A stretch of DNA of 15,756 bases, from contig JAPYVP010000010.1 of the NCBI GenBank assembly GCA_028276785.1, forward strand, positions 1-15,756, in the 5' to 3' direction. The stretch comes from Candidatus Nanopusillus sp. GTDB lineage: Archaea > Nanobdellota > Nanobdellia > Nanobdellales > Nanobdellaceae. Within the stretch, counting starts at the first letter, position 1. Each line of letters opens with the position of its first letter. Shown here one piece after another: positions 1 through 15,756 of the stretch. Both the position numbers and the translations under genes were made by a program. Below the pieces are notes generated by a model. That model had not been told where the DNA came from and ran no database searches. It worked only from the letters and a program-made list of their open reading frames with translations.

Positions 1-464
1 CTTTCATAGGGCATTATTATTCCAATAGATTTAAGATGTTCAATTCTATCATAGATTTGTCTAGAAATGTGGTGCAAAGCTTTATAAGATGAAATAGATT
101 GAGCTAAATCCATGGCAATATCTTTTATAAAACTATCCTTTAAATCCATATCATCTAAAAATCTTTTAATTGTAGAAGTTAAACGCTTATCATAATCATA
201 ACTCAAGTTTAACAAAATTCTAGTTCTACCAATAATTGTATGCTTATTCCAGTCCATTAAAACAGGTCTATATCTAGAACCATCATGATATGCTAAATGA
301 GTTAATAGAGCATCCTGATTTAAGAAATCTGAAACATCATAAAAGAAAGCAATTGCTAAAGCATCAAAATCAGTAGCAGCTTCTAGTTCATCCTTTTCAG
401 GGAAAACCTTGACTAAAGAATTTTTTCCAAAATAAATATCCTTAAAATATACATATTGAGACAT
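1..464 (-). CDS. hypothetical protein, C-terminus cut by the window edge (N-term MSQYVYFKDIYFGKNSLVKVFPEKDELEAATDFDALAIAFFYDV...)
   Basis: There is an ATG at 464..462 on the minus strand, and the frame stays open to base 1 (about 154 codons). It is missing from the ORF track only because it has no stop inside the window. It follows the 493..915 gene on the same strand after a 28-nt gap. No family recognised. Confidence 0.6.
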   Translation of the reverse strand, partial: MSQYVYFKDIYFGKNSLVKVFPEKDELEAATDFDALAIAFFYDVSDFLNQDALLTHLAYHDGSRYRPVLMDWNKHTIIGRTRILLNLSYDYDKRLTSTIKRFLDDMDLKDSFIKDIAMDLAQSISSYKALHHISRQIYDRIEHLKSIGIIMPYE

Positions 465-492
465 AAGAAAAAAGAAAGAAAAAACTTAGGCC

Positions 493-915
493 TTAGATAG
501 ATGCCGATGGTGATCCTCTGTAGCCTGGCATTGAAACTGCATTTACTACTTGAAATATTAATGCTATTACAACTACTGAAATTACTAATATAACTACCAT
601 TGGTAAGACGTTTAATAAGAATACAAATGCTTGTCCTGTTGCTGTAATACCTTGATATGTTTCAGTATATTCTGTGCTAACTAATTGTGCTAATGTATTT
701 TGTGCTTGACTAATTGAGTTTTGTACTGCTGTGTTATTTGCATATGTTTGGCTTATTTGGTTCAATTGCTGTAATCCTAATGCATACTGTTGTGCTGTTA
801 ATGGCAATACTGTTGTACCAAATGCTCCTGTTATTACTATACCCAATACTGATAATAGGCCCAATACTAAAATTGCTAAACCCAATTGTACTAGTGCATA
901 TGCCCATGGCTCCAT
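493..915 (-). CDS. two-helix hydrophobic virion-type protein resembling spindle-shaped-virus major capsid proteins (SSV1 VP1/VP3-like)
   Basis: 140 aa. It has an N-terminal TM helix (LVQLGLAILVLGLLSVLGIVI), a Q/N/T/S-rich middle of about 55 aa with an NNT sequon, and a C-terminal TM helix. The segment TGQAFVFLLNVLPMVVILVISVVVIAL recalls SSV1 VP1 ...TNATLLNLVPLFYILVLIIVPAVVA; that sequence is recalled from memory, not searched. A TTTAAAAA box on the minus strand (946..939) lies 31 nt upstream of the ATG. Confidence 0.7.
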   Translation of the reverse strand: MEPWAYALVQLGLAILVLGLLSVLGIVITGAFGTTVLPLTAQQYALGLQQLNQISQTYANNTAVQNSISQAQNTLAQLVSTEYTETYQGITATGQAFVFLLNVLPMVVILVISVVVIALIFQVVNAVSMPGYRGSPSASI

Positions 916-995
916 AACTTTTATAAATTTATTCCTCCTTTTTAAACTTTTTAATGGTTATAACTTATATATTATTACTTAAATCTTACTAAAAA

Positions 996-1442
996 TTATT
1001 GTGAAAATAAATATTTTTTGAATACTTTTATTATTTGATCATAAATTTCCTCCATATCCTTAATCGAATCTCCTATTAGCTCCATGCTAGCAACTGTCTT
1101 CTCTATTTCTCTGATTCTATCTAACTCTTTTCTTTTGTTATCTTTTTTACTTTTGTTTTCTTTAGTCTCTTCATCTTCATTAGAATTTTCTTTTTTATCA
1201 TCTTCTTCATTGGAATTCTCTTTTTTATTATCATCCTCATTAGAATTTTCTTTTTTATCATCTTCCTGTTTTTTGTATAAGCTAATAATAAGATAACAAT
1301 CTTCTAATAAAATCAATAGTTTATTCTTTAATAGATCTATATCATCATTAGTAGCCCTTAATTTAGCTCTAGCAAATGAGAGTTGAAAATCTAATAGATG
1401 TGCTAAAAAAACATTCTTTAACTGTTGATCTATATATACCAT
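996..1442 (-). CDS. hypothetical acidic/lysine-rich protein with a 10-aa tandem repeat (DDKKENSNE-type)
   Basis: 148-aa ORF. Helical N- and C-terminal parts flank three copies of a (E/D)DDKKENSNE repeat encoded by a 3 x 30-nt tandem repeat. Only 13 nt separate it from the upstream gene's stop, so it is probably in an operon. Confidence 0.7.
   Translation of the reverse strand: MVYIDQQLKNVFLAHLLDFQLSFARAKLRATNDDIDLLKNKLLILLEDCYLIISLYKKQEDDKKENSNEDDNKKENSNEEDDKKENSNEDEETKENKSKKDNKRKELDRIREIEKTVASMELIGDSIKDMEEIYDQIIKVFKKYLFSQ
1178..1267 (-). repeat. 3 x 30-bp in-frame tandem repeat inside the 996..1442 CDS
   Basis: Units at 1178-1207, 1208-1237 and 1238-1267 read cattagaattttcttttttatcatcttctt / cattggaattctcttttttattatcatcct / cattagaattttcttttttatcatcttcct. 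They differ at only a few positions. Confidence 0.9.
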
Positions 1443-1455
1443 TTTAACTTATTAC

Positions 1456-1884
1456 TTATAATATCTTAAAGTTTCTTTTTTGCTTTTCAGAAAATTTAGG
1501 CTCTTCTTCATATAAGTTTGACTTTATAGTATATCCTCCAGTAACTGCACTTAAAATTTCCATAATTCTACTTAAAATATACATTAAAACCCTATAATCA
1601 ACTTTACCCCATCTAATATAATCATCATAAGTCATAAGTTCAAGTAATATTTTTTCTAAAGTTCCTTTTTTAGATAAATCGTCTGTAACTTTAGCTGAAG
1701 ATACATATAAATAAACATTAGTAATTAAAGATCTAACCTTTTTTAGATAATTTTCATCTAGAACCCTATAATTTGCAGAAACATATAAATTACTAGTGTT
1801 TCCTACTTCTTGCAAAAGTCTAATTATCTCTGGTAATAATTGATATCTAAGATCTCCTAATGATAAAAAGGAGGTATCGGCCAT
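1456..1884 (-). CDS. hypothetical protein
   Basis: 142-aa ORF. Its ATG overlaps the upstream gene's stop in a TAATG junction (1882..1886), which implies translational coupling. No family recognised. Confidence 0.7.
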   Translation of the reverse strand: MADTSFLSLGDLRYQLLPEIIRLLQEVGNTSNLYVSANYRVLDENYLKKVRSLITNVYLYVSSAKVTDDLSKKGTLEKILLELMTYDDYIRWGKVDYRVLMYILSRIMEILSAVTGGYTIKSNLYEEEPKFSEKQKRNFKIL

Positions 1885-2387
1885 TACTTCTGAATAGCTG
1901 CAAGAGTTTTAGCCAAATTTATAGCATCTAACAAATACTGCTTTAAACCATTTTCTAGTTCTTCATCTAATTTAGTTGGTTTAAATTCCCACTCTGCTGG
2001 ATATATCTCTTTTTTATGTAAAATTACTCTTACAATGTCTCCATCTATTTGTATTTCTGGAATTTGCTCATACTGTATTATATCAATTTGAGAAACAAAC
2101 TTTATGTCTCTCGCATTCTTATCTATTATATACTTAAAGATATTTAAACCAGTAAGCAATATTCCCTGCATTCTATTAGTTTCTTTATTTTGTATTTCTC
2201 CAACTTTCATTGCTATATTTTTATTGATATCTAAATGCAATAAATAATACCTTGACTCACTTACTTCTTGTCCATTATAATAGTACTTTTTAGTAACCTT
2301 TGGTTTTGCTTTTGGCTCTTTTATATTAAACTCTATTATAATAGCTTCTTCTAATTCCTGAGGTTCCTTAAAAACTTTCATACCCAT
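1884..2387 (-). CDS. hypothetical protein (ORF is open to 2411; start at 2387 preferred)
   Basis: The ORF is 175 aa if it starts at 2411. The ATG at 2387 (MGMKVFKEPQ...) lies 33 nt from a minus-strand TTTATATA box (2420..2413). This mirrors exactly the plus-strand box (2391..2398), which lies 33 nt from the ATG at 2424. No family recognised. Confidence 0.65.
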   Translation of the reverse strand: MGMKVFKEPQELEEAIIIEFNIKEPKAKPKVTKKYYYNGQEVSESRYYLLHLDINKNIAMKVGEIQNKETNRMQGILLTGLNIFKYIIDKNARDIKFVSQIDIIQYEQIPEIQIDGDIVRVILHKKEIYPAEWEFKPTKLDEELENGLKQYLLDAINLAKTLAAIQK

Positions 2388-2390
2388 ATA

Positions 2391-2420
2391 TTTATATATA
2401 GGTGATAACATATATATAAA
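2391..2420. promoter_or_regulatory. interleaved divergent promoter pair: perfect inverted repeat TTTATATATA-N10-TATATATAAA
   Basis: Bases 2391-2400 and 2411-2420 are exact reverse complements. Each arm lies 33 nt upstream of the ATG it faces (2424 on plus, 2387 on minus). Confidence 0.55.
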
Positions 2421-2423
2421 TAT

Positions 2424-2741
2424 ATGGGTCAGGTATTAATAGATATTACCGTACCTGTGGCACCGGCAAGTAGAAAATTTATACATCATATATATGCAGG
2501 AGTAGGCTCTGCAGTACCTGAAATTACAAAATATTTTAAAAGAGATTTTGCTAAAATGACTAAGGAATTAAGTACTAAAATTACAGAAAGAGTTAAACCT
2601 GGTAGTTATATTAAGGGACAAATCATTTTAGAATATGATGATAATACAAAAAAGCCGCTTAAAATGTTTACAAAAGAATTAATAATTTATGATTCAGGTA
2701 ATGTATATAATTACCCAATAATTGTAGAAAATAACAAGTAA
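2424..2741 (+). CDS. hypothetical small protein, paralog of 8104..8415
   Basis: 105 aa. It aligns colinearly with the 103-aa product of 8104..8415. Shared motifs are PV.P..R.FI..(I/V)Y near the N-terminus and DDNTK.P.K(M/L)(F/Y)T near the C-terminus. It is the divergent partner of the 1884..2387 operon. Confidence 0.7.
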   Translation: MGQVLIDITVPVAPASRKFIHHIYAGVGSAVPEITKYFKRDFAKMTKELSTKITERVKPGSYIKGQIILEYDDNTKKPLKMFTKELIIYDSGNVYNYPIIVENNK

Positions 2742-2743
2742 GC

Positions 2744-3592
2744 TTAACCTAATGGATTAGTTACATGATAAGTCGCATTTGCTGAATATATACCATTTAT
2801 TGGTAATGTTATATTAGTTAGATTAGTCTGATTTAGGAAAGTTACATAATGGATATTGCTTAAAGTTGATGCAAATGTTCTTAAGAATAGGAATGCTATT
2901 ATGAAGATTGTTCCAATTAATATAAGATATAATATAGATCTAACTTGCTCCATTGATTTTGGCATGAAAAATCCTAATAACTTTAATATACCAGACTTAT
3001 TACTATTTGGTATTGCTTCCTCTAAATCTATTTCCTTATAAGATTGCATAATATCTACTAAATCATATAAAATACCTTTCGGATTACCTGTAAAGTTCTT
3101 TATTTTTTTATTTTCTAATTCTTTGACCTTTATTGGTATTCCTCTAGAATCCCTTAACAAATCTATTATTTTTAGTAATTGATTTGGTTGAGTATTTTCT
3201 AGATATTTCAAAATCCACTGTATAGCTACAAAATAATAGATCTCAATATCTGAAGCATTTTCTAAATCTTCAATATTGGGAATCAATGATTTAGGTACTT
3301 TTTCTTTCATTAATGGTAAACCATAATATACTAAAATAGCTTTAACTTTACCCTCAGATCCATTATATTCTATAGTCCATTCATCTACAAAATTATCAAA
3401 AATAGATAACAGAAATCTGTCTGCCTGTCTAATATAGGCAAAAGGTGGACGATATTGTATTAAATATATTATATTGTCCTTAAAGGGAAAATTTACTTTC
3501 TTTGGTTTATTATTGTTGTTGCTTTTGAGTGGGAACCACATTTGAAGGTGGAAGTGATGGATAATTTTGCCTTGTAGTATTATATATGCCAC
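2744..3592 (-). CDS. hypothetical protein with a C-terminal TM anchor and a sequon-rich tail (alternative start at 3541)
   Basis: 282-aa ORF. The first 83 nt overlap the upstream gene, and the internal ATG at 3541 (MWFPLKS...) shortens that overlap. A TM helix (ILYLILIGTIFIIAFLFL) is followed by the tail FLNQTNLTNITLPINGIYSANATYHVTNPLG, which carries four N-x-S/T sequons. Confidence 0.65.
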   Translation of the reverse strand: MAYIILQGKIIHHFHLQMWFPLKSNNNNKPKKVNFPFKDNIIYLIQYRPPFAYIRQADRFLLSIFDNFVDEWTIEYNGSEGKVKAILVYYGLPLMKEKVPKSLIPNIEDLENASDIEIYYFVAIQWILKYLENTQPNQLLKIIDLLRDSRGIPIKVKELENKKIKNFTGNPKGILYDLVDIMQSYKEIDLEEAIPNSNKSGILKLLGFFMPKSMEQVRSILYLILIGTIFIIAFLFLRTFASTLSNIHYVTFLNQTNLTNITLPINGIYSANATYHVTNPLG

Positions 3593-3971
3593 TTGCTACT
3601 GAATCATAACTCATTAATAAGGAACTTATTATTGAACTATAGTAAATAATTAGCTCTTTAGCCATCTCTTTTGTAGGTTCATCTGTAATTCTACCAGATT
3701 CTAATAACATTTGTAAAGTTACTAAATATCTATGAAGCCTCTCAGTTACCTTATTTATCTTAAAAATTACTTTTGCTTGTCTCTCATCATTAGCTATATA
3801 TTGTTTAGAGAAAGTTTCTTTAATAGTTTTAGACATAGGATAATCAAATGGATTTACCTCAAAAATTTCAAATAATCTTTTCCTAGAAGTTGCTTTTTCA
3901 ATTTCTCTTAAAGTAAATTCTTCTACTTTTTTAATTACATCTTCATTTTCCTCTTTGTTTTCCTCAGCCAT
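3510..3971 (-). CDS. hypothetical protein
   Basis: 153-aa ORF with an acidic N-terminus (MAEENKEENED). It forms a TAATG junction with the upstream gene at 3969..3973. Confidence 0.7.
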   Translation of the reverse strand: MAEENKEENEDVIKKVEEFTLREIEKATSRKRLFEIFEVNPFDYPMSKTIKETFSKQYIANDERQAKVIFKINKVTERLHRYLVTLQMLLESGRITDEPTKEMAKELIIYYSSIISSLLMSYDSVASGIYNTTRQNYPSLPPSNVVPTQKQQQ

Positions 3972-4276
3972 TAAATTAAAAACTTAAATGCAGGTAATAT
4001 TAAGCCTATAACTATTCCAGTAAAAGCAAATAAAGCTAATACAATAGCATAAACTCTTATTATAGCATATTCGTTATAATACTCTGCTCTTGTAACAACA
4101 TGAGCTACTATTATTATTGCAAATATAGATGCAATCATAAGAGGTACCCCTATTAAAGGAGTTACTACTAATGAATAAGCTATCATTGCTAAAGCTCCTT
4201 TTATAGAGAATCCTAATATGAGAGACCATATTAGTGCAAATACCAAAAACCTTTTTGATAGCAAGTCATTCATCAT
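3971..4276 (-). CDS. small polytopic membrane protein
   Basis: 101 aa, almost entirely hydrophobic, with about 3 predicted TM helices by eye. Confidence 0.75.
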   Translation of the reverse strand: MMNDLLSKRFLVFALIWSLILGFSIKGALAMIAYSLVVTPLIGVPLMIASIFAIIIVAHVVTRAEYYNEYAIIRVYAIVLALFAFTGIVIGLILPAFKFLI

Positions 4277-4300
4277 TATAATTTATATGTAATAACCTAT

Positions 4301-4741
4301 TTATATGTTTTGCTTTTCTTTTATATATGCCCCTATATAATATATTAAGAATATTGCATTTAGTATAACTAAAGCAATAGCAAAAAATGCAATATCCTGA
4401 TTAATTCCTGTAACTAATGTCATTACATCTAATAACTCGCTGTATATATTTAAATCATTCAAAACTGAAGCATAAATATACTGCAATGTTGATAGATAGT
4501 TAATTAAAGAATTAGTAATAAAAGGGATTAATGCAGAAAAGACGGCATTTAAGAAAAATAATAAAGATTTAGTTCTATGAGATAACTTTAAAGCTAAAAT
4601 TATTGAGAAAAATATTAGGGGTGCAATTGTTAATAAAATAAATATAAAAGGATACATATTTATAAAAGCTATACTATTAGGACTTATCATTATGTTTACT
4701 GTATAGTTAAAGGTTTGATTATATAGATAAGGTAAACCCAT
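4301..4741 (-). CDS. polytopic membrane protein
   Basis: 146 aa with about 4 hydrophobic helices. A minus-strand T/A box lies about 29 nt upstream of the ATG at 4741. Confidence 0.75.
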   Translation of the reverse strand: MGLPYLYNQTFNYTVNIMISPNSIAFINMYPFIFILLTIAPLIFFSIILALKLSHRTKSLLFFLNAVFSALIPFITNSLINYLSTLQYIYASVLNDLNIYSELLDVMTLVTGINQDIAFFAIALVILNAIFLIYYIGAYIKEKQNI

Positions 4742-4940
4742 AAATTATATATTATTATTCTACTTAAAAATTTTATAAGATCAAAAACAATATATTTATT
4801 ATGGCAAAGAAAAAAGAACAAAAACAAGAAGAACATCAATCAAAGAAATAAAGCTTAACTATTTATAGGTAATGGGGTCCGTAGGTAAAAGGAGAAATTA
4901 GATAGGAAGATAAAGGCCCGATACTTTCTTTTTTGTTTTT

Positions 4941-5249
4941 TTAGAGGTGACTAAGATTTATATAAAAGAGTAGGATAATAGCTATAATAGCAATATATTT
5001 TATTAGGCTCCACTTTGTAAAAGTTTTAAATAATAATCCCAAAGGTATTGGGATGAGTCCTGCTATAATAAACCATAAAAATAAGTTTCCTGTGGGATAA
5101 ATAATTAAGAAAATAATTAAATTAACAAAAAATGCAGTAAGACCTTCTTTAATACTTTTTGGAGTTACAAAAAACCTATAAATTCCGAGCCCAAATAAAC
5201 TATATAAAACTATAGTTATTAAGATATAGCTAAAAGAATAAAAGTCCAT
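4941..5249 (-). CDS. small polytopic membrane protein
   Basis: 102 aa with about 3 hydrophobic helices. Its ATG overlaps the stop of the small upstream ORF (TAATG at 5247..5251). Confidence 0.75.
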   Translation of the reverse strand: MDFYSFSYILITIVLYSLFGLGIYRFFVTPKSIKEGLTAFFVNLIIFLIIYPTGNLFLWFIIAGLIPIPLGLLFKTFTKWSLIKYIAIIAIILLFYINLSHL

Positions 5250-5395
5250 TAGTGGTTTTCTCTATCTTCTCTTATAGATCTTTCAGAAAAACCTTTCTTA
5301 CTTAGTTTGATAGTTTTTAATAGCTTAATCCATTTATTTACATACTCTTTAGCTTTAATATTCATATCTCTTCTCTCTTTCAATGGTTGTTCCAT
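5249..5395 (-). CDS. small basic hypothetical protein (48 aa, MEQPLKERRDMNIKAKEYVNKWIKLLKTIKLSKKGFSERSIREDRENH)
   Basis: It falls below the ORF-track size cut-off and I translated it by hand. It fills the gap between 5420..5608 and 4941..5249 on the same strand, and its stop overlaps the next ATG. Confidence 0.45.
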   Translation of the reverse strand: MEQPLKERRDMNIKAKEYVNKWIKLLKTIKLSKKGFSERSIREDRENH

Positions 5396-5419
5396 CTGAG
5401 TATGTTACTGTTTCTTTTA

Positions 5420-5608
5420 TTATTTTTCTAACTTTCTTAGGTTTAAGCTCATGTAATTTGTCCAATTGATAGGATAGGTATCTGGTAAATCTTCTTGAAA
5501 TATTTTTTGTTTAAGTTTATTTGCTTCTTCAGATAATTCAGAAAGTACTTTATCTAATTCTTTAAGAGCCTCTTCAATCATTGGTCTTCCATTTTTACTT
5601 TCTTCCAT
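5420..5608 (-). CDS. small coiled-coil hypothetical protein
   Basis: 62-aa ORF. Its start lies 1 nt after the upstream gene's stop. Confidence 0.6.
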   Translation of the reverse strand: MEESKNGRPMIEEALKELDKVLSELSEEANKLKQKIFQEDLPDTYPINWTNYMSLNLRKLEK

Positions 5609-5609
5609 A

Positions 5610-5765
5610 TTATCTATGTCTTGATCTACGTTTATAAGTTTTTGGCATTCTATAATTATTATACGATCTAAAACCTCTCGGCACTATAACATATGATAAA
5701 AGTAGAGCAACAAAGGAACCCATCATTAACATGAAAAGTATTGTTAATACTGTAAAGAAGCTCAT
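5610..5765 (-). CDS. single-pass membrane peptide with a basic tail (ORF is open to 5858; start at 5765 preferred)
   Basis: The product is MSFFTVLTILFMLMMGSFVALLLSYVIVPRGFRSYNNYRMPKTYKRRSRHR. A TTTATAAA box (5788-5795) lies 30 nt upstream of the ATG at 5765. The extra 31 N-terminal codons of the long ORF are simply the tandem-repeated promoter DNA. Confidence 0.6.
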   Translation of the reverse strand: MSFFTVLTILFMLMMGSFVALLLSYVIVPRGFRSYNNYRMPKTYKRRSRHR

Positions 5766-5786
5766 CTTATAAATTATAGTCTTAAA

Positions 5787-5847
5787 TTTTATAAAAATGG
5801 TATCACAGCTAAGAAATTTTTTTATAAAAATAGTATTATAGCTAAGA
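5787..5847. repeat. 2 x 28-bp direct repeat at a 33-bp period, each copy carrying a TTTATAAA box
   Basis: TTTTATAAAAATGGTATCACAGCTAAGA (5787-5814) matches TTTTATAAAAATAGTATTATAGCTAAGA (5820-5847) at 25 of 28 positions. The repeat sits in the divergent region between ATG 5765 (minus) and ATG 5877 (plus). Confidence 0.85.
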
Positions 5848-5876
5848 TTTTTATACATCGCAATTAAATATATATT

Positions 5877-6044
5877 ATGGATACAAATATAGAGAATGCA
5901 CTTAATAGGTTAACAAAACATGCAGAAAGCTTAAAAGATATAAAAGACCTTTTAGAATTATATAATGAATTAAAAGATTTAGAATTAAGAGTTAAAATAT
6001 TAAAAGACATGGTCGCAAAGGCTCTGATGAATAATAGAAATTAA
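5877..6044 (+). CDS. small coiled-coil hypothetical protein (55 aa, MDTNIENALNRLTKHAESLKDIKDLLELYNELKDLELRVKILKDMVAKALMNNRN)
   Basis: Translated by hand because it falls below the track cut-off. It has heptad-like composition and is followed by a hairpin plus T7 run. Confidence 0.5.
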   Translation: MDTNIENALNRLTKHAESLKDIKDLLELYNELKDLELRVKILKDMVAKALMNNRN

Positions 6045-6063
6045 AGATTTCTGCCCTTTGGGG

Positions 6064-6107
6064 CCTATGGGCAAAAAATTATGCCATTACCATAGGGAGG
6101 TTTTTTT
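6064..6107 (+). terminator. hairpin (CCTATGG ... CCATAGG) followed by a T7 run
   Basis: A 7-bp stem pairs 6064-6070 with 6090-6096. The sequence then reads GAGG and TTTTTTT (6101-6107). Oligo-T is the usual archaeal termination signal. Confidence 0.4.
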
Positions 6108-6181
6108 AACTGGTTTCTTAACCAAAAAATTCTGCCCCTAGTAGGGGAATATAATCCTGCCATTATAATATCCCTTAAATC

Positions 6182-6189
6182 TTTAAAAA
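6182..6189 (+). promoter_or_regulatory. TATA-like box for the 6211 operon
   Basis: TTTAAAAA lies 29 nt upstream of the ATG at 6211. Confidence 0.5.
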
Positions 6190-6210
6190 ACTAAAAACAA
6201 TTATAAATAT

Positions 6211-7068
6211 ATGTTTGAAGGTGACTATTATATTGATGTAGGAATTGATAATAATGATTTTAAACTAATCTTAAATGATAACTCAGGAAATATAATTAAA
6301 GTATTTGATAATACTCCAGAAATAGTTAATCAAGCATGGAGAGAATTAGCTCAACTAATTGATAATTATGATCTAATGATTTATGGTAGAGTAAAGATGT
6401 ATAAAGATGGGGATTATATCTTTGATCTATTTAAAAGATATGCATTTATTATATTTATAGAACAGAATGCTTCTTATTTAGCCAGTTTAGATGGTTATAG
6501 AATAAAATACCCAAACTTTACTTATTACATTGCTACACTATATAAACTTTATAAAGCATTTGTTAATCCAAAAACTACTTTAAGTCCTCAAGAATTTATT
6601 TTAATTATTAATCCTTTATTAACTAAAATAAGACCAAACCTTTCCGGACAAGAACTAATTAAATTATTTGACACCTTTGCAATGAATTATTATAAAGCAA
6701 TAGATTATATAAATAAAGAACGTTTAGGTCTTAATAAGGTTATGATTGCAGCTGAAAGACCAATAAATGAAGAACCTAGTACATTAATTACACAACCTAA
6801 TGAAATGGCTATTAGACCAGCTCCATCAATTAATCAACCAAATGCAATAACAGCTTCAGCCCAACCAATGCCTTCTTCACAAAATCCAGGACCACTACCA
6901 ATGAATAATCCACCACAGGTAGTACCTCAAAGACCTCCAGAAATAGTTCAACCAAAAGAAGAAATAACCAAACCAATAGAAGAGAACAAACCAGTTCCAA
7001 CAGAAGAGGCAAATATTAGAAACATTAAAATAGAGCATAGAAGACTTAAATATTCTGAAAATGGATAG
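6211..7068 (+). CDS. hypothetical protein with a Pro/Gln/Asn-rich C-terminal region
   Basis: 285 aa. A globular N-terminal part of about 180 aa is followed by a low-complexity region (PAPSINQPNAITASAQPMPSSQNPGPLPMNNPPQVVPQRPPEIVQPKEE). It overlaps the integrase start by 8 nt (ATGGATAG). Confidence 0.75.
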   Translation: MFEGDYYIDVGIDNNDFKLILNDNSGNIIKVFDNTPEIVNQAWRELAQLIDNYDLMIYGRVKMYKDGDYIFDLFKRYAFIIFIEQNASYLASLDGYRIKYPNFTYYIATLYKLYKAFVNPKTTLSPQEFILIINPLLTKIRPNLSGQELIKLFDTFAMNYYKAIDYINKERLGLNKVMIAAERPINEEPSTLITQPNEMAIRPAPSINQPNAITASAQPMPSSQNPGPLPMNNPPQVVPQRPPEIVQPKEEITKPIEENKPVPTEEANIRNIKIEHRRLKYSENG

Positions 7069-7642
7069 AATACCCAGACATTGGGTAAAATTTATAGGTG
7101 GAAGACCCCCAACTTTTGAAGAACTATATCATATAATTAGATCTAATTTAGAAGAATATTATAATTTAGTAAGATTGCCAAACCCAAAAAGATCTTACAT
7201 TAAAAGGCTTATGTATTATGCTGTAGCTTATTTACAAATAACTAATGGATTGAGAGCTTCTGAAGCCATTTTTGCTATGAAAGAATTCTTAACAAAGGGT
7301 AATAAGAAATTCCAAATATTAGCTGAAAAATCTAATAAAAAAAGATGGGTTATTGTAGCTGAACCTTTAGCATCAATGGCTCCAGTGCTAAAAACTTACT
7401 TAGATACTTTAAAGAATATTAATAGAGGAAATTATAAGGAATTCCTTAGATATAATATGGGAATTAACCCACATACATTAAGATATGTATTTATATCTAA
7501 AGCTGTTAAAAAGGTTGGCGCAGAAGATACTATGGTATATATGGGCTATAAAGACTTTAGACATATGATGGAATATTATAGAACTATAAGATCTGAAGAA
7601 CTATTAGAAGAATTTATAAATAAAATCATAAATATTGAATAA
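7061..7642 (+). CDS. int: short tyrosine recombinase / integrase (catalytic domain only)
   Basis: 193 aa. It has the Arg-I context TNGLRASEA (R65), the H-x-x-R motif HTLRY (H138, R141), and a C-terminal MGYKDFRHMMEYY with candidate nucleophile Tyr172/173. The usual His/Trp position appears to be Tyr163. Motifs were read by eye. Confidence 0.75.
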   Translation: MDRIPRHWVKFIGGRPPTFEELYHIIRSNLEEYYNLVRLPNPKRSYIKRLMYYAVAYLQITNGLRASEAIFAMKEFLTKGNKKFQILAEKSNKKRWVIVAEPLASMAPVLKTYLDTLKNINRGNYKEFLRYNMGINPHTLRYVFISKAVKKVGAEDTMVYMGYKDFRHMMEYYRTIRSEELLEEFINKIINIE

Positions 7643-8098
7643 ATGGGTCTATTATCTAAGCTAAAAGAAATATTGCCAAAAAGTACAAAAAATTCTAGTT
7701 ATCTAATTTTTAAAGAAATTATCACTGCAGGAGGAGAAGATGTGCTTGTTATATCTATTTATACTCTAAATTTTAAGAAGGCTTTAAACAAACTTTTAGA
7801 AGATCAATATGCTCAAATACTCTGGAATGATATTAAAGAAAAATATAGAAAAAAATTAGATGAACAAAAGTTATACAAAGTTTTTGAATTCTTTATATTT
7901 GCACTTTATATGGAAACTCTTTTAGAAGATATAAAAAGAGAATTATCGGTGTTAGGTTCATTAAGTAATGAAAGAGGATACTTTCTTTATCGAGATCCTG
8001 AACTTTTTAATGGAGATCTAGATGAAGAAACATTTAAAAAATTCCTAGAAAAAATATGGAATTATTTCTATAATGAATTTTATAAAAAGATACATTAA
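7643..8098 (+). CDS. hypothetical protein
   Basis: 151-aa ORF that starts immediately after the integrase stop. No family recognised. Confidence 0.7.
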   Translation: MGLLSKLKEILPKSTKNSSYLIFKEIITAGGEDVLVISIYTLNFKKALNKLLEDQYAQILWNDIKEKYRKKLDEQKLYKVFEFFIFALYMETLLEDIKRELSVLGSLSNERGYFLYRDPELFNGDLDEETFKKFLEKIWNYFYNEFYKKIH

Positions 8099-8103
8099 GA
8101 AGC

Positions 8104-8415
8104 TTAAGAAATTTCTACACTTATCTTTTCAGCCAATTCTTTTTCTATATTCCATACCTTAAGGTTTATAGTATATAACTTTTTAGGTTCTTTTGTATTA
8201 TCATCTACTAATAATGCAAGTACTCCTGACACCATCTTTCCATTTCCTATTACTTCCTCTATTTTATAACCCATTCTTTGTATTAGCTTTGTTATTTCTT
8301 TCTTATATTTTTCTGTTAGCTCTTTATCCTTTGCTGCTATTGCTCCATATACATTTGTAATAAAACTCCTACCTGTTGGATTTACGGGCCTTAATAATTC
8401 TATAGATATTTCCAT
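8104..8415 (-). CDS. hypothetical small protein, paralog of 2424..2741
   Basis: 103 aa, colinear with the 105-aa product of 2424..2741 (see that entry). Its ATG lies 30 nt from the shared TATA box at 8438-8445. Confidence 0.7.
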   Translation of the reverse strand: MEISIELLRPVNPTGRSFITNVYGAIAAKDKELTEKYKKEITKLIQRMGYKIEEVIGNGKMVSGVLALLVDDNTKEPKKLYTINLKVWNIEKELAEKISVEIS

Positions 8416-8421
8416 AATATA

Positions 8422-8436
8422 GTTATAAGTTATAAC
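8422..8436. promoter_or_regulatory. 15-bp palindrome GTTATAAGTTATAAC (candidate operator)
   Basis: The 7-bp arms GTTATAA and TTATAAC flank a single central base. The palindrome lies between the shared TATA box and the ATG at 8415. Confidence 0.45.
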
Positions 8437-8437
8437 A

Positions 8438-8445
8438 TTTATAAA
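8438..8445. promoter_or_regulatory. single palindromic TATA box TTTATAAA shared by two divergent genes
   Basis: The box lies 29 nt from ATG 8467 (plus) and 30 nt from ATG 8415 (minus). The whole intergenic region is only 51 bp. Confidence 0.55.
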
Positions 8446-8466
8446 ATTTAAATAAACTAAAAGACA

Positions 8467-9036
8467 ATGGTAAAATGGCAGATAACAAATATAAATACTG
8501 TAGTCTATTTTAATGTCCCTATTAAATTAGGGCCTTTGGCAGATAAAATATGCAAAGATTATGTTATAAGTTATCATCCTAAAGATTTTCCTGGATTAGT
8601 TATTTACCTTGATAAATTTAGGATAAATATCTTTAGAACAGGATCAATAACTATTACTGGAATAAAAAAAGTTGAGGATTTAACTTCTTCTGTTGATGAA
8701 GTAAGAAATTTATTAAAAAAGTATAATGTTAATTTACCAGAAAAATATAAACTAGAAATAGTAACCAGCTCAATAATTGGAAAATTTGATTATGATAAAA
8801 TAGACATTGAAAGGATGGGTATTGAATTGGAGAATGCTATATATGATCCTGAAAGATTCTCAGCAGCTATTGTTTATTATAATATTTCCCCAAACTACAA
8901 AGTATCTTTTAATATCTTTAAAAATGGTACTTTTGTTGGTGCTGGTTTCAAAAGTGAGCCAAACATACTTATCCAGCATATAGATCAGATAGTAAATTCT
9001 TTTCAAGAGAATATAGTTAAAAAGTATGCTAAATAA
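8467..9036 (+). CDS. tbp: divergent TATA-binding protein (two TBP repeats)
   Basis: 189 aa. Repeat 1 reads ITNINTVVYFNVPIKLGPLADKICKDYVISYHPKDFPGLVIYLDKFRINIFRTGSITITGIKKVED. Repeat 2 reads LEIVTSSIIGKFDYDKIDIERMGIELENAIYDPERFSAAIVYYNISPNYKVSFNIFKNGTFVGAGFKSEPN. Both follow the archaeal TBP pattern I.N.V......L......(Y)eP(E).FPG(L)......(L)IF.SGK...TG.KS.E, but repeat 2 has lost FPG. Confidence 0.85.
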   Translation: MVKWQITNINTVVYFNVPIKLGPLADKICKDYVISYHPKDFPGLVIYLDKFRINIFRTGSITITGIKKVEDLTSSVDEVRNLLKKYNVNLPEKYKLEIVTSSIIGKFDYDKIDIERMGIELENAIYDPERFSAAIVYYNISPNYKVSFNIFKNGTFVGAGFKSEPNILIQHIDQIVNSFQENIVKKYAK

Positions 9037-9081
9037 TTTCTGCCTTAAAATTTATATATAAGATAAAGTATAATAATTATT

Positions 9082-9603
9082 ATGGTGTATATGGATATGT
9101 TCAATAGAGAAGATATTTTTAATAGGAGCTTATATCCACCATATACAAATATAGTAAGGGAAATAAGAGATAGGTCTATCTATGCCCCTATAAGAAACAA
9201 ACTTGAAAAATTAAGGCAACTTGTCAGAAAAACATATAAAATAGTACATGATTTAAGAGTAGAGTATCGTAATGCAGATATTGAAGTAATAGCTAGTATG
9301 ATACTTAGAATTAAATATATTGCTGAAGAAATGGAAGATCTTATTGATGAAATCTTAAAAGAGATAATGCCATCTGGTAAAGATAGTGAAACATTTAGAT
9401 ATTACTTAAATAGAATTTTATATGAAGTAATTTATAATATAGATAATGATACAGGTGCTCTTATATTTAATATAGAACATGGAGATGAATATGGTATAGA
9501 TTATGATCAATTTGAAGATGAATTAGTTAAATTTTTAGATGGTACAGAAAGAGCTCTCAAAGAAGTAGACGCTACTATAGATAGAATTCTTAGAAGTATA
9601 TAA
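9082..9603 (+). CDS. hypothetical helical protein
   Basis: 173-aa ORF. A TTTATATA box (9051-9058) lies 31 nt upstream of the ATG at 9082. Alternative ATGs are at 9091 and 9097. Confidence 0.7.
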   Translation: MVYMDMFNREDIFNRSLYPPYTNIVREIRDRSIYAPIRNKLEKLRQLVRKTYKIVHDLRVEYRNADIEVIASMILRIKYIAEEMEDLIDEILKEIMPSGKDSETFRYYLNRILYEVIYNIDNDTGALIFNIEHGDEYGIDYDQFEDELVKFLDGTERALKEVDATIDRILRSI

Positions 9604-9611
9604 TCTTTTTT

Positions 9612-9920
9612 ATGAATAAATTTTATCGAAAGGGCTATTATTATGAAAGAAAGGTCAAGCAATTTCTGATATCAAAAAATTATTTGGTTTGGCGTTCTCC
9701 AGGTTCTAAATCTCCAGTAGATATTATTGCAATAGATGATAAAGGTTATGTAAAATTAATTCAGGTTAAAAGCCATAAAAATATAAAGAAAGAAGAATTA
9801 GAAACCCTTAAAGAATTAGCAAAAAAGTATGAAAATGTGCCTAATGTTGAAGTAGAACTCTGGATCTTTGATAAAAAGCAGAAAATAATATACAATAAAA
9901 AAGCCCTTTTAAATTTATGA
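9612..9920 (+). CDS. hjc: Hjc-like Holliday junction resolvase-fold (PD-(D/E)xK) nuclease
   Basis: 102 aa. RKGYYYERKVKQFLISKNYLVWRSPGSKSPVDIIAIDDKGYVKLIQVKSHK parallels Sulfolobus Hjc RKGSAVERNIVSRLRDKGFAVVRAPASG...PDIIALKNGVIILIEMKSRK (recalled from memory). E12, D37 and K53 are present, but the E of the ExK motif is Gln51. Confidence 0.7.
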   Translation: MNKFYRKGYYYERKVKQFLISKNYLVWRSPGSKSPVDIIAIDDKGYVKLIQVKSHKNIKKEELETLKELAKKYENVPNVEVELWIFDKKQKIIYNKKALLNL

Positions 9921-9942
9921 AAAGTAAAACTAATACTTATAT

Positions 9943-10560
9943 ATGGAAACTGATGAAGAACTCTTTATAAATCCATGGGAACCTAATGCTAGTAGAGTCA
10001 TAGATAGTTTAACAAGAAAATATCTTATAGCTTATGATAAATTAGAAAGATTAGCTAAAACTTCAGGAGTTGTACAAGCAAAAACAGTTCAAGATACTTT
10101 AATGGAAATATTTAGATGGGAGTTAATTGCAAGATTTAAAATACCTTTTATGGTTGATGGACAAAATGCAGTAACTTTATATAATCCACTCATTTACAAA
10201 ATGTGGGGTTATGTACCATTTGTCGGTGGTGTTGCAAGTAAATTCTTACAAAATAGCCTATTCTTAATATTTGATAAATTTAAGTATGATACAGAACCAT
10301 TTGATGATGCTTATTATTTTAAAGTAGTTGATTTTATGAAAAAATTAGCAGATTATAAAGATAATATTAATAAATCTTACTTGAGGGCCTTTTTATTTAA
10401 CAATACAATAGTATACCTTGAATATAAAACAACATTCATGTTTGGAGAAAAGGGAAACTACTTTGTATACTTTAAACCATTAGAACCTAGAGAAGATGAA
10501 GTTAGAAATGCAATGGTTGATCTATATTATGCAGTCTCTGATCTTGCAAGAAAAGATTAA
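9943..10560 (+). CDS. hypothetical protein
   Basis: 205-aa ORF, the last gene of the plus-strand block. No family recognised. Confidence 0.7.
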   Translation: METDEELFINPWEPNASRVIDSLTRKYLIAYDKLERLAKTSGVVQAKTVQDTLMEIFRWELIARFKIPFMVDGQNAVTLYNPLIYKMWGYVPFVGGVASKFLQNSLFLIFDKFKYDTEPFDDAYYFKVVDFMKKLADYKDNINKSYLRAFLFNNTIVYLEYKTTFMFGEKGNYFVYFKPLEPREDEVRNAMVDLYYAVSDLARKD

Positions 10561-10561
10561 T

Positions 10562-10729
10562 CTATATATTTAAAAGTATTTTTAATAGTGCTAGCACATC
10601 TAGAACAACTATAATTCCAGCTAAATATTTTATTATTTCATTTGAAAATAAATTTAGGTTCCAAATTAGAGCTAATTCCACTAAGGTACCCCCAACTACT
10701 ATTAAACTTGTAATTATCCTAGAGTCCAC
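10562..10729 (-). CDS. possible 55-aa two-helix membrane peptide with a GTG start
   Basis: The hand translation is (V/M)DSRIITSLIVVGGTLVELALIWNLNLFSNEIIKYLAGIIVVLDVLALLKILLNI. It has no ATG and only an in-frame GTG after an upstream TAA, so the call is weak. Confidence 0.3.
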   Translation of the reverse strand: MDSRIITSLIVVGGTLVELALIWNLNLFSNEIIKYLAGIIVVLDVLALLKILLNI

Positions 10730-10780
10730 ATATAATAATTGCCGTTATTTTTTTAAAGTTTTATATAAAAGAATTAGTAT

Positions 10781-11305
10781 ATGAAATTACAATTAGTAGA
10801 AAGATATCTTAATGAAAATATTCCAAATTTTCTAAAAAAATCTTTAGCTGCACATTATAAAGACGTTCTTACCTTTAGTGAGGCTGTACCTTCACTTTAT
10901 ATTAAATATTTAGCTTATCATGCTATCGCATATTTTCAATACTTAAACAGTTTTGGGGTTAATGATGCAATAAAACTTTATAAAGAATATATAAACTCTA
11001 ACGGTAAAATAACAACTTTTAAGTATAATAGTTTTGAGATACCTTTAAAATTTGATGATCTTTTAAAAAGTGTAAGCCAAACACTAATTCAATATAAAGA
11101 GATAGTACAAAGTATTAAAGAAAGAGAGTATATTTTACATTTTAGGTATGAACATAATCTAATAGCTTCATATATAACTATTTATAATTTAATAAAAGCT
11201 TTTAAAAAGATAGGGCTTGAAGGTATTGTATCATTAAAAAAGCATTGGAGGCTGATTGATATAGTATTTATCCCTTATTTATTAAAGGAAAATGGACAAA
11301 GATAA
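10781..11305 (+). CDS. integrase-like paralog lacking the catalytic arginines (degenerate tyrosine-recombinase fold)
   Basis: 174 aa. AIAYFQYLNSFGVNDAIKLYKEY aligns with the integrase segment AVAYLQITNGLRASEAIFAMKEF, placing Gly at the R65 position. HNLIASY...KAFKKIG aligns with HTLRYVF..KAVKKVG, placing Ile at the R141 position. It shares IAYFQY, EIPLK.D, SL(K/R)KHW and PYLLK with 13460..13975. A T/A box at 10750-10757 lies 31 nt upstream of the ATG. Confidence 0.65.
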   Translation: MKLQLVERYLNENIPNFLKKSLAAHYKDVLTFSEAVPSLYIKYLAYHAIAYFQYLNSFGVNDAIKLYKEYINSNGKITTFKYNSFEIPLKFDDLLKSVSQTLIQYKEIVQSIKEREYILHFRYEHNLIASYITIYNLIKAFKKIGLEGIVSLKKHWRLIDIVFIPYLLKENGQR

Positions 11306-11891
11306 TATGAACAATACTTTAAATATGATAAATCAAATATTGGGATATCAAGATTATACAAACATAGAGAAGGCTATCTTAACATTATTATACCTTTATA
11401 ATGATAAAGTAGATGTTTATAGATTACATAAGATGGTTTTTTTAGCTTCTTTAGATATTCCCGAATTAAGAGAAGAACTTGATCCGAGGCCATCTATGTA
11501 TAAAGGTATATTTTATGATGAAAATATAGCTGAAGCAATTGAATCTTTAAAATTTGATGGCTTAATAGAGGGGGATACTTTTTTACAGTTATCCTCAAAG
11601 GGAAAGGCCCTCCCATTTCTGTTATCTGATAAAGAAAAAGATATTTATAATGAAGTTGTAGATTTATTTAAGGATACAACTGATGATGAAATCCTTGCAA
11701 TATTCTATTATAAACTATATGACCAAATAAAAATATTAAAACCATTAAAAAGGATCGAAAGCAATAGAAAGAAATTAGCTCTAAGTTTATATCAAAAAGG
11801 AAAAATCTCTATTGAAGCTGCTTCAGAGATTGCTGGTATGAATATAAAAGATTTTATGGAAATGCTAAAGAAAAAGAAATTACTTTCCTAA
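11292..11891 (+). CDS. fusion of a YwgA/SocA(Panacea)-like winged-helix region and a C-terminal UPF0175-type HTH antitoxin domain
   Basis: 199 aa. YRLHKMVFLAS...YKGIFYDENIAEAIESLKFDGLIEG resembles the YwgA/DUF4065 pattern RLQK(L/M)V(Y/F)(L/I)A...YGPYSeeL...IeeL...G(L/F)(I/L). The C-terminus RKKLALSLYQKGKISIEAASEIAGMNIKDFMEMLKKKK resembles the UPF0175 consensus (LA..LY..GK(L/I)S.G.AAE.AGM....F.E.L). It overlaps the upstream gene by 14 nt; an alternative ATG is at 11307. Confidence 0.6.
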   Translation: MDKDNMNNTLNMINQILGYQDYTNIEKAILTLLYLYNDKVDVYRLHKMVFLASLDIPELREELDPRPSMYKGIFYDENIAEAIESLKFDGLIEGDTFLQLSSKGKALPFLLSDKEKDIYNEVVDLFKDTTDDEILAIFYYKLYDQIKILKPLKRIESNRKKLALSLYQKGKISIEAASEIAGMNIKDFMEMLKKKKLLS

Positions 11892-11895
11892 AAAA

Positions 11896-12057
11896 TTATT
11901 GAGCTACTTTTGTCTTAACAAATACATACACTGTTCCTTTACAATATGGACATGTGCCTTTTATAGCTTTCTTTCCATTCTTTAAAGTAACTTCTTGTGG
12001 ATTTTCAACGTTTACTTTTTTCTTACATTTAACACAATATGCCATATATTGCTCCAT
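11896..12057 (-). CDS. small zinc-ribbon protein (DUF5679-like)
   Basis: The hand translation is 53 aa: MEQYMAYCVKCKKKVNVENPQEVTLKNGKKAIKGTCPYCKGTVYVFVKTKVAQ. The CxxC...CxxC spacing and the flanking residues match the DUF5679 pattern AYCVKCK.K.....P..VT.KNG.....G.CP.CG(T)K(V/M). It is below the track cut-off. Confidence 0.6.
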   Translation of the reverse strand: MEQYMAYCVKCKKKVNVENPQEVTLKNGKKAIKGTCPYCKGTVYVFVKTKVAQ

Positions 12058-12121
12058 CAATAATATATATTGCCCCTATTTATAAACTTTTTGAATTATG
12101 CCGCATAACTTAAAGGGCAAA

Positions 12122-12129
12122 TTTATAAA
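12122..12129 (+). promoter_or_regulatory. TATA box upstream of tnpB
   Basis: TTTATAAA lies 30 nt upstream of the ATG at 12152. A second box at 12079-12086 lies further upstream. Confidence 0.45.
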
Positions 12130-12151
12130 TCTTGAATATATAAATAAAAAC

Positions 12152-13330
12152 ATGAGTAGGGGGAAGGGTAAGCTAATGATTGCATATAAATTTAGGGCTT
12201 ATCCTACCCCCGAACAAGAGAAAAAGCTTCATGAAATTTTTGCTACTGAAGCTAAAATCTATAATGAAATGATTAAGAAAGCTAATGAGATGAATACGCA
12301 TGACTTAAAAACTGTTGAAAAGACTTTAAGACAAATAATTCATGATTTAGAAAGCTTATGGAAAGGTAAGATATATTCTATGGTTATATATCCTATTGAA
12401 GAGAAATTACTTTATAACTTAAAAGGTTTAGCTCGATTAAAGAAAAAAGGTAAAAAAGTTGGTTCTCTAAAACCAAAAGAAAAGTTTACTTTCTTATTTT
12501 ATAGACATCATGGGTTTAGATTAGATATTGATGGAGTTGAACTATCTAAATTGGGAAAAATAAAAGTACTCTTTCATAGACCCATAGAAGGAAAAATAAA
12601 AGGGGTTGGAATAAAATTAGATAAAGATAATAAATGGTATGTTTATATTGTATCTGAAATAACTCCAAAACCCTTACCTAAAACTGGTAAGGTTGTTGCT
12701 ATTGATTGGGGCATTGAAAAACTTTTAACTACTTCTGATGGTATTGCTATACAAAACCCTTTAATATTAGATAAATTAGAAGAGAGGATTAAAAGATTAC
12801 AAAAAGCTTTATCAAGAAAAAAGAAAGGCTCTAAAAATTATGAAAAAACCAGAGTTAGATTAGCAAAACTTTATAAGTATGCAAAAAACTTAATTAATGA
12901 TTATTTACATAAGGTTACTACATGGTTAGTTAAAAATTATGATGTAATATATGTAGAAAATATAAGGGTTGAAAAATTAATACAAACAAATAAAGCTAAA
13001 AAGTTAAGGAGGCATATTTTACAAGCTAATTACTTTAAGTTTTTGGAGCTTTTAGAGTATAAAGCTAAATTGTATGGTAAACAGGTTATAAAAGTCTCAC
13101 CTAAAAATACATCTAAAAAATGTTCTAGATGTGGCTATGTTAATCAAAAGTTATCTCTAAATGATAGAATATTTAAATGTCCTAAATGTGGTTTAGAAAT
13201 TGATAGAGACTATAATGCTGCTCTAAATATCTTAAATGCGGGGCTGGGGCAGCCCAAAGCGCCTGTGGAGGGGAAACCTCTGCTGTACATCTCCTTCTCT
13301 GAGGGGGTGTACAGCAAGTTTCCCGGATGA
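12152..13330 (+). CDS. tnpB: TnpB (OrfB) RNA-guided endonuclease, IS200/IS605 family
   Basis: It has the typical N-terminus MIAYKFRAYPTPEQEKKL (that ATG is at 12176; the ORF is open from 12098). The RuvC motifs are VVAIDWGIEK (D), VIYVENIRV (E) and EIDRDYNAALNI (D). The zinc finger is CSRCGYV...CPKCGLE. The start at 12152 is chosen on TATA spacing, and 12176 is equally plausible. Confidence 0.9.
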   Translation: MSRGKGKLMIAYKFRAYPTPEQEKKLHEIFATEAKIYNEMIKKANEMNTHDLKTVEKTLRQIIHDLESLWKGKIYSMVIYPIEEKLLYNLKGLARLKKKGKKVGSLKPKEKFTFLFYRHHGFRLDIDGVELSKLGKIKVLFHRPIEGKIKGVGIKLDKDNKWYVYIVSEITPKPLPKTGKVVAIDWGIEKLLTTSDGIAIQNPLILDKLEERIKRLQKALSRKKKGSKNYEKTRVRLAKLYKYAKNLINDYLHKVTTWLVKNYDVIYVENIRVEKLIQTNKAKKLRRHILQANYFKFLELLEYKAKLYGKQVIKVSPKNTSKKCSRCGYVNQKLSLNDRIFKCPKCGLEIDRDYNAALNILNAGLGQPKAPVEGKPLLYISFSEGVYSKFPG

Positions 13331-13425
13331 AGCAGGAAACATGTGGTAAGCCTGGAAAGGGCTTACCTAAATAGGAGAAAAGCAGTAAAGCAGAAAAGCA
13401 GAGAGAAAGGCCCACTTCTGTGAGC
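13235..13425 (+). ncRNA. putative TnpB omega RNA (reRNA) scaffold overlapping the tnpB 3' end
   Basis: This is a G+C-rich island with consecutive plus-strand stems. GGGCTG/CAGCCC pairs 13241-46 with 13250-55. GAGG/CCTC pairs 13268-71 with 13277-80. CTGTACA/TGTACAG pairs 13283-89 with 13308-14. GGTAAGCC/GGCTTACC pairs 13345-52 with 13360-67. Known TnpB omega RNAs overlap the 3' end of tnpB and the right end of the element. The exact ends are unknown. Confidence 0.6.
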
Positions 13426-13430
13426 TTTCT

Positions 13431-13438
13431 TTTATAAA
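13431..13438 (+). promoter_or_regulatory. TATA box for 13460..13975
   Basis: TTTATAAA lies 29 nt upstream of the ATG at 13460. It is part of the recurring 13-14-mer TTTATAAACTTTT(T), also found at 12079 and 14773. Confidence 0.5.
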
Positions 13439-13459
13439 CTTTTTCTAAATATTTATTTT

Positions 13460-13975
13460 ATGAAATTAAAGCTAGATCCTAAAATTTTAAACATGCCTCT
13501 TGAAGATAAAATAAAAGATGCTTTAAAAGATGCTAAAAATATAGAAGATAAGATTTATCTTTCCATAGCATATTTTCAATATATAAATAAGCTCAGTACT
13601 AACAAAGCTATTAGATTATTTAAGGAACTCTTATTATCCGATGGGCAGAAATTAGGTTATCCCTTTTCGATTTATTATGCACAAGATAATAAACTTTTAA
13701 TAAGAAAAATAGAGATACCATTAAAAATTGACGAATTTTTGGCAAATTATATTAATGAAATTAAAAACTATAAGAGTTTAATAAGTAAAGTAACTAAAAG
13801 CACATATAATAAATATTTAAGAAAGTATTTAAATATAAAATCTTCAGATATTTTAGCTTATATAATATATAAAATGATTGAAGAGATAGGTATACACACT
13901 TTAATATCTTTAAGAAAACATTGGGCTTTATTCAGTAGGAATCTACTACCTTATTTATTAAAAAATAAGACTTAA
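13460..13975 (+). CDS. integrase-like paralog lacking the catalytic arginines (second copy)
   Basis: 171 aa. SIAYFQYINKLSTNKAIRLFKEL aligns with the integrase segment AVAYLQITNGLRASEAIFAMKEF, placing Ser at the R65 position. It has no H-x-x-R equivalent (SSDILAY). It shares EIPLKID, SLRKHW and PYLLK with 10781..11305. Confidence 0.65.
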   Translation: MKLKLDPKILNMPLEDKIKDALKDAKNIEDKIYLSIAYFQYINKLSTNKAIRLFKELLLSDGQKLGYPFSIYYAQDNKLLIRKIEIPLKIDEFLANYINEIKNYKSLISKVTKSTYNKYLRKYLNIKSSDILAYIIYKMIEEIGIHTLISLRKHWALFSRNLLPYLLKNKT

Positions 13976-14529
13976 TTTTGAAAAAATTTGCTTATTTCTG
14001 TAGAAAAGTTTACAAAAGCCCTTTTTACTACATATTGATTTGATCTAAATGTTACATCCTCTATAATTTTAAAGAATTTTTCAAATAATTCCCGATCAAA
14101 TAAAACCTTTTGATATTGGTCTGGTAAAACAATATCTGGATCATTATCTTTTAAATATAAAGCTATTTGATATGCAATATCAATATATTTAGTTTTTATT
14201 AATATTGCTTCCATAAGTGGTACACTATCTAAGCCCTTTTTAAATATATAGTCTACATATAATTTAACTTTAAGCAAAAATAGAAATGCTATAAAATTGC
14301 TAAACTCTTTACTATCCTTATTCTTTAAATCATTTAACAGAGGCTCTATTAATCTCTTTAAGCCCTTACTCGCATTAGCTTTAATCTCACTAAAACTCAA
14401 TGCTCTTATAGGATTTGCATTTTCTAAAGATCTTATATACGCTATGTAATCTTTGGCTTCTAGGGAATTCTTACCCTCTTTTATTATATATAGATTATCT
14501 GTTAATTTGCCAATTACTGCAAACCCCAT
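13972..14529 (-). CDS. hypothetical protein, paralog of 14954..15553
   Basis: 185 aa. With the 199-aa neighbour it shares an N-terminal MG....(L).(N/D).L.I...G and the central motifs F..F(L/F)(L)L(I/L)K(L/V) and (V/I)AY(N/Q)(L/I)A.Y(F/L).D. A TTTATAAA box (14553-14560) lies 31 nt upstream of the ATG at 14529. Confidence 0.7.
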   Translation of the reverse strand: MGFAVIGKLTDNLYIIKEGKNSLEAKDYIAYIRSLENANPIRALSFSEIKANASKGLKRLIEPLLNDLKNKDSKEFSNFIAFLFLLKVKLYVDYIFKKGLDSVPLMEAILIKTKYIDIAYQIALYLKDNDPDIVLPDQYQKVLFDRELFEKFFKIIEDVTFRSNQYVVKRAFVNFSTEISKFFQN

Positions 14530-14552
14530 ATATAATATAATGTAAGCATATA

Positions 14553-14560
14553 TTTATAAA
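14553..14560 (-). promoter_or_regulatory. TATA box for 13972..14529
   Basis: A palindromic TTTATAAA lies 31 nt upstream of the minus-strand ATG at 14529. Confidence 0.5.
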
Positions 14561-14870
14561 CCATAGGAGGAGGGGTACTAAACAATCTCCATCATTGTAT
14601 GACTTTTTCAGGTGCCCCTCCTCCTCTGAAGTCACCCCCATCCTTTCCCCCACAAATTGATTTTTTTGAGACTCGGGGGGTACCATCCCCTAAAATCAGT
14701 GAGATTTGAAGAGATTGAATTTTTTTATCTCTAATAGTTGGTAACAAATATTTATAAAGAAATTTGTTTTTGTTTATAAACTTTTCGTTGTGTACCGTGT
14801 TAGTGGTGGTTACATGGTTCAAATTTGGGGTCTTACCCACTAACTCGGGGGTCTCTGTCCCACGAGCTAG
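14561..14870. ncRNA. G+C-rich structured island, candidate small RNA(s); strand and ends unresolved
   Basis: A 14-bp stem pairs AGGAGGAGGGGTAC (14565-78) with GTGCCCCTCCTCCT (14612-25). Its one imperfect position is a G-U pair on the plus strand and a C-A mismatch on the minus strand. Other elements are a GGGG/CCCC hairpin (14675-90), an 8-bp stem GTTAGTGG/CCACTAAC (14799-806 with 14837-44) and a CTCG.GGG/CCC.CGAG hairpin (14844-66). Plus-strand T7 runs lie at 14661-67 and 14720-26. Confidence 0.35.
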
Positions 14871-14921
14871 TAGTAATTCATAGTTTATAAATTCATAAGC
14901 ATGATCAAAACTAATATACAT
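14592..14921 (-). CDS. possible small protein overlapping the G+C-rich island (ORF is open to 14942)
   Basis: The frame stays open across AT-rich stretches where stops would be expected. The ATG at 14921 lies 30 nt from a TTTATAAA box (14944-14951). Against this, the composition is atypical (GDGTPRVSKKSICGGKDGGDFRGGGAPEKV) and the stop falls in the loop of the 14-bp stem. This call conflicts with the ncRNA reading. Confidence 0.35.
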   Translation of the reverse strand: MYISFDHAYEFINYELLLARGTETPELVGKTPNLNHVTTTNTVHNEKFINKNKFLYKYLLPTIRDKKIQSLQISLILGDGTPRVSKKSICGGKDGGDFRGGGAPEKVIQ

Positions 14922-14953
14922 AATAAAAATATTGCTTTTCATATTTATAAATA

Positions 14954-15553
14954 TTATTTAGCCTTTTCCTTGAATAGAGAATATACTTTATCTACATTTT
15001 CTTTATTTAATTCTATAATTTGTTCTTCTTTAAATATTTGATTCAGCTTCTTATAATAATTAGTAAACTGATTTTTGTCTTCAAGTTTATTTAATATATT
15101 ATCTGAAAAACCAACTCTATAGTTTAATTCATCTAGGAAATATTGAGCTAAATTATAAGCAACCTCATCTTCAAAGCCTACTATTAATTGAGAAAGTTCT
15201 ACTAAACTTTTACTATATGTATAAGATATTAATGTTTTAATAGCCAATTTTATCAATAATAGAAAGCTAAATAATTTATAACCAAGATCTTCTCCTCCAC
15301 CTGTTTTTTCAGCTATATTTTGTGTTAGAAGTCTATGTTTTTGTAATATTGTTCTTTCTAGTTGTTTAATAGTCATAATTTTTATTCCGCTTTTAATTAT
15401 TTCTTCAGGAGAGATATCTTCAGCTTCTTCACTTACAAAGAGTTCATCCTTCTTATAAATATAAAAAATAATATCAGTACCTTTATTATCTTCATCACCG
15501 GTTCTATAAATTACTAAACTATTTCCATAAAGATTAGATATTATTGCCCCCAT
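14954..15553 (-). CDS. hypothetical protein, paralog of 13972..14529
   Basis: 199-aa ORF. Its start overlaps the upstream gene by 13 nt. Shared motifs are listed under 13972..14529. Confidence 0.7.
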   Translation of the reverse strand: MGAIISNLYGNSLVIYRTGDEDNKGTDIIFYIYKKDELFVSEEAEDISPEEIIKSGIKIMTIKQLERTILQKHRLLTQNIAEKTGGGEDLGYKLFSFLLLIKLAIKTLISYTYSKSLVELSQLIVGFEDEVAYNLAQYFLDELNYRVGFSDNILNKLEDKNQFTNYYKKLNQIFKEEQIIELNKENVDKVYSLFKEKAK

Positions 15554-15756
15554 TGTTTTATCAAGGAATCAAACTCATTTAAGTGAGCATAGATTGCATT
15601 CCATTTATCTTTATTAGATATTAGATCTATTCTATTCCTTAATGAATGAGATACATACATATGTATTAGCTTTACAAAGTTTTTAAGTATATCTTCTTCA
15701 GGTTTTTCATTATCTAAATCATAGAGTAATTTTAATGAGTCAAATATCAATACATC
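15541..15756 (-). CDS. hypothetical protein, N-terminus outside the window
   Basis: The frame is open to the window edge. The track's start at 15750 is a TTG, and the two codons upstream of it are also open. No family recognised. Confidence 0.55.
   Translation of the reverse strand, partial: DVLIFDSLKLLYDLDNEKPEEDILKNFVKLIHMYVSHSLRNRIDLISNKDKWNAIYAHLNEFDSLIKQWGQ

Follow-up and report, generated by a model that had tools for sequence, protein, structure and literature searches.

To our knowledge, almost no viruses of DPANN archaea or nanoarchaeal symbionts are known, and Nanoarchaeotal virus 1 (NAV1) is the only virus we know of that has been described for Nanoarchaeota. Reportedly characterised by Munson-McGee, Rooney and Young in 2020 (J Virol 94:e01213-19), NAV1 is said to be an uncultured virus whose host is Nanopusillus, a tiny archaeon of hot springs, and to have a circular genome assembled from virus-enriched metagenomes. 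The stretch of DNA analysed here (the window) is an entire 15.8-kb contig, C29, from a 0.6-Mb Nanopusillus genome bin (G000), and has some 32 ORFs that are 50 aa or longer. It very probably represents some 40–45% of a dsDNA genome of about 36 kb belonging to a virus of the NAV1 lineage, binned with a hot-spring Nanopusillus host (Nanoarchaeota).

Relation to NAV1 and to other archaeal viruses

[quoted passage not shown] The product of the conserved core gene at 1884–2411 (1887–2387) is 86.2% identical to QFW68521.1, annotated as 'NV1_43 [Nanoarchaeotal virus 1]' on a 35,629-bp record deposited as a virus. The window TBP and integrase are 66% and 82% identical to the annotated NAV1 'TATA binding protein' and 'viral integrase', respectively. 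The predicted model of the core protein has a single fold match, its BFVD ortholog A0A5P9U4V9 (86% identity, TM 0.92), and none in PDB. Besides the three orthologs, the two viruses have the Nanopusillus host genus and the type of habitat in common, and one related contig has, at 36.2 kb, the size of the NAV1 genome. The amino-acid identity of 66–86%, however, makes the window virus a separate strain or species, and its insertion of TnpB and zinc-ribbon genes is absent from all other relatives seen. The element is thus virus-like but not of an undescribed kind. The sequence-only reading of an undescribed archaeal virus or integrative element holds for the ORFan-rich, virus-like or integrative nature of the DNA and fails on its novelty; the statement that it matches no known family is contradicted by the three NAV1 matches, and the window is a genome fragment rather than the whole element.

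The small integrase is placed in the same PHROG (phrog_9208) as those of the Bicaudaviridae and other large spindle-shaped viruses (ATV, STSV1/2, SMV1-4, ATSV) and of YNP1 and YNP2, at about 26–32% identity and profile E-values of 1e-15 to 1e-18. In addition, a giant protein of 1124 aa from a relative is 39% identical to gp26 of Sulfolobales virus YNP2 over 463 aa. No similarity to Bicaudaviridae or YNP1/YNP2 was found beyond the integrase and this one giant protein, nor was an ATV-type head protein or a MoxR-type ATPase. Membership in the Bicaudaviridae was rejected: profile HMMs seeded from the window, from contigs C31, C33 and C13 of a second Nanopusillus genome (G003), from locus L054 and from contigs C6 and C21 of G000 match only the integrase and TnpB in ATV, YNP1 and YNP2. 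The Bicaudaviridae and YNP viruses also differ in G+C content and host, and where this element has a TBP, the YNP1 and YNP2 genomes have a TFB-like gene. Searched with tblastn against 50,697 virus records (collections without the NAV1 nucleotide record), the ATPase of the element and its core gene gave no match.

Gene content of the window

The layout proposed from the sequence, with a structural or membrane block on one strand, an integrase–TBP–resolvase block on the other and a mixed tail, was confirmed, and five membrane proteins are encoded in the minus-strand block at 3–5858. This first part contains the following features.

3–464, minus: 164-aa conserved protein, truncated by the contig end 10 codons short of the stop; homologs of 49–97% identity in 21 loci
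493–915, minus: 140-aa protein, hydrophobic helices at both termini, Q/N/T-rich in between
996–1442, minus: 148-aa acidic protein with an imperfect 10-residue KENSNE(D/E)D repeat (direct repeats D1, D3)
1456–1884, minus: 142-aa conserved core ORFan with 34 homologs in related loci
1884–2411, minus: most conserved core gene, ortholog of NV1_43 (AF2 pLDDT 90.4)
2382–2429: near-perfect palindrome with 22-nt arms (inverted repeat I23, 95% complementary)
2424–2741, plus: 105-aa core protein, diverged paralog of the 103-aa protein at 8104–8415 (BLASTP E 5e-17)
2744–3592, minus: protein of about 280 aa, a single C-terminal membrane segment, 8 N-glycosylation sequons; homologs of 34–99% identity
3510–3971, minus: 153-aa conserved ORFan with homologs in related loci
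3971–5249, minus: three small multi-pass membrane proteins (101, 146 and 102 aa) with 3–4 hydrophobic segments each, conserved in relatives
5249–5395, minus: 48-aa ORF
5420–5608, minus: 62-aa ORF
5610–5858, minus: 82-aa ORF
5877–6044, plus: 55-aa ORF

The 140-aa protein has 3% charged residues and two hydrophobic segments, and its AF2 model is a two-helix hairpin (pLDDT 68); we consider it a candidate for the major structural protein of the virion. SSV1 VP1-like capsid proteins of the Fuselloviridae type possess two hydrophobic helices, and the 140-aa protein may resemble them in its two long helices, hydrophobic ends and very few charges. It has, however, no specific sequence, PHROG or fold match, and the window lacks a DnaA-like ATPase or other fusellovirus core genes. 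The protein of about 280 aa is a candidate surface protein, judging by its sequence features. For the acidic protein the Pfam matches are of low complexity only, and the 142-aa core ORFan has no relative in PDB. The sequence at 5264–5367 is 78–80% identical to host DNA (G000 contig C35 and others).

The core gene at 1884–2411 likely starts at Met9 (position 2387), yielding a 167-aa form. The palindrome next to it contains two back-to-back TATA-like boxes together with both ATGGGT start codons and recurs in 22 related loci covering all three subtypes of the family; it may serve as a twin divergent promoter for the 1884–2411 and 2424–2741 genes. The plus-strand block follows.

6211–7068, plus: 285-aa protein with a P/Q-rich C-terminal half; homologs of 51–69% identity
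7061–7642, plus: small 193-aa tyrosine integrase (phrog_9208 at 3e-15)
7643–8098, plus: 151-aa ORFan with two tandem paralogs on G000 contig C18
8104–8415, minus: 103-aa protein, copy of a gene that is conserved, as a single copy, in all Nanopusillus genomes searched
8467–9036, plus: TBP (PF00352, 1.7e-23, two TBP repeats)
9082–9603, plus: 173-aa ORFan, in up to three tandem copies in relative L044
9612–9920, plus: Hjc-type Holliday junction resolvase (PF01870 at 3.9e-8, phrog_6591)
9943–10560, plus: 205-aa ORFan

The Pfam match of the integrase (E 0.004) falls under the cut-off, while the STSV2 integrase is matched at E 9e-11. Its R (GLRASEA), K (LAEK), HTLR and Y (MEYY) align with the integrases of ATV, the YNP viruses and NAV1, with Tyr replacing the second His (GY in place of GH), so that by its residues it is predicted to be a catalytically complete small tyrosine integrase. 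The TBP matches PF00352 in two stretches with 82.7 bits against a cut-off of 22.9. The resolvase, a predicted Hjc nuclease by its domain match (PF01870, 33.6 bits against a cut-off of 21.1), is 48% identical to the host Hjc on contig C34 and 86–89% identical among type-A relatives. The 103-aa protein shares 61–69% of its amino acids and 71–80% of its nucleotides with the host copies; a weak Atlas match to ThermoDBP-related proteins (0.83–0.84) found no confirmation in Pfam and PDB searches. The accessory tail is arranged as follows.

10781–11305, plus: integrase paralog that has lost the catalytic Arg/His/Arg residues
11292–11891, plus: 199-aa protein with a C-terminal UPF0175 domain (antitoxin-like HTH, PF03683 at 5.3e-10)
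11896–13330: copy-specific insertion with a zinc-ribbon gene and TnpB
11896–12060, minus: zinc-ribbon ORF of about 50 aa (CxxC...CxxC), about 80% identical to the host copy on contig C39
12098–13330, plus: TnpB of the IS200/IS605 family with three Pfam domains, HTH_OrfB, OrfB_IS605 (RuvC) and zinc-ribbon TNB
13460–13975, plus: second inactive integrase paralog
13972–15553, minus: distant paralogs of 185 and 199 aa around a 116-aa ORF; homologs on G003 contig C31
15541–15756, minus: last 71 aa of a 147-aa protein that is truncated at the contig end

In the alignment, both integrase paralogs lack the two catalytic Arg residues and the His. The product of 11292–11891 also has a PDC-S70 match at 1e-6. 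All three Pfam domains of TnpB are above the cut-off, and phrog_506 is matched at 9e-97; no other TnpB match was found in G000 (tblastn, E≤1e-3), TnpB is absent from all relative loci compared, and contig C31 of G003 has 96 bp in place of window positions 11858–13426. The same contig encodes, at 8123–8566, a full-length homolog of the protein cut at 15541–15756.

The three paralog families noticed earlier proved to be real: the 105/103-aa pair at the E-value given above, the 174/171/193-aa family by BLASTP at 4e-22 (1e-6 and 1e-5 to the integrase), and the 185/199-aa pair by hhalign (95.6%, E 1.3e-8 over 172 columns), for which BLASTP was not significant (E 0.2). The count of only six assignable families likewise stands, Pfam and PHROGs matching the TBP, Hjc, TnpB, integrase, zinc ribbon and UPF0175 fusion alone.

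Distribution, host and physical state of the element

Thirty-six syntenic metagenome loci and the second Nanopusillus genome, G003, define a family with at least three subtypes. The related metagenome contigs include the 36,204-bp one, of which the last 14 kb were compared, and a copy inside a contig of 113,387 bp. Relatives of the core gene at 1884–2411 fall into 46 protein clusters in public data. The gene is present in two of the 19 genomes of the host family, and it was found neither in the other 17 (three closed ones included) nor in 300 other genomes of the phylum. C29 correlates with the rest of its bin in tetranucleotide composition at 0.966, compared with at least 0.986 for the 12 other contigs of 10–17 kb. 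This sporadic distribution, the synteny in the 36 metagenome loci, the integrase and the composition atypical for the bin support the reading of a virus or integrative element. We use the label 'virus' because of the NAV1 report and the gene content; no capsid or packaging protein was recognised by sequence or fold.

It was stated earlier that the DNA has no ATPase. No ATPase, polymerase, primase or Rep is indeed encoded within the window, but the ATPases of the element lie outside it: beyond the point that corresponds to the left end of the window, relatives have genes for two giant surface proteins and a P-loop ATPase, and their gene next to the homolog of 3–464 encodes a giant protein of 1124–2020 aa. 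In G000, contigs C13 and C16 carry the giant proteins, along with a DUF2341 protein and the ATPase. No terminal repeat was found at the ends of C29, and a simple finder detected no CRISPR array for spacer matching in G000.

The host is Nanopusillus, as seen from the binning of the family with two genomes of this genus, the nesting of the TBP clade and the match in G+C. In the tree the TBPs of the element are monophyletic (100/98) and nested among the host TBPs of the genus, and the nearest genes to Hjc, the 103-aa protein and the zinc-ribbon protein are from Nanopusillus. The element has captured genes of its host lineage (TBP, Hjc, the 103-aa protein and the zinc-ribbon protein). The sequence-only reading is corrected in this respect: paralogs of all four exist in the host chromosome. 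Mis-binning of C29, which would then derive from a virus of another hot-spring archaeon such as an Acidilobus or Sulfolobales host of the nanoarchaeon, could account for its deviating tetranucleotide profile and for the resemblance of the integrase and one giant protein to those of the viruses deposited as Sulfolobales viruses YNP1 and YNP2. It is nevertheless highly improbable, given a G+C of 27% that lies within the bin range (22–30%) as against 43% for YNP2, the nested TBP, four further genes whose nearest relatives are chromosomal genes of Nanopusillus, and the second Nanopusillus genome with which the family is binned.

The window might instead belong to an integrated and perhaps defective provirus, or to a variable island in the chromosome of this Nanopusillus strain, and not to a free virus genome, which we consider rather unlikely. 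A related copy (L038, 79–84% identity) lies at about 79.5–107 kb in the 113-kb metagenome contig. In G003, 135 bp at the end of element contig C31 recur with 100% identity on C37, which carries an ortholog of a host membrane-protein gene; on contig C35 of G000 this gene sits between DNA with G003 counterparts on host contigs C22 and C38, in what looks like an empty site, and the end of C22 holds a TBP pseudogene fragment with stop codons. From the membrane-protein gene to the end of the 113-kb contig there are about 35.7 kb, near the NAV1 length. The assembly graph points to chromosomal integration in the related genome, but it is ambiguous because the 135-bp link is also common to C13 and C36; moreover, C29 has no host flank, no att repeat was identified, and the NAV1 genome is reportedly circular. 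A non-viral, plasmid-like integrative element without particles, with a 'structural' block of cell-surface or membrane proteins altering the contact between host and symbiont, appears improbable. It would agree with the lack of recognised capsid, portal and terminase folds, with the large share of family coding capacity taken by membrane proteins and giant DUF2341 adhesin-like proteins, and with the ATPase homolog (about 52% identity) that stands alone in the chromosomes of G007 and G010. On the other hand, genes for a replication initiator, a relaxase or conjugation were likewise not seen, the integrase is of a kind that large spindle-shaped viruses carry, and the orthologous NAV1 record was deposited as a virus, reportedly from virus-enriched metagenomes.

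Proposed biology and its meaning

Under the favoured reading of a NAV1-lineage virus, the minus-strand block at 3–5858 would encode virion or envelope components, with the 140-aa hairpin protein as the strongest candidate for the major structural one. This block would continue, in the complete genome, to the pair of giant adhesin-like proteins and a P-loop ATPase for assembly or packaging, and C29 may end where the strain-variable giant genes break the assembly. The integrase of the plus-strand block would serve in integration and excision, and Hjc may resolve recombination or replication intermediates. The genome could sit integrated in the host chromosome, as suggested for the 79–84% related copy in another Nanopusillus genome. 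The virus-borne TBP might redirect the host RNA polymerase to viral promoters, for example the palindromic twin promoter at 2382–2429.

[quoted passage not shown] A search of 50,697 phage and archaeal-virus records (collections without the NAV1 nucleotide record) yielded no TBP. Tentatively, and with somewhat less than even confidence, we propose that NAV1-like viruses are temperate and integrate at a hypervariable chromosomal hot spot of Nanopusillus, and that their own fast-evolving TBP, perhaps captured once from the host, takes over transcription via the palindromic twin TATA promoter. If true, it would provide the first case in Archaea of a functional general transcription initiation factor encoded by a virus.

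Contigs C29, C13, C16 and probably C6, C21 and C24 of G000 are viral and not cellular, which bears on statements about the gene content of the 0.6-Mb reduced genome. Taken with its 36 relatives, the window shows that NAV1 belongs to a diverse family of at least three subtypes. The family combines a stable ORFan core with giant surface proteins that are hypervariable; its virus-borne TBP derives from the host, it has integrase paralogs that are inactivated, and integration into the chromosome is probable.

Affiliation with Nanoarchaeotal virus 1

The minus-strand core gene at 1884-2411, whose likely start is at 2387, is the best conserved ORFan of the window. Its AlphaFold model (pLDDT 90.4) has no neighbour in the PDB (Foldseek TM ≤ 0.24, VIA Z ≤ 4.9) and matches one BFVD entry, A0A5P9U4V9, with 86% sequence identity and a TM of 0.92. 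A cluster look-up led to QFW68521.1, 'hypothetical protein NV1_43 [Nanoarchaeotal virus 1]', encoded on a contig of 35,629 bp and 86.2% identical to the product of window positions 1887-2387. The window integrase shares 82% identity with the 'viral integrase' of the same virus (NAV1), and the window TBP is 66% identical to its 'TATA binding protein of transcription factor TFIID'. Judged from these protein identities, the window is a fragment of a NAV1-lineage genome and not of an undescribed kind. The virus-like element proposed by the sequence-only reading is thus real, but the claim that it was undescribed falls, since its three orthologs (66-86%) place it in a lineage that has already been reported (Munson-McGee, Rooney, Young, J Virol 2020). 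No further NAV1 members were among those listed in the 90%-identity clusters for eight window proteins and one protein of the related locus L029.

Among 40 related genomes searched at the DNA level, just one other genome of the genus, G003, proved to hold a syntenic copy, split over contigs C31, C12 and C33; a second, more diverged copy lies on C13 of this genome. The profile of the core gene detected it in 2 of the 19 family genomes; three closed genomes and 300 genomes sampled across the phylum gave no hit. The same profile recovered 46 protein clusters from public metagenomes and 36 metagenome loci, the latter collinear with the window gene by gene. By core-protein identity to the window these loci form three groups: type A, to which the window itself belongs, at 79-98%, a second at about 53% and a third at 45-51%. 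Past the gene that is truncated in the window at 3-464, the relatives first encode a giant protein (1124-2020 aa), then one of 127-129 aa and a second giant, a DUF2341 protein reaching at least 1400 aa; a 126-aa protein and a P-loop ATPase of 439-448 aa follow. In G000, the bin from which the window comes, the missing giant-protein and ATPase genes are on contigs C13 and C16, and the assembly of the window contig, C29, evidently broke at the strain-variable giant genes. An ATPase homolog in the genome G007 was considered as an integrated copy and rejected, as it stands alone with no other element genes beside it.

At the DNA level the window had no match by megablast or blastn among 50,697 phage and archaeal-virus records, and neither the integrase, the core gene nor the core-gene alignment found anything in IMG/VR. 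No TBP or ATPase homolog was detectable by tblastn in the 50,697-genome virus collection, nor did the PDB contain a match to four core families (profile search) or to two ATPases (single-sequence phmmer). The window integrase belongs to a type carried by large spindle-shaped viruses (STSV2, E 9e-11; also ATV, SMV, ATSV, YNP1 and YNP2). Profile HMMs of the element gene families, with seeds taken from the window and from five loci related to it, matched only the integrases and TnpB in ATV, YNP1 and YNP2. A giant protein of G003 (C12 856-4230, locus L013) shares 39% identity over 463 aa with gp26 of YNP2 (NC_028992.1 14284-18132); the G+C content of 'Sulfolobales virus YNP2' is 43%. This likeness hints either that viruses of the symbiont and of Sulfolobales-type hosts have exchanged genes or that YNP2 has been assigned to the wrong host.

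Gene content, the divergent palindrome and proposed functions

ORFs of 50 aa or more, about 32 in number, tile the window; the following were recognised among them.

Recognised genes of the window
7061-7642: small integrase (phrog_9208 at 3e-15; Pfam score below the cut-off)
8467-9036: TBP (Pfam and PHROGs)
9612-9920: Hjc (Pfam and PHROGs)
11292-11891: ORF with a UPF0175 domain at its C-terminus (Pfam/PHROGs)
11896-12060, minus strand: zinc-ribbon ORF of about 50 aa with a CxxC...CxxC pattern
12098-13330: TnpB (Pfam and PHROGs)

BLASTP gives significant support to the 105/103-aa and 174/171/193-aa paralogies; the 185/199-aa pair is not significant by that method (E 0.2) but is backed by profile-profile comparison (95.6%, E 1.3e-8). 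The minus-strand block (3-5858) contains five membrane proteins, and one protein of the window carries eight N-glycosylation sequons. The family assignments, paralog families and membrane block described from the sequence alone are thereby confirmed, and that description of the genes was accurate. The virus carries both active-type and inactive integrases: the 7061-7642 protein has the catalytic R, K, HxxR and Y all present, and in its two paralogs both arginines and the histidine have been lost. In the metagenome locus L044 (contig Ga0081474_122365, 573-2264), the 173-aa ORFan of window 9082-9603 occurs as three tandem diverged copies with 75%, 36% and 26% identity.

An IS insertion distinguishes the window's copy of the virus, the only one to contain TnpB and the adjoining zinc-ribbon gene (11896-13330). 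G003 has 96 bp in place of the window interval 11858-13426, and no TnpB was found in the other related loci. The 410-aa TnpB has ATV ORF409 as its best virus match (206 bits), and no second TnpB was found in the G000 bin (tblastn, E<=1e-3). A host-like segment of 150 nt upstream of TnpB, considered as an RNA or att site, is actually the zinc-ribbon protein gene.

A near-perfect palindrome of 48 bp with 22-nt arms (2382-2429) contains both of the divergent ATGGGT start codons, together with two inverted TATA-like boxes located about 28 nt upstream of these starts. It is almost invariant in 22 loci representing all three subtypes, in which the flanking proteins are just 45-55% identical. The palindrome is probably an interleaved pair of promoters for leaderless transcripts, and its invariance and the placement of the TATA-like boxes make it a natural candidate for the target of the viral TBP. 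As an RNA gene it was rejected, having given only sub-threshold Rfam microRNA matches.

The minus-strand block may supply particle or envelope components, with the 140-aa hydrophobic helical hairpin (493-915) as the best capsid candidate; its fold model gave unspecific helical matches only, such as Vipp1/PspA at E ~1. The giant proteins would serve in attachment and the P-loop ATPase in assembly or packaging, while the integrase would mediate lysogeny, Hjc would resolve junctions and the viral TBP would redirect transcription.

Host-derived genes and possible integration

Each of the family genomes has one TBP, and extra copies occur only in the two element-carrying bins. The maximum-likelihood tree groups all seven element TBPs in a single clade (100/98) with long branches, which sits inside the clade of the host TBPs of the genus (98/95). 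This nesting, together with the long branches, fits best with one capture event from a host of the Nanopusillus lineage and rapid evolution thereafter. Sequence comparison of the other host-derived genes tells the same story of a Nanopusillus-lineage origin: Hjc is 48% identical to the host copy, the zinc-ribbon gene has about 80% nucleotide identity to its host copy, and the 103-aa protein is 61-69% identical to a host gene present once in each Nanopusillus genome searched. This ~103-aa family is represented twice in the virus, by a host-like copy at 8104-8415 and a diverged one at 2424-2741 in the core block; host copies include G000:C31 8939-9247 and, in the closed genome G004, C1 at about 262.4 kb. 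The family has no Pfam or PDB relative. Kinship with ThermoDBP-related nucleic-acid-binding proteins was a weak ESM Atlas lead (0.83-0.84), unconfirmed by Pfam scans of 17 members.

NAV1 is said to have a circular genome, recovered from viral metagenomes. Ga0080008_143969, a JGI contig of 113,387 bp, contains a stretch 99.6-99.9% identical to the type-A copy of G003. In G003 the far end of C31 and the end of C37 have 135 bp in common (100%), a repeat found on C13 and C36 as well. C37 encodes a Lon/BrxL-like ATPase and an ortholog of a membrane-protein gene present on G000:C35; there the gene directly adjoins DNA that G003 has on host contigs C22 and C38, so G000 resembles an empty site, at about 3338-3490 of C35. 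A TBP fragment interrupted by stop codons lies at the end of G003:C22. Coordinate arithmetic puts the membrane gene about 35.7 kb from the end of the 113-kb contig, near the NAV1 genome length. No att repeat was found. Taken together, these data favour, but do not prove, a provirus of full length occupying a variable hot spot, the 135-bp link being ambiguous owing to its presence on C13 and C36. The locus is variable across the genus: in G003 (C22 64.7-65.6 kb, C37, C38 31.8-33.2 kb), where it probably holds a full provirus, a TBP pseudogene fragment and small ORFs like those proximal to the integrase are present; in G000 (C35 3.3-4.1 kb) the flanking genes adjoin each other; in G004 the interval has no DNA similarity.

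Viral contigs in the G000 bin

The G000 bin comprises 597,562 bp in 39 contigs, and the window takes up all 15,756 bp of one of them, C29. Near-identical public proteins are labelled Candidatus Nanopusillus sp. The window has a G+C content of 27%, and its tetranucleotide correlation with the rest of the bin is 0.966, compared with 0.986-0.998 for the 12 other contigs of 10-17 kb. Its contig has no terminal repeat, and both ends cut through genes. No tRNA was found in the window, where Rfam gave nothing above noise; a simple finder detected no CRISPR array in G000, and a PADLOC search for defence genes returned nothing convincing. Contigs C13 and C16 are pieces of the window's virus; a second, diverged relative accounts for C6, which carries its own TBP, and for C21 and C24 (loci L059, L058, L061, L062 and L063 for the five contigs). 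All five should be left out when the cellular gene content of the Nanopusillus genome is tallied.

Follow-up and report, generated by a model that had tools for sequence, protein, structure and literature searches.

For whom does a TATA-binding protein (TBP) work when its gene lies on archaeal DNA that has the look of a mobile element? The question is raised by a gene at 8467..9036 (+), which starts with ATG and encodes 189 amino acids plus stop, in the stretch of 15,756 nucleotides that was analysed as a whole and is called the window below. A first, sequence-only reading of the window had placed this gene among integrase, resolvase and ORFan genes, and had taken its product for an element-encoded TBP with a decayed second repeat that could draw transcription initiation toward the element.

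Identity of the protein and of its genome

A scan of the whole 189-aa protein against Pfam gave PF00352 in two stretches (82.7 bits, E 1.7e-23), and this was the sole Pfam family returned at E<=10. When the two halves were scanned separately, repeat 1 (residues 1-94; 8467..8748, +) reached 54.8 bits and repeat 2 (residues 95-189 plus stop; 8749..9036, +) reached 32.1 bits, each of them alone passing the PF00352 gathering cut-off of 22.9 bits. The description of a 189-aa protein with both TBP repeats is therefore confirmed by the very search that the sequence-only reading had proposed, and the motifs quoted there are all found in the translation (DFPGLV at residues 40-45, IFRTGSITITG at 55-65, FSAAIV at 131-136 and FKNGTFVGAG at 151-160). 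The best phmmer matches among PDB sequences were archaeal TBPs, namely that of Sulfolobus acidocaldarius (1mp9, E 8e-15), followed by those of Pyrococcus woesei (1ais, E 4e-13, and 1pcz) and Methanocaldococcus jannaschii (2z8u).

The structure prediction gave the same picture. The AlphaFold (AF2) model, built from an 18-sequence family alignment, has a pLDDT of 95.6 and a pTM of 0.86, and follows the topology S1-H1-S2-S3-S4-S5-H2 twice, in the pseudo-symmetric saddle expected for a TBP. Foldseek aligned it to 1mp9 with a TM of 0.82 and to 1ais with a TM of 0.76; the top 44 PDB matches were all TBPs, as was every PDB structural match with E below 1e-8. The comparison of a predicted structure with the TBP saddle, which had also been suggested beforehand, thus agrees with archaeal TBP crystal structures at a TM of about 0.8. 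The NCBIfam models of archaeal TBP (NF001592 and related) gave at best 82.4 bits against a cut-off of 270 bits, which was not reached; the cut-offs of these models span 181-347 bits, and a host TBP, P0021, fails them too, at 132 bits. We consider that the product of 8467..9036 is almost certainly a genuine viral TBP with a complete two-repeat saddle.

Rolling-circle replication initiators of the Rep_trans/Rep-Arvir type have a TBP-like fold in common with this protein, and some of them occur in archaeal viruses (PMC13107129). Also, several tyrosines are invariant in the viral family (Y36, Y94, Y109, Y126 and Y138). Nevertheless, we give almost no credence to the idea that the window protein is such an initiator and not a transcription factor, as PF00352 is significant while no Rep_trans match appears even at E<=10, the protein nests inside the cellular TBPs (see below), wHTH and C-terminal extra domains are absent, and the closest PDB structures are all TBPs. 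Membership of Rep_trans/Rep-Arvir was looked for as a match to PF02486 or DUF7845, together with a wHTH in either case, and what was found is a bare 189-aa saddle.

The DNA around the gene was identified by its gene order. By tblastn, 26 of the 30 ORFs of the window match a contig (L001) related to Nanoarchaeotal virus 1 (NAV1), with order and orientation kept, and the other four have no NAV1 match; with 46-91% identity in the common proteins, the window represents a viral lineage different from NAV1. The gene order is common to the window and to the contigs that bear the closest TBP relative, including the NAV1 record in GenBank (MN056826, 35,629 bp; L002), and the synteny extends across L001-L004. 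As the window is collinear with NAV1, where the TBP orthologue is already annotated, the supposed mobile element is a NAV1-related virus of Nanoarchaeota. Its GC content is 26% throughout, a scan of the window for tRNA and Rfam families returned none, and a host-like flank is also absent. Megablast of the whole window against phage and plasmid collections gave no match, nor did tblastn of the TBP against the phage collection, which apparently does not hold NAV1.

The neighbours are those that had been described, with the reservation that the integrase match is weak. A possible small tyrosine recombinase of 193 aa (7061..7642, +) matches PF00589 below cut-off (E 0.004) and has a NAV1 counterpart that is 82% identical. 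Downstream of the TBP gene lie an Hjc-type Holliday junction resolvase (9612..9920, +; PF01870, E 3.9e-8; NF040854, E 1.3e-7, below cut-off) and a TnpB of the IS605 OrfB type (12098..13330, +; PF07282, E 6e-27; PF01385, E 2.5e-24), the latter 81% identical and syntenic in L001 and at the same position in NAV1. The remaining proteins of the window comprise one UPF0175 domain protein and otherwise ORFans with no Pfam match. No RNA polymerase gene was seen in the examined sequence of the NAV1-like viruses and archaeal viruses are not known to carry one.

Relatives and origin of the viral TBP

A protein search with the window TBP returned no more than 18 relatives, among them P0008, which has 66% identity and bears the annotation 'TATA binding protein of transcription factor TFIID [Nanoarchaeotal virus 1]'. 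This NAV1 protein (MN056826; BFVD/UniProt A0A5P9U4S6) is the orthologue of the window TBP: it also has 189 aa, the two predicted structures superpose with a TM of 0.95, and in both viruses the gene lies between a 103-aa gene and an Hjc module, behind the same palindromic TATA box. In BFVD it was the only close match, the next named matches being TBP-like proteins of eukaryotic large DNA viruses. No member of the family was found in 185,579 species genomes, from which TBP queries of the Nanopusillaceae type do retrieve host genes, and none in IMG/VR scanned with the viral family alignment.

When 1.84 billion representative proteins were searched with a profile, 3,390 TBP matches were obtained. 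The top one outside the viral family was P0021 (E 1e-43), a protein with 100% identity to the TBP found in a Candidatus Nanopusillus sp. MAG. The P0021 gene lies between the gene of a class-I aminoacyl-tRNA synthetase (PF00133) and those of a proteasome subunit and a beta-CASP/KH nuclease. The TBPs of other Nanopusillaceae MAGs are 50-54% identical to P0021, and around the TBP gene of one of them, KM4331, the ORF sizes are arranged as at the P0021 locus. The cellular TBPs of the Nanopusillaceae (Candidatus Nanopusillus sp. CTOTU25739 and MAGs KM4331, DRC67 and GMQS18) are the closest cellular relatives of the window TBP and the probable donor lineage, with 37-42% identity for the named host proteins; unlike them, the viral protein has an extra three-residue insertion before stirrup 1.

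These data bear on whether the gene is simply the housekeeping TBP of a host, carried on a piece of host chromosome. Such a view could invoke the GC content of 26% and the TATA box, both as in Nanopusillaceae contigs, and the fact that the closest cellular TBPs come from this family. It is effectively refuted: all 15.7 kb are collinear with NAV1, no member of the protein family was found in the 185,579 species genomes, and the Nanopusillaceae TBPs sit in a different, conserved housekeeping locus and are only 37-42% identical. The locus is thus not ordinary host chromosome, and the gene is not the only TBP available to the host, since the Nanopusillaceae carry their own.

In a neighbour-joining tree (own implementation, 200 bootstraps; a simple method, applied to long branches), the viral clade was supported at 98.5%, its grouping with the Nanopusillaceae TBPs at 96.5%, and its sister relation to KM4331 at 95%. 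Viral and Nanopusillaceae TBPs also have in common W4, a one-residue insertion giving GKFDY, a two-residue insertion after FPAVIVPY and the C-terminal FQExVIKKY, and a five-residue segment before helix H2' is shared by the viral TBPs with KM4331 only. These common indels and motifs back the grouping and argue against long-branch attraction. The viral TBPs form one clade nested within the cellular TBPs of the Nanopusillaceae, which indicates that the virus captured the gene from the host lineage long ago; the most economical reading is that the two have been diverging for a long time since then. The choice between a recent capture and a long-diverged lineage, for which the sequence-only reading had proposed a phylogeny, thus leans to the old event, in keeping with the 37-42% identity to host TBPs.

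The more distant members of the viral family are 43-48% identical to the window TBP in the family alignment. In one contig (L068) the TBP gene adjoins that of a BrxL-like ATPase, of a kind that NAV1 carries too, and in another (L069) it adjoins Hjc and DUF5679 genes. Since these members occupy other viral neighbourhoods, the TBP gene is conserved across a broader set of nanoarchaeal viruses. The dN/dS ratio within the viral lineage is 0.19-0.27. Purifying selection maintains the TBP in no fewer than three viral subclades, whose gene neighbourhoods differ.

The proposal that repeat 2 of the protein has decayed asymmetrically was not upheld. The ratio of the Pfam score of repeat 2 to that of repeat 1 is the same in the window TBP (32.1/54.8 bits) as in two proteins of the host lineage (50.2/85.9 and 51.9/79.6 bits). 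Nanopusillaceae TBPs already show the motifs FPAV..PY and F-x-NG-x-F, and the KM4331 sequence ESFPAVIVPYEVEPNYKIKFNIFKNGRFVCSGIK has the supposed features of decay; FSAAIV itself is a local variant, most family members having FPAV there. Repeat 2 is also the half nearer to the host (49.5% identity to KM4331 vs 34.1% for repeat 1) and the half with the lower omega in the viral lineage (0.10-0.23 vs 0.28-0.42). Within the viral family, repeat 2 is thus, as judged by substitution rates, the more constrained half.

DNA-contact face, promoters and possible roles

The family was aligned to yeast TBP, the yeast sequence used being identical to the 1ytb chain, and deviations were counted by conservative residue classes at 18 positions that we take to be DNA-facing from the established yeast and Arabidopsis TBP-DNA complexes. 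The canonical minor-groove and phosphate contacts among them are N69, V71, R105, L114, K120, V122 and T124 of yeast, each with its counterpart in repeat 2. The window TBP deviates at 11 of the 18, the Nanopusillaceae TBPs at 1-5 and the more distant viral subclades at 5-9; no deviation is seen in 23 of the 31 aligned cellular TBPs, yeast included. All four hydrophobic minor-groove contacts are replaced (in yeast numbering, with the viral residue in brackets: V71N (N10), L114N (N54), V161S (S102), L205N (N149)), and so are four basic phosphate contacts (R105Y (Y47), K120S (S60), R196N (N139), K211T (T155)) and the central Asn of repeat 2 (N159T (T100)); the further changes are V122T (T62) and T215A (A159). 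Substitutions at several of these positions reduce the binding of yeast TBP to TATA. Most of the replacement residues are identical across all 10 members of the subclade to which the window belongs. The changes fall on both repeats alike, with 5 of the 9 positions replaced in repeat 1 and 6 of the 9 in repeat 2, which does not fit the asymmetric decay from which altered contacts had been suggested.

The residues that kink the DNA are kept. All four intercalating phenylalanines are present, F41 and F56 in repeat 1 and F131 and F151 in repeat 2 (yeast F99, F116, F190 and F207). F56, F131 and F151 do not vary in the 18-sequence family alignment, and position 41 is occupied by F or Y; the sole exception at these positions is the most distant relative (P0020), with L in place of F131. 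Among the other DNA-face residues, V213 and, in repeat 1, the central Asn and Thr are kept too. In the S4-S5 turns a basic residue occurs three positions earlier than usual (IFRTGS and IFKNGT vs IFSSGK), and R57 and K152 (IF[RK]xG), of which the former belongs to the virus-specific residues of repeat 1, may replace the phosphate contact of the lost SGK lysines. To judge from the alignment, the trait specific to the virus is a DNA-contact face remodelled in both repeats with fixed replacement residues, which suggests that selection has shaped the surface anew and does not suggest that function was lost.

In the acidic C-terminal stirrup, by which TBPs contact TFB/TFIIB (yeast E186, E188 and L189), the window protein has Y126-D127-P128-E129-R130-F131. 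Every member of the family alignment has Y126 and D127, and almost every one has P128. E129, the equivalent of the TFIIB contact E188, varies in the viral family between E, D, N, A and G. Position 130 is R in the viral TBP vs the usual archaeal Q.

At the DNA level, TTTATAWA is enriched in the window (54 occurrences observed vs 22 +/- 5.6 expected), and it starts 29-33 nt upstream of the ATG in 7 of 29 genes and 26 nt upstream in an eighth. Such spacing is the usual geometry of leaderless archaeal transcripts. Of the earlier statement that nearly every promoter has the same box at a fixed distance, the enrichment and the presence of the box before many unit-leading genes are retained; "nearly every" was too strong, given 7 of 29 genes plus an eighth.

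The TBP gene has a palindromic TATA box, TTTATAAA, at 8438..8445, 29 nt upstream of its ATG and in the middle of a 51-bp spacer (8416-8466). The same box lies 30 nt upstream of a divergent 103-aa gene (8104..8415, -; NAV1 locus tag NV1_02), which therefore has it in common with the TBP gene. It is invariant in six related contigs, including the NAV1-like L001, and the spacer is conserved in NAV1. Between the box and the 103-aa gene, a further element (ATATAGTTATAAGTTATAAC, 8417..8436) is nearly unchanged from the window to L001, despite an identity of only 66-71% in the proteins on either side, and it may be an operator; GTTATAAC occurs only twice in the window. The 103-aa gene adjoins the TBP gene in L001-L004, L065 and L066. 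Its product is 65-69% identical to the products of chromosomal genes of Nanopusillus acidilobi and other Nanopusillus, so that, from these identities, it is a second gene common to the virus and the host lineage. A structural match of the 103-aa protein to ThermoDBP-RP1 was weak (E 0.15) and was not relied upon.

The box itself is not peculiar to the virus. TTTATAAA stands at -30/-31 in 5 of 25 host genes, a small sample, vs 16 of 66 viral genes, and viral subclades with more canonical TBPs also have it at about -30. Neither a virus-specific variant of TATA or BRE nor co-variation between TBP subclade and box was seen with this sample of 25 host genes. Since TTTATAAA stands some 30 nt before the ATG in host and virus alike, we have no evidence for a distinct promoter specificity, and the notion that the element redirects or insulates transcription through a box of its own finds no support in the host contigs or in the distant viral subclades.

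That an element-encoded TBP would act for its element is plausible. The reading that we prefer, with a probability of just under one half (about 0.48), is that of a virus-borne TBP paralogue acting as a virus-controlled initiation factor together with the host TFB and RNA polymerase. The TBP, TFB and RNA polymerase of the host would first express the viral TBP from its canonical promoter (TTTATAAA at -29). The viral TBP would then bind and bend TATA boxes, and would engage host TFB and RNA polymerase. Its benefit could be an additional supply of TBP where a genome-reduced host contains many copies of the viral genome, or an altered DNA affinity or altered kinetics favouring viral templates. 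Functionally it would come closest to alternative TBP paralogues or to the sigma factors of phages.

Several observations count against an initiation factor: the changes at 11 of 18 DNA-face positions are non-conservative, the E188 equivalent is variable, the NCBIfam score is low, and a dedicated promoter class is lacking.

The main rival reading is a host shut-off factor or decoy: a viral TBP which would sit on TATA boxes, or tie up host TFB or TBP, yet give rise to no productive pre-initiation complex, and would so damp host transcription or time that of the virus. The heavily remodelled DNA face with its four lost basic contacts would fit such a role, as would the relaxed TFB-contact position E188, the change of Q to R at 130 and the lack of any virus-specific promoter motif in need of a special TBP. 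Also, the known transcription factors of archaeal viruses are mostly repressors (PMC5569661), which was counted in its favour. However, the kinking phenylalanines are conserved and the new DNA-face residues are fixed under an omega of about 0.2, so that a specific interaction with DNA appears to be maintained; and as viral promoters bear the same box as those of the host, an indiscriminate blocker would also hit the virus. We regard a decoy as unlikely, though as the strongest of the alternatives.

A new mode of promoter-DNA recognition could be imagined as well, in which the kinking phenylalanines are kept and the contact surface has become a fixed polar one (Asn, Ser, Thr, Tyr), serving either private initiation or a block of the host on the same TTTATAAA boxes. 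We consider this rather doubtful.

Improbable, in our judgement, is a role outside transcription, as an architectural protein that would bend AT-rich DNA at the replication origin, in integration or recombination, or in packaging. What suggests it is that the gene lies in that half of the genome which serves replication and recombination, in a module with Hjc, the integrase-like protein and TnpB, and that the DNA face is altered while its kinking residues are kept. Elsewhere, TBP-fold proteins do serve DNA replication, as in Rep_trans and Rep-Arvir (PMC13107129). Yet Y126, D127 and P128, in the stirrup by which TBPs contact TFB, are conserved or nearly so, no origin-like repeats adjoin the TBP gene save one short conserved element, and a neighbourhood is weak evidence in a virus of 35 kb.

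TBP genes on other mobile elements and significance of the viral TBP

Virus-borne archaeal TBPs are not unique to the NAV1 lineage, as the haloarchaeal tailed viruses HRTV-9 (gp39) and HJTV-2 (gp41), of the Hafunaviridae, carry annotated TBP genes. These viruses belong to an unrelated realm (Caudoviricetes) and acquired their TBP independently. In contrast with the window TBP, repeat 2 of their proteins is fully canonical and divergence is concentrated in repeat 1, HJTV-2 being without both repeat-1 phenylalanines. The paper describing HRTV-9 and HJTV-2 does not discuss the TBP genes. A literature search, which covered work other than the original NAV1 description, returned no functional analysis of the NAV1 TBP, and nothing relevant was found on archaeal viral TBPs.

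Plasmids offer a second comparison. TBP paralogues occur on haloarchaeal plasmids, for example the Halobacterium megaplasmids; 41 plasmid records carry a TBP, and these are 26-35% identical to the window TBP. The plasmids are large non-mobilizable replicons of cells already rich in TBP and TFB paralogues, whereas the window belongs to a virus of the 35-kb type in a genome-reduced symbiont. In haloarchaea, multiple TBP and TFB paralogues have been proposed to give alternative promoter selection. The TBP-like proteins of Nucleocytoviricota found in BFVD are likewise virus-encoded and divergent versions of the TBP fold, but only 8-20% identical and usually longer. They work with a virus-encoded RNA polymerase. 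A generic TBP alignment retrieved 30 contigs from IMG/VR, mostly very large, and the one examined (L071) has a phage tail tube gene together with a canonical TBP. With NAV1, HRTV-9, HJTV-2, the 41 haloarchaeal plasmid records and this contig, TBP genes on archaeal mobile elements must be regarded as known and little studied.

The existence of a viral TBP is thus not new, having been annotated already in NAV1 and in two haloarchaeal tailed viruses. It is nevertheless of interest, because archaeal viruses are presumed in a review to rely on the TBP and TFB of their hosts (PMC5569661). The protein is small and confidently predicted, and it differs at exactly the positions that contact DNA, so that it lends itself to direct tests of two questions: by what means the transcription of the host is taken over by an archaeal virus, and how far the TBP-DNA interface can change with the kinking of DNA preserved. 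If the new recognition mode were true, the viral TBP would be the first archaeal case of viral takeover through a general initiation factor, and would provide a natural experiment in re-engineering the TBP-DNA interface. That a TBP is kept under selection across a virus family of genome-reduced nanoarchaea suggests that these viruses act at the first step of promoter recognition.

TBPs of the host lineage and of other archaeal viruses

The TBPs of the Nanopusillaceae, the host lineage (loci L007-L010), are unusual in their own right. Between 1 and 5 of the 18 canonical DNA-face positions deviate in these proteins, for example L205 (yeast TBP numbering), which is replaced by N or T, and K211, which is replaced by N. 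The cellular Nanopusillus TBP P0021, identical to the TBP of L007, falls well under the NCBIfam TBP cut-offs (132 vs 270 bits).

In the haloviral TBPs, HRTV-9 gp39 (2989..3528 of L103) and HJTV-2 gp41 (2971..3585 of L104), the divergence lies in repeat 1 and not across the whole DNA face. Both repeat-1 phenylalanines are replaced in the HJTV-2 protein, by G and A, and the HRTV-9 protein has Y and Y at the same two positions. The TBP encoded on the IMG/VR contig L071 (5998..6546) is canonical, with a score of 137 bits; its neighbourhood includes a phage tail tube gene and also encodes a type IIG restriction-modification enzyme.

Variable and resident genes

The comparison with Nanoarchaeotal virus 1 (NAV1) identifies two variable slots, one on either side of the conserved TBP block. 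Directly downstream of the TBP gene lies a 173-aa gene (9082..9603, + strand), for which no similarity to the 170-aa gene of NAV1 in the same slot was detectable. On the other side, a 151-aa gene (7643..8098, + strand) gave no match to NAV1 by tblastn, and no NAV1 gene is called in that slot. Elsewhere, an acidic low-complexity protein (996..1442, - strand) shares just 46% identity with the NAV1 equivalent; its gene carries a repeat at 1156..1262, made of 3.6 tandem copies of a 30-nt unit, which encodes KKENSNE(D/E)D units.

Three + strand genes are paralogues, with 26-30% mutual identity, and encode proteins of 193 aa (7061..7642), 174 aa (10781..11305) and 171 aa (13460..13975). Among them, the 193-aa copy alone matched Phage_integrase, and weakly (E 0.004); by eye, a GLRxSE/HxxR-like pattern is retained in this copy. 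The 174-aa and 171-aa paralogues may be inactive derivatives. The TnpB (IS605 OrfB) gene (12098..13330, + strand), 81% identical and kept in position in NAV1-like contigs, seems to be a fixed resident gene rather than one inserted recently. No Rfam family was matched by the GC-richer region on its downstream side.

The TBP spacer and a second gene common to host and virus

The palindromic element GTTATAAC, with its ATATA(A)G lead-in, occurs only twice in the whole window: within the spacer between the TBP and 103-aa genes (8417..8436) and upstream of the gene at 493..915 (951..964). The spacer copy is nearly unchanged between the window virus and NAV1, even though the proteins on either side are about 66-71% identical, and it is a candidate binding site for a regulator.

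The 103-aa gene (8104..8415, - strand) has a paralogue of similar size, about 103-105 aa, at 2424..2741 (+ strand), the two being 31% identical; both are paired divergently with another gene. An AF2 model of this type of protein reached a pLDDT of 94, and its top PDB structure match, ThermoDBP-RP1 (4psl), was weak (E 0.15, TM 0.52). Homologues 65-69% identical are found on the chromosome of Candidatus Nanopusillus acidilobi, where Nps_01465 lies in a cellular context (L101); many MAGs of Nanopusillus carry such homologues too. The 103-aa gene beside TBP is a second gene common to host and virus.

Follow-up and report, generated by a model that had tools for sequence, protein, structure and literature searches.

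The locus

The window is the whole stretch of DNA analysed, 15,756 nucleotides from Candidatus Nanopusillus sp. It is a relative of Nanoarchaeotal virus 1 (NV1), to our knowledge the only described virus of Nanoarchaeota. The features considered here are as follows.

7061..7642, plus strand: short tyrosine recombinase (integrase), 193 aa, 82% identical to the NV1 "viral integrase"
9612-9920: Hjc resolvase of the virus
10781..11305, plus strand: paralog A, 174 aa, integrase-fold protein, ortholog of NV1_08
11292..11891, plus strand: UPF0175-domain gene, 199 aa, with a C-terminal UPF0175 helix-turn-helix domain
11896..12060, minus strand: DUF5679 zinc-ribbon protein, 54 aa
12098..13330, plus strand: TnpB (IS605 OrfB / Cas12f-like), between the UPF0175-domain gene and B
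13331..13421, plus strand: non-coding tail of the TnpB block, relatively G+C-rich, about 95% identical to NV1 DNA
about 13430, downstream of the TnpB tail: B promoter, TTTTATAA
13460..13975, plus strand: paralog B, 171 aa, ortholog of NV1_14

A and B had been reported from the letters alone, and both reading frames are present at 10781-11305 and 13460-13975 on the plus strand. Each encodes a single-domain protein of about 170 residues. Both are basic (pI 9.4-9.7), a weak pointer to DNA binding given the Lys-rich proteome. The DNA is 26% G+C, and the proteins are rich in Lys, Ile, Asn, and Tyr. BLASTP aligns the two over their full length (30% identity, E 2e-23), in agreement with their proposed paralogy, and the alignment displays the motifs named in its favour: IAYFQY(L/I)N; EIPLK(F/I)D; SL(K/R)KHW; and (I/L)PYLLK. 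NV1_08 and NV1_14 are annotated as hypothetical proteins, and no Pfam or NCBIfam match was found for A or B.

The UPF0175-domain gene shares 14 nt with the 3' end of A, and all the NV1-like contigs examined have it placed between A and B. This constant arrangement suggests that A, the UPF0175 gene, and B probably form one operon. The integrase gene is not adjacent, lying 3-6 kb from A and B. The DUF5679 gene is present in most NV1-like contigs, including those from which TnpB is deleted, and is missing from the L001 lineage. The tail at 13331..13421 is a candidate guide-RNA or right-end region of the TnpB block; it has no Rfam match. Repeats and palindromes that might mark binding or att sites were sought near the integrase, A, and B, and none rose above the A+T-rich background. 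The window and five related loci were also scanned for tRNA genes, which could serve as att sites, and yielded none.

Homology to the integrase

The integrase and its 16 homologs show no variation at R65, E68, K90/K93, H138, R141, Y163 (at the His-III position), or Y172. The integrase model matches the solved integrase 3nkh (probability 1.0, TM 0.50) and lambda Int, and the phrog_9208 integrase family matches the protein with E 3e-15. Its PF00589 score, 17.4 bits, is under the threshold of 27.1, which is passed by its relatives P0149 (30.7) and STSV2_54 (37.3). On its residues and its model, the recombinase is probably active.

By-eye alignment had linked A and B to this integrase, and homology searches uphold the link (E 7e-8 for A, E 4e-7 for B). 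Compared by hhalign, the A/B family profile and the integrase profile match over 142 columns (probability 98.3%, E 2.6e-14), and the HMM matches are reciprocal. The integrase reaches 55.7 bits with the A/B family profile, where the best of 2000 shuffles reaches 13.0; conversely, the integrase profile scores A at 32.3 bits (shuffle maximum 9.9) and B at 28.9 (8.7). Because the real scores far exceed the shuffled-sequence maxima, the similarity is not compositional.

The family profile also was run exhaustively against 1.84 billion (1.84e9) proteins. The 15 matches comprised only the A/B family and this type of integrase: NV1-type integrases were the only full-length matches outside the family (E 1.7e-11 and 2.1e-7), and no family member was found in this search beyond nanoarchaeal virus-like contigs. 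Six family members weakly match the phrog_9208 integrase family. None of 71 members matches PF00589 at E <= 1, and the Pfam gathering threshold is not reached. Searches of PDB sequences with the integrase, its profile, and the A/B family profile returned nothing relevant. A collection of phage and archaeal-virus GenBank entries (in a copy apparently lacking NV1) held nothing that matches the window at the DNA level or A by tblastn, and a scan of IMG/VR found no relatives.

Fold

The predicted (AlphaFold) structure of A has a pLDDT of 91.4, and its secondary-structure elements follow in the same order as those of the integrase model. The hairpin turn lies at N83-S84. Structure prediction had been named as the check on a shared fold, and the A model shows the integrase catalytic-domain fold in Foldseek comparison with BFVD: the integrases of NV1 (TM 0.64) and Sputnik V10 match, each with probability 1.0, and models of VLF-1 match weakly (probability 0.57-0.66). 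The BFVD model of the NV1_14 ortholog, which is of the B type, superimposes on the A model with TM 0.79. Foldseek against the PDB gave no significant match (best E 0.5); since these hits are only noise, the fold assignment rests on the BFVD matches together with profile homology. The integrase has a C-terminal helix (179-190) after the Tyr that is absent from A and B. In tyrosine-recombinase tetramers, the C-terminal helix mediates contacts between protomers.

Catalytic residues

Column counts are for 71 members of the A/B family. Integrase R65 has G59 as its counterpart in A and S46 in B, precisely the Gly or Ser replacement described in the initial annotation; over the family this column holds Ser in 32 members, Gly in 19, Asn and Arg in 7 each, Lys in 5, and Ala in 1. 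That annotation also had the H-x-x-R arginine become Ile in one copy, but the pairing with "EHNLI" is off by five residues. In the profile alignment, H138 instead pairs with S130 of A and S129 of B, and R141 with T133 of A and L132 of B. This proper alignment, which might have restored the catalytic residues, does not recover R-H-R: 0 of 71 members keep His-II or Arg-II, the former column being S/T/Q and the latter T/L/I/P/V. A and B also lack the β-hairpin lysine (the K90 position is T/Y/A/K/I and the K93 position I/F/V/L in the family), and B lacks Glu-I as well.

What remains is the C-terminal His/Trp...Tyr region, again as first described. In an alignment anchored on the STSV2 integrase, the canonical G-H (His-III) is matched by KHW and the catalytic Tyr column by P-Y, so that H155-W156 and Y166 are retained in A, and H154-W155 and Y165 in B. 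MAFFT, by opening a 9-residue gap, set the "HW" of the family against the "YY" of the integrase; this solution was rejected. The STSV2-anchored alignment is preferred because it agrees with model helix boundaries and canonical spacing. His-III is H155 in 67 of 71 members (94%) and Tyr in the other four, and W156 is conserved in 89%. The Tyr column, however, is Y in only 42 (59%); Phe stands there in 19 members, His in 6, Asn in 2, and Leu and Ile in 1 each. The residue is therefore probably not selected as a nucleophile.

With Arg-I, Lys-β, His-II, and Arg-II missing, and the Tyr unconserved across the family, A and B are predicted to be unable to carry out recombinase phosphoryl transfer. The earlier picture of one probably active recombinase and two probably inactive derivatives thus stands: the R, K, H-x-x-R, and Y of the integrase are invariant and its model matches solved integrases, whereas A and B lack R-H-R. 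By these alignments and models, A and B represent a new, narrowly distributed family of predicted catalytically dead derivatives of tyrosine recombinases.

Selection and distribution

A and B are under purifying selection, with dN/dS of 0.24-0.35 for A and 0.20-0.30 for B (range 0.2-0.35); the value for the integrase is 0.13-0.15. Non-synonymous change in A and B runs at about 2.5 times the rate seen in the integrase. Intact homologs number more than 100 and have invariant columns.

Other nanoarchaeal elements carry genes of a third subfamily, C. These frequently lie close to an integrase-like gene; distance and orientation relative to the integrase vary. (The 193-aa ORF adjoining the C-type gene in L006 was considered, and is not an integrase homolog.) No integrase was found on several C-type contigs of 10-12 kb, which are incomplete. 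Elements that carry family genes and are long enough to judge often also carry this type of integrase. The integrase type does not need A or B, since related bicaudavirus integrases occur in genomes that have no A/B homolog.

Proposed role

Taken together, the favoured reading is that A and B arose long ago as duplicates of the virus's own integrase, are catalytically dead, and persist as core genes of NV1-like viruses of Nanoarchaeota, their most likely role being that of accessory proteins or regulators of that integrase; we give this reading a probability of roughly 0.55. Its parts differ in strength. A and B very probably are dead integrase-derived proteins with a functional, non-catalytic role. 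That they specifically assist or regulate the integrase, as accessory subunits or otherwise, when it integrates or excises DNA is put forward tentatively, at somewhat under even odds. In outline, an integrase gene would have been duplicated, and the copies would have lost the catalytic residues and kept the fold. The products may retain the DNA-binding surface of that fold, as their basic character (pI 9.4-9.7) hints, and so would act without cutting DNA. They could then steer site choice, complex assembly, or directionality of the integrase, and might do so together with the helix-turn-helix (UPF0175) protein encoded between them. Several observations tell against this role: the integrase gene lies apart from A and B, C-type genes vary in their placement, several incomplete C-type contigs show no integrase, the C-terminal helix is missing, bicaudaviruses with a related integrase have no A/B homolog, and the A model has no significant match in the PDB.

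A more specific version is improbable. In it, A and B would be obligatory non-catalytic protomers in a mixed complex with the integrase, occupying half of the synapse sites; one strand pair would be exchanged, and the Hjc resolvase (9612-9920) would resolve the resulting Holliday junction. If so, a half-active tyrosine recombinase assembly and a dedicated resolvase would share the labour. We know of no description of such a division for viral integration.

The main competitor, less likely than the accessory role but deserving attention, detaches A and B from the integrase and makes them DNA-binding regulators (for example viral transcription factors or genome-architecture proteins) that reuse the recombinase fold as a scaffold. 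A lies in an apparent operon with a helix-turn-helix gene and not with the integrase; the virus encodes its own TBP, an investment in transcription control; the integrase C-terminal helix is missing from both proteins; their non-synonymous rate is about 2.5-fold higher; and DUF3504 domains without R-H-R-Y have been proposed to be regulatory (PMC13465315). This reading sits poorly with the failure to find a binding motif or repeated operator-like sequence near these genes, and with a family whose only known carriers are elements from lineages in which this integrase type occurs as well. Divergence faster than that of the integrase is expected in conflict as well, and dead paralogs of an oligomeric enzyme, kept beside the active copy under purifying selection, could be dominant-negative "anti-integrases" that occupy integrase sites or protomers and block recombination, so as to lock the integrated or the free state or to keep out superinfecting relatives. 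That idea is purely inferential, requires DNA or protein contacts identical to those of the accessory model, and is judged quite unlikely.

Still less credible is residual recombinase or nuclease activity at a non-canonical active site, for example around His155. The strong conservation of H155 and W156, and a Tyr at the catalytic column in both window copies, would suit it; but His-II and Arg-II are replaced in 71 of 71 members, the Tyr is replaced (by Phe, His, Asn, Leu, or Ile) in 41%, and no other invariant polar cluster is evident except Q53, N56, and D92. It is scarcely conceivable that A and B are functionless decaying duplicates, or that their likeness to the integrase is an artefact of A+T-rich composition. 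The low G+C content, skewed amino acid usage, and lack of a Pfam or NCBIfam match invite that suspicion, which founders on the intact homologs with invariant columns, on dN/dS, on real scores of 29-56 bits against at most 13 for shuffles, on the whole-library E of 1.7e-11, and on the confident model of A. A tie to TnpB, with A and B as element-end proteins or TnpB partners, fares equally badly. A and B do bracket TnpB in this window, as the initial annotation noted, and they flank DUF5679 plus TnpB also in NV1 and about ten other contigs. The functional link thereby suggested is contradicted by relatives that keep A-UPF0175-B with TnpB absent or deleted: the L001/L002/L003 lineage lacks TnpB; L027 and L029 keep only its first 28 or so codons, fused to the region upstream of B; and in L015 it is split. 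C-type genes have no TnpB neighbour, and the search of 1.84e9 proteins placed no family member outside nanoarchaeal virus-like contigs. Because the A-UPF0175-B order is kept with or without it, TnpB is a dispensable insert. The position of A and B around it is incidental, and TnpB has no part in the role proposed for them.

Comparison with known systems

The closest relatives of A and B are the NV1 integrase and the short Bicaudaviridae integrases (such as those of STSV2 (STSV2_54), ATV, and SMV; PF00589), which are homologous over about 140 residues and have the same order of helices and β-hairpin. Both groups have His-III and an A-Y-x-Q-x-x-N helix ahead of the Arg-I position; many members of the A/B family share the Tyr column too. 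Unlike these integrases, A and B have no Arg-I, Lys-β, His-II, Arg-II, post-Tyr helix, or Pfam match.

A possible functional analogy is with directionality factors of the Xis/Cox type, which are small and basic, bind DNA, and guide an integrase. Those known are small proteins of the winged-helix type and do not have the recombinase fold, and no sequence or fold relation to A and B was seen. The VLF-1 proteins of baculoviruses and nudiviruses are, like A and B, viral members of the tyrosine-recombinase family; they act in very late transcription and genome processing, not in classical integration. VLF-1 differs in being about twice as long, in belonging to eukaryotic viruses, and in keeping the conserved Tyr and catalytic motifs (PMC3649998).

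Two other systems share the loss of catalysis. TnsF of Tn6022-like Tn7 transposons contains a tyrosine-recombinase domain, derived from an active ancestor and inactivated, that serves in non-catalytic DNA recognition (Faure et al. 2023, PMC10293859). Like A and B it is a mobile-element protein with an inactivated recombinase. However, TnsF is bacterial and about 500 aa long, with N-terminal zinc fingers and tandem core-binding-like domains (CB1/CB2), and works with TnsABC to target comM, whereas A and B stand alone, are the size of a catalytic domain, and have an active paralog in the same element. No sequence relation to TnsF is detectable in A and B, and its domain architecture is absent. 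The DUF3504 domains of animal ZMYM/QRICH1-type proteins derive from Cryptons, have lost R-H-R-Y, are under selection, and have been proposed to be regulatory (PMC13465315). They differ in being eukaryotic, host-domesticated, multi-domain, and non-viral, with no active paralog in the same element; neither DUF3504 (PF12012) nor any other Pfam domain matches the A/B family. On alignments and models, A and B answer to the description of inactivated tyrosine-recombinase derivatives, with the fold kept, catalysis predicted lost, and selection maintained; this is likeness of kind, not membership of a homologous family.

Implications

The scope is narrow: one small lineage of hot-spring viruses, with the role of A and B inferred from sequence and models. 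Within it, two NV1 core genes and a third subfamily can be traced to duplication and catalytic death of a viral integrase, adding an archaeal-virus case to the few exapted dead tyrosine recombinases on record (TnsF and DUF3504). It is unusual for a genome of about 35 kb to hold both the active parent gene and one or two dead copies of it. Moreover, the assignment of origin provides a testable handle on the control of integration or of gene expression in uncultivated nanoarchaeal viruses.

Setting of the paralogs

The two paralogs and the integrase-like protein have homologs filed under "Nanoarchaeotal virus 1" (NV1_08, NV1_14, "viral integrase") or "Candidatus Nanopusillus sp.", and gene order is collinear with Nanoarchaeotal virus 1 (NV1; MN056826) over the entire shared stretch. 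Together these identify the window (15.7 kb, G+C 25-31%) as a fragment of an NV1-like virus of hot-spring Nanoarchaeota. Many of its small proteins have no database match. The genes at issue are:

7061-7642, Int, short integrase-like protein
8467-9036, TBP (Pfam TBP, E 1.7e-23)
9612-9920, Hjc-type Holliday-junction resolvase (E 3.9e-8)
10781-11305, A, 174-aa ORF (ortholog NV1_08)
11292-11891, UPF0175-domain gene
12098-13330, TnpB
13460-13975, B, 171-aa ORF (ortholog NV1_14)

The TBP and resolvase genes are missing from the lineage of the related locus L001, in genomes otherwise collinear. A second paralog pair, 2424-2741 (+; 105 aa) and 8104-8415 (-; 103 aa), shares 31% identity (E 1e-18) and a DDNTK-P-K motif; no family match was found for either. 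Gene duplicates seem to be frequent in this virus. A near-perfect palindrome at 2382-2429 (22-nt arms, 95% complementary, 4-nt spacer) covers the divergent starts of genes 1884-2411 (-) and 2424-2741 (+). In ORF 996-1442 (-), tandem 30-nt repeats at 1128-1265 code for an acidic repeat of the KKENSNE(E)DD type, and the 5' portion of ORF 5610-5858 (-) contains a 33-nt tandem duplication (5787-5852, 85% identity).

Kinship with the integrase

Int is apparently an active integrase. All 16 homologs compared keep R65, E68, K90/K93, H138, R141, and Y172. It scores 17.4 bits against Pfam PF00589, under the 27.1 threshold; its relatives P0149 and STSV2_54 score above it. Int also matches integrase family phrog_9208 (E 3e-15) and, by tblastn, bicaudavirus integrases. 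Its AlphaFold model (pLDDT 83.7) matches integrases of solved structure, with a probability of 1.0 for 3nkh and 0.91 for lambda Int.

The initial annotation described A and B as paralogs sharing IAYFQY(L/I)N, EIPLK(F/I)D, SL(K/R)KHW, and (I/L)PYLLK, and as similar to Int. Both points hold: the two ORFs align over their full length (30% identity, E 2e-23), and BLASTP to Int gives E 7e-8 for A and 4e-7 for B. Profile-profile comparison of the A/B family (71 members) with the 16 Int homologs gives a probability of 98.3% (E 2.6e-14, 142 columns), placing A 12-153 on Int 20-161. Real scores of 55.7, 32.3, and 28.9 bits far exceed the shuffle maxima of 13.0, 9.9, and 8.7 (2000 shuffles per protein), so composition does not explain the similarity. 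The strongest single result for the kinship comes from searching 1.84 billion representative proteins exhaustively with the HMM profile of the family. Fifteen proteins matched, and outside family members and fragments full length was reached only by the NV1-type integrase (E 1.7e-11) and by an integrase-like relative of 211 aa (E 2.1e-7); by this search, the family is limited to nanoarchaeal viruses.

Structure comparison, taken with the profile homology above, agrees on the shared integrase fold that the initial annotation had proposed. In Foldseek searches of BFVD, the A model matches those of NV1_08 (TM 0.89), NV1_14 (TM 0.79), the NV1 integrase (E 1.3e-5, probability 1.0, TM 0.64), and the Sputnik virophage V10 integrase (probability 1.0, TM 0.54); further matches are one other protein (probability 0.99) and VLF-1 proteins (0.57-0.66).

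Homologs of the family number 135 at E <= 0.01 and form three monophyletic subfamilies: A-type, B-type, and C-type (191 aa), of which A and C are sisters. Invariant columns are A50-Y-F-Q-Y54, N56, D92, L95, and Y117. The family matches no Pfam or NCBIfam model and no PHROG model that is informative. C-type genes occur singly per contig in distinct nanoarchaeal virus-like elements: on six contigs an Int-like ORF lies 0.2-8 kb away in variable orientation, and on other contigs of 10-12 kb, which are incomplete, no Int was seen. On several unrelated contigs they follow unusually long non-coding regions of ~340-580 nt (L008 8123-8702; L010 1468-2039; L012 5215-5551); the regions upstream of A and B are short (~50 nt), with a TATA box. 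Contig Ga0080008_143969 (113 kb, attributed to Candidatus Nanopusillus) has two virus-like regions ~10 kb apart: L001 (74-95 kb), NV1-like with Int, A, the UPF0175-domain gene, and B; and L006 (101-113 kb), with a C-type gene and genes for an Hjc, a D12 methyltransferase, and a DUF2341 protein of 1504 aa. The two regions may be separate integrated elements or belong to a single larger one; a search of the parts read turned up no tRNA genes.

Loss of the catalytic residues

Catalytic positions were mapped by profile alignment and by a second alignment with the STSV2 integrase as anchor, with counts over the 71 family members.

Tyrosine-recombinase catalytic positions in Int, A, B, and the A/B family
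Position (Int); A; B; family
Arg-I (R65); G59; S46; S 32, G 19, N 7, R 7, K 5, A 1
Lys-beta (K90/K93); none; none; no conserved lysine
His-II (H138); S130; S129; S 61, T 9, Q 1
Arg-II (R141); T133; L132; T 58, L 8, others 5
His-III (Y163; G-H in STSV2); H155; H154; H 67, Y 4
Tyr (Y172); Y166; Y165; Y 42, F 19, H 6, others 4

Arg-I is indeed Gly in A and Ser in B, and the KHW...PY region was correctly read as retaining the His-III and Tyr positions. The reported Arg-to-Ile change in the H-x-x-R motif, by contrast, came from a shifted pairing; the Arg-II column holds T133 and L132. Both proteins stop shortly past the Tyr column, without the C-terminal helix that Int has at 179-190. Residual catalysis is unlikely: His-II and Arg-II are absent from the family, and Arg-I occurs together with another catalytic residue in 0 of 71 members. 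The proposal of one active and two inactive copies stands. Alignments and models together show A and B to be integrase-derived, with a predicted integrase fold, and presumably incapable of integrase chemistry.

Gene neighborhood

The context survey covered 80 metagenomic loci plus loci retrieved by protein identity. The order Int, (TBP, Hjc), A, UPF0175-domain gene, B is constant in all NV1-like contigs of sufficient length. About 12 contigs carry TnpB between the UPF0175-domain gene and B. The L001/L002/L003 lineage lacks both TnpB and DUF5679, leaving 108 nt between the UPF0175-domain gene and B. L027 and L029 keep DUF5679, and their TnpB is reduced to its first ~28 codons (MSKGKGKLMIAYKFRAYPTPEQEK); this remnant (L029 2858-2960, same sequence in L027; compare window 12150-12230) is fused to the region directly upstream of B, a clean deletion that removed the inside of TnpB along with its RNA region. 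L015 has TnpB broken into two ORFs. Paralogs do bracket TnpB in the window, as first described, but relatives keep A-UPF0175-B without it; with TnpB-less, TnpB-deleted, and split-TnpB relatives, the flanking is therefore incidental and a TnpB partnership unlikely. It is the UPF0175-HTH gene that is conserved as a partner between A and B, and its start runs into the end of A (overlap of 14 nt in the window, 4 nt in L001). Its 199-aa product matches UPF0175 only in the C-terminal ~40 residues; no family match was found for the N-terminal ~150.

The TnpB 3' end and ~90 nt downstream are ~95% identical in DNA between the window (13200-13421, relatively G+C-rich) and NV1 (L005 5780-6000), whereas the flanking Int, A, B, and UPF0175-domain genes have diverged much further (protein identity 58-84%). 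This stretch is a probable guide-RNA (omega RNA) or right-end region; no Rfam match was found for it. A GCCCAC motif lies at the right edge of the TnpB block (~13405-13412), at the L029 deletion joint (~2945), and in the TnpB-less L001 intergenic region (~11125); in NV1, about five copies are spaced over an additional ~140 nt ahead of the B promoter (L005 ~5990-6130). It may be an element target or end motif, or a protein-binding repeat.

Possible roles

Values of dN/dS among the window, NV1, and the L001 lineage are 0.24-0.35 for A, 0.20-0.30 for B, and 0.13-0.15 for Int (NG86 estimates, rough since dS is near 1), and thus indicate that A and B are under selection, looser than that on Int. 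Decaying genes, or an artefact of similarity, are unlikely explanations. The comparisons show A and B in a fixed gene block, held there by selection, in genomes that also encode a seemingly active integrase.

A and B are basic (pI 9.4 and 9.7); the protein encoded between them is acidic (5.2). We infer that A and B would work by binding DNA, protein, or both, perhaps as accessory, site-selecting, or directionality subunits of integrase-mediated recombination. This is our favored reading, at a probability of roughly 0.4. Regulators acting independently of the integrase are a tentative alternative, nearly as likely; a dominant-negative role is a more remote possibility.

Derivatives of tyrosine recombinases that have lost activity are already known as a kind. 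Tn6022-like transposons use one as target selector: TnsF, which descends from an active Tsy recombinase but is itself inactivated (PMC10293859). Animal DUF3504 domains lack R-H-R-Y and have a supposed regulatory role (PMC13465315). NV1_08 and NV1_14 are annotated "hypothetical protein", and no prior description of the A/B family was found in source names or in the literature searched. The family is unrelated in sequence to TnsF and to DUF3504 and, unlike either, is a bare catalytic-domain-sized protein that shares a small genome with its active parent. It represents a further case of the dead tyrosine recombinase.

What the first reader, a model, noticed from the sequence alone, without database searches (positions are those of the whole stretch)
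10781..11891. An overlapping two-gene cassette pairs a degenerate integrase-like protein with a Panacea/YwgA-like plus UPF0175 double-antitoxin-type fusion
The 199-aa protein appears to join two modules that are normally found in antitoxins. The first is a YwgA/SocA (DUF4065, Panacea)-like winged-helix region (RLHKMVFLAS ... YKGIFYDENIAEAIESLKFDGLIEG). The second is a C-terminal UPF0175-type HTH (LALSLYQKGKISIEAASEIAGMNIKDFMEMLKKKK). UPF0175 antitoxins normally pair with PIN/DUF3368 toxins, and Panacea domains pair with many toxin types, but no recognisable toxin is adjacent. The only coupled partner is the upstream integrase-like gene, which overlaps by 14 nt. This could be a new toxin-antitoxin, abortive-infection or addiction module. 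Alternatively it could be a regulator built from antitoxin parts.
Basis: partly seen in the sequence, partly recalled or inferred. Interest (0 to 1): 0.7.

Follow-up and report, generated by a model that had tools for sequence, protein, structure and literature searches.

The report
Orphan antitoxin gene in nanoarchaeal virus
A virus of the tiny hot-spring archaeon Nanopusillus carries, without any toxin gene, a copy of the antitoxin from a toxin-antitoxin module of that archaeon, most likely to disarm the toxin during infection; this trick is already known in other viruses, but this antitoxin family and this host group are new.

Summary
The two ORFs are real: 10781-11305 (174 aa) and 11292-11891 (199 aa), with a 14-nt overlap. 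The window is a close relative of Nanoarchaeotal virus 1 (NAV1).

The 199-aa protein has a C-terminal UPF0175 domain that passes Pfam's threshold. Its N-terminal winged-helix domain is only a sub-threshold relative of Panacea and of the DarG C-terminal domain.

The decisive evidence is context. Full-length cellular homologs (Nanopusillus at 52-55% identity, plus Syntrophoarchaeum, Methanosarcinales and others) always sit in a three-gene module. That module is a divergent ~385-aa unknown gene, this antitoxin, and an overlapping DUF3368 PIN-like toxin, in several loci beside restriction-modification or other defence-type genes. About 145 kb of NAV-like DNA holds neither the toxin nor the 385-aa gene.

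So the viral gene is an orphan antitoxin, under purifying selection. Its last ~115 nt are 88-93% identical to the host antitoxin gene, and 30 of 32 codons for shared amino acids are identical. This points to recent virus-host recombination.

The upstream 174-aa protein is one of three viral paralogs of a degenerate tyrosine-recombinase-like fold. It neighbours the antitoxin only in this virus lineage and is not a toxin partner.

Best reading: counter-defence by antitoxin mimicry (about 0.5), untested. It is a new member of a known kind.

The parts
10745..10780 (+). AT-rich promoter-like region (TTTTTTTAAAG / TTTATATAAA) upstream of the 174-aa gene; presumed promoter of a 174-199 bicistron
   Evidence: Read directly from the sequence. 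Similar elements stand upstream of the orthologous gene in NAV1 (L002) and L004. This is inference only, because no archaeal promoter tool was available.
10781..11305 (+). 174-aa degenerate tyrosine-recombinase-like protein (NAV1 NV1_08 ortholog), one of three viral paralogs
   Evidence: It is 59% identical to NV1_08. It is paralogous to 13460-13975 (30% identity, E 2e-23) and to 7061-7642 (E 7e-8). The AF2 model has pLDDT 92. Beyond the NAV1 paralogs, BFVD fold hits are Sputnik V10 integrase (E 7e-3, TM 0.56) and VLF-1. GLRASE is replaced by SFGVND and HTLR by SYIT.
11292..11305 (+). 14-nt overlap between the two genes
   Evidence: Seen. Tight spacing is conserved in the lineage: a 16-nt gap in NAV1, a 4-nt overlap in L004/L009 and a 3-nt gap in L028.
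11292..11891 (+). 199-aa orphan antitoxin homolog (NAV1 NV1_09 ortholog)
   Evidence: There are 76 homologs. Its architecture is collinear with cellular antitoxins that precede DUF3368 toxins. dN/dS between viral lineages is 0.16-0.39.
11292..11741 (+). N-terminal winged-helix domain (residues 1-150), distantly Panacea / DarG-C-terminal-like
   Evidence: The AF2 model has pLDDT 82. The top Foldseek hit is the DarG chain of 7yk3. Relatives give Panacea hits with no score seen above the cut-off. The domain profile finds 2340 clusters at E<=1e-3.
11757..11879 (+). C-terminal UPF0175 helix-turn-helix domain (residues 156-196)
   Evidence: PF03683, E 5.3e-10, above the gathering score. PADLOC PDC-S70 component PDLC05075, E 1.1e-6.
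11774..11888 (+). Mosaic segment: host-like 3' end of the gene
   Evidence: It is 88-93% nt identical to the Nanopusillus toxin-antitoxin antitoxin gene (L007), against 73-76% to NAV1. Maximum chi-square test: 116:30 informative sites to the left of the breakpoint and 3:25 to the right, chi2 51.4, permutation p<=0.0005. Among codons for identical amino acids, 30/32 are the same codon here, against 40/67 upstream (Fisher p 3e-4).
11896..13330 (.). Context: DUF5679 zinc-ribbon gene (- strand, 11896-12060) plus TnpB (12098-13330), a variable insertion
   Evidence: Pfam hits. The genes are present in NAV1 and L028 and absent in L004/L009.
13460..13975 (+). Context: 171-aa paralog of the 174-aa protein
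7061..7642 (+). Context: 193-aa integrase-like paralog that keeps an Arg (GLRASE) and an HxxR-type motif (HTLR)
   Evidence: phrog_9208 integrase E 3.2e-15. Pfam Phage_integrase E 0.004, below the cut-off. Alignment.

Best explanation
The 199-aa gene is a virus-borne orphan copy of the antitoxin from a toxin-antitoxin-like module of its host lineage, Nanopusillus (Nanoarchaeota). In cells the module has three genes: a divergent ~385-aa protein of unknown function, this two-domain antitoxin (winged-helix N-domain plus UPF0175 helix-turn-helix), and an overlapping DUF3368 PIN-like nuclease.

The virus keeps only the antitoxin and makes it during infection, probably co-transcribed with the upstream 174-aa gene. 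The viral protein then stands in for the host antitoxin. It binds the host PIN-like toxin, and possibly the module's operator, so the toxin cannot abort the infection when host antitoxin supply fails.

Shown: the homology, the toxin-less state, the host pairing, purifying selection and the mosaic host-like 3' end. Inferred: binding and neutralisation of the toxin, the defensive role of the host module, and co-transcription.
For: The window is syntenic with NAV1. A NAV-like contig (L009) and the three-gene module (L010) come from the same Nanopusillus MAG.

Nanopusillus cellular proteins align end to end with the viral one: 52-55% overall and 79-85% in the UPF0175 domain.

All 11 cellular loci, from six contexts, show the module, with the toxin truncated to 71 aa in L012: L007/L008, L010, L011, L012, L020/21, L022/23 and L026/27.

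The host toxin keeps the PIN acidic residues D7, E40, E84, D101 and D102. It hits the PIN components of PADLOC defence-candidate PDC-S70 at E 5e-9 to 3e-14, and the viral C-terminus hits that system's antitoxin component at E 1.1e-6.

Several modules lie beside defence-type genes: an MmeI-like restriction-modification enzyme, a DUF1156 methylase with DUF499 and an SNF2 helicase, and HepT with a nucleotidyltransferase gene.

No toxin or 385-aa homolog was found in about 145 kb of NAV-like loci. The best tblastn E was >=1 and a toxin HMM gave no hit.

dN/dS is 0.16-0.39 between viral lineages, in both domains.

The 3' end is mosaic and host-like.

Precedents exist. The archaeal virus SMV1 gp44 (Phd) neutralises host Doc (PMC11065993), and phage orphan antitoxins counter DarTG1 (PMC11825919). 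UPF0175 is reported only in the context of COG2405/DUF3368 (PMC5499597).
Against: There is no experiment on any member. The UPF0175-DUF3368 pair itself is a predicted, not validated, toxin-antitoxin system (PMC2701414, PMC5499597), and PDC-S70 is only a defence candidate.

Both domains are DNA-binding folds, so a purely regulatory role is equally compatible with the anatomy.

It is unknown which domain binds the toxin.

Only about 25 kb of the 35.6-kb NAV1 record and 20.6 kb of the 36-kb L028 contig were read, so a distant toxin gene is not strictly excluded.

The direction of the recombination (host to virus or virus to host) is unresolved.

The 'cellular' loci are short metagenomic contigs, and one (L007) also carries NAV-like genes, so some modules may sit on integrated elements.
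Confidence: 0.5

Rival explanations
1. Exapted transcription factor. The virus took an antitoxin gene and uses its two DNA-binding modules (winged helix plus UPF0175 helix-turn-helix) to regulate viral genes, or host genes including the host module's promoter. It does not bind any toxin.
For: The N-domain profile matches winged helices best: eS19 at E 2.5e-4, then DtxR and MarR. UPF0175 is a predicted helix-turn-helix (PMC2701414). The gene sits in a bicistron with a probable DNA-binding recombinase-like protein. It is conserved in all NAV-like lineages seen, like a core regulator.
Against: Exchange of just the helix-turn-helix segment with the host antitoxin gene implies shared targets with the host module rather than a virus-specific regulon. 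Repressing the host promoter without binding the toxin would tend to release the toxin. No shared operator could be identified between the viral and host upstream regions.
Confidence: 0.25
2. Anti-addiction or inter-element competition. The antitoxin protects a lysogen or carrier cell from DUF3368 toxins brought in or left behind by competing mobile elements, or lets the virus displace an element that carries the module.
For: A NAV-like region lies in a 113-kb Nanopusillus contig. The host module occurs near a phage-type integrase gene or NAV-like genes in some loci.
Against: Integration was not shown. In the other loci the module sits beside ordinary cellular or defence-type genes. Mechanistically this is the same neutralisation as the main explanation.
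Confidence: 0.12
3. One reading: the 174-aa and 199-aa genes form a new toxin-antitoxin or abortive-infection pair, with the degenerate integrase-like protein as the toxin or effector.
For: The two genes are tightly linked or overlapping in four NAV-like lineages.
Against: The 174-aa family has three paralogs per genome, and the other two are not next to an antitoxin. Its 190-aa relatives lack UPF0175 neighbours. Cellular homologs of the 199-aa protein are followed by a DUF3368 gene in all 11 loci seen and are never next to a 174-aa-type gene. The 174-aa protein has a recombinase-like fold and no PADLOC hit.
Confidence: 0.04
4. A decaying passenger gene: a remnant of a captured toxin-antitoxin module with no current function.
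For: The toxin has been lost, and the region is variable, with a TnpB insertion next door.
Against: Most of the viral-type homologs found are full length, 184-205 aa, with a few shorter records. dN/dS is well below 1 in both domains. The gene is conserved across lineages whose neighbouring proteins are only 50-70% identical.
Confidence: 0.04

Closest known systems
UPF0175 (COG2886) - DUF3368 (COG2405) predicted type II toxin-antitoxin pair; PADLOC candidate PDC-S70
   Same: The C-terminal domain passes PF03683 and hits the PDC-S70 antitoxin component. Cellular full-length homologs are followed by an overlapping DUF3368 PIN-like gene, as in the classic pair (PMC5499597, PMC2701414).
   Different: The window gene has no toxin. 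The protein is about 200 aa with an extra 150-residue N-terminal domain, whereas PADLOC's PDC-S70 antitoxin model is 83 positions long and the family is described as small proteins (PMC2701414). The cellular version comes with a conserved third, divergent ~385-aa gene.
Virus-encoded antitoxin homologs used as anti-defence: SMV1 gp44 (Phd against host Doc) in Sulfolobales viruses
   Same: A single antitoxin gene in an archaeal virus, homologous to the antitoxin of a two-gene module in the host's defence islands (PMC11065993).
   Different: The antitoxin family differs (UPF0175/winged helix rather than Phd), as does the toxin (PIN-like rather than Doc) and the host phylum (Nanoarchaeota). Nothing here is tested experimentally. 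This case adds evidence of recent recombination with the host gene.
Phage orphan antitoxins AdfN (DarG1-like NADAR) and chimallivirus DarG2-like antitoxin; T4 Dmd
   Same: A toxin-less viral antitoxin that counters a host toxin-antitoxin defence (PMC11825919, PMC13309987 abstract).
   Different: AdfN is an enzyme that reverses the toxin's modification. Here neutralisation would be by binding. As I recall it, Dmd is not homologous to the host antitoxins.
PanA antitoxins (Panacea, DUF4065/PF13274), many fused to a helix-turn-helix domain
   Same: A two-module antitoxin made of a helix-turn-helix and a helical toxin-binding-type domain. Family relatives give repeated PF13274 hits that cover most of the profile but with no score seen above the cut-off. 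JGI names two relatives 'YwgA'.
   Different: The window protein gives no PF13274 hit, and no relative's score was seen above the gathering cut-off. The domain order is reversed: the helix-turn-helix is C-terminal here and N-terminal in PanA (PMC8832971). Generic winged helices match equally well.
DarG C-terminal (DarT-binding) domain, PDB 7yk3
   Same: It is the best Foldseek match to the model (prob 0.99, TM 0.48-0.50). Family members also give weak NCBIfam matches to DarG model positions ~157-299.
   Different: The E-values are not significant on their own (0.06 by fold; 1e-4 to 0.02 against a cut-off of 250 bits). There is no macrodomain and no DarT.
Tyrosine recombinases (for the 174-aa neighbour)
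   Same: The fold resembles the Sputnik V10 integrase and VLF-1. A paralog hits a PHROG integrase family.
   Different: The protein has only 174 aa, and Arg-I and HxxR are lost. There is no Pfam hit and no PDB Foldseek hit.

Membership tests
UPF0175 (PF03683) | Profile match above Pfam's gathering score | tested here: met
   E 5.3e-10, 39.3 bits against 27.9, residues 156-196. All 26 aligned family members match.
UPF0175-DUF3368 type II toxin-antitoxin pair | A DUF3368/COG2405 PIN-like gene immediately downstream on the same strand | tested here: not met
   The genes after the window gene are DUF5679 (- strand) and TnpB. There is no toxin homolog in about 145 kb of NAV-like loci. The feature is met in all 11 cellular homolog loci, truncated in L012.
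UPF0175-DUF3368 type II toxin-antitoxin pair | The antitoxin binds and neutralises the toxin, and the toxin is growth-inhibitory | not testable with these tools
Panacea / SocA / DUF4065 (PF13274) | Profile match above the gathering score (25.7 bits) | tested here: not met
   The window protein gives no hit at E<=1. Relatives: 13/26, best 23.5 bits at E 1.1e-4; 12/150, best E 6.7e-6, bit score not returned. This indicates remote similarity, not membership.
Panacea / SocA / DUF4065 (PF13274) | Fold match to a Panacea-domain structure | tested here: inconclusive
Viral orphan-antitoxin counter-defence (SMV1 gp44 / AdfN type) | The viral gene is homologous to the antitoxin of a host-encoded module, and the virus lacks the toxin | tested here: met
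   52-55% full-length identity to Nanopusillus antitoxins that precede DUF3368. The toxin is absent from the viral loci. A NAV-like contig and the module occur in the same MAG.
Viral orphan-antitoxin counter-defence (SMV1 gp44 / AdfN type) | The viral protein neutralises the host toxin and improves infection of hosts that carry the module | not testable with these tools
   This needs co-expression, pull-down and infection assays.
Tyrosine recombinase / phage integrase (for the 174-aa protein) | Catalytic R...HxxR...[H/W]...Y residues | tested here: not met
   In the alignment with the 193-aa paralog, GLRASE is replaced by SFGVND and HTLR by SYIT. An H-W and a C-terminal Y remain.
Tyrosine recombinase / phage integrase (for the 174-aa protein) | Profile or fold match to the catalytic domain | tested here: inconclusive
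   No PF00589 hit. phrog_9208 at only E 0.008. BFVD gives Sputnik V10 integrase at E 7e-3, TM 0.56, and VLF-1 at TM 0.43. Foldseek against PDB found nothing.

The most novel reading that the evidence does not exclude
The cellular module is an undescribed three-part system. A bivalent antitoxin uses its Panacea/DarG-C-terminal-like N-domain to control the conserved ~385-aa protein and its UPF0175 domain to control the PIN-like nuclease. NAV-like viruses keep an up-to-date decoy of this antitoxin by repeatedly recombining the recognition module with the host gene. That would be a sequence-level record of an archaeal virus-host arms race over a toxin-antitoxin defence in Nanoarchaeota.
Probability: 0.2. 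Interest if true: 0.7.

Novelty: new member of a known kind. Interest (0 to 1): 0.5.

Why it matters
Almost nothing is known about how viruses of DPANN/Nanoarchaeota deal with host immunity, or whether the tiny genomes of these symbionts use toxin-antitoxin modules against viruses.

This locus gives a concrete, testable pair: the viral antitoxin and the host PIN-like toxin. It would extend the 'virus steals the antitoxin' strategy, shown once in Sulfolobales viruses, to a second archaeal phylum and to the never-validated UPF0175-DUF3368 family.

The host-like 3' end points to the UPF0175 helix-turn-helix as the specificity module.

The work also exposes a large family, at least 2340 clusters, of two-domain antitoxins. 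In the 11 cellular loci examined these come with a conserved, unannotated third gene.

Tried and rejected
Collections and papers that gave nothing:
- The IMG/VR viral contigs hold no relative of the antitoxin or the toxin.
- The GenBank phage collection gave no match.
- The NAV1 paper is not held, so statements about NAV1 rest on record names and synteny.

Searches with no useful result:
- PDB sequence searches gave nothing useful for the 199-aa family, the 174-aa family, the 193-aa paralog or the 385-aa family.
- The 385-aa protein has no Pfam, NCBIfam or PADLOC hit.
- Rfam and tRNA scans of the window were empty.
- The sigma-70 promoter scan gave fewer sites than shuffled sequence and does not apply to archaea.
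- Looking for an operator shared by the viral and host upstream regions gave only AT-rich palindromes that cannot be told from background.
- Looking up the window's own contig through an edge protein gave only contigs under 2 kb.

Rejected explanations:
- The 174-aa protein as toxin.
- A decaying remnant, because of purifying selection.
Full report
**What is there.** The window is AT-rich (about 26% G+C). Its gene order matches Nanoarchaeotal virus 1 (NAV1, MN056826) and related metagenomic contigs almost gene for gene. At the finding's coordinates lie two same-strand ORFs: 10781-11305 (174 aa) and 11292-11891 (199 aa). They overlap by 14 nt. Their NAV1 orthologs are NV1_08 and NV1_09.

Tight linkage is conserved in the four NAV-like lineages seen. 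NAV1 has a 16-nt gap, L004/L009 a 4-nt overlap and L028 a 3-nt gap. Co-transcription from an AT-rich region upstream of 10781 is therefore likely, but it is inferred.

**The 199-aa protein.** The C-terminal 40 residues are a bona fide UPF0175 domain (PF03683, 39.3 bits against a cut-off of 27.9). An AlphaFold model built on 15 homologs has pLDDT 82. It shows an N-terminal helical domain with a winged-helix core (residues ~24-140), a linker, and a four-helix C-terminal domain.

- The window protein gives no PF13274 hit.
- 13 of 26 family members give hits below the cut-off, best 23.5 bits against 25.7, covering most of the profile. So do 12 of 150 wider relatives, best E 6.7e-6, bit score not returned.
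- Several members give weak matches to the C-terminal part of the NCBIfam DarG model.
- The top Foldseek hit is the DarG chain of the DarTG complex 7yk3 (prob 0.99, TM ~0.5, E 0.06).
- By sequence profile, generic winged helices (eS19, DtxR, MarR) are as close or closer.

I therefore describe the N-domain as a winged-helix domain on the periphery of the Panacea / DarG-C-terminal group, not as a member. A profile of this domain finds 2340 clusters at E<=1e-3 among 1.84 billion representatives. Of the best 149 plus the window protein, 100 also carry UPF0175. The two-domain architecture is thus a large, apparently undescribed family.

**The decisive evidence: genomic context of homologs.** Homologs fall into two groups. 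Those at 60-99% identity, as far as their contexts were read, are on NAV-like contigs. Those at 52-55% identity are named Candidatus Nanopusillus sp. where a name is given, and they align end to end.

The Nanopusillus proteins are followed by an overlapping or adjacent 134-151-aa DUF3368 gene. They are preceded by a divergent 383-391-aa gene (L007, L008, L010, L026, L027).

More distant full-length homologs (about 26-35% identity) show the same three genes. They come from Syntrophoarchaeum (L011), a Methanosarcinales MAG (L012, toxin truncated) and two further archaeal contexts (L020/21, L022/23). The large proteins are homologous across lineages (25% identity, E 8e-15; alignment).

The DUF3368 proteins keep the PIN acidic residues. 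They match the PIN components of PADLOC's defence candidate PDC-S70, whose antitoxin component matches the C-terminus of the window protein.

Several modules lie beside defence-type genes: an MmeI-like restriction-modification enzyme, a DUF1156 methylase with DUF499 and an SNF2/NOV_C helicase, and HepT with a nucleotidyltransferase gene. Published work reports UPF0175 only in the context of COG2405/DUF3368 (PMC5499597) and predicts it to be a helix-turn-helix antitoxin (PMC2701414).

**The viral copy is an orphan.** The genes downstream of the window gene are a DUF5679 zinc-ribbon gene on the other strand and a TnpB. Both are missing from L004/L009, where a 108-nt spacer leads straight to the next paralog.

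Five toxins and three large proteins were searched with tblastn, and a toxin HMM was searched as well, against about 145 kb of NAV-like loci. Nothing better than E ~1 was found.

The gene is not decaying. Most of the viral-type homologs are full length at 184-205 aa. Pairwise dN/dS between viral lineages is 0.16-0.39 in both domains (dS is near saturation, so the values are rough).

**A mosaic gene.** The window's N-domain is closest to NAV1 (71% aa) and far from the host protein (44-47%). Its UPF0175 domain is closer to the host antitoxin (85%) than to NAV1 (69%).

At DNA level the last two 90-nt windows are 88-93% identical to the host gene L007, against 73-76% to NAV1. Upstream windows are 35-63% (one 74-75%) against 58-86%.

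A maximum chi-square test on the triplet window/NAV1/L007 puts a breakpoint near window position 11774. Informative sites split 116:30 to the left and 3:25 to the right (chi2 51.4, permutation p<=0.0005).

Codon usage does not explain this. Among codons for identical amino acids, 30 of 32 are the same codon in the 3' segment, against 40 of 67 upstream (Fisher p 3e-4).

Across the 76 homologs, the N-domain is 42-49% identical to the host in every viral lineage. The C-domain is 79-88% in the window-like lineages and 60-73% in NAV1-like ones.

The simplest reading is recent recombination between viral and host antitoxin genes, confined to the helix-turn-helix module. The direction is unknown.

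**The 174-aa neighbour.** It has no Pfam, NCBIfam or PADLOC hit. It is one of three paralogs in the window: 13460-13975 (E 2e-23) and 7061-7642 (E 7e-8).

The 193-aa paralog matches a PHROG integrase family (3e-15) and keeps GLRASE and HTLR motifs. In the 174-aa protein these read SFGVND and SYIT.

A pLDDT-92 model finds nothing in PDB by Foldseek. In BFVD it finds the three NAV1 paralogs, then the Sputnik V10 integrase (E 7e-3, TM 0.56) and nudivirus VLF-1. 'Degenerate integrase-like' is thus reasonable though weakly supported.

Relatives of ~190 aa (37-43% identity) occur in other elements and near cellular genes with no UPF0175 neighbour. The pairing is lineage-specific synteny, not a conserved two-gene module.

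**Mechanism.** The best-supported explanation (about 0.5) is antitoxin mimicry. The virus supplies a stable or abundant stand-in for the host antitoxin, so the PIN-like toxin stays inhibited during infection. This was shown experimentally for the Phd homolog of the Sulfolobales virus SMV1 (PMC11065993) and for orphan antitoxins in phages (PMC11825919).

Binding of the toxin, the defensive role of the host module and the function of the ~385-aa gene are all untested.

The finding is a new member of a known kind, a virus-encoded orphan antitoxin. It adds three things:
- the first case for the UPF0175/DUF3368 family and for a nanoarchaeal virus;
- sequence evidence of virus-host exchange of the recognition module;
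- an unannotated three-gene host module.

Interest is moderate (0.5).

Noticed in passing
window 11896-13330 (and 13180-13415): A DUF5679 zinc-ribbon gene (- strand) plus a TnpB/OrfB_IS605 gene form a ~1.5-kb block. It is present in the window, NAV1 and L028 but absent from NAV-like L004/L009. No TnpA is seen. A G+C-richer stretch at the tnpB 3' end could be an omega-RNA. Rfam found nothing.
   Followed up: partly
L010:1140-2297(-), L011:4702-5853(-), L020:3796-4956(-), L022:3793-4941(-), L026:989-2164(-): A conserved ~385-aa gene is transcribed divergently from the antitoxin in every cellular module. It has no Pfam, NCBIfam, PADLOC or PDB sequence match, and its conserved motifs include HxxNxNxG, AxDxLS and YxYH. 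It may be a third component or a second effector.
   Followed up: partly
L004 (113-kb Nanopusillus contig, range 75661-92215): A NAV-like gene block lies inside a 113-kb contig assigned to Candidatus Nanopusillus. It could be an integrated provirus or a binning or assembly artefact. The boundaries were not examined.
   Followed up: no
L012:3201-3416: In a Methanosarcinales MAG the DUF3368 toxin gene is truncated to 71 aa while the antitoxin is intact. This looks like a cellular module on its way to becoming an orphan antitoxin.
   Followed up: no
L007:1-600: The Nanopusillus contig that carries the toxin-antitoxin module and an MmeI-like restriction-modification gene also holds homologs of the window's 193-aa integrase-like gene (47%) and 151-aa gene (50%). 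Some host modules may therefore sit on or next to integrated NAV-related elements.
   Followed up: no
window 8467-9036, 9612-9920; L028:18685-19281: The virus encodes a TATA-binding-protein homolog (two copies in L028) and an Hjc-type Holliday junction resolvase.
   Followed up: no
window 2424-2741(+) and 8104-8415(-): Two ~104-aa genes look like paralogs: the first matches the NAV1 ortholog of the second at 28% identity by tblastn. Their function is unknown.
   Followed up: no
window 996-1442(-): A 148-aa protein carries a low-complexity acidic repeat (KKENSNE(D/E)D, about three copies).
   Followed up: no

What the first reader, a model, noticed from the sequence alone, without database searches (positions are those of the whole stretch)
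12060..13430. A tnpA-less TnpB with an intact RuvC triad and a structured omega-RNA region sits inside a virus-like element
TnpB shows the D (IDWG), E (YVENI) and D (DRDYNAALNI) motifs and a CxxC...CxxC zinc finger, so it looks nuclease-competent. The 3' end of the gene and about 100 nt downstream form a G+C-rich run of four plus-strand stems, as expected for an omega RNA. No TnpA is present. The omega-RNA guide is normally the sequence just beyond the right end. Here that sequence is the promoter and 5' end of the second integrase-like paralog. The TnpB could be a selfish passenger. It could also have been recruited for element maintenance, homing or inter-element conflict.
Basis: partly seen in the sequence, partly recalled or inferred. 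Interest (0 to 1): 0.6.

Follow-up and report, generated by a model that had tools for sequence, protein, structure and literature searches.

The report
Virus TnpB with collapsed guide array
A virus of tiny hot-spring archaea (Nanopusillus) keeps an intact RNA-guided nuclease, TnpB; in sister viruses the end of its guide RNA is repeated into a small CRISPR-like array whose guides often match three recombination sites in the host chromosome, and in this copy the array has shrunk to one guide.

Summary
An intact TnpB lies at 12152/12176-13330, with a D-E-D triad and a zinc finger. Its G+C-rich tail (13202-13415) is a structured, co-varying omega-RNA scaffold. No TnpA was found in the genome.

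The window is a relative of Nanoarchaeotal virus 1 (NAV1). The gene is not a fresh insertion: it is single-copy, sits at the same place in about 20 related contigs, and is under purifying selection (dN/dS 0.08-0.21).

The scaffold ends sharply at CCCAC (13411-13415). The guide is 13416-~13431, just upstream of the next gene's TATA box, not that gene's 5' end.

New: in relatives the last ~11 nt of the scaffold plus a ~14-16-nt variable segment is repeated 2-10 times (period ~26 nt). Spacers are shared and shuffled between viruses. 19 of 69 distinct spacers match, in one register, three 28-bp XerA/dif-type (11-6-11) sites of Nanopusillus chromosomes. NAV-like proviral DNA abuts one of these sites. 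A left arm of such a site also lies at 12098-12108, upstream of tnpB. In this window the array has collapsed to one unit, and a second sample confirms this.

Most likely this is a domesticated viral TnpB aimed at these attachment-type sites. Function is inferred; no RNA data exist. The scan has seen a similar iterated guide end behind another archaeal virus's TnpB (e1-5356491).

The parts
11896..12060 (-). DUF5679 zinc-ribbon gene, always next to tnpB in NAV1-like viruses
   Evidence: Pfam PF18930, E 5.5e-18. Adjacent to tnpB in all NAV-group loci and in no other TnpB context fetched. A host paralogue lies at G000:C39:32027-32179. It is missing together with tnpB in the TnpB-less relatives L284-L286.
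12079..12086 (+). TATA-like box (TTTATAAA) of the tnpB transcription unit
   Evidence: Read from the sequence. The same box precedes the next gene at 13431-13438, 29 nt before its ATG. By that spacing, transcription of tnpB would start near 12105-12110 (inference).
12098..12114 (.). Half of a XerA/dif-type site: 11-nt left arm (10 of 11 identical to the host arm ATGTCGCATAA) plus a 6-nt central-like stretch, with no right arm
   Evidence: The same motif stands at the same place in most TnpB-bearing NAV-like loci, with 0-1 mismatches (L042, L043, L288, L052, L058, L060 and others). The ORF's first ATG is part of it.
12152..13330 (+). tnpB coding sequence (392 aa from M19; alternative start 12176 gives 384 aa)
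   Evidence: domains, D203/E287/D371, two CxxC motifs, dN/dS 0.08-0.21.
13202..13415 (+). omega-RNA scaffold (minimum extent). Stems: 13241-13255; 13265-13283; 13285-13312 (extended by 13216-13219 with 13313-13316); 13318-13340, whose loop holds the stop codon; 13345-13367. Then a purine-rich linker, 13368-13410
   Evidence: Homology to relatives ends exactly at 13415. In mobile relatives the right end of the element is the homologous GTTCAC, and the flanks diverge directly after it.
13405..13415 (+). Terminal unit of the scaffold (five purines, G, CCCAC). This is the sequence repeated as the 'repeat' of the arrays in relatives
   Evidence: 74 internal repeats; G-CCCAC is near-invariant and preceded by ~5 A/G-rich positions, the same as the scaffold ends.
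13416..13431 (+). The single guide of this copy (TTCTGTGAGCTTTCTT)
   Evidence: First bases after the scaffold end. Unique in the genome. It corresponds to the last, promoter-adjacent unit of the relatives' arrays. The one-unit form is reproduced without a difference by a contig of a second sample (run X2).
13431..13438 (+). TATA box of the downstream 171-aa gene (13460-13975)
   Evidence: Sequence. Homology among relatives resumes here, after the variable array.

Best explanation
This is a resident, nuclease-competent TnpB-omega-RNA module of a NAV1-like virus of Nanopusillus. It is no longer a mobile insertion sequence.

How it is built. The tnpB mRNA carries the scaffold in its 3' end. The scaffold stops at CCCAC (13415), and the next ~14-16 nt are the guide. 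In the viral lineage, the last ~11 nt of the scaffold together with a guide have been copied in series into a cas-less, CRISPR-like mini-array of 2-10 units.

What it targets. More than a quarter of the distinct guides are aimed at the inner part of three 28-bp XerA/dif-type sites of the host chromosome. They read from site position 7, directly after ATG(T/A)CG. The module itself lies between a left arm of such a site (12098-12108) and, in relatives, a unit that supplies positions 7-22 of the site. In the usual TnpB logic (target motif = left flank, guide = right flank), an uninterrupted site is therefore the natural target.

Likely role. NAV-like proviral DNA abuts one of these sites. I therefore infer that the nuclease cuts intact attachment-type sites. 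These could be empty host sites (which would punish loss of the provirus or promote re-insertion), the matching sites of competing integrative elements and viruses, or both.

This copy. The array has collapsed by recombination between repeats to one unit, so only the promoter-side flank is left as guide.

Shown: gene integrity, RNA structure, sharp junction, arrays, spacer-site matches, synteny. Inferred: that the RNA is made, that downstream units are used, the target motif, and the biological role.
For: - Family and catalytic residues.
- Resident gene: one copy in the genome. Same neighbours in NAV1 and ~20 contigs from several studies. dN/dS 0.08-0.21, with 384 codons free of indels in 9 loci. 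No TnpA.
- Scaffold.
- Junction: homology ends at 13415. TnpA-bearing relatives at ~50% identity end at the homologous GTTCAC, with unrelated flanks.
- Arrays: 1-10 units, period 22-28 nt (mode 26), repeat equal to the scaffold end. All units are on the tnpB strand and GCCCAC is almost confined to the array. Spacers are shared in different orders. L048 and L049 differ only in the scaffold-proximal spacer.
- Targets: 19 of 69 distinct spacers have at most 2 mismatches in their first 14 nt to host sites, all in one register, against 0.05 expected from shuffles. Identity is ~1.0 for positions 1-14 and falls after 14-16.
- Own genome: exact 14-mers number 5, against 0 for shuffled spacers. Three of the five are sites A, B and C, each preceded by TGTCG.
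- Host sites: three per genome in all 12 genus members, with 11-6-11 architecture (architecture as in PMC2958812). The genome has one XerA-like recombinase.
- Provirus: virus-like genes run up to a type-B site in a 113-kb Nanopusillus contig, and host genes follow.
- Half-site upstream of tnpB.
- Precedent: Lalka phage Cas12r spacers target elements that use the same attachment sites (bioRxiv 10.64898/2026.04.20.719267).
Against: - The closest mobile relatives insert after TTTAA(C), and SisTnpB1 uses TTTAA. TGTCG would be a changed target motif. It fits only the relaxed WNHNN rule reported for SisTnpB1, whose relatedness to this protein I did not establish.
- No conserved complement to CCCAC lies in the 520 nt upstream. 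The purine tail's fit to the pyrimidine apex of stem C is no better than in shuffles. How a downstream unit would join the scaffold is therefore unexplained.
- TnpB-less relatives keep one AGAAG-CCCAC unit, so the motif might have a role of its own.
- About 70% of the spacers have no convincing target.
- This window carries none of the site-matching guides.
- The match is short (14-16 nt).
Confidence: 0.5

Rival explanations
1. Selfish relic. A tnpB-only remnant of an IS200/IS605 element inserted once in an ancestor of these viruses and is simply carried along. The short repeats are replication-slippage products of the right end, and the units are fossils with no use.
For: No TnpA and a single copy. 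The closest relatives are ordinary tnpA-tnpB elements. Array length varies as expected of slippage, and this copy has lost all units but one. TnpB-less relatives exist.
Against: Purifying selection without a single frameshift in 9 diverged loci. Extra constraint on the RNA part. Slippage copies existing sequence, so it does not explain new spacers, nor why 19 of 69 match three host sites in one register.
Confidence: 0.17
2. DNA-level sites. The units are protein-binding or recombination sites: a stack of degenerate XerA/integrase sites, a viral dif/attP region, or operators of the downstream promoter. They merely lie next to tnpB, and their likeness to host sites reflects common descent by site-specific recombination.
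For: The host-like units keep the inner arm, the central 6 bp and part of the second arm. The A-type unit stays similar to the host site further on: 24 of 28 if joined to the upstream ATGTCG (joining is my inference). One unit survives in TnpB-less relatives. The array sits just upstream of a promoter. Flanks of host sites are swapped between genomes, so those sites do recombine.
Against: The outer 6 nt of both arms are missing. The register starts at site position 7, not at the arm/central border where tyrosine recombinases exchange strands. Most units have no site-like sequence at all. The repeat equals the scaffold's 3' end and all units are co-oriented with tnpB. The integrated TnpB-less provirus has this locus in its interior, not at its junction.
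Confidence: 0.15
3. Classical single-guide homing only. The one guide taken from the right flank directs cutting of TnpB-less sister genomes at this locus, so that the module is copied in by repair. The arrays of relatives are irrelevant.
For: The architecture in this window is exactly scaffold plus one flank-derived guide. TnpB-less sister viruses exist in the same habitats.
Against: The corresponding stretch of the TnpB-less relatives does not match the guide. The missing block there is larger than tnpB, because it includes DUF5679 and the promoter. No second match to the guide was found in the genome or in the loci fetched.
Confidence: 0.1

Closest known systems
IS200/IS605 TnpB-omega-RNA (OMEGA) systems: ISDra2 TnpB (PDB 8h1j, 8exa) and Sulfolobus islandicus SisTnpB1 (bioRxiv 10.1101/2023.03.06.531077)
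   Same: Domain order, D-E-D RuvC triad, zinc finger. The scaffold overlaps the 3' end of the gene. There is a sharp scaffold/guide boundary at the element's right end, and the guide is taken from the flank.
   Different: No TnpA, no recognisable left-end hairpin, one copy, fixed position in a viral genome. In relatives the guide end is iterated. The candidate target flank TGWCG differs from the TTTAA(C) of the nearest mobile relatives.
TranC (transposon-CRISPR intermediates) and the small type V-U/V-F systems; arrays thought to arise 'by serial duplication of omega-RNA segments' (PMC10691335; TranC as summarised in PMC13565253)
   Same: A TnpB-sized effector followed downstream by a repeat-spacer array built from its own guide RNA. 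No cas1, cas2 or cas4.
   Different: The repeat is only ~11 nt (6 invariant) and the spacers ~14-16 nt, far shorter than CRISPR repeats. No anti-repeat or tracr-like partner was found. The TnpB is not enlarged. Function of the downstream units is unproven.
Cas12r-CRISPR of Thermus Lalka phages (bioRxiv 10.64898/2026.04.20.719267)
   Same: A virus-borne type V-like nuclease whose spacers are aimed at integrative elements that share the virus's attachment sites, proposed as conflict between mobile elements.
   Different: Lalka phages have a true CRISPR array and a Cas12, and the attachment sites are tRNA genes. Here the matches are to the XerA/dif-type sites themselves, in an archaeal DPANN host, with a plain TnpB.
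Xer/dif sites of archaea (XerA; PMC2958812)
   Same: The host targets are 28-bp sites of two 11-bp inverted arms and a 6-bp centre. They are intergenic and conserved across the genus, and each genome has one XerA-like recombinase.
   Different: Three sites per genome, with three different centres, rather than one. Their flanks are exchanged between genomes. Proviral DNA abuts one of them. Their role (dif, attachment site or other) is untested.

Membership tests
TnpB (OMEGA RNA-guided nuclease) | HTH/WED-REC, split RuvC and zinc-ribbon (TNB) domain order | tested here: met
   Pfam PF12323, PF01385 and PF07282, all above cut-off. Full-length alignment to ISDra2 TnpB.
TnpB (OMEGA RNA-guided nuclease) | Catalytic D-E-D of RuvC on the columns of ISDra2 D191/E278/D361 | tested here: met
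   D203, E287, D371. Invariant in the alignment with Sulfolobales relatives. That the second D of DRD is the catalytic one is my assignment from the family motif.
TnpB (OMEGA RNA-guided nuclease) | Structured guide-RNA scaffold overlapping the 3' end of the gene, with a sharp boundary to a variable guide | tested here: met
TnpB (OMEGA RNA-guided nuclease) | The RNA is made, bound by the protein, and directs target-motif-dependent DNA cleavage | not testable with these tools
   No RNA run holds the stretch. Biochemistry is needed.
Active IS200/IS605 insertion sequence | TnpA (Y1 or serine) in the element or the genome | tested here: not met
   PF01797 not found in the 85%-complete genome. None in the window.
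Active IS200/IS605 insertion sequence | Several copies in different contexts | tested here: not met
   One copy in the genome. Always the same neighbours in relatives.
Active IS200/IS605 insertion sequence | Left-end subterminal hairpin preceded by the target motif | tested here: inconclusive
   Relatives have TTTAAC followed by a G5...C5 hairpin. The window has CATAAC-TT-AAAGGGC at 12104-12118 and no hairpin. Local alignment to the relatives' left end is no better than shuffles.
CRISPR-Cas type V / TranC | Array of direct repeats of about 20 nt or more, with spacers | tested here: not met
   This window has one unit. Relatives have 2-10 units, but the repeat is ~11 nt.
CRISPR-Cas type V / TranC | Repeat pairs with an anti-repeat (tracr-like part of the split scaffold) | tested here: not met
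   No conserved complement of the repeat. The purine/pyrimidine fit is not above shuffles.
CRISPR-Cas type V / TranC | Spacers match other genetic elements or genomes | tested here: met
   Met in relatives only: 19 of 69 spacers match host 28-bp sites. No target was found for the window's own guide.
Xer/dif-type site (the host targets) | Two 11-bp inverted arms, a 6-bp centre, conserved among relatives, with a Xer recombinase present | tested here: met
   criteria from PMC2958812.
Xer/dif-type site (the host targets) | Single site in the terminus region that resolves chromosome dimers | tested here: not met
   Three sites per genome, for example at 153.7, 294.6 and 451.6 kb of 606 kb in G004. 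Function not testable here.

The most novel reading that the evidence does not exclude
NAV1-like viruses carry a natural, working intermediate between a transposon guide RNA and CRISPR. A plain TnpB has the last ~11 nt of its scaffold plus a ~14-16-nt guide iterated into a cas-less array that gains, loses and shuffles units. The virus uses it to cut the XerA/dif-type attachment sites of its DPANN host and of rival integrative elements. The ancestral guide arose because the element sits inside a copy of such a site.
Probability: 0.4. Interest if true: 0.85.

Novelty: new variant of a known kind. Interest (0 to 1): 0.72.

Why it matters
CRISPR arrays of type V systems are thought to have grown from serial duplication of omega-RNA segments (PMC10691335), but very early stages are rarely seen.

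Here a population of closely related viruses shows every stage from one unit to ten, with an unenlarged TnpB and an extremely short repeat. The steps of array birth, turnover and collapse can therefore be compared directly.

The targets are also unusual. They are not a rival's genes but the short recombination sites at which these viruses seem to integrate. That would extend the 'cut the empty site' logic of transposon TnpB to a whole virus, and it gives a testable handle on virus-host and virus-virus conflict in Nanoarchaeota, where almost nothing is known.

A thermostable TnpB that accepts guides as short as 14-16 nt, and possibly guides supplied in series, could also interest tool builders.

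Tried and rejected
- Rfam: nothing at the locus, only weak palindrome hits at 2374-2436. No tRNAs.
- Host site misreadings: I first took the site at G000:C9 for a tRNA piece, a C/D-box sRNA or an rRNA processing stem. ARAGORN and Rfam found nothing, and the rRNA genes lie elsewhere.
- Expression: no RNA holder listed among public runs, so expression could not be examined. Laying contigs gave only DNA forms.
- NAV1 record: not in the phage collection, and the records behind my loci are not held for whole-record search. I read only 15.9 of NAV1's 35.6 kb.
- IMG/VR: it holds no close relative of this TnpB or of its two neighbours. A 14-nt spacer scan there gave more than 117 scattered hits, as chance would, so it is uninformative.
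- Spacers that do not resemble the host sites: no convincing target in G000, in 12 genus genomes or in the viral loci. The 16-nt hits straddle repeat/spacer borders or lie in A+T-rich DNA.
- Anti-repeat search and the pseudoknot idea: negative or not above shuffles.
- Left-end homology: not above shuffles.
- Exact host-virus junction in L284: not resolved. No tRNA there, and the far end of the provirus lies at or beyond the contig end.
- Two readings of the target motif remain open: TGWCG from the register of the matches and the upstream half-site, or NATAA by likeness of CATAAC-TT to the relatives' TTTAAC-TT.
Full report
**What the window is.** The window is the whole of contig C29 of a 598-kb, 85%-complete Nanopusillus-type genome bin (the genus name comes from earlier notes of this scan). 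Its gene order is that of Nanoarchaeotal virus 1 (NAV1, MN056826.1): TBP, Hjc-like nuclease, a UPF0175 fusion, a DUF5679 zinc ribbon on the minus strand, tnpB, then a 171-aa gene. Several metagenome contigs share this order.

**The gene.** ORF 12098-13330 carries the three TnpB Pfam domains. It aligns end to end with ISDra2 TnpB (8h1j, E 4e-41). D203, E287 and D371 fall on the catalytic columns, and two CxxC pairs are present. The N-terminus of Sulfolobales relatives aligns with M19 (12152), while NAV1 is annotated from the M27 equivalent (12176). The ATG at 12098 is only 19 nt from the TATA box (12079-12086), whereas the next gene has 29 nt, so it is unlikely to be a start.

Across nine diverged loci the 384 common codons have no indel, and dN/dS is 0.08-0.21. 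The genome has one copy and no Y1 transposase. The closest relatives outside the viral group are about 50% identical and are ordinary tnpA-tnpB elements of Sulfolobales, Thermoplasmata and Marsarchaeota. The virus therefore holds a long-retained, selected tnpB, not an active insertion sequence.

**The RNA.** 13202-13431 folds far better than shuffles (z -4.8). An RNAalifold consensus of 19 sequences has five stems, and 13 pairs carry compensatory changes. Synonymous sites of the last 44 codons and the 60 nt after the stop are more conserved than the rest of the gene and than the upstream spacer.

DNA homology with all relatives stops exactly at 13415, after CCCAC. In the mobile relatives the homologous GTTCAC is the last base of the element, and unrelated flanks follow it. 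Hence the scaffold ends at 13415 and the guide is 13416 to about 13431. That stretch ends at the TATA box of the next gene (13431-13438). It is not that gene's 5' end.

**The array.** Between the scaffold end and that promoter, the relatives carry a variable number of units. The window has 1, L020 has 2, NAV1 has 6, and L050 and L057 have 10. Each unit is the scaffold's own end (about five purines, G, CCCAC) plus a variable stretch. The period is 22-28 nt, with a mode of 26. All units lie on the tnpB strand, and GCCCAC is almost confined to this place in the viral DNA.

Spacers recur in different viruses in different order. L048 and L049 differ only in the unit next to the scaffold. The arrays come from independent assemblies of several projects. 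The window's one-unit form is reproduced without a difference in a second sample, and a third sample holds the two-unit form. The window's guide corresponds to the last, promoter-side unit of the others, so here the array has collapsed, most simply by recombination between the first and last repeat (inference).

This is the arrangement proposed for the birth of type V arrays, 'serial duplication of omega-RNA segments' (PMC10691335; TranC, PMC13565253), but with a much shorter repeat.

**What the spacers match.** A near-universal spacer matched the end of contig C9 of the same genome. The place is a 28-bp palindrome of two 11-bp arms and a 6-bp centre, which is the architecture of Xer/dif sites (PMC2958812). 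Every one of the 12 genus genomes has such sites, usually three, with three different centres: CAGAAA, CCAAGA and CTAACG or close variants. In a closed genome they lie 140-300 kb apart. The own genome has one XerA-like recombinase.

Of 69 distinct spacer strings, 19 match such a site with at most 2 mismatches in their first 14 nt. All 19 are in the same register (site position 7, directly after ATG(T/A)CG), all three site types are represented, and one type is matched in both orientations. Other registers give 0-1 matches and shuffled spacers give 0.05. Identity is near 1.0 for positions 1-14 and drops after 14-16, as expected of a seed-weighted guide.

In the own genome, exact 14-mers number five against none for shuffles. 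Three of the five are sites A, B and C. The other spacers have no convincing target.

**What the host sites are.** They are not near rRNA or tRNA genes. Their flanks are exchanged between genomes: a flank joined to site C in G000 is joined to site A in G002. That points to recombination at the sites.

A TnpB-less NAV-like element lies in a 113-kb Nanopusillus contig. Virus-like genes, including a TBP-like fragment, run up to a type-B site. Beyond the site the DNA is 90% identical to the host side of site B in G000. A fragment of the same glycosyltransferase gene lies 90 nt from site B in G000 itself. I take the sites to be attachment sites of these viruses, but only one junction was seen.

**A half-site upstream of tnpB.** At 12098-12108 stands an 11-nt arm that is 10 of 11 identical to the host arm, and 11 of 11 in L042, L043 and L288. 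A centre-like hexamer follows, but no second arm. It is at the same place in most TnpB-bearing relatives. Joining ATGTCG from there to the A-type unit gives 24 of 28 identities with host site A (my arithmetic).

The module thus looks as if it lies inside a viral copy of such a site. In the usual TnpB logic, an intact site would then be the natural target. That would also explain why the A-type guide is nearly universal.

The caveat is the target motif. The nearest mobile relatives insert after TTTAA(C) and SisTnpB1 uses TTTAA, with a relaxed WNHNN rule in vitro. CATAAC-TT at 12104-12111 also resembles their TTTAAC-TT junction, which would instead make NATAA the motif. I could not decide between the two readings.

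**TnpB-less relatives.** In L284-L286, 96 nt replace 11859-13425 (DUF5679, promoter, tnpB, scaffold and guide), yet one AGAAG-CCCAC remains. This is either a scar of deletion or a sign that the motif predates or outlives tnpB. It is the main support for the rival DNA-site reading.

**How it most likely works.**
- Shown: an intact nuclease gene under selection, a conserved scaffold, a sharp junction, iterated scaffold ends with diverse spacers, and specific in-register matches to host recombination sites.
- Inferred: transcription from the TATA box at 12079; processing of the mRNA into the guide RNA, as in other TnpBs; and cutting of intact 28-bp sites in empty host chromosomes or in rival elements that carry the same core. 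The array DNA would be protected because CCCAC replaces the flank.
- Unknown: how units beyond the first would be used. Either recombination between repeats brings a new unit next to the scaffold, which the observed length variation and the collapse in this window make plausible, or short repeat+guide RNAs work in trans. I found no base-pairing partner for the second option.
- Closest functional parallel: Lalka phage Cas12r, whose spacers hit integrative elements that share the phage's attachment sites.

**Verdict.** The guide assignment needed correction. I rate this a new variant of a known kind (a TnpB on the way to a CRISPR-like system), with moderate confidence in the proposed role.

Noticed in passing
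G000:C9:4875-4902, C35:3862-3889, C28:6158-6185; G004:C1:153675, 294618, 451567: Nanopusillus genomes carry three 28-bp 11-6-11 palindromes with three different centres, each near a TTAATCTAGGTTAA-like motif. Their flanks are swapped between genomes (a flank at site C in G000 is at site A in G002), as if chromosomes rearrange at these sites. Three dif-like sites per 0.6-Mb genome is unusual.
   Followed up: partly
L284:1-17624 (113-kb JGI contig Ga0080008_143969): A NAV-like element without tnpB, DUF5679 and the array seems integrated in a Nanopusillus chromosome, next to a type-B site (17597-17624). The other junction was not reached.
   Followed up: partly
G000:C35:3484-3799 and G000:C28:1548-3742: Host contigs hold virus-like genes close to sites B and C: a fragment of the glycosyltransferase that ends the L284 provirus, and 71%-identical copies of NAV1's glycosyltransferase and methyltransferase. 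These are either old proviral remnants or genes the virus took from the host.
   Followed up: partly
L018 (NAV1):15258-15273 and L018:1204-1217: NAV1 has an A-type core (GATAACAGAAATTAT) outside its array, matched exactly by spacers of other viruses (L057, L020). NAV1's own variant spacer has two mismatches to that core. The own spacer instead matches, 14 of 14, the minus strand of NAV1's TBP gene. Chance is unlikely for the first and unclear for the second.
   Followed up: no
L005 = G006:C1:404408-407860: A closed Nanopusillus chromosome holds a broken TnpB of the Sulfolobales type (54% identity, stop inside). Its right end is GTTCAC, followed by a second CTCAC and a duplicated ATCATCATAAT.
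   Followed up: no
L054, L055, L056: TnpBs 69% identical to this one sit in other, even A+T-richer contexts. Their scaffold is shorter (no fifth stem, no purine linker), ends AAAG-TCCAC, and has a single G-rich guide and a T-run. They have no array and no DUF5679 neighbour.
   Followed up: partly
window 2374-2436: A near-perfect A+T-rich palindrome gives weak microRNA-family hits on both strands in Rfam (E 0.05-0.25). It lies in the short divergent control region between 1884-2411 and 2424-2741.
   Followed up: no
The only weak hit of that family in the window is in 7061-7642 (E 0.004, below cut-off).
   Followed up: no
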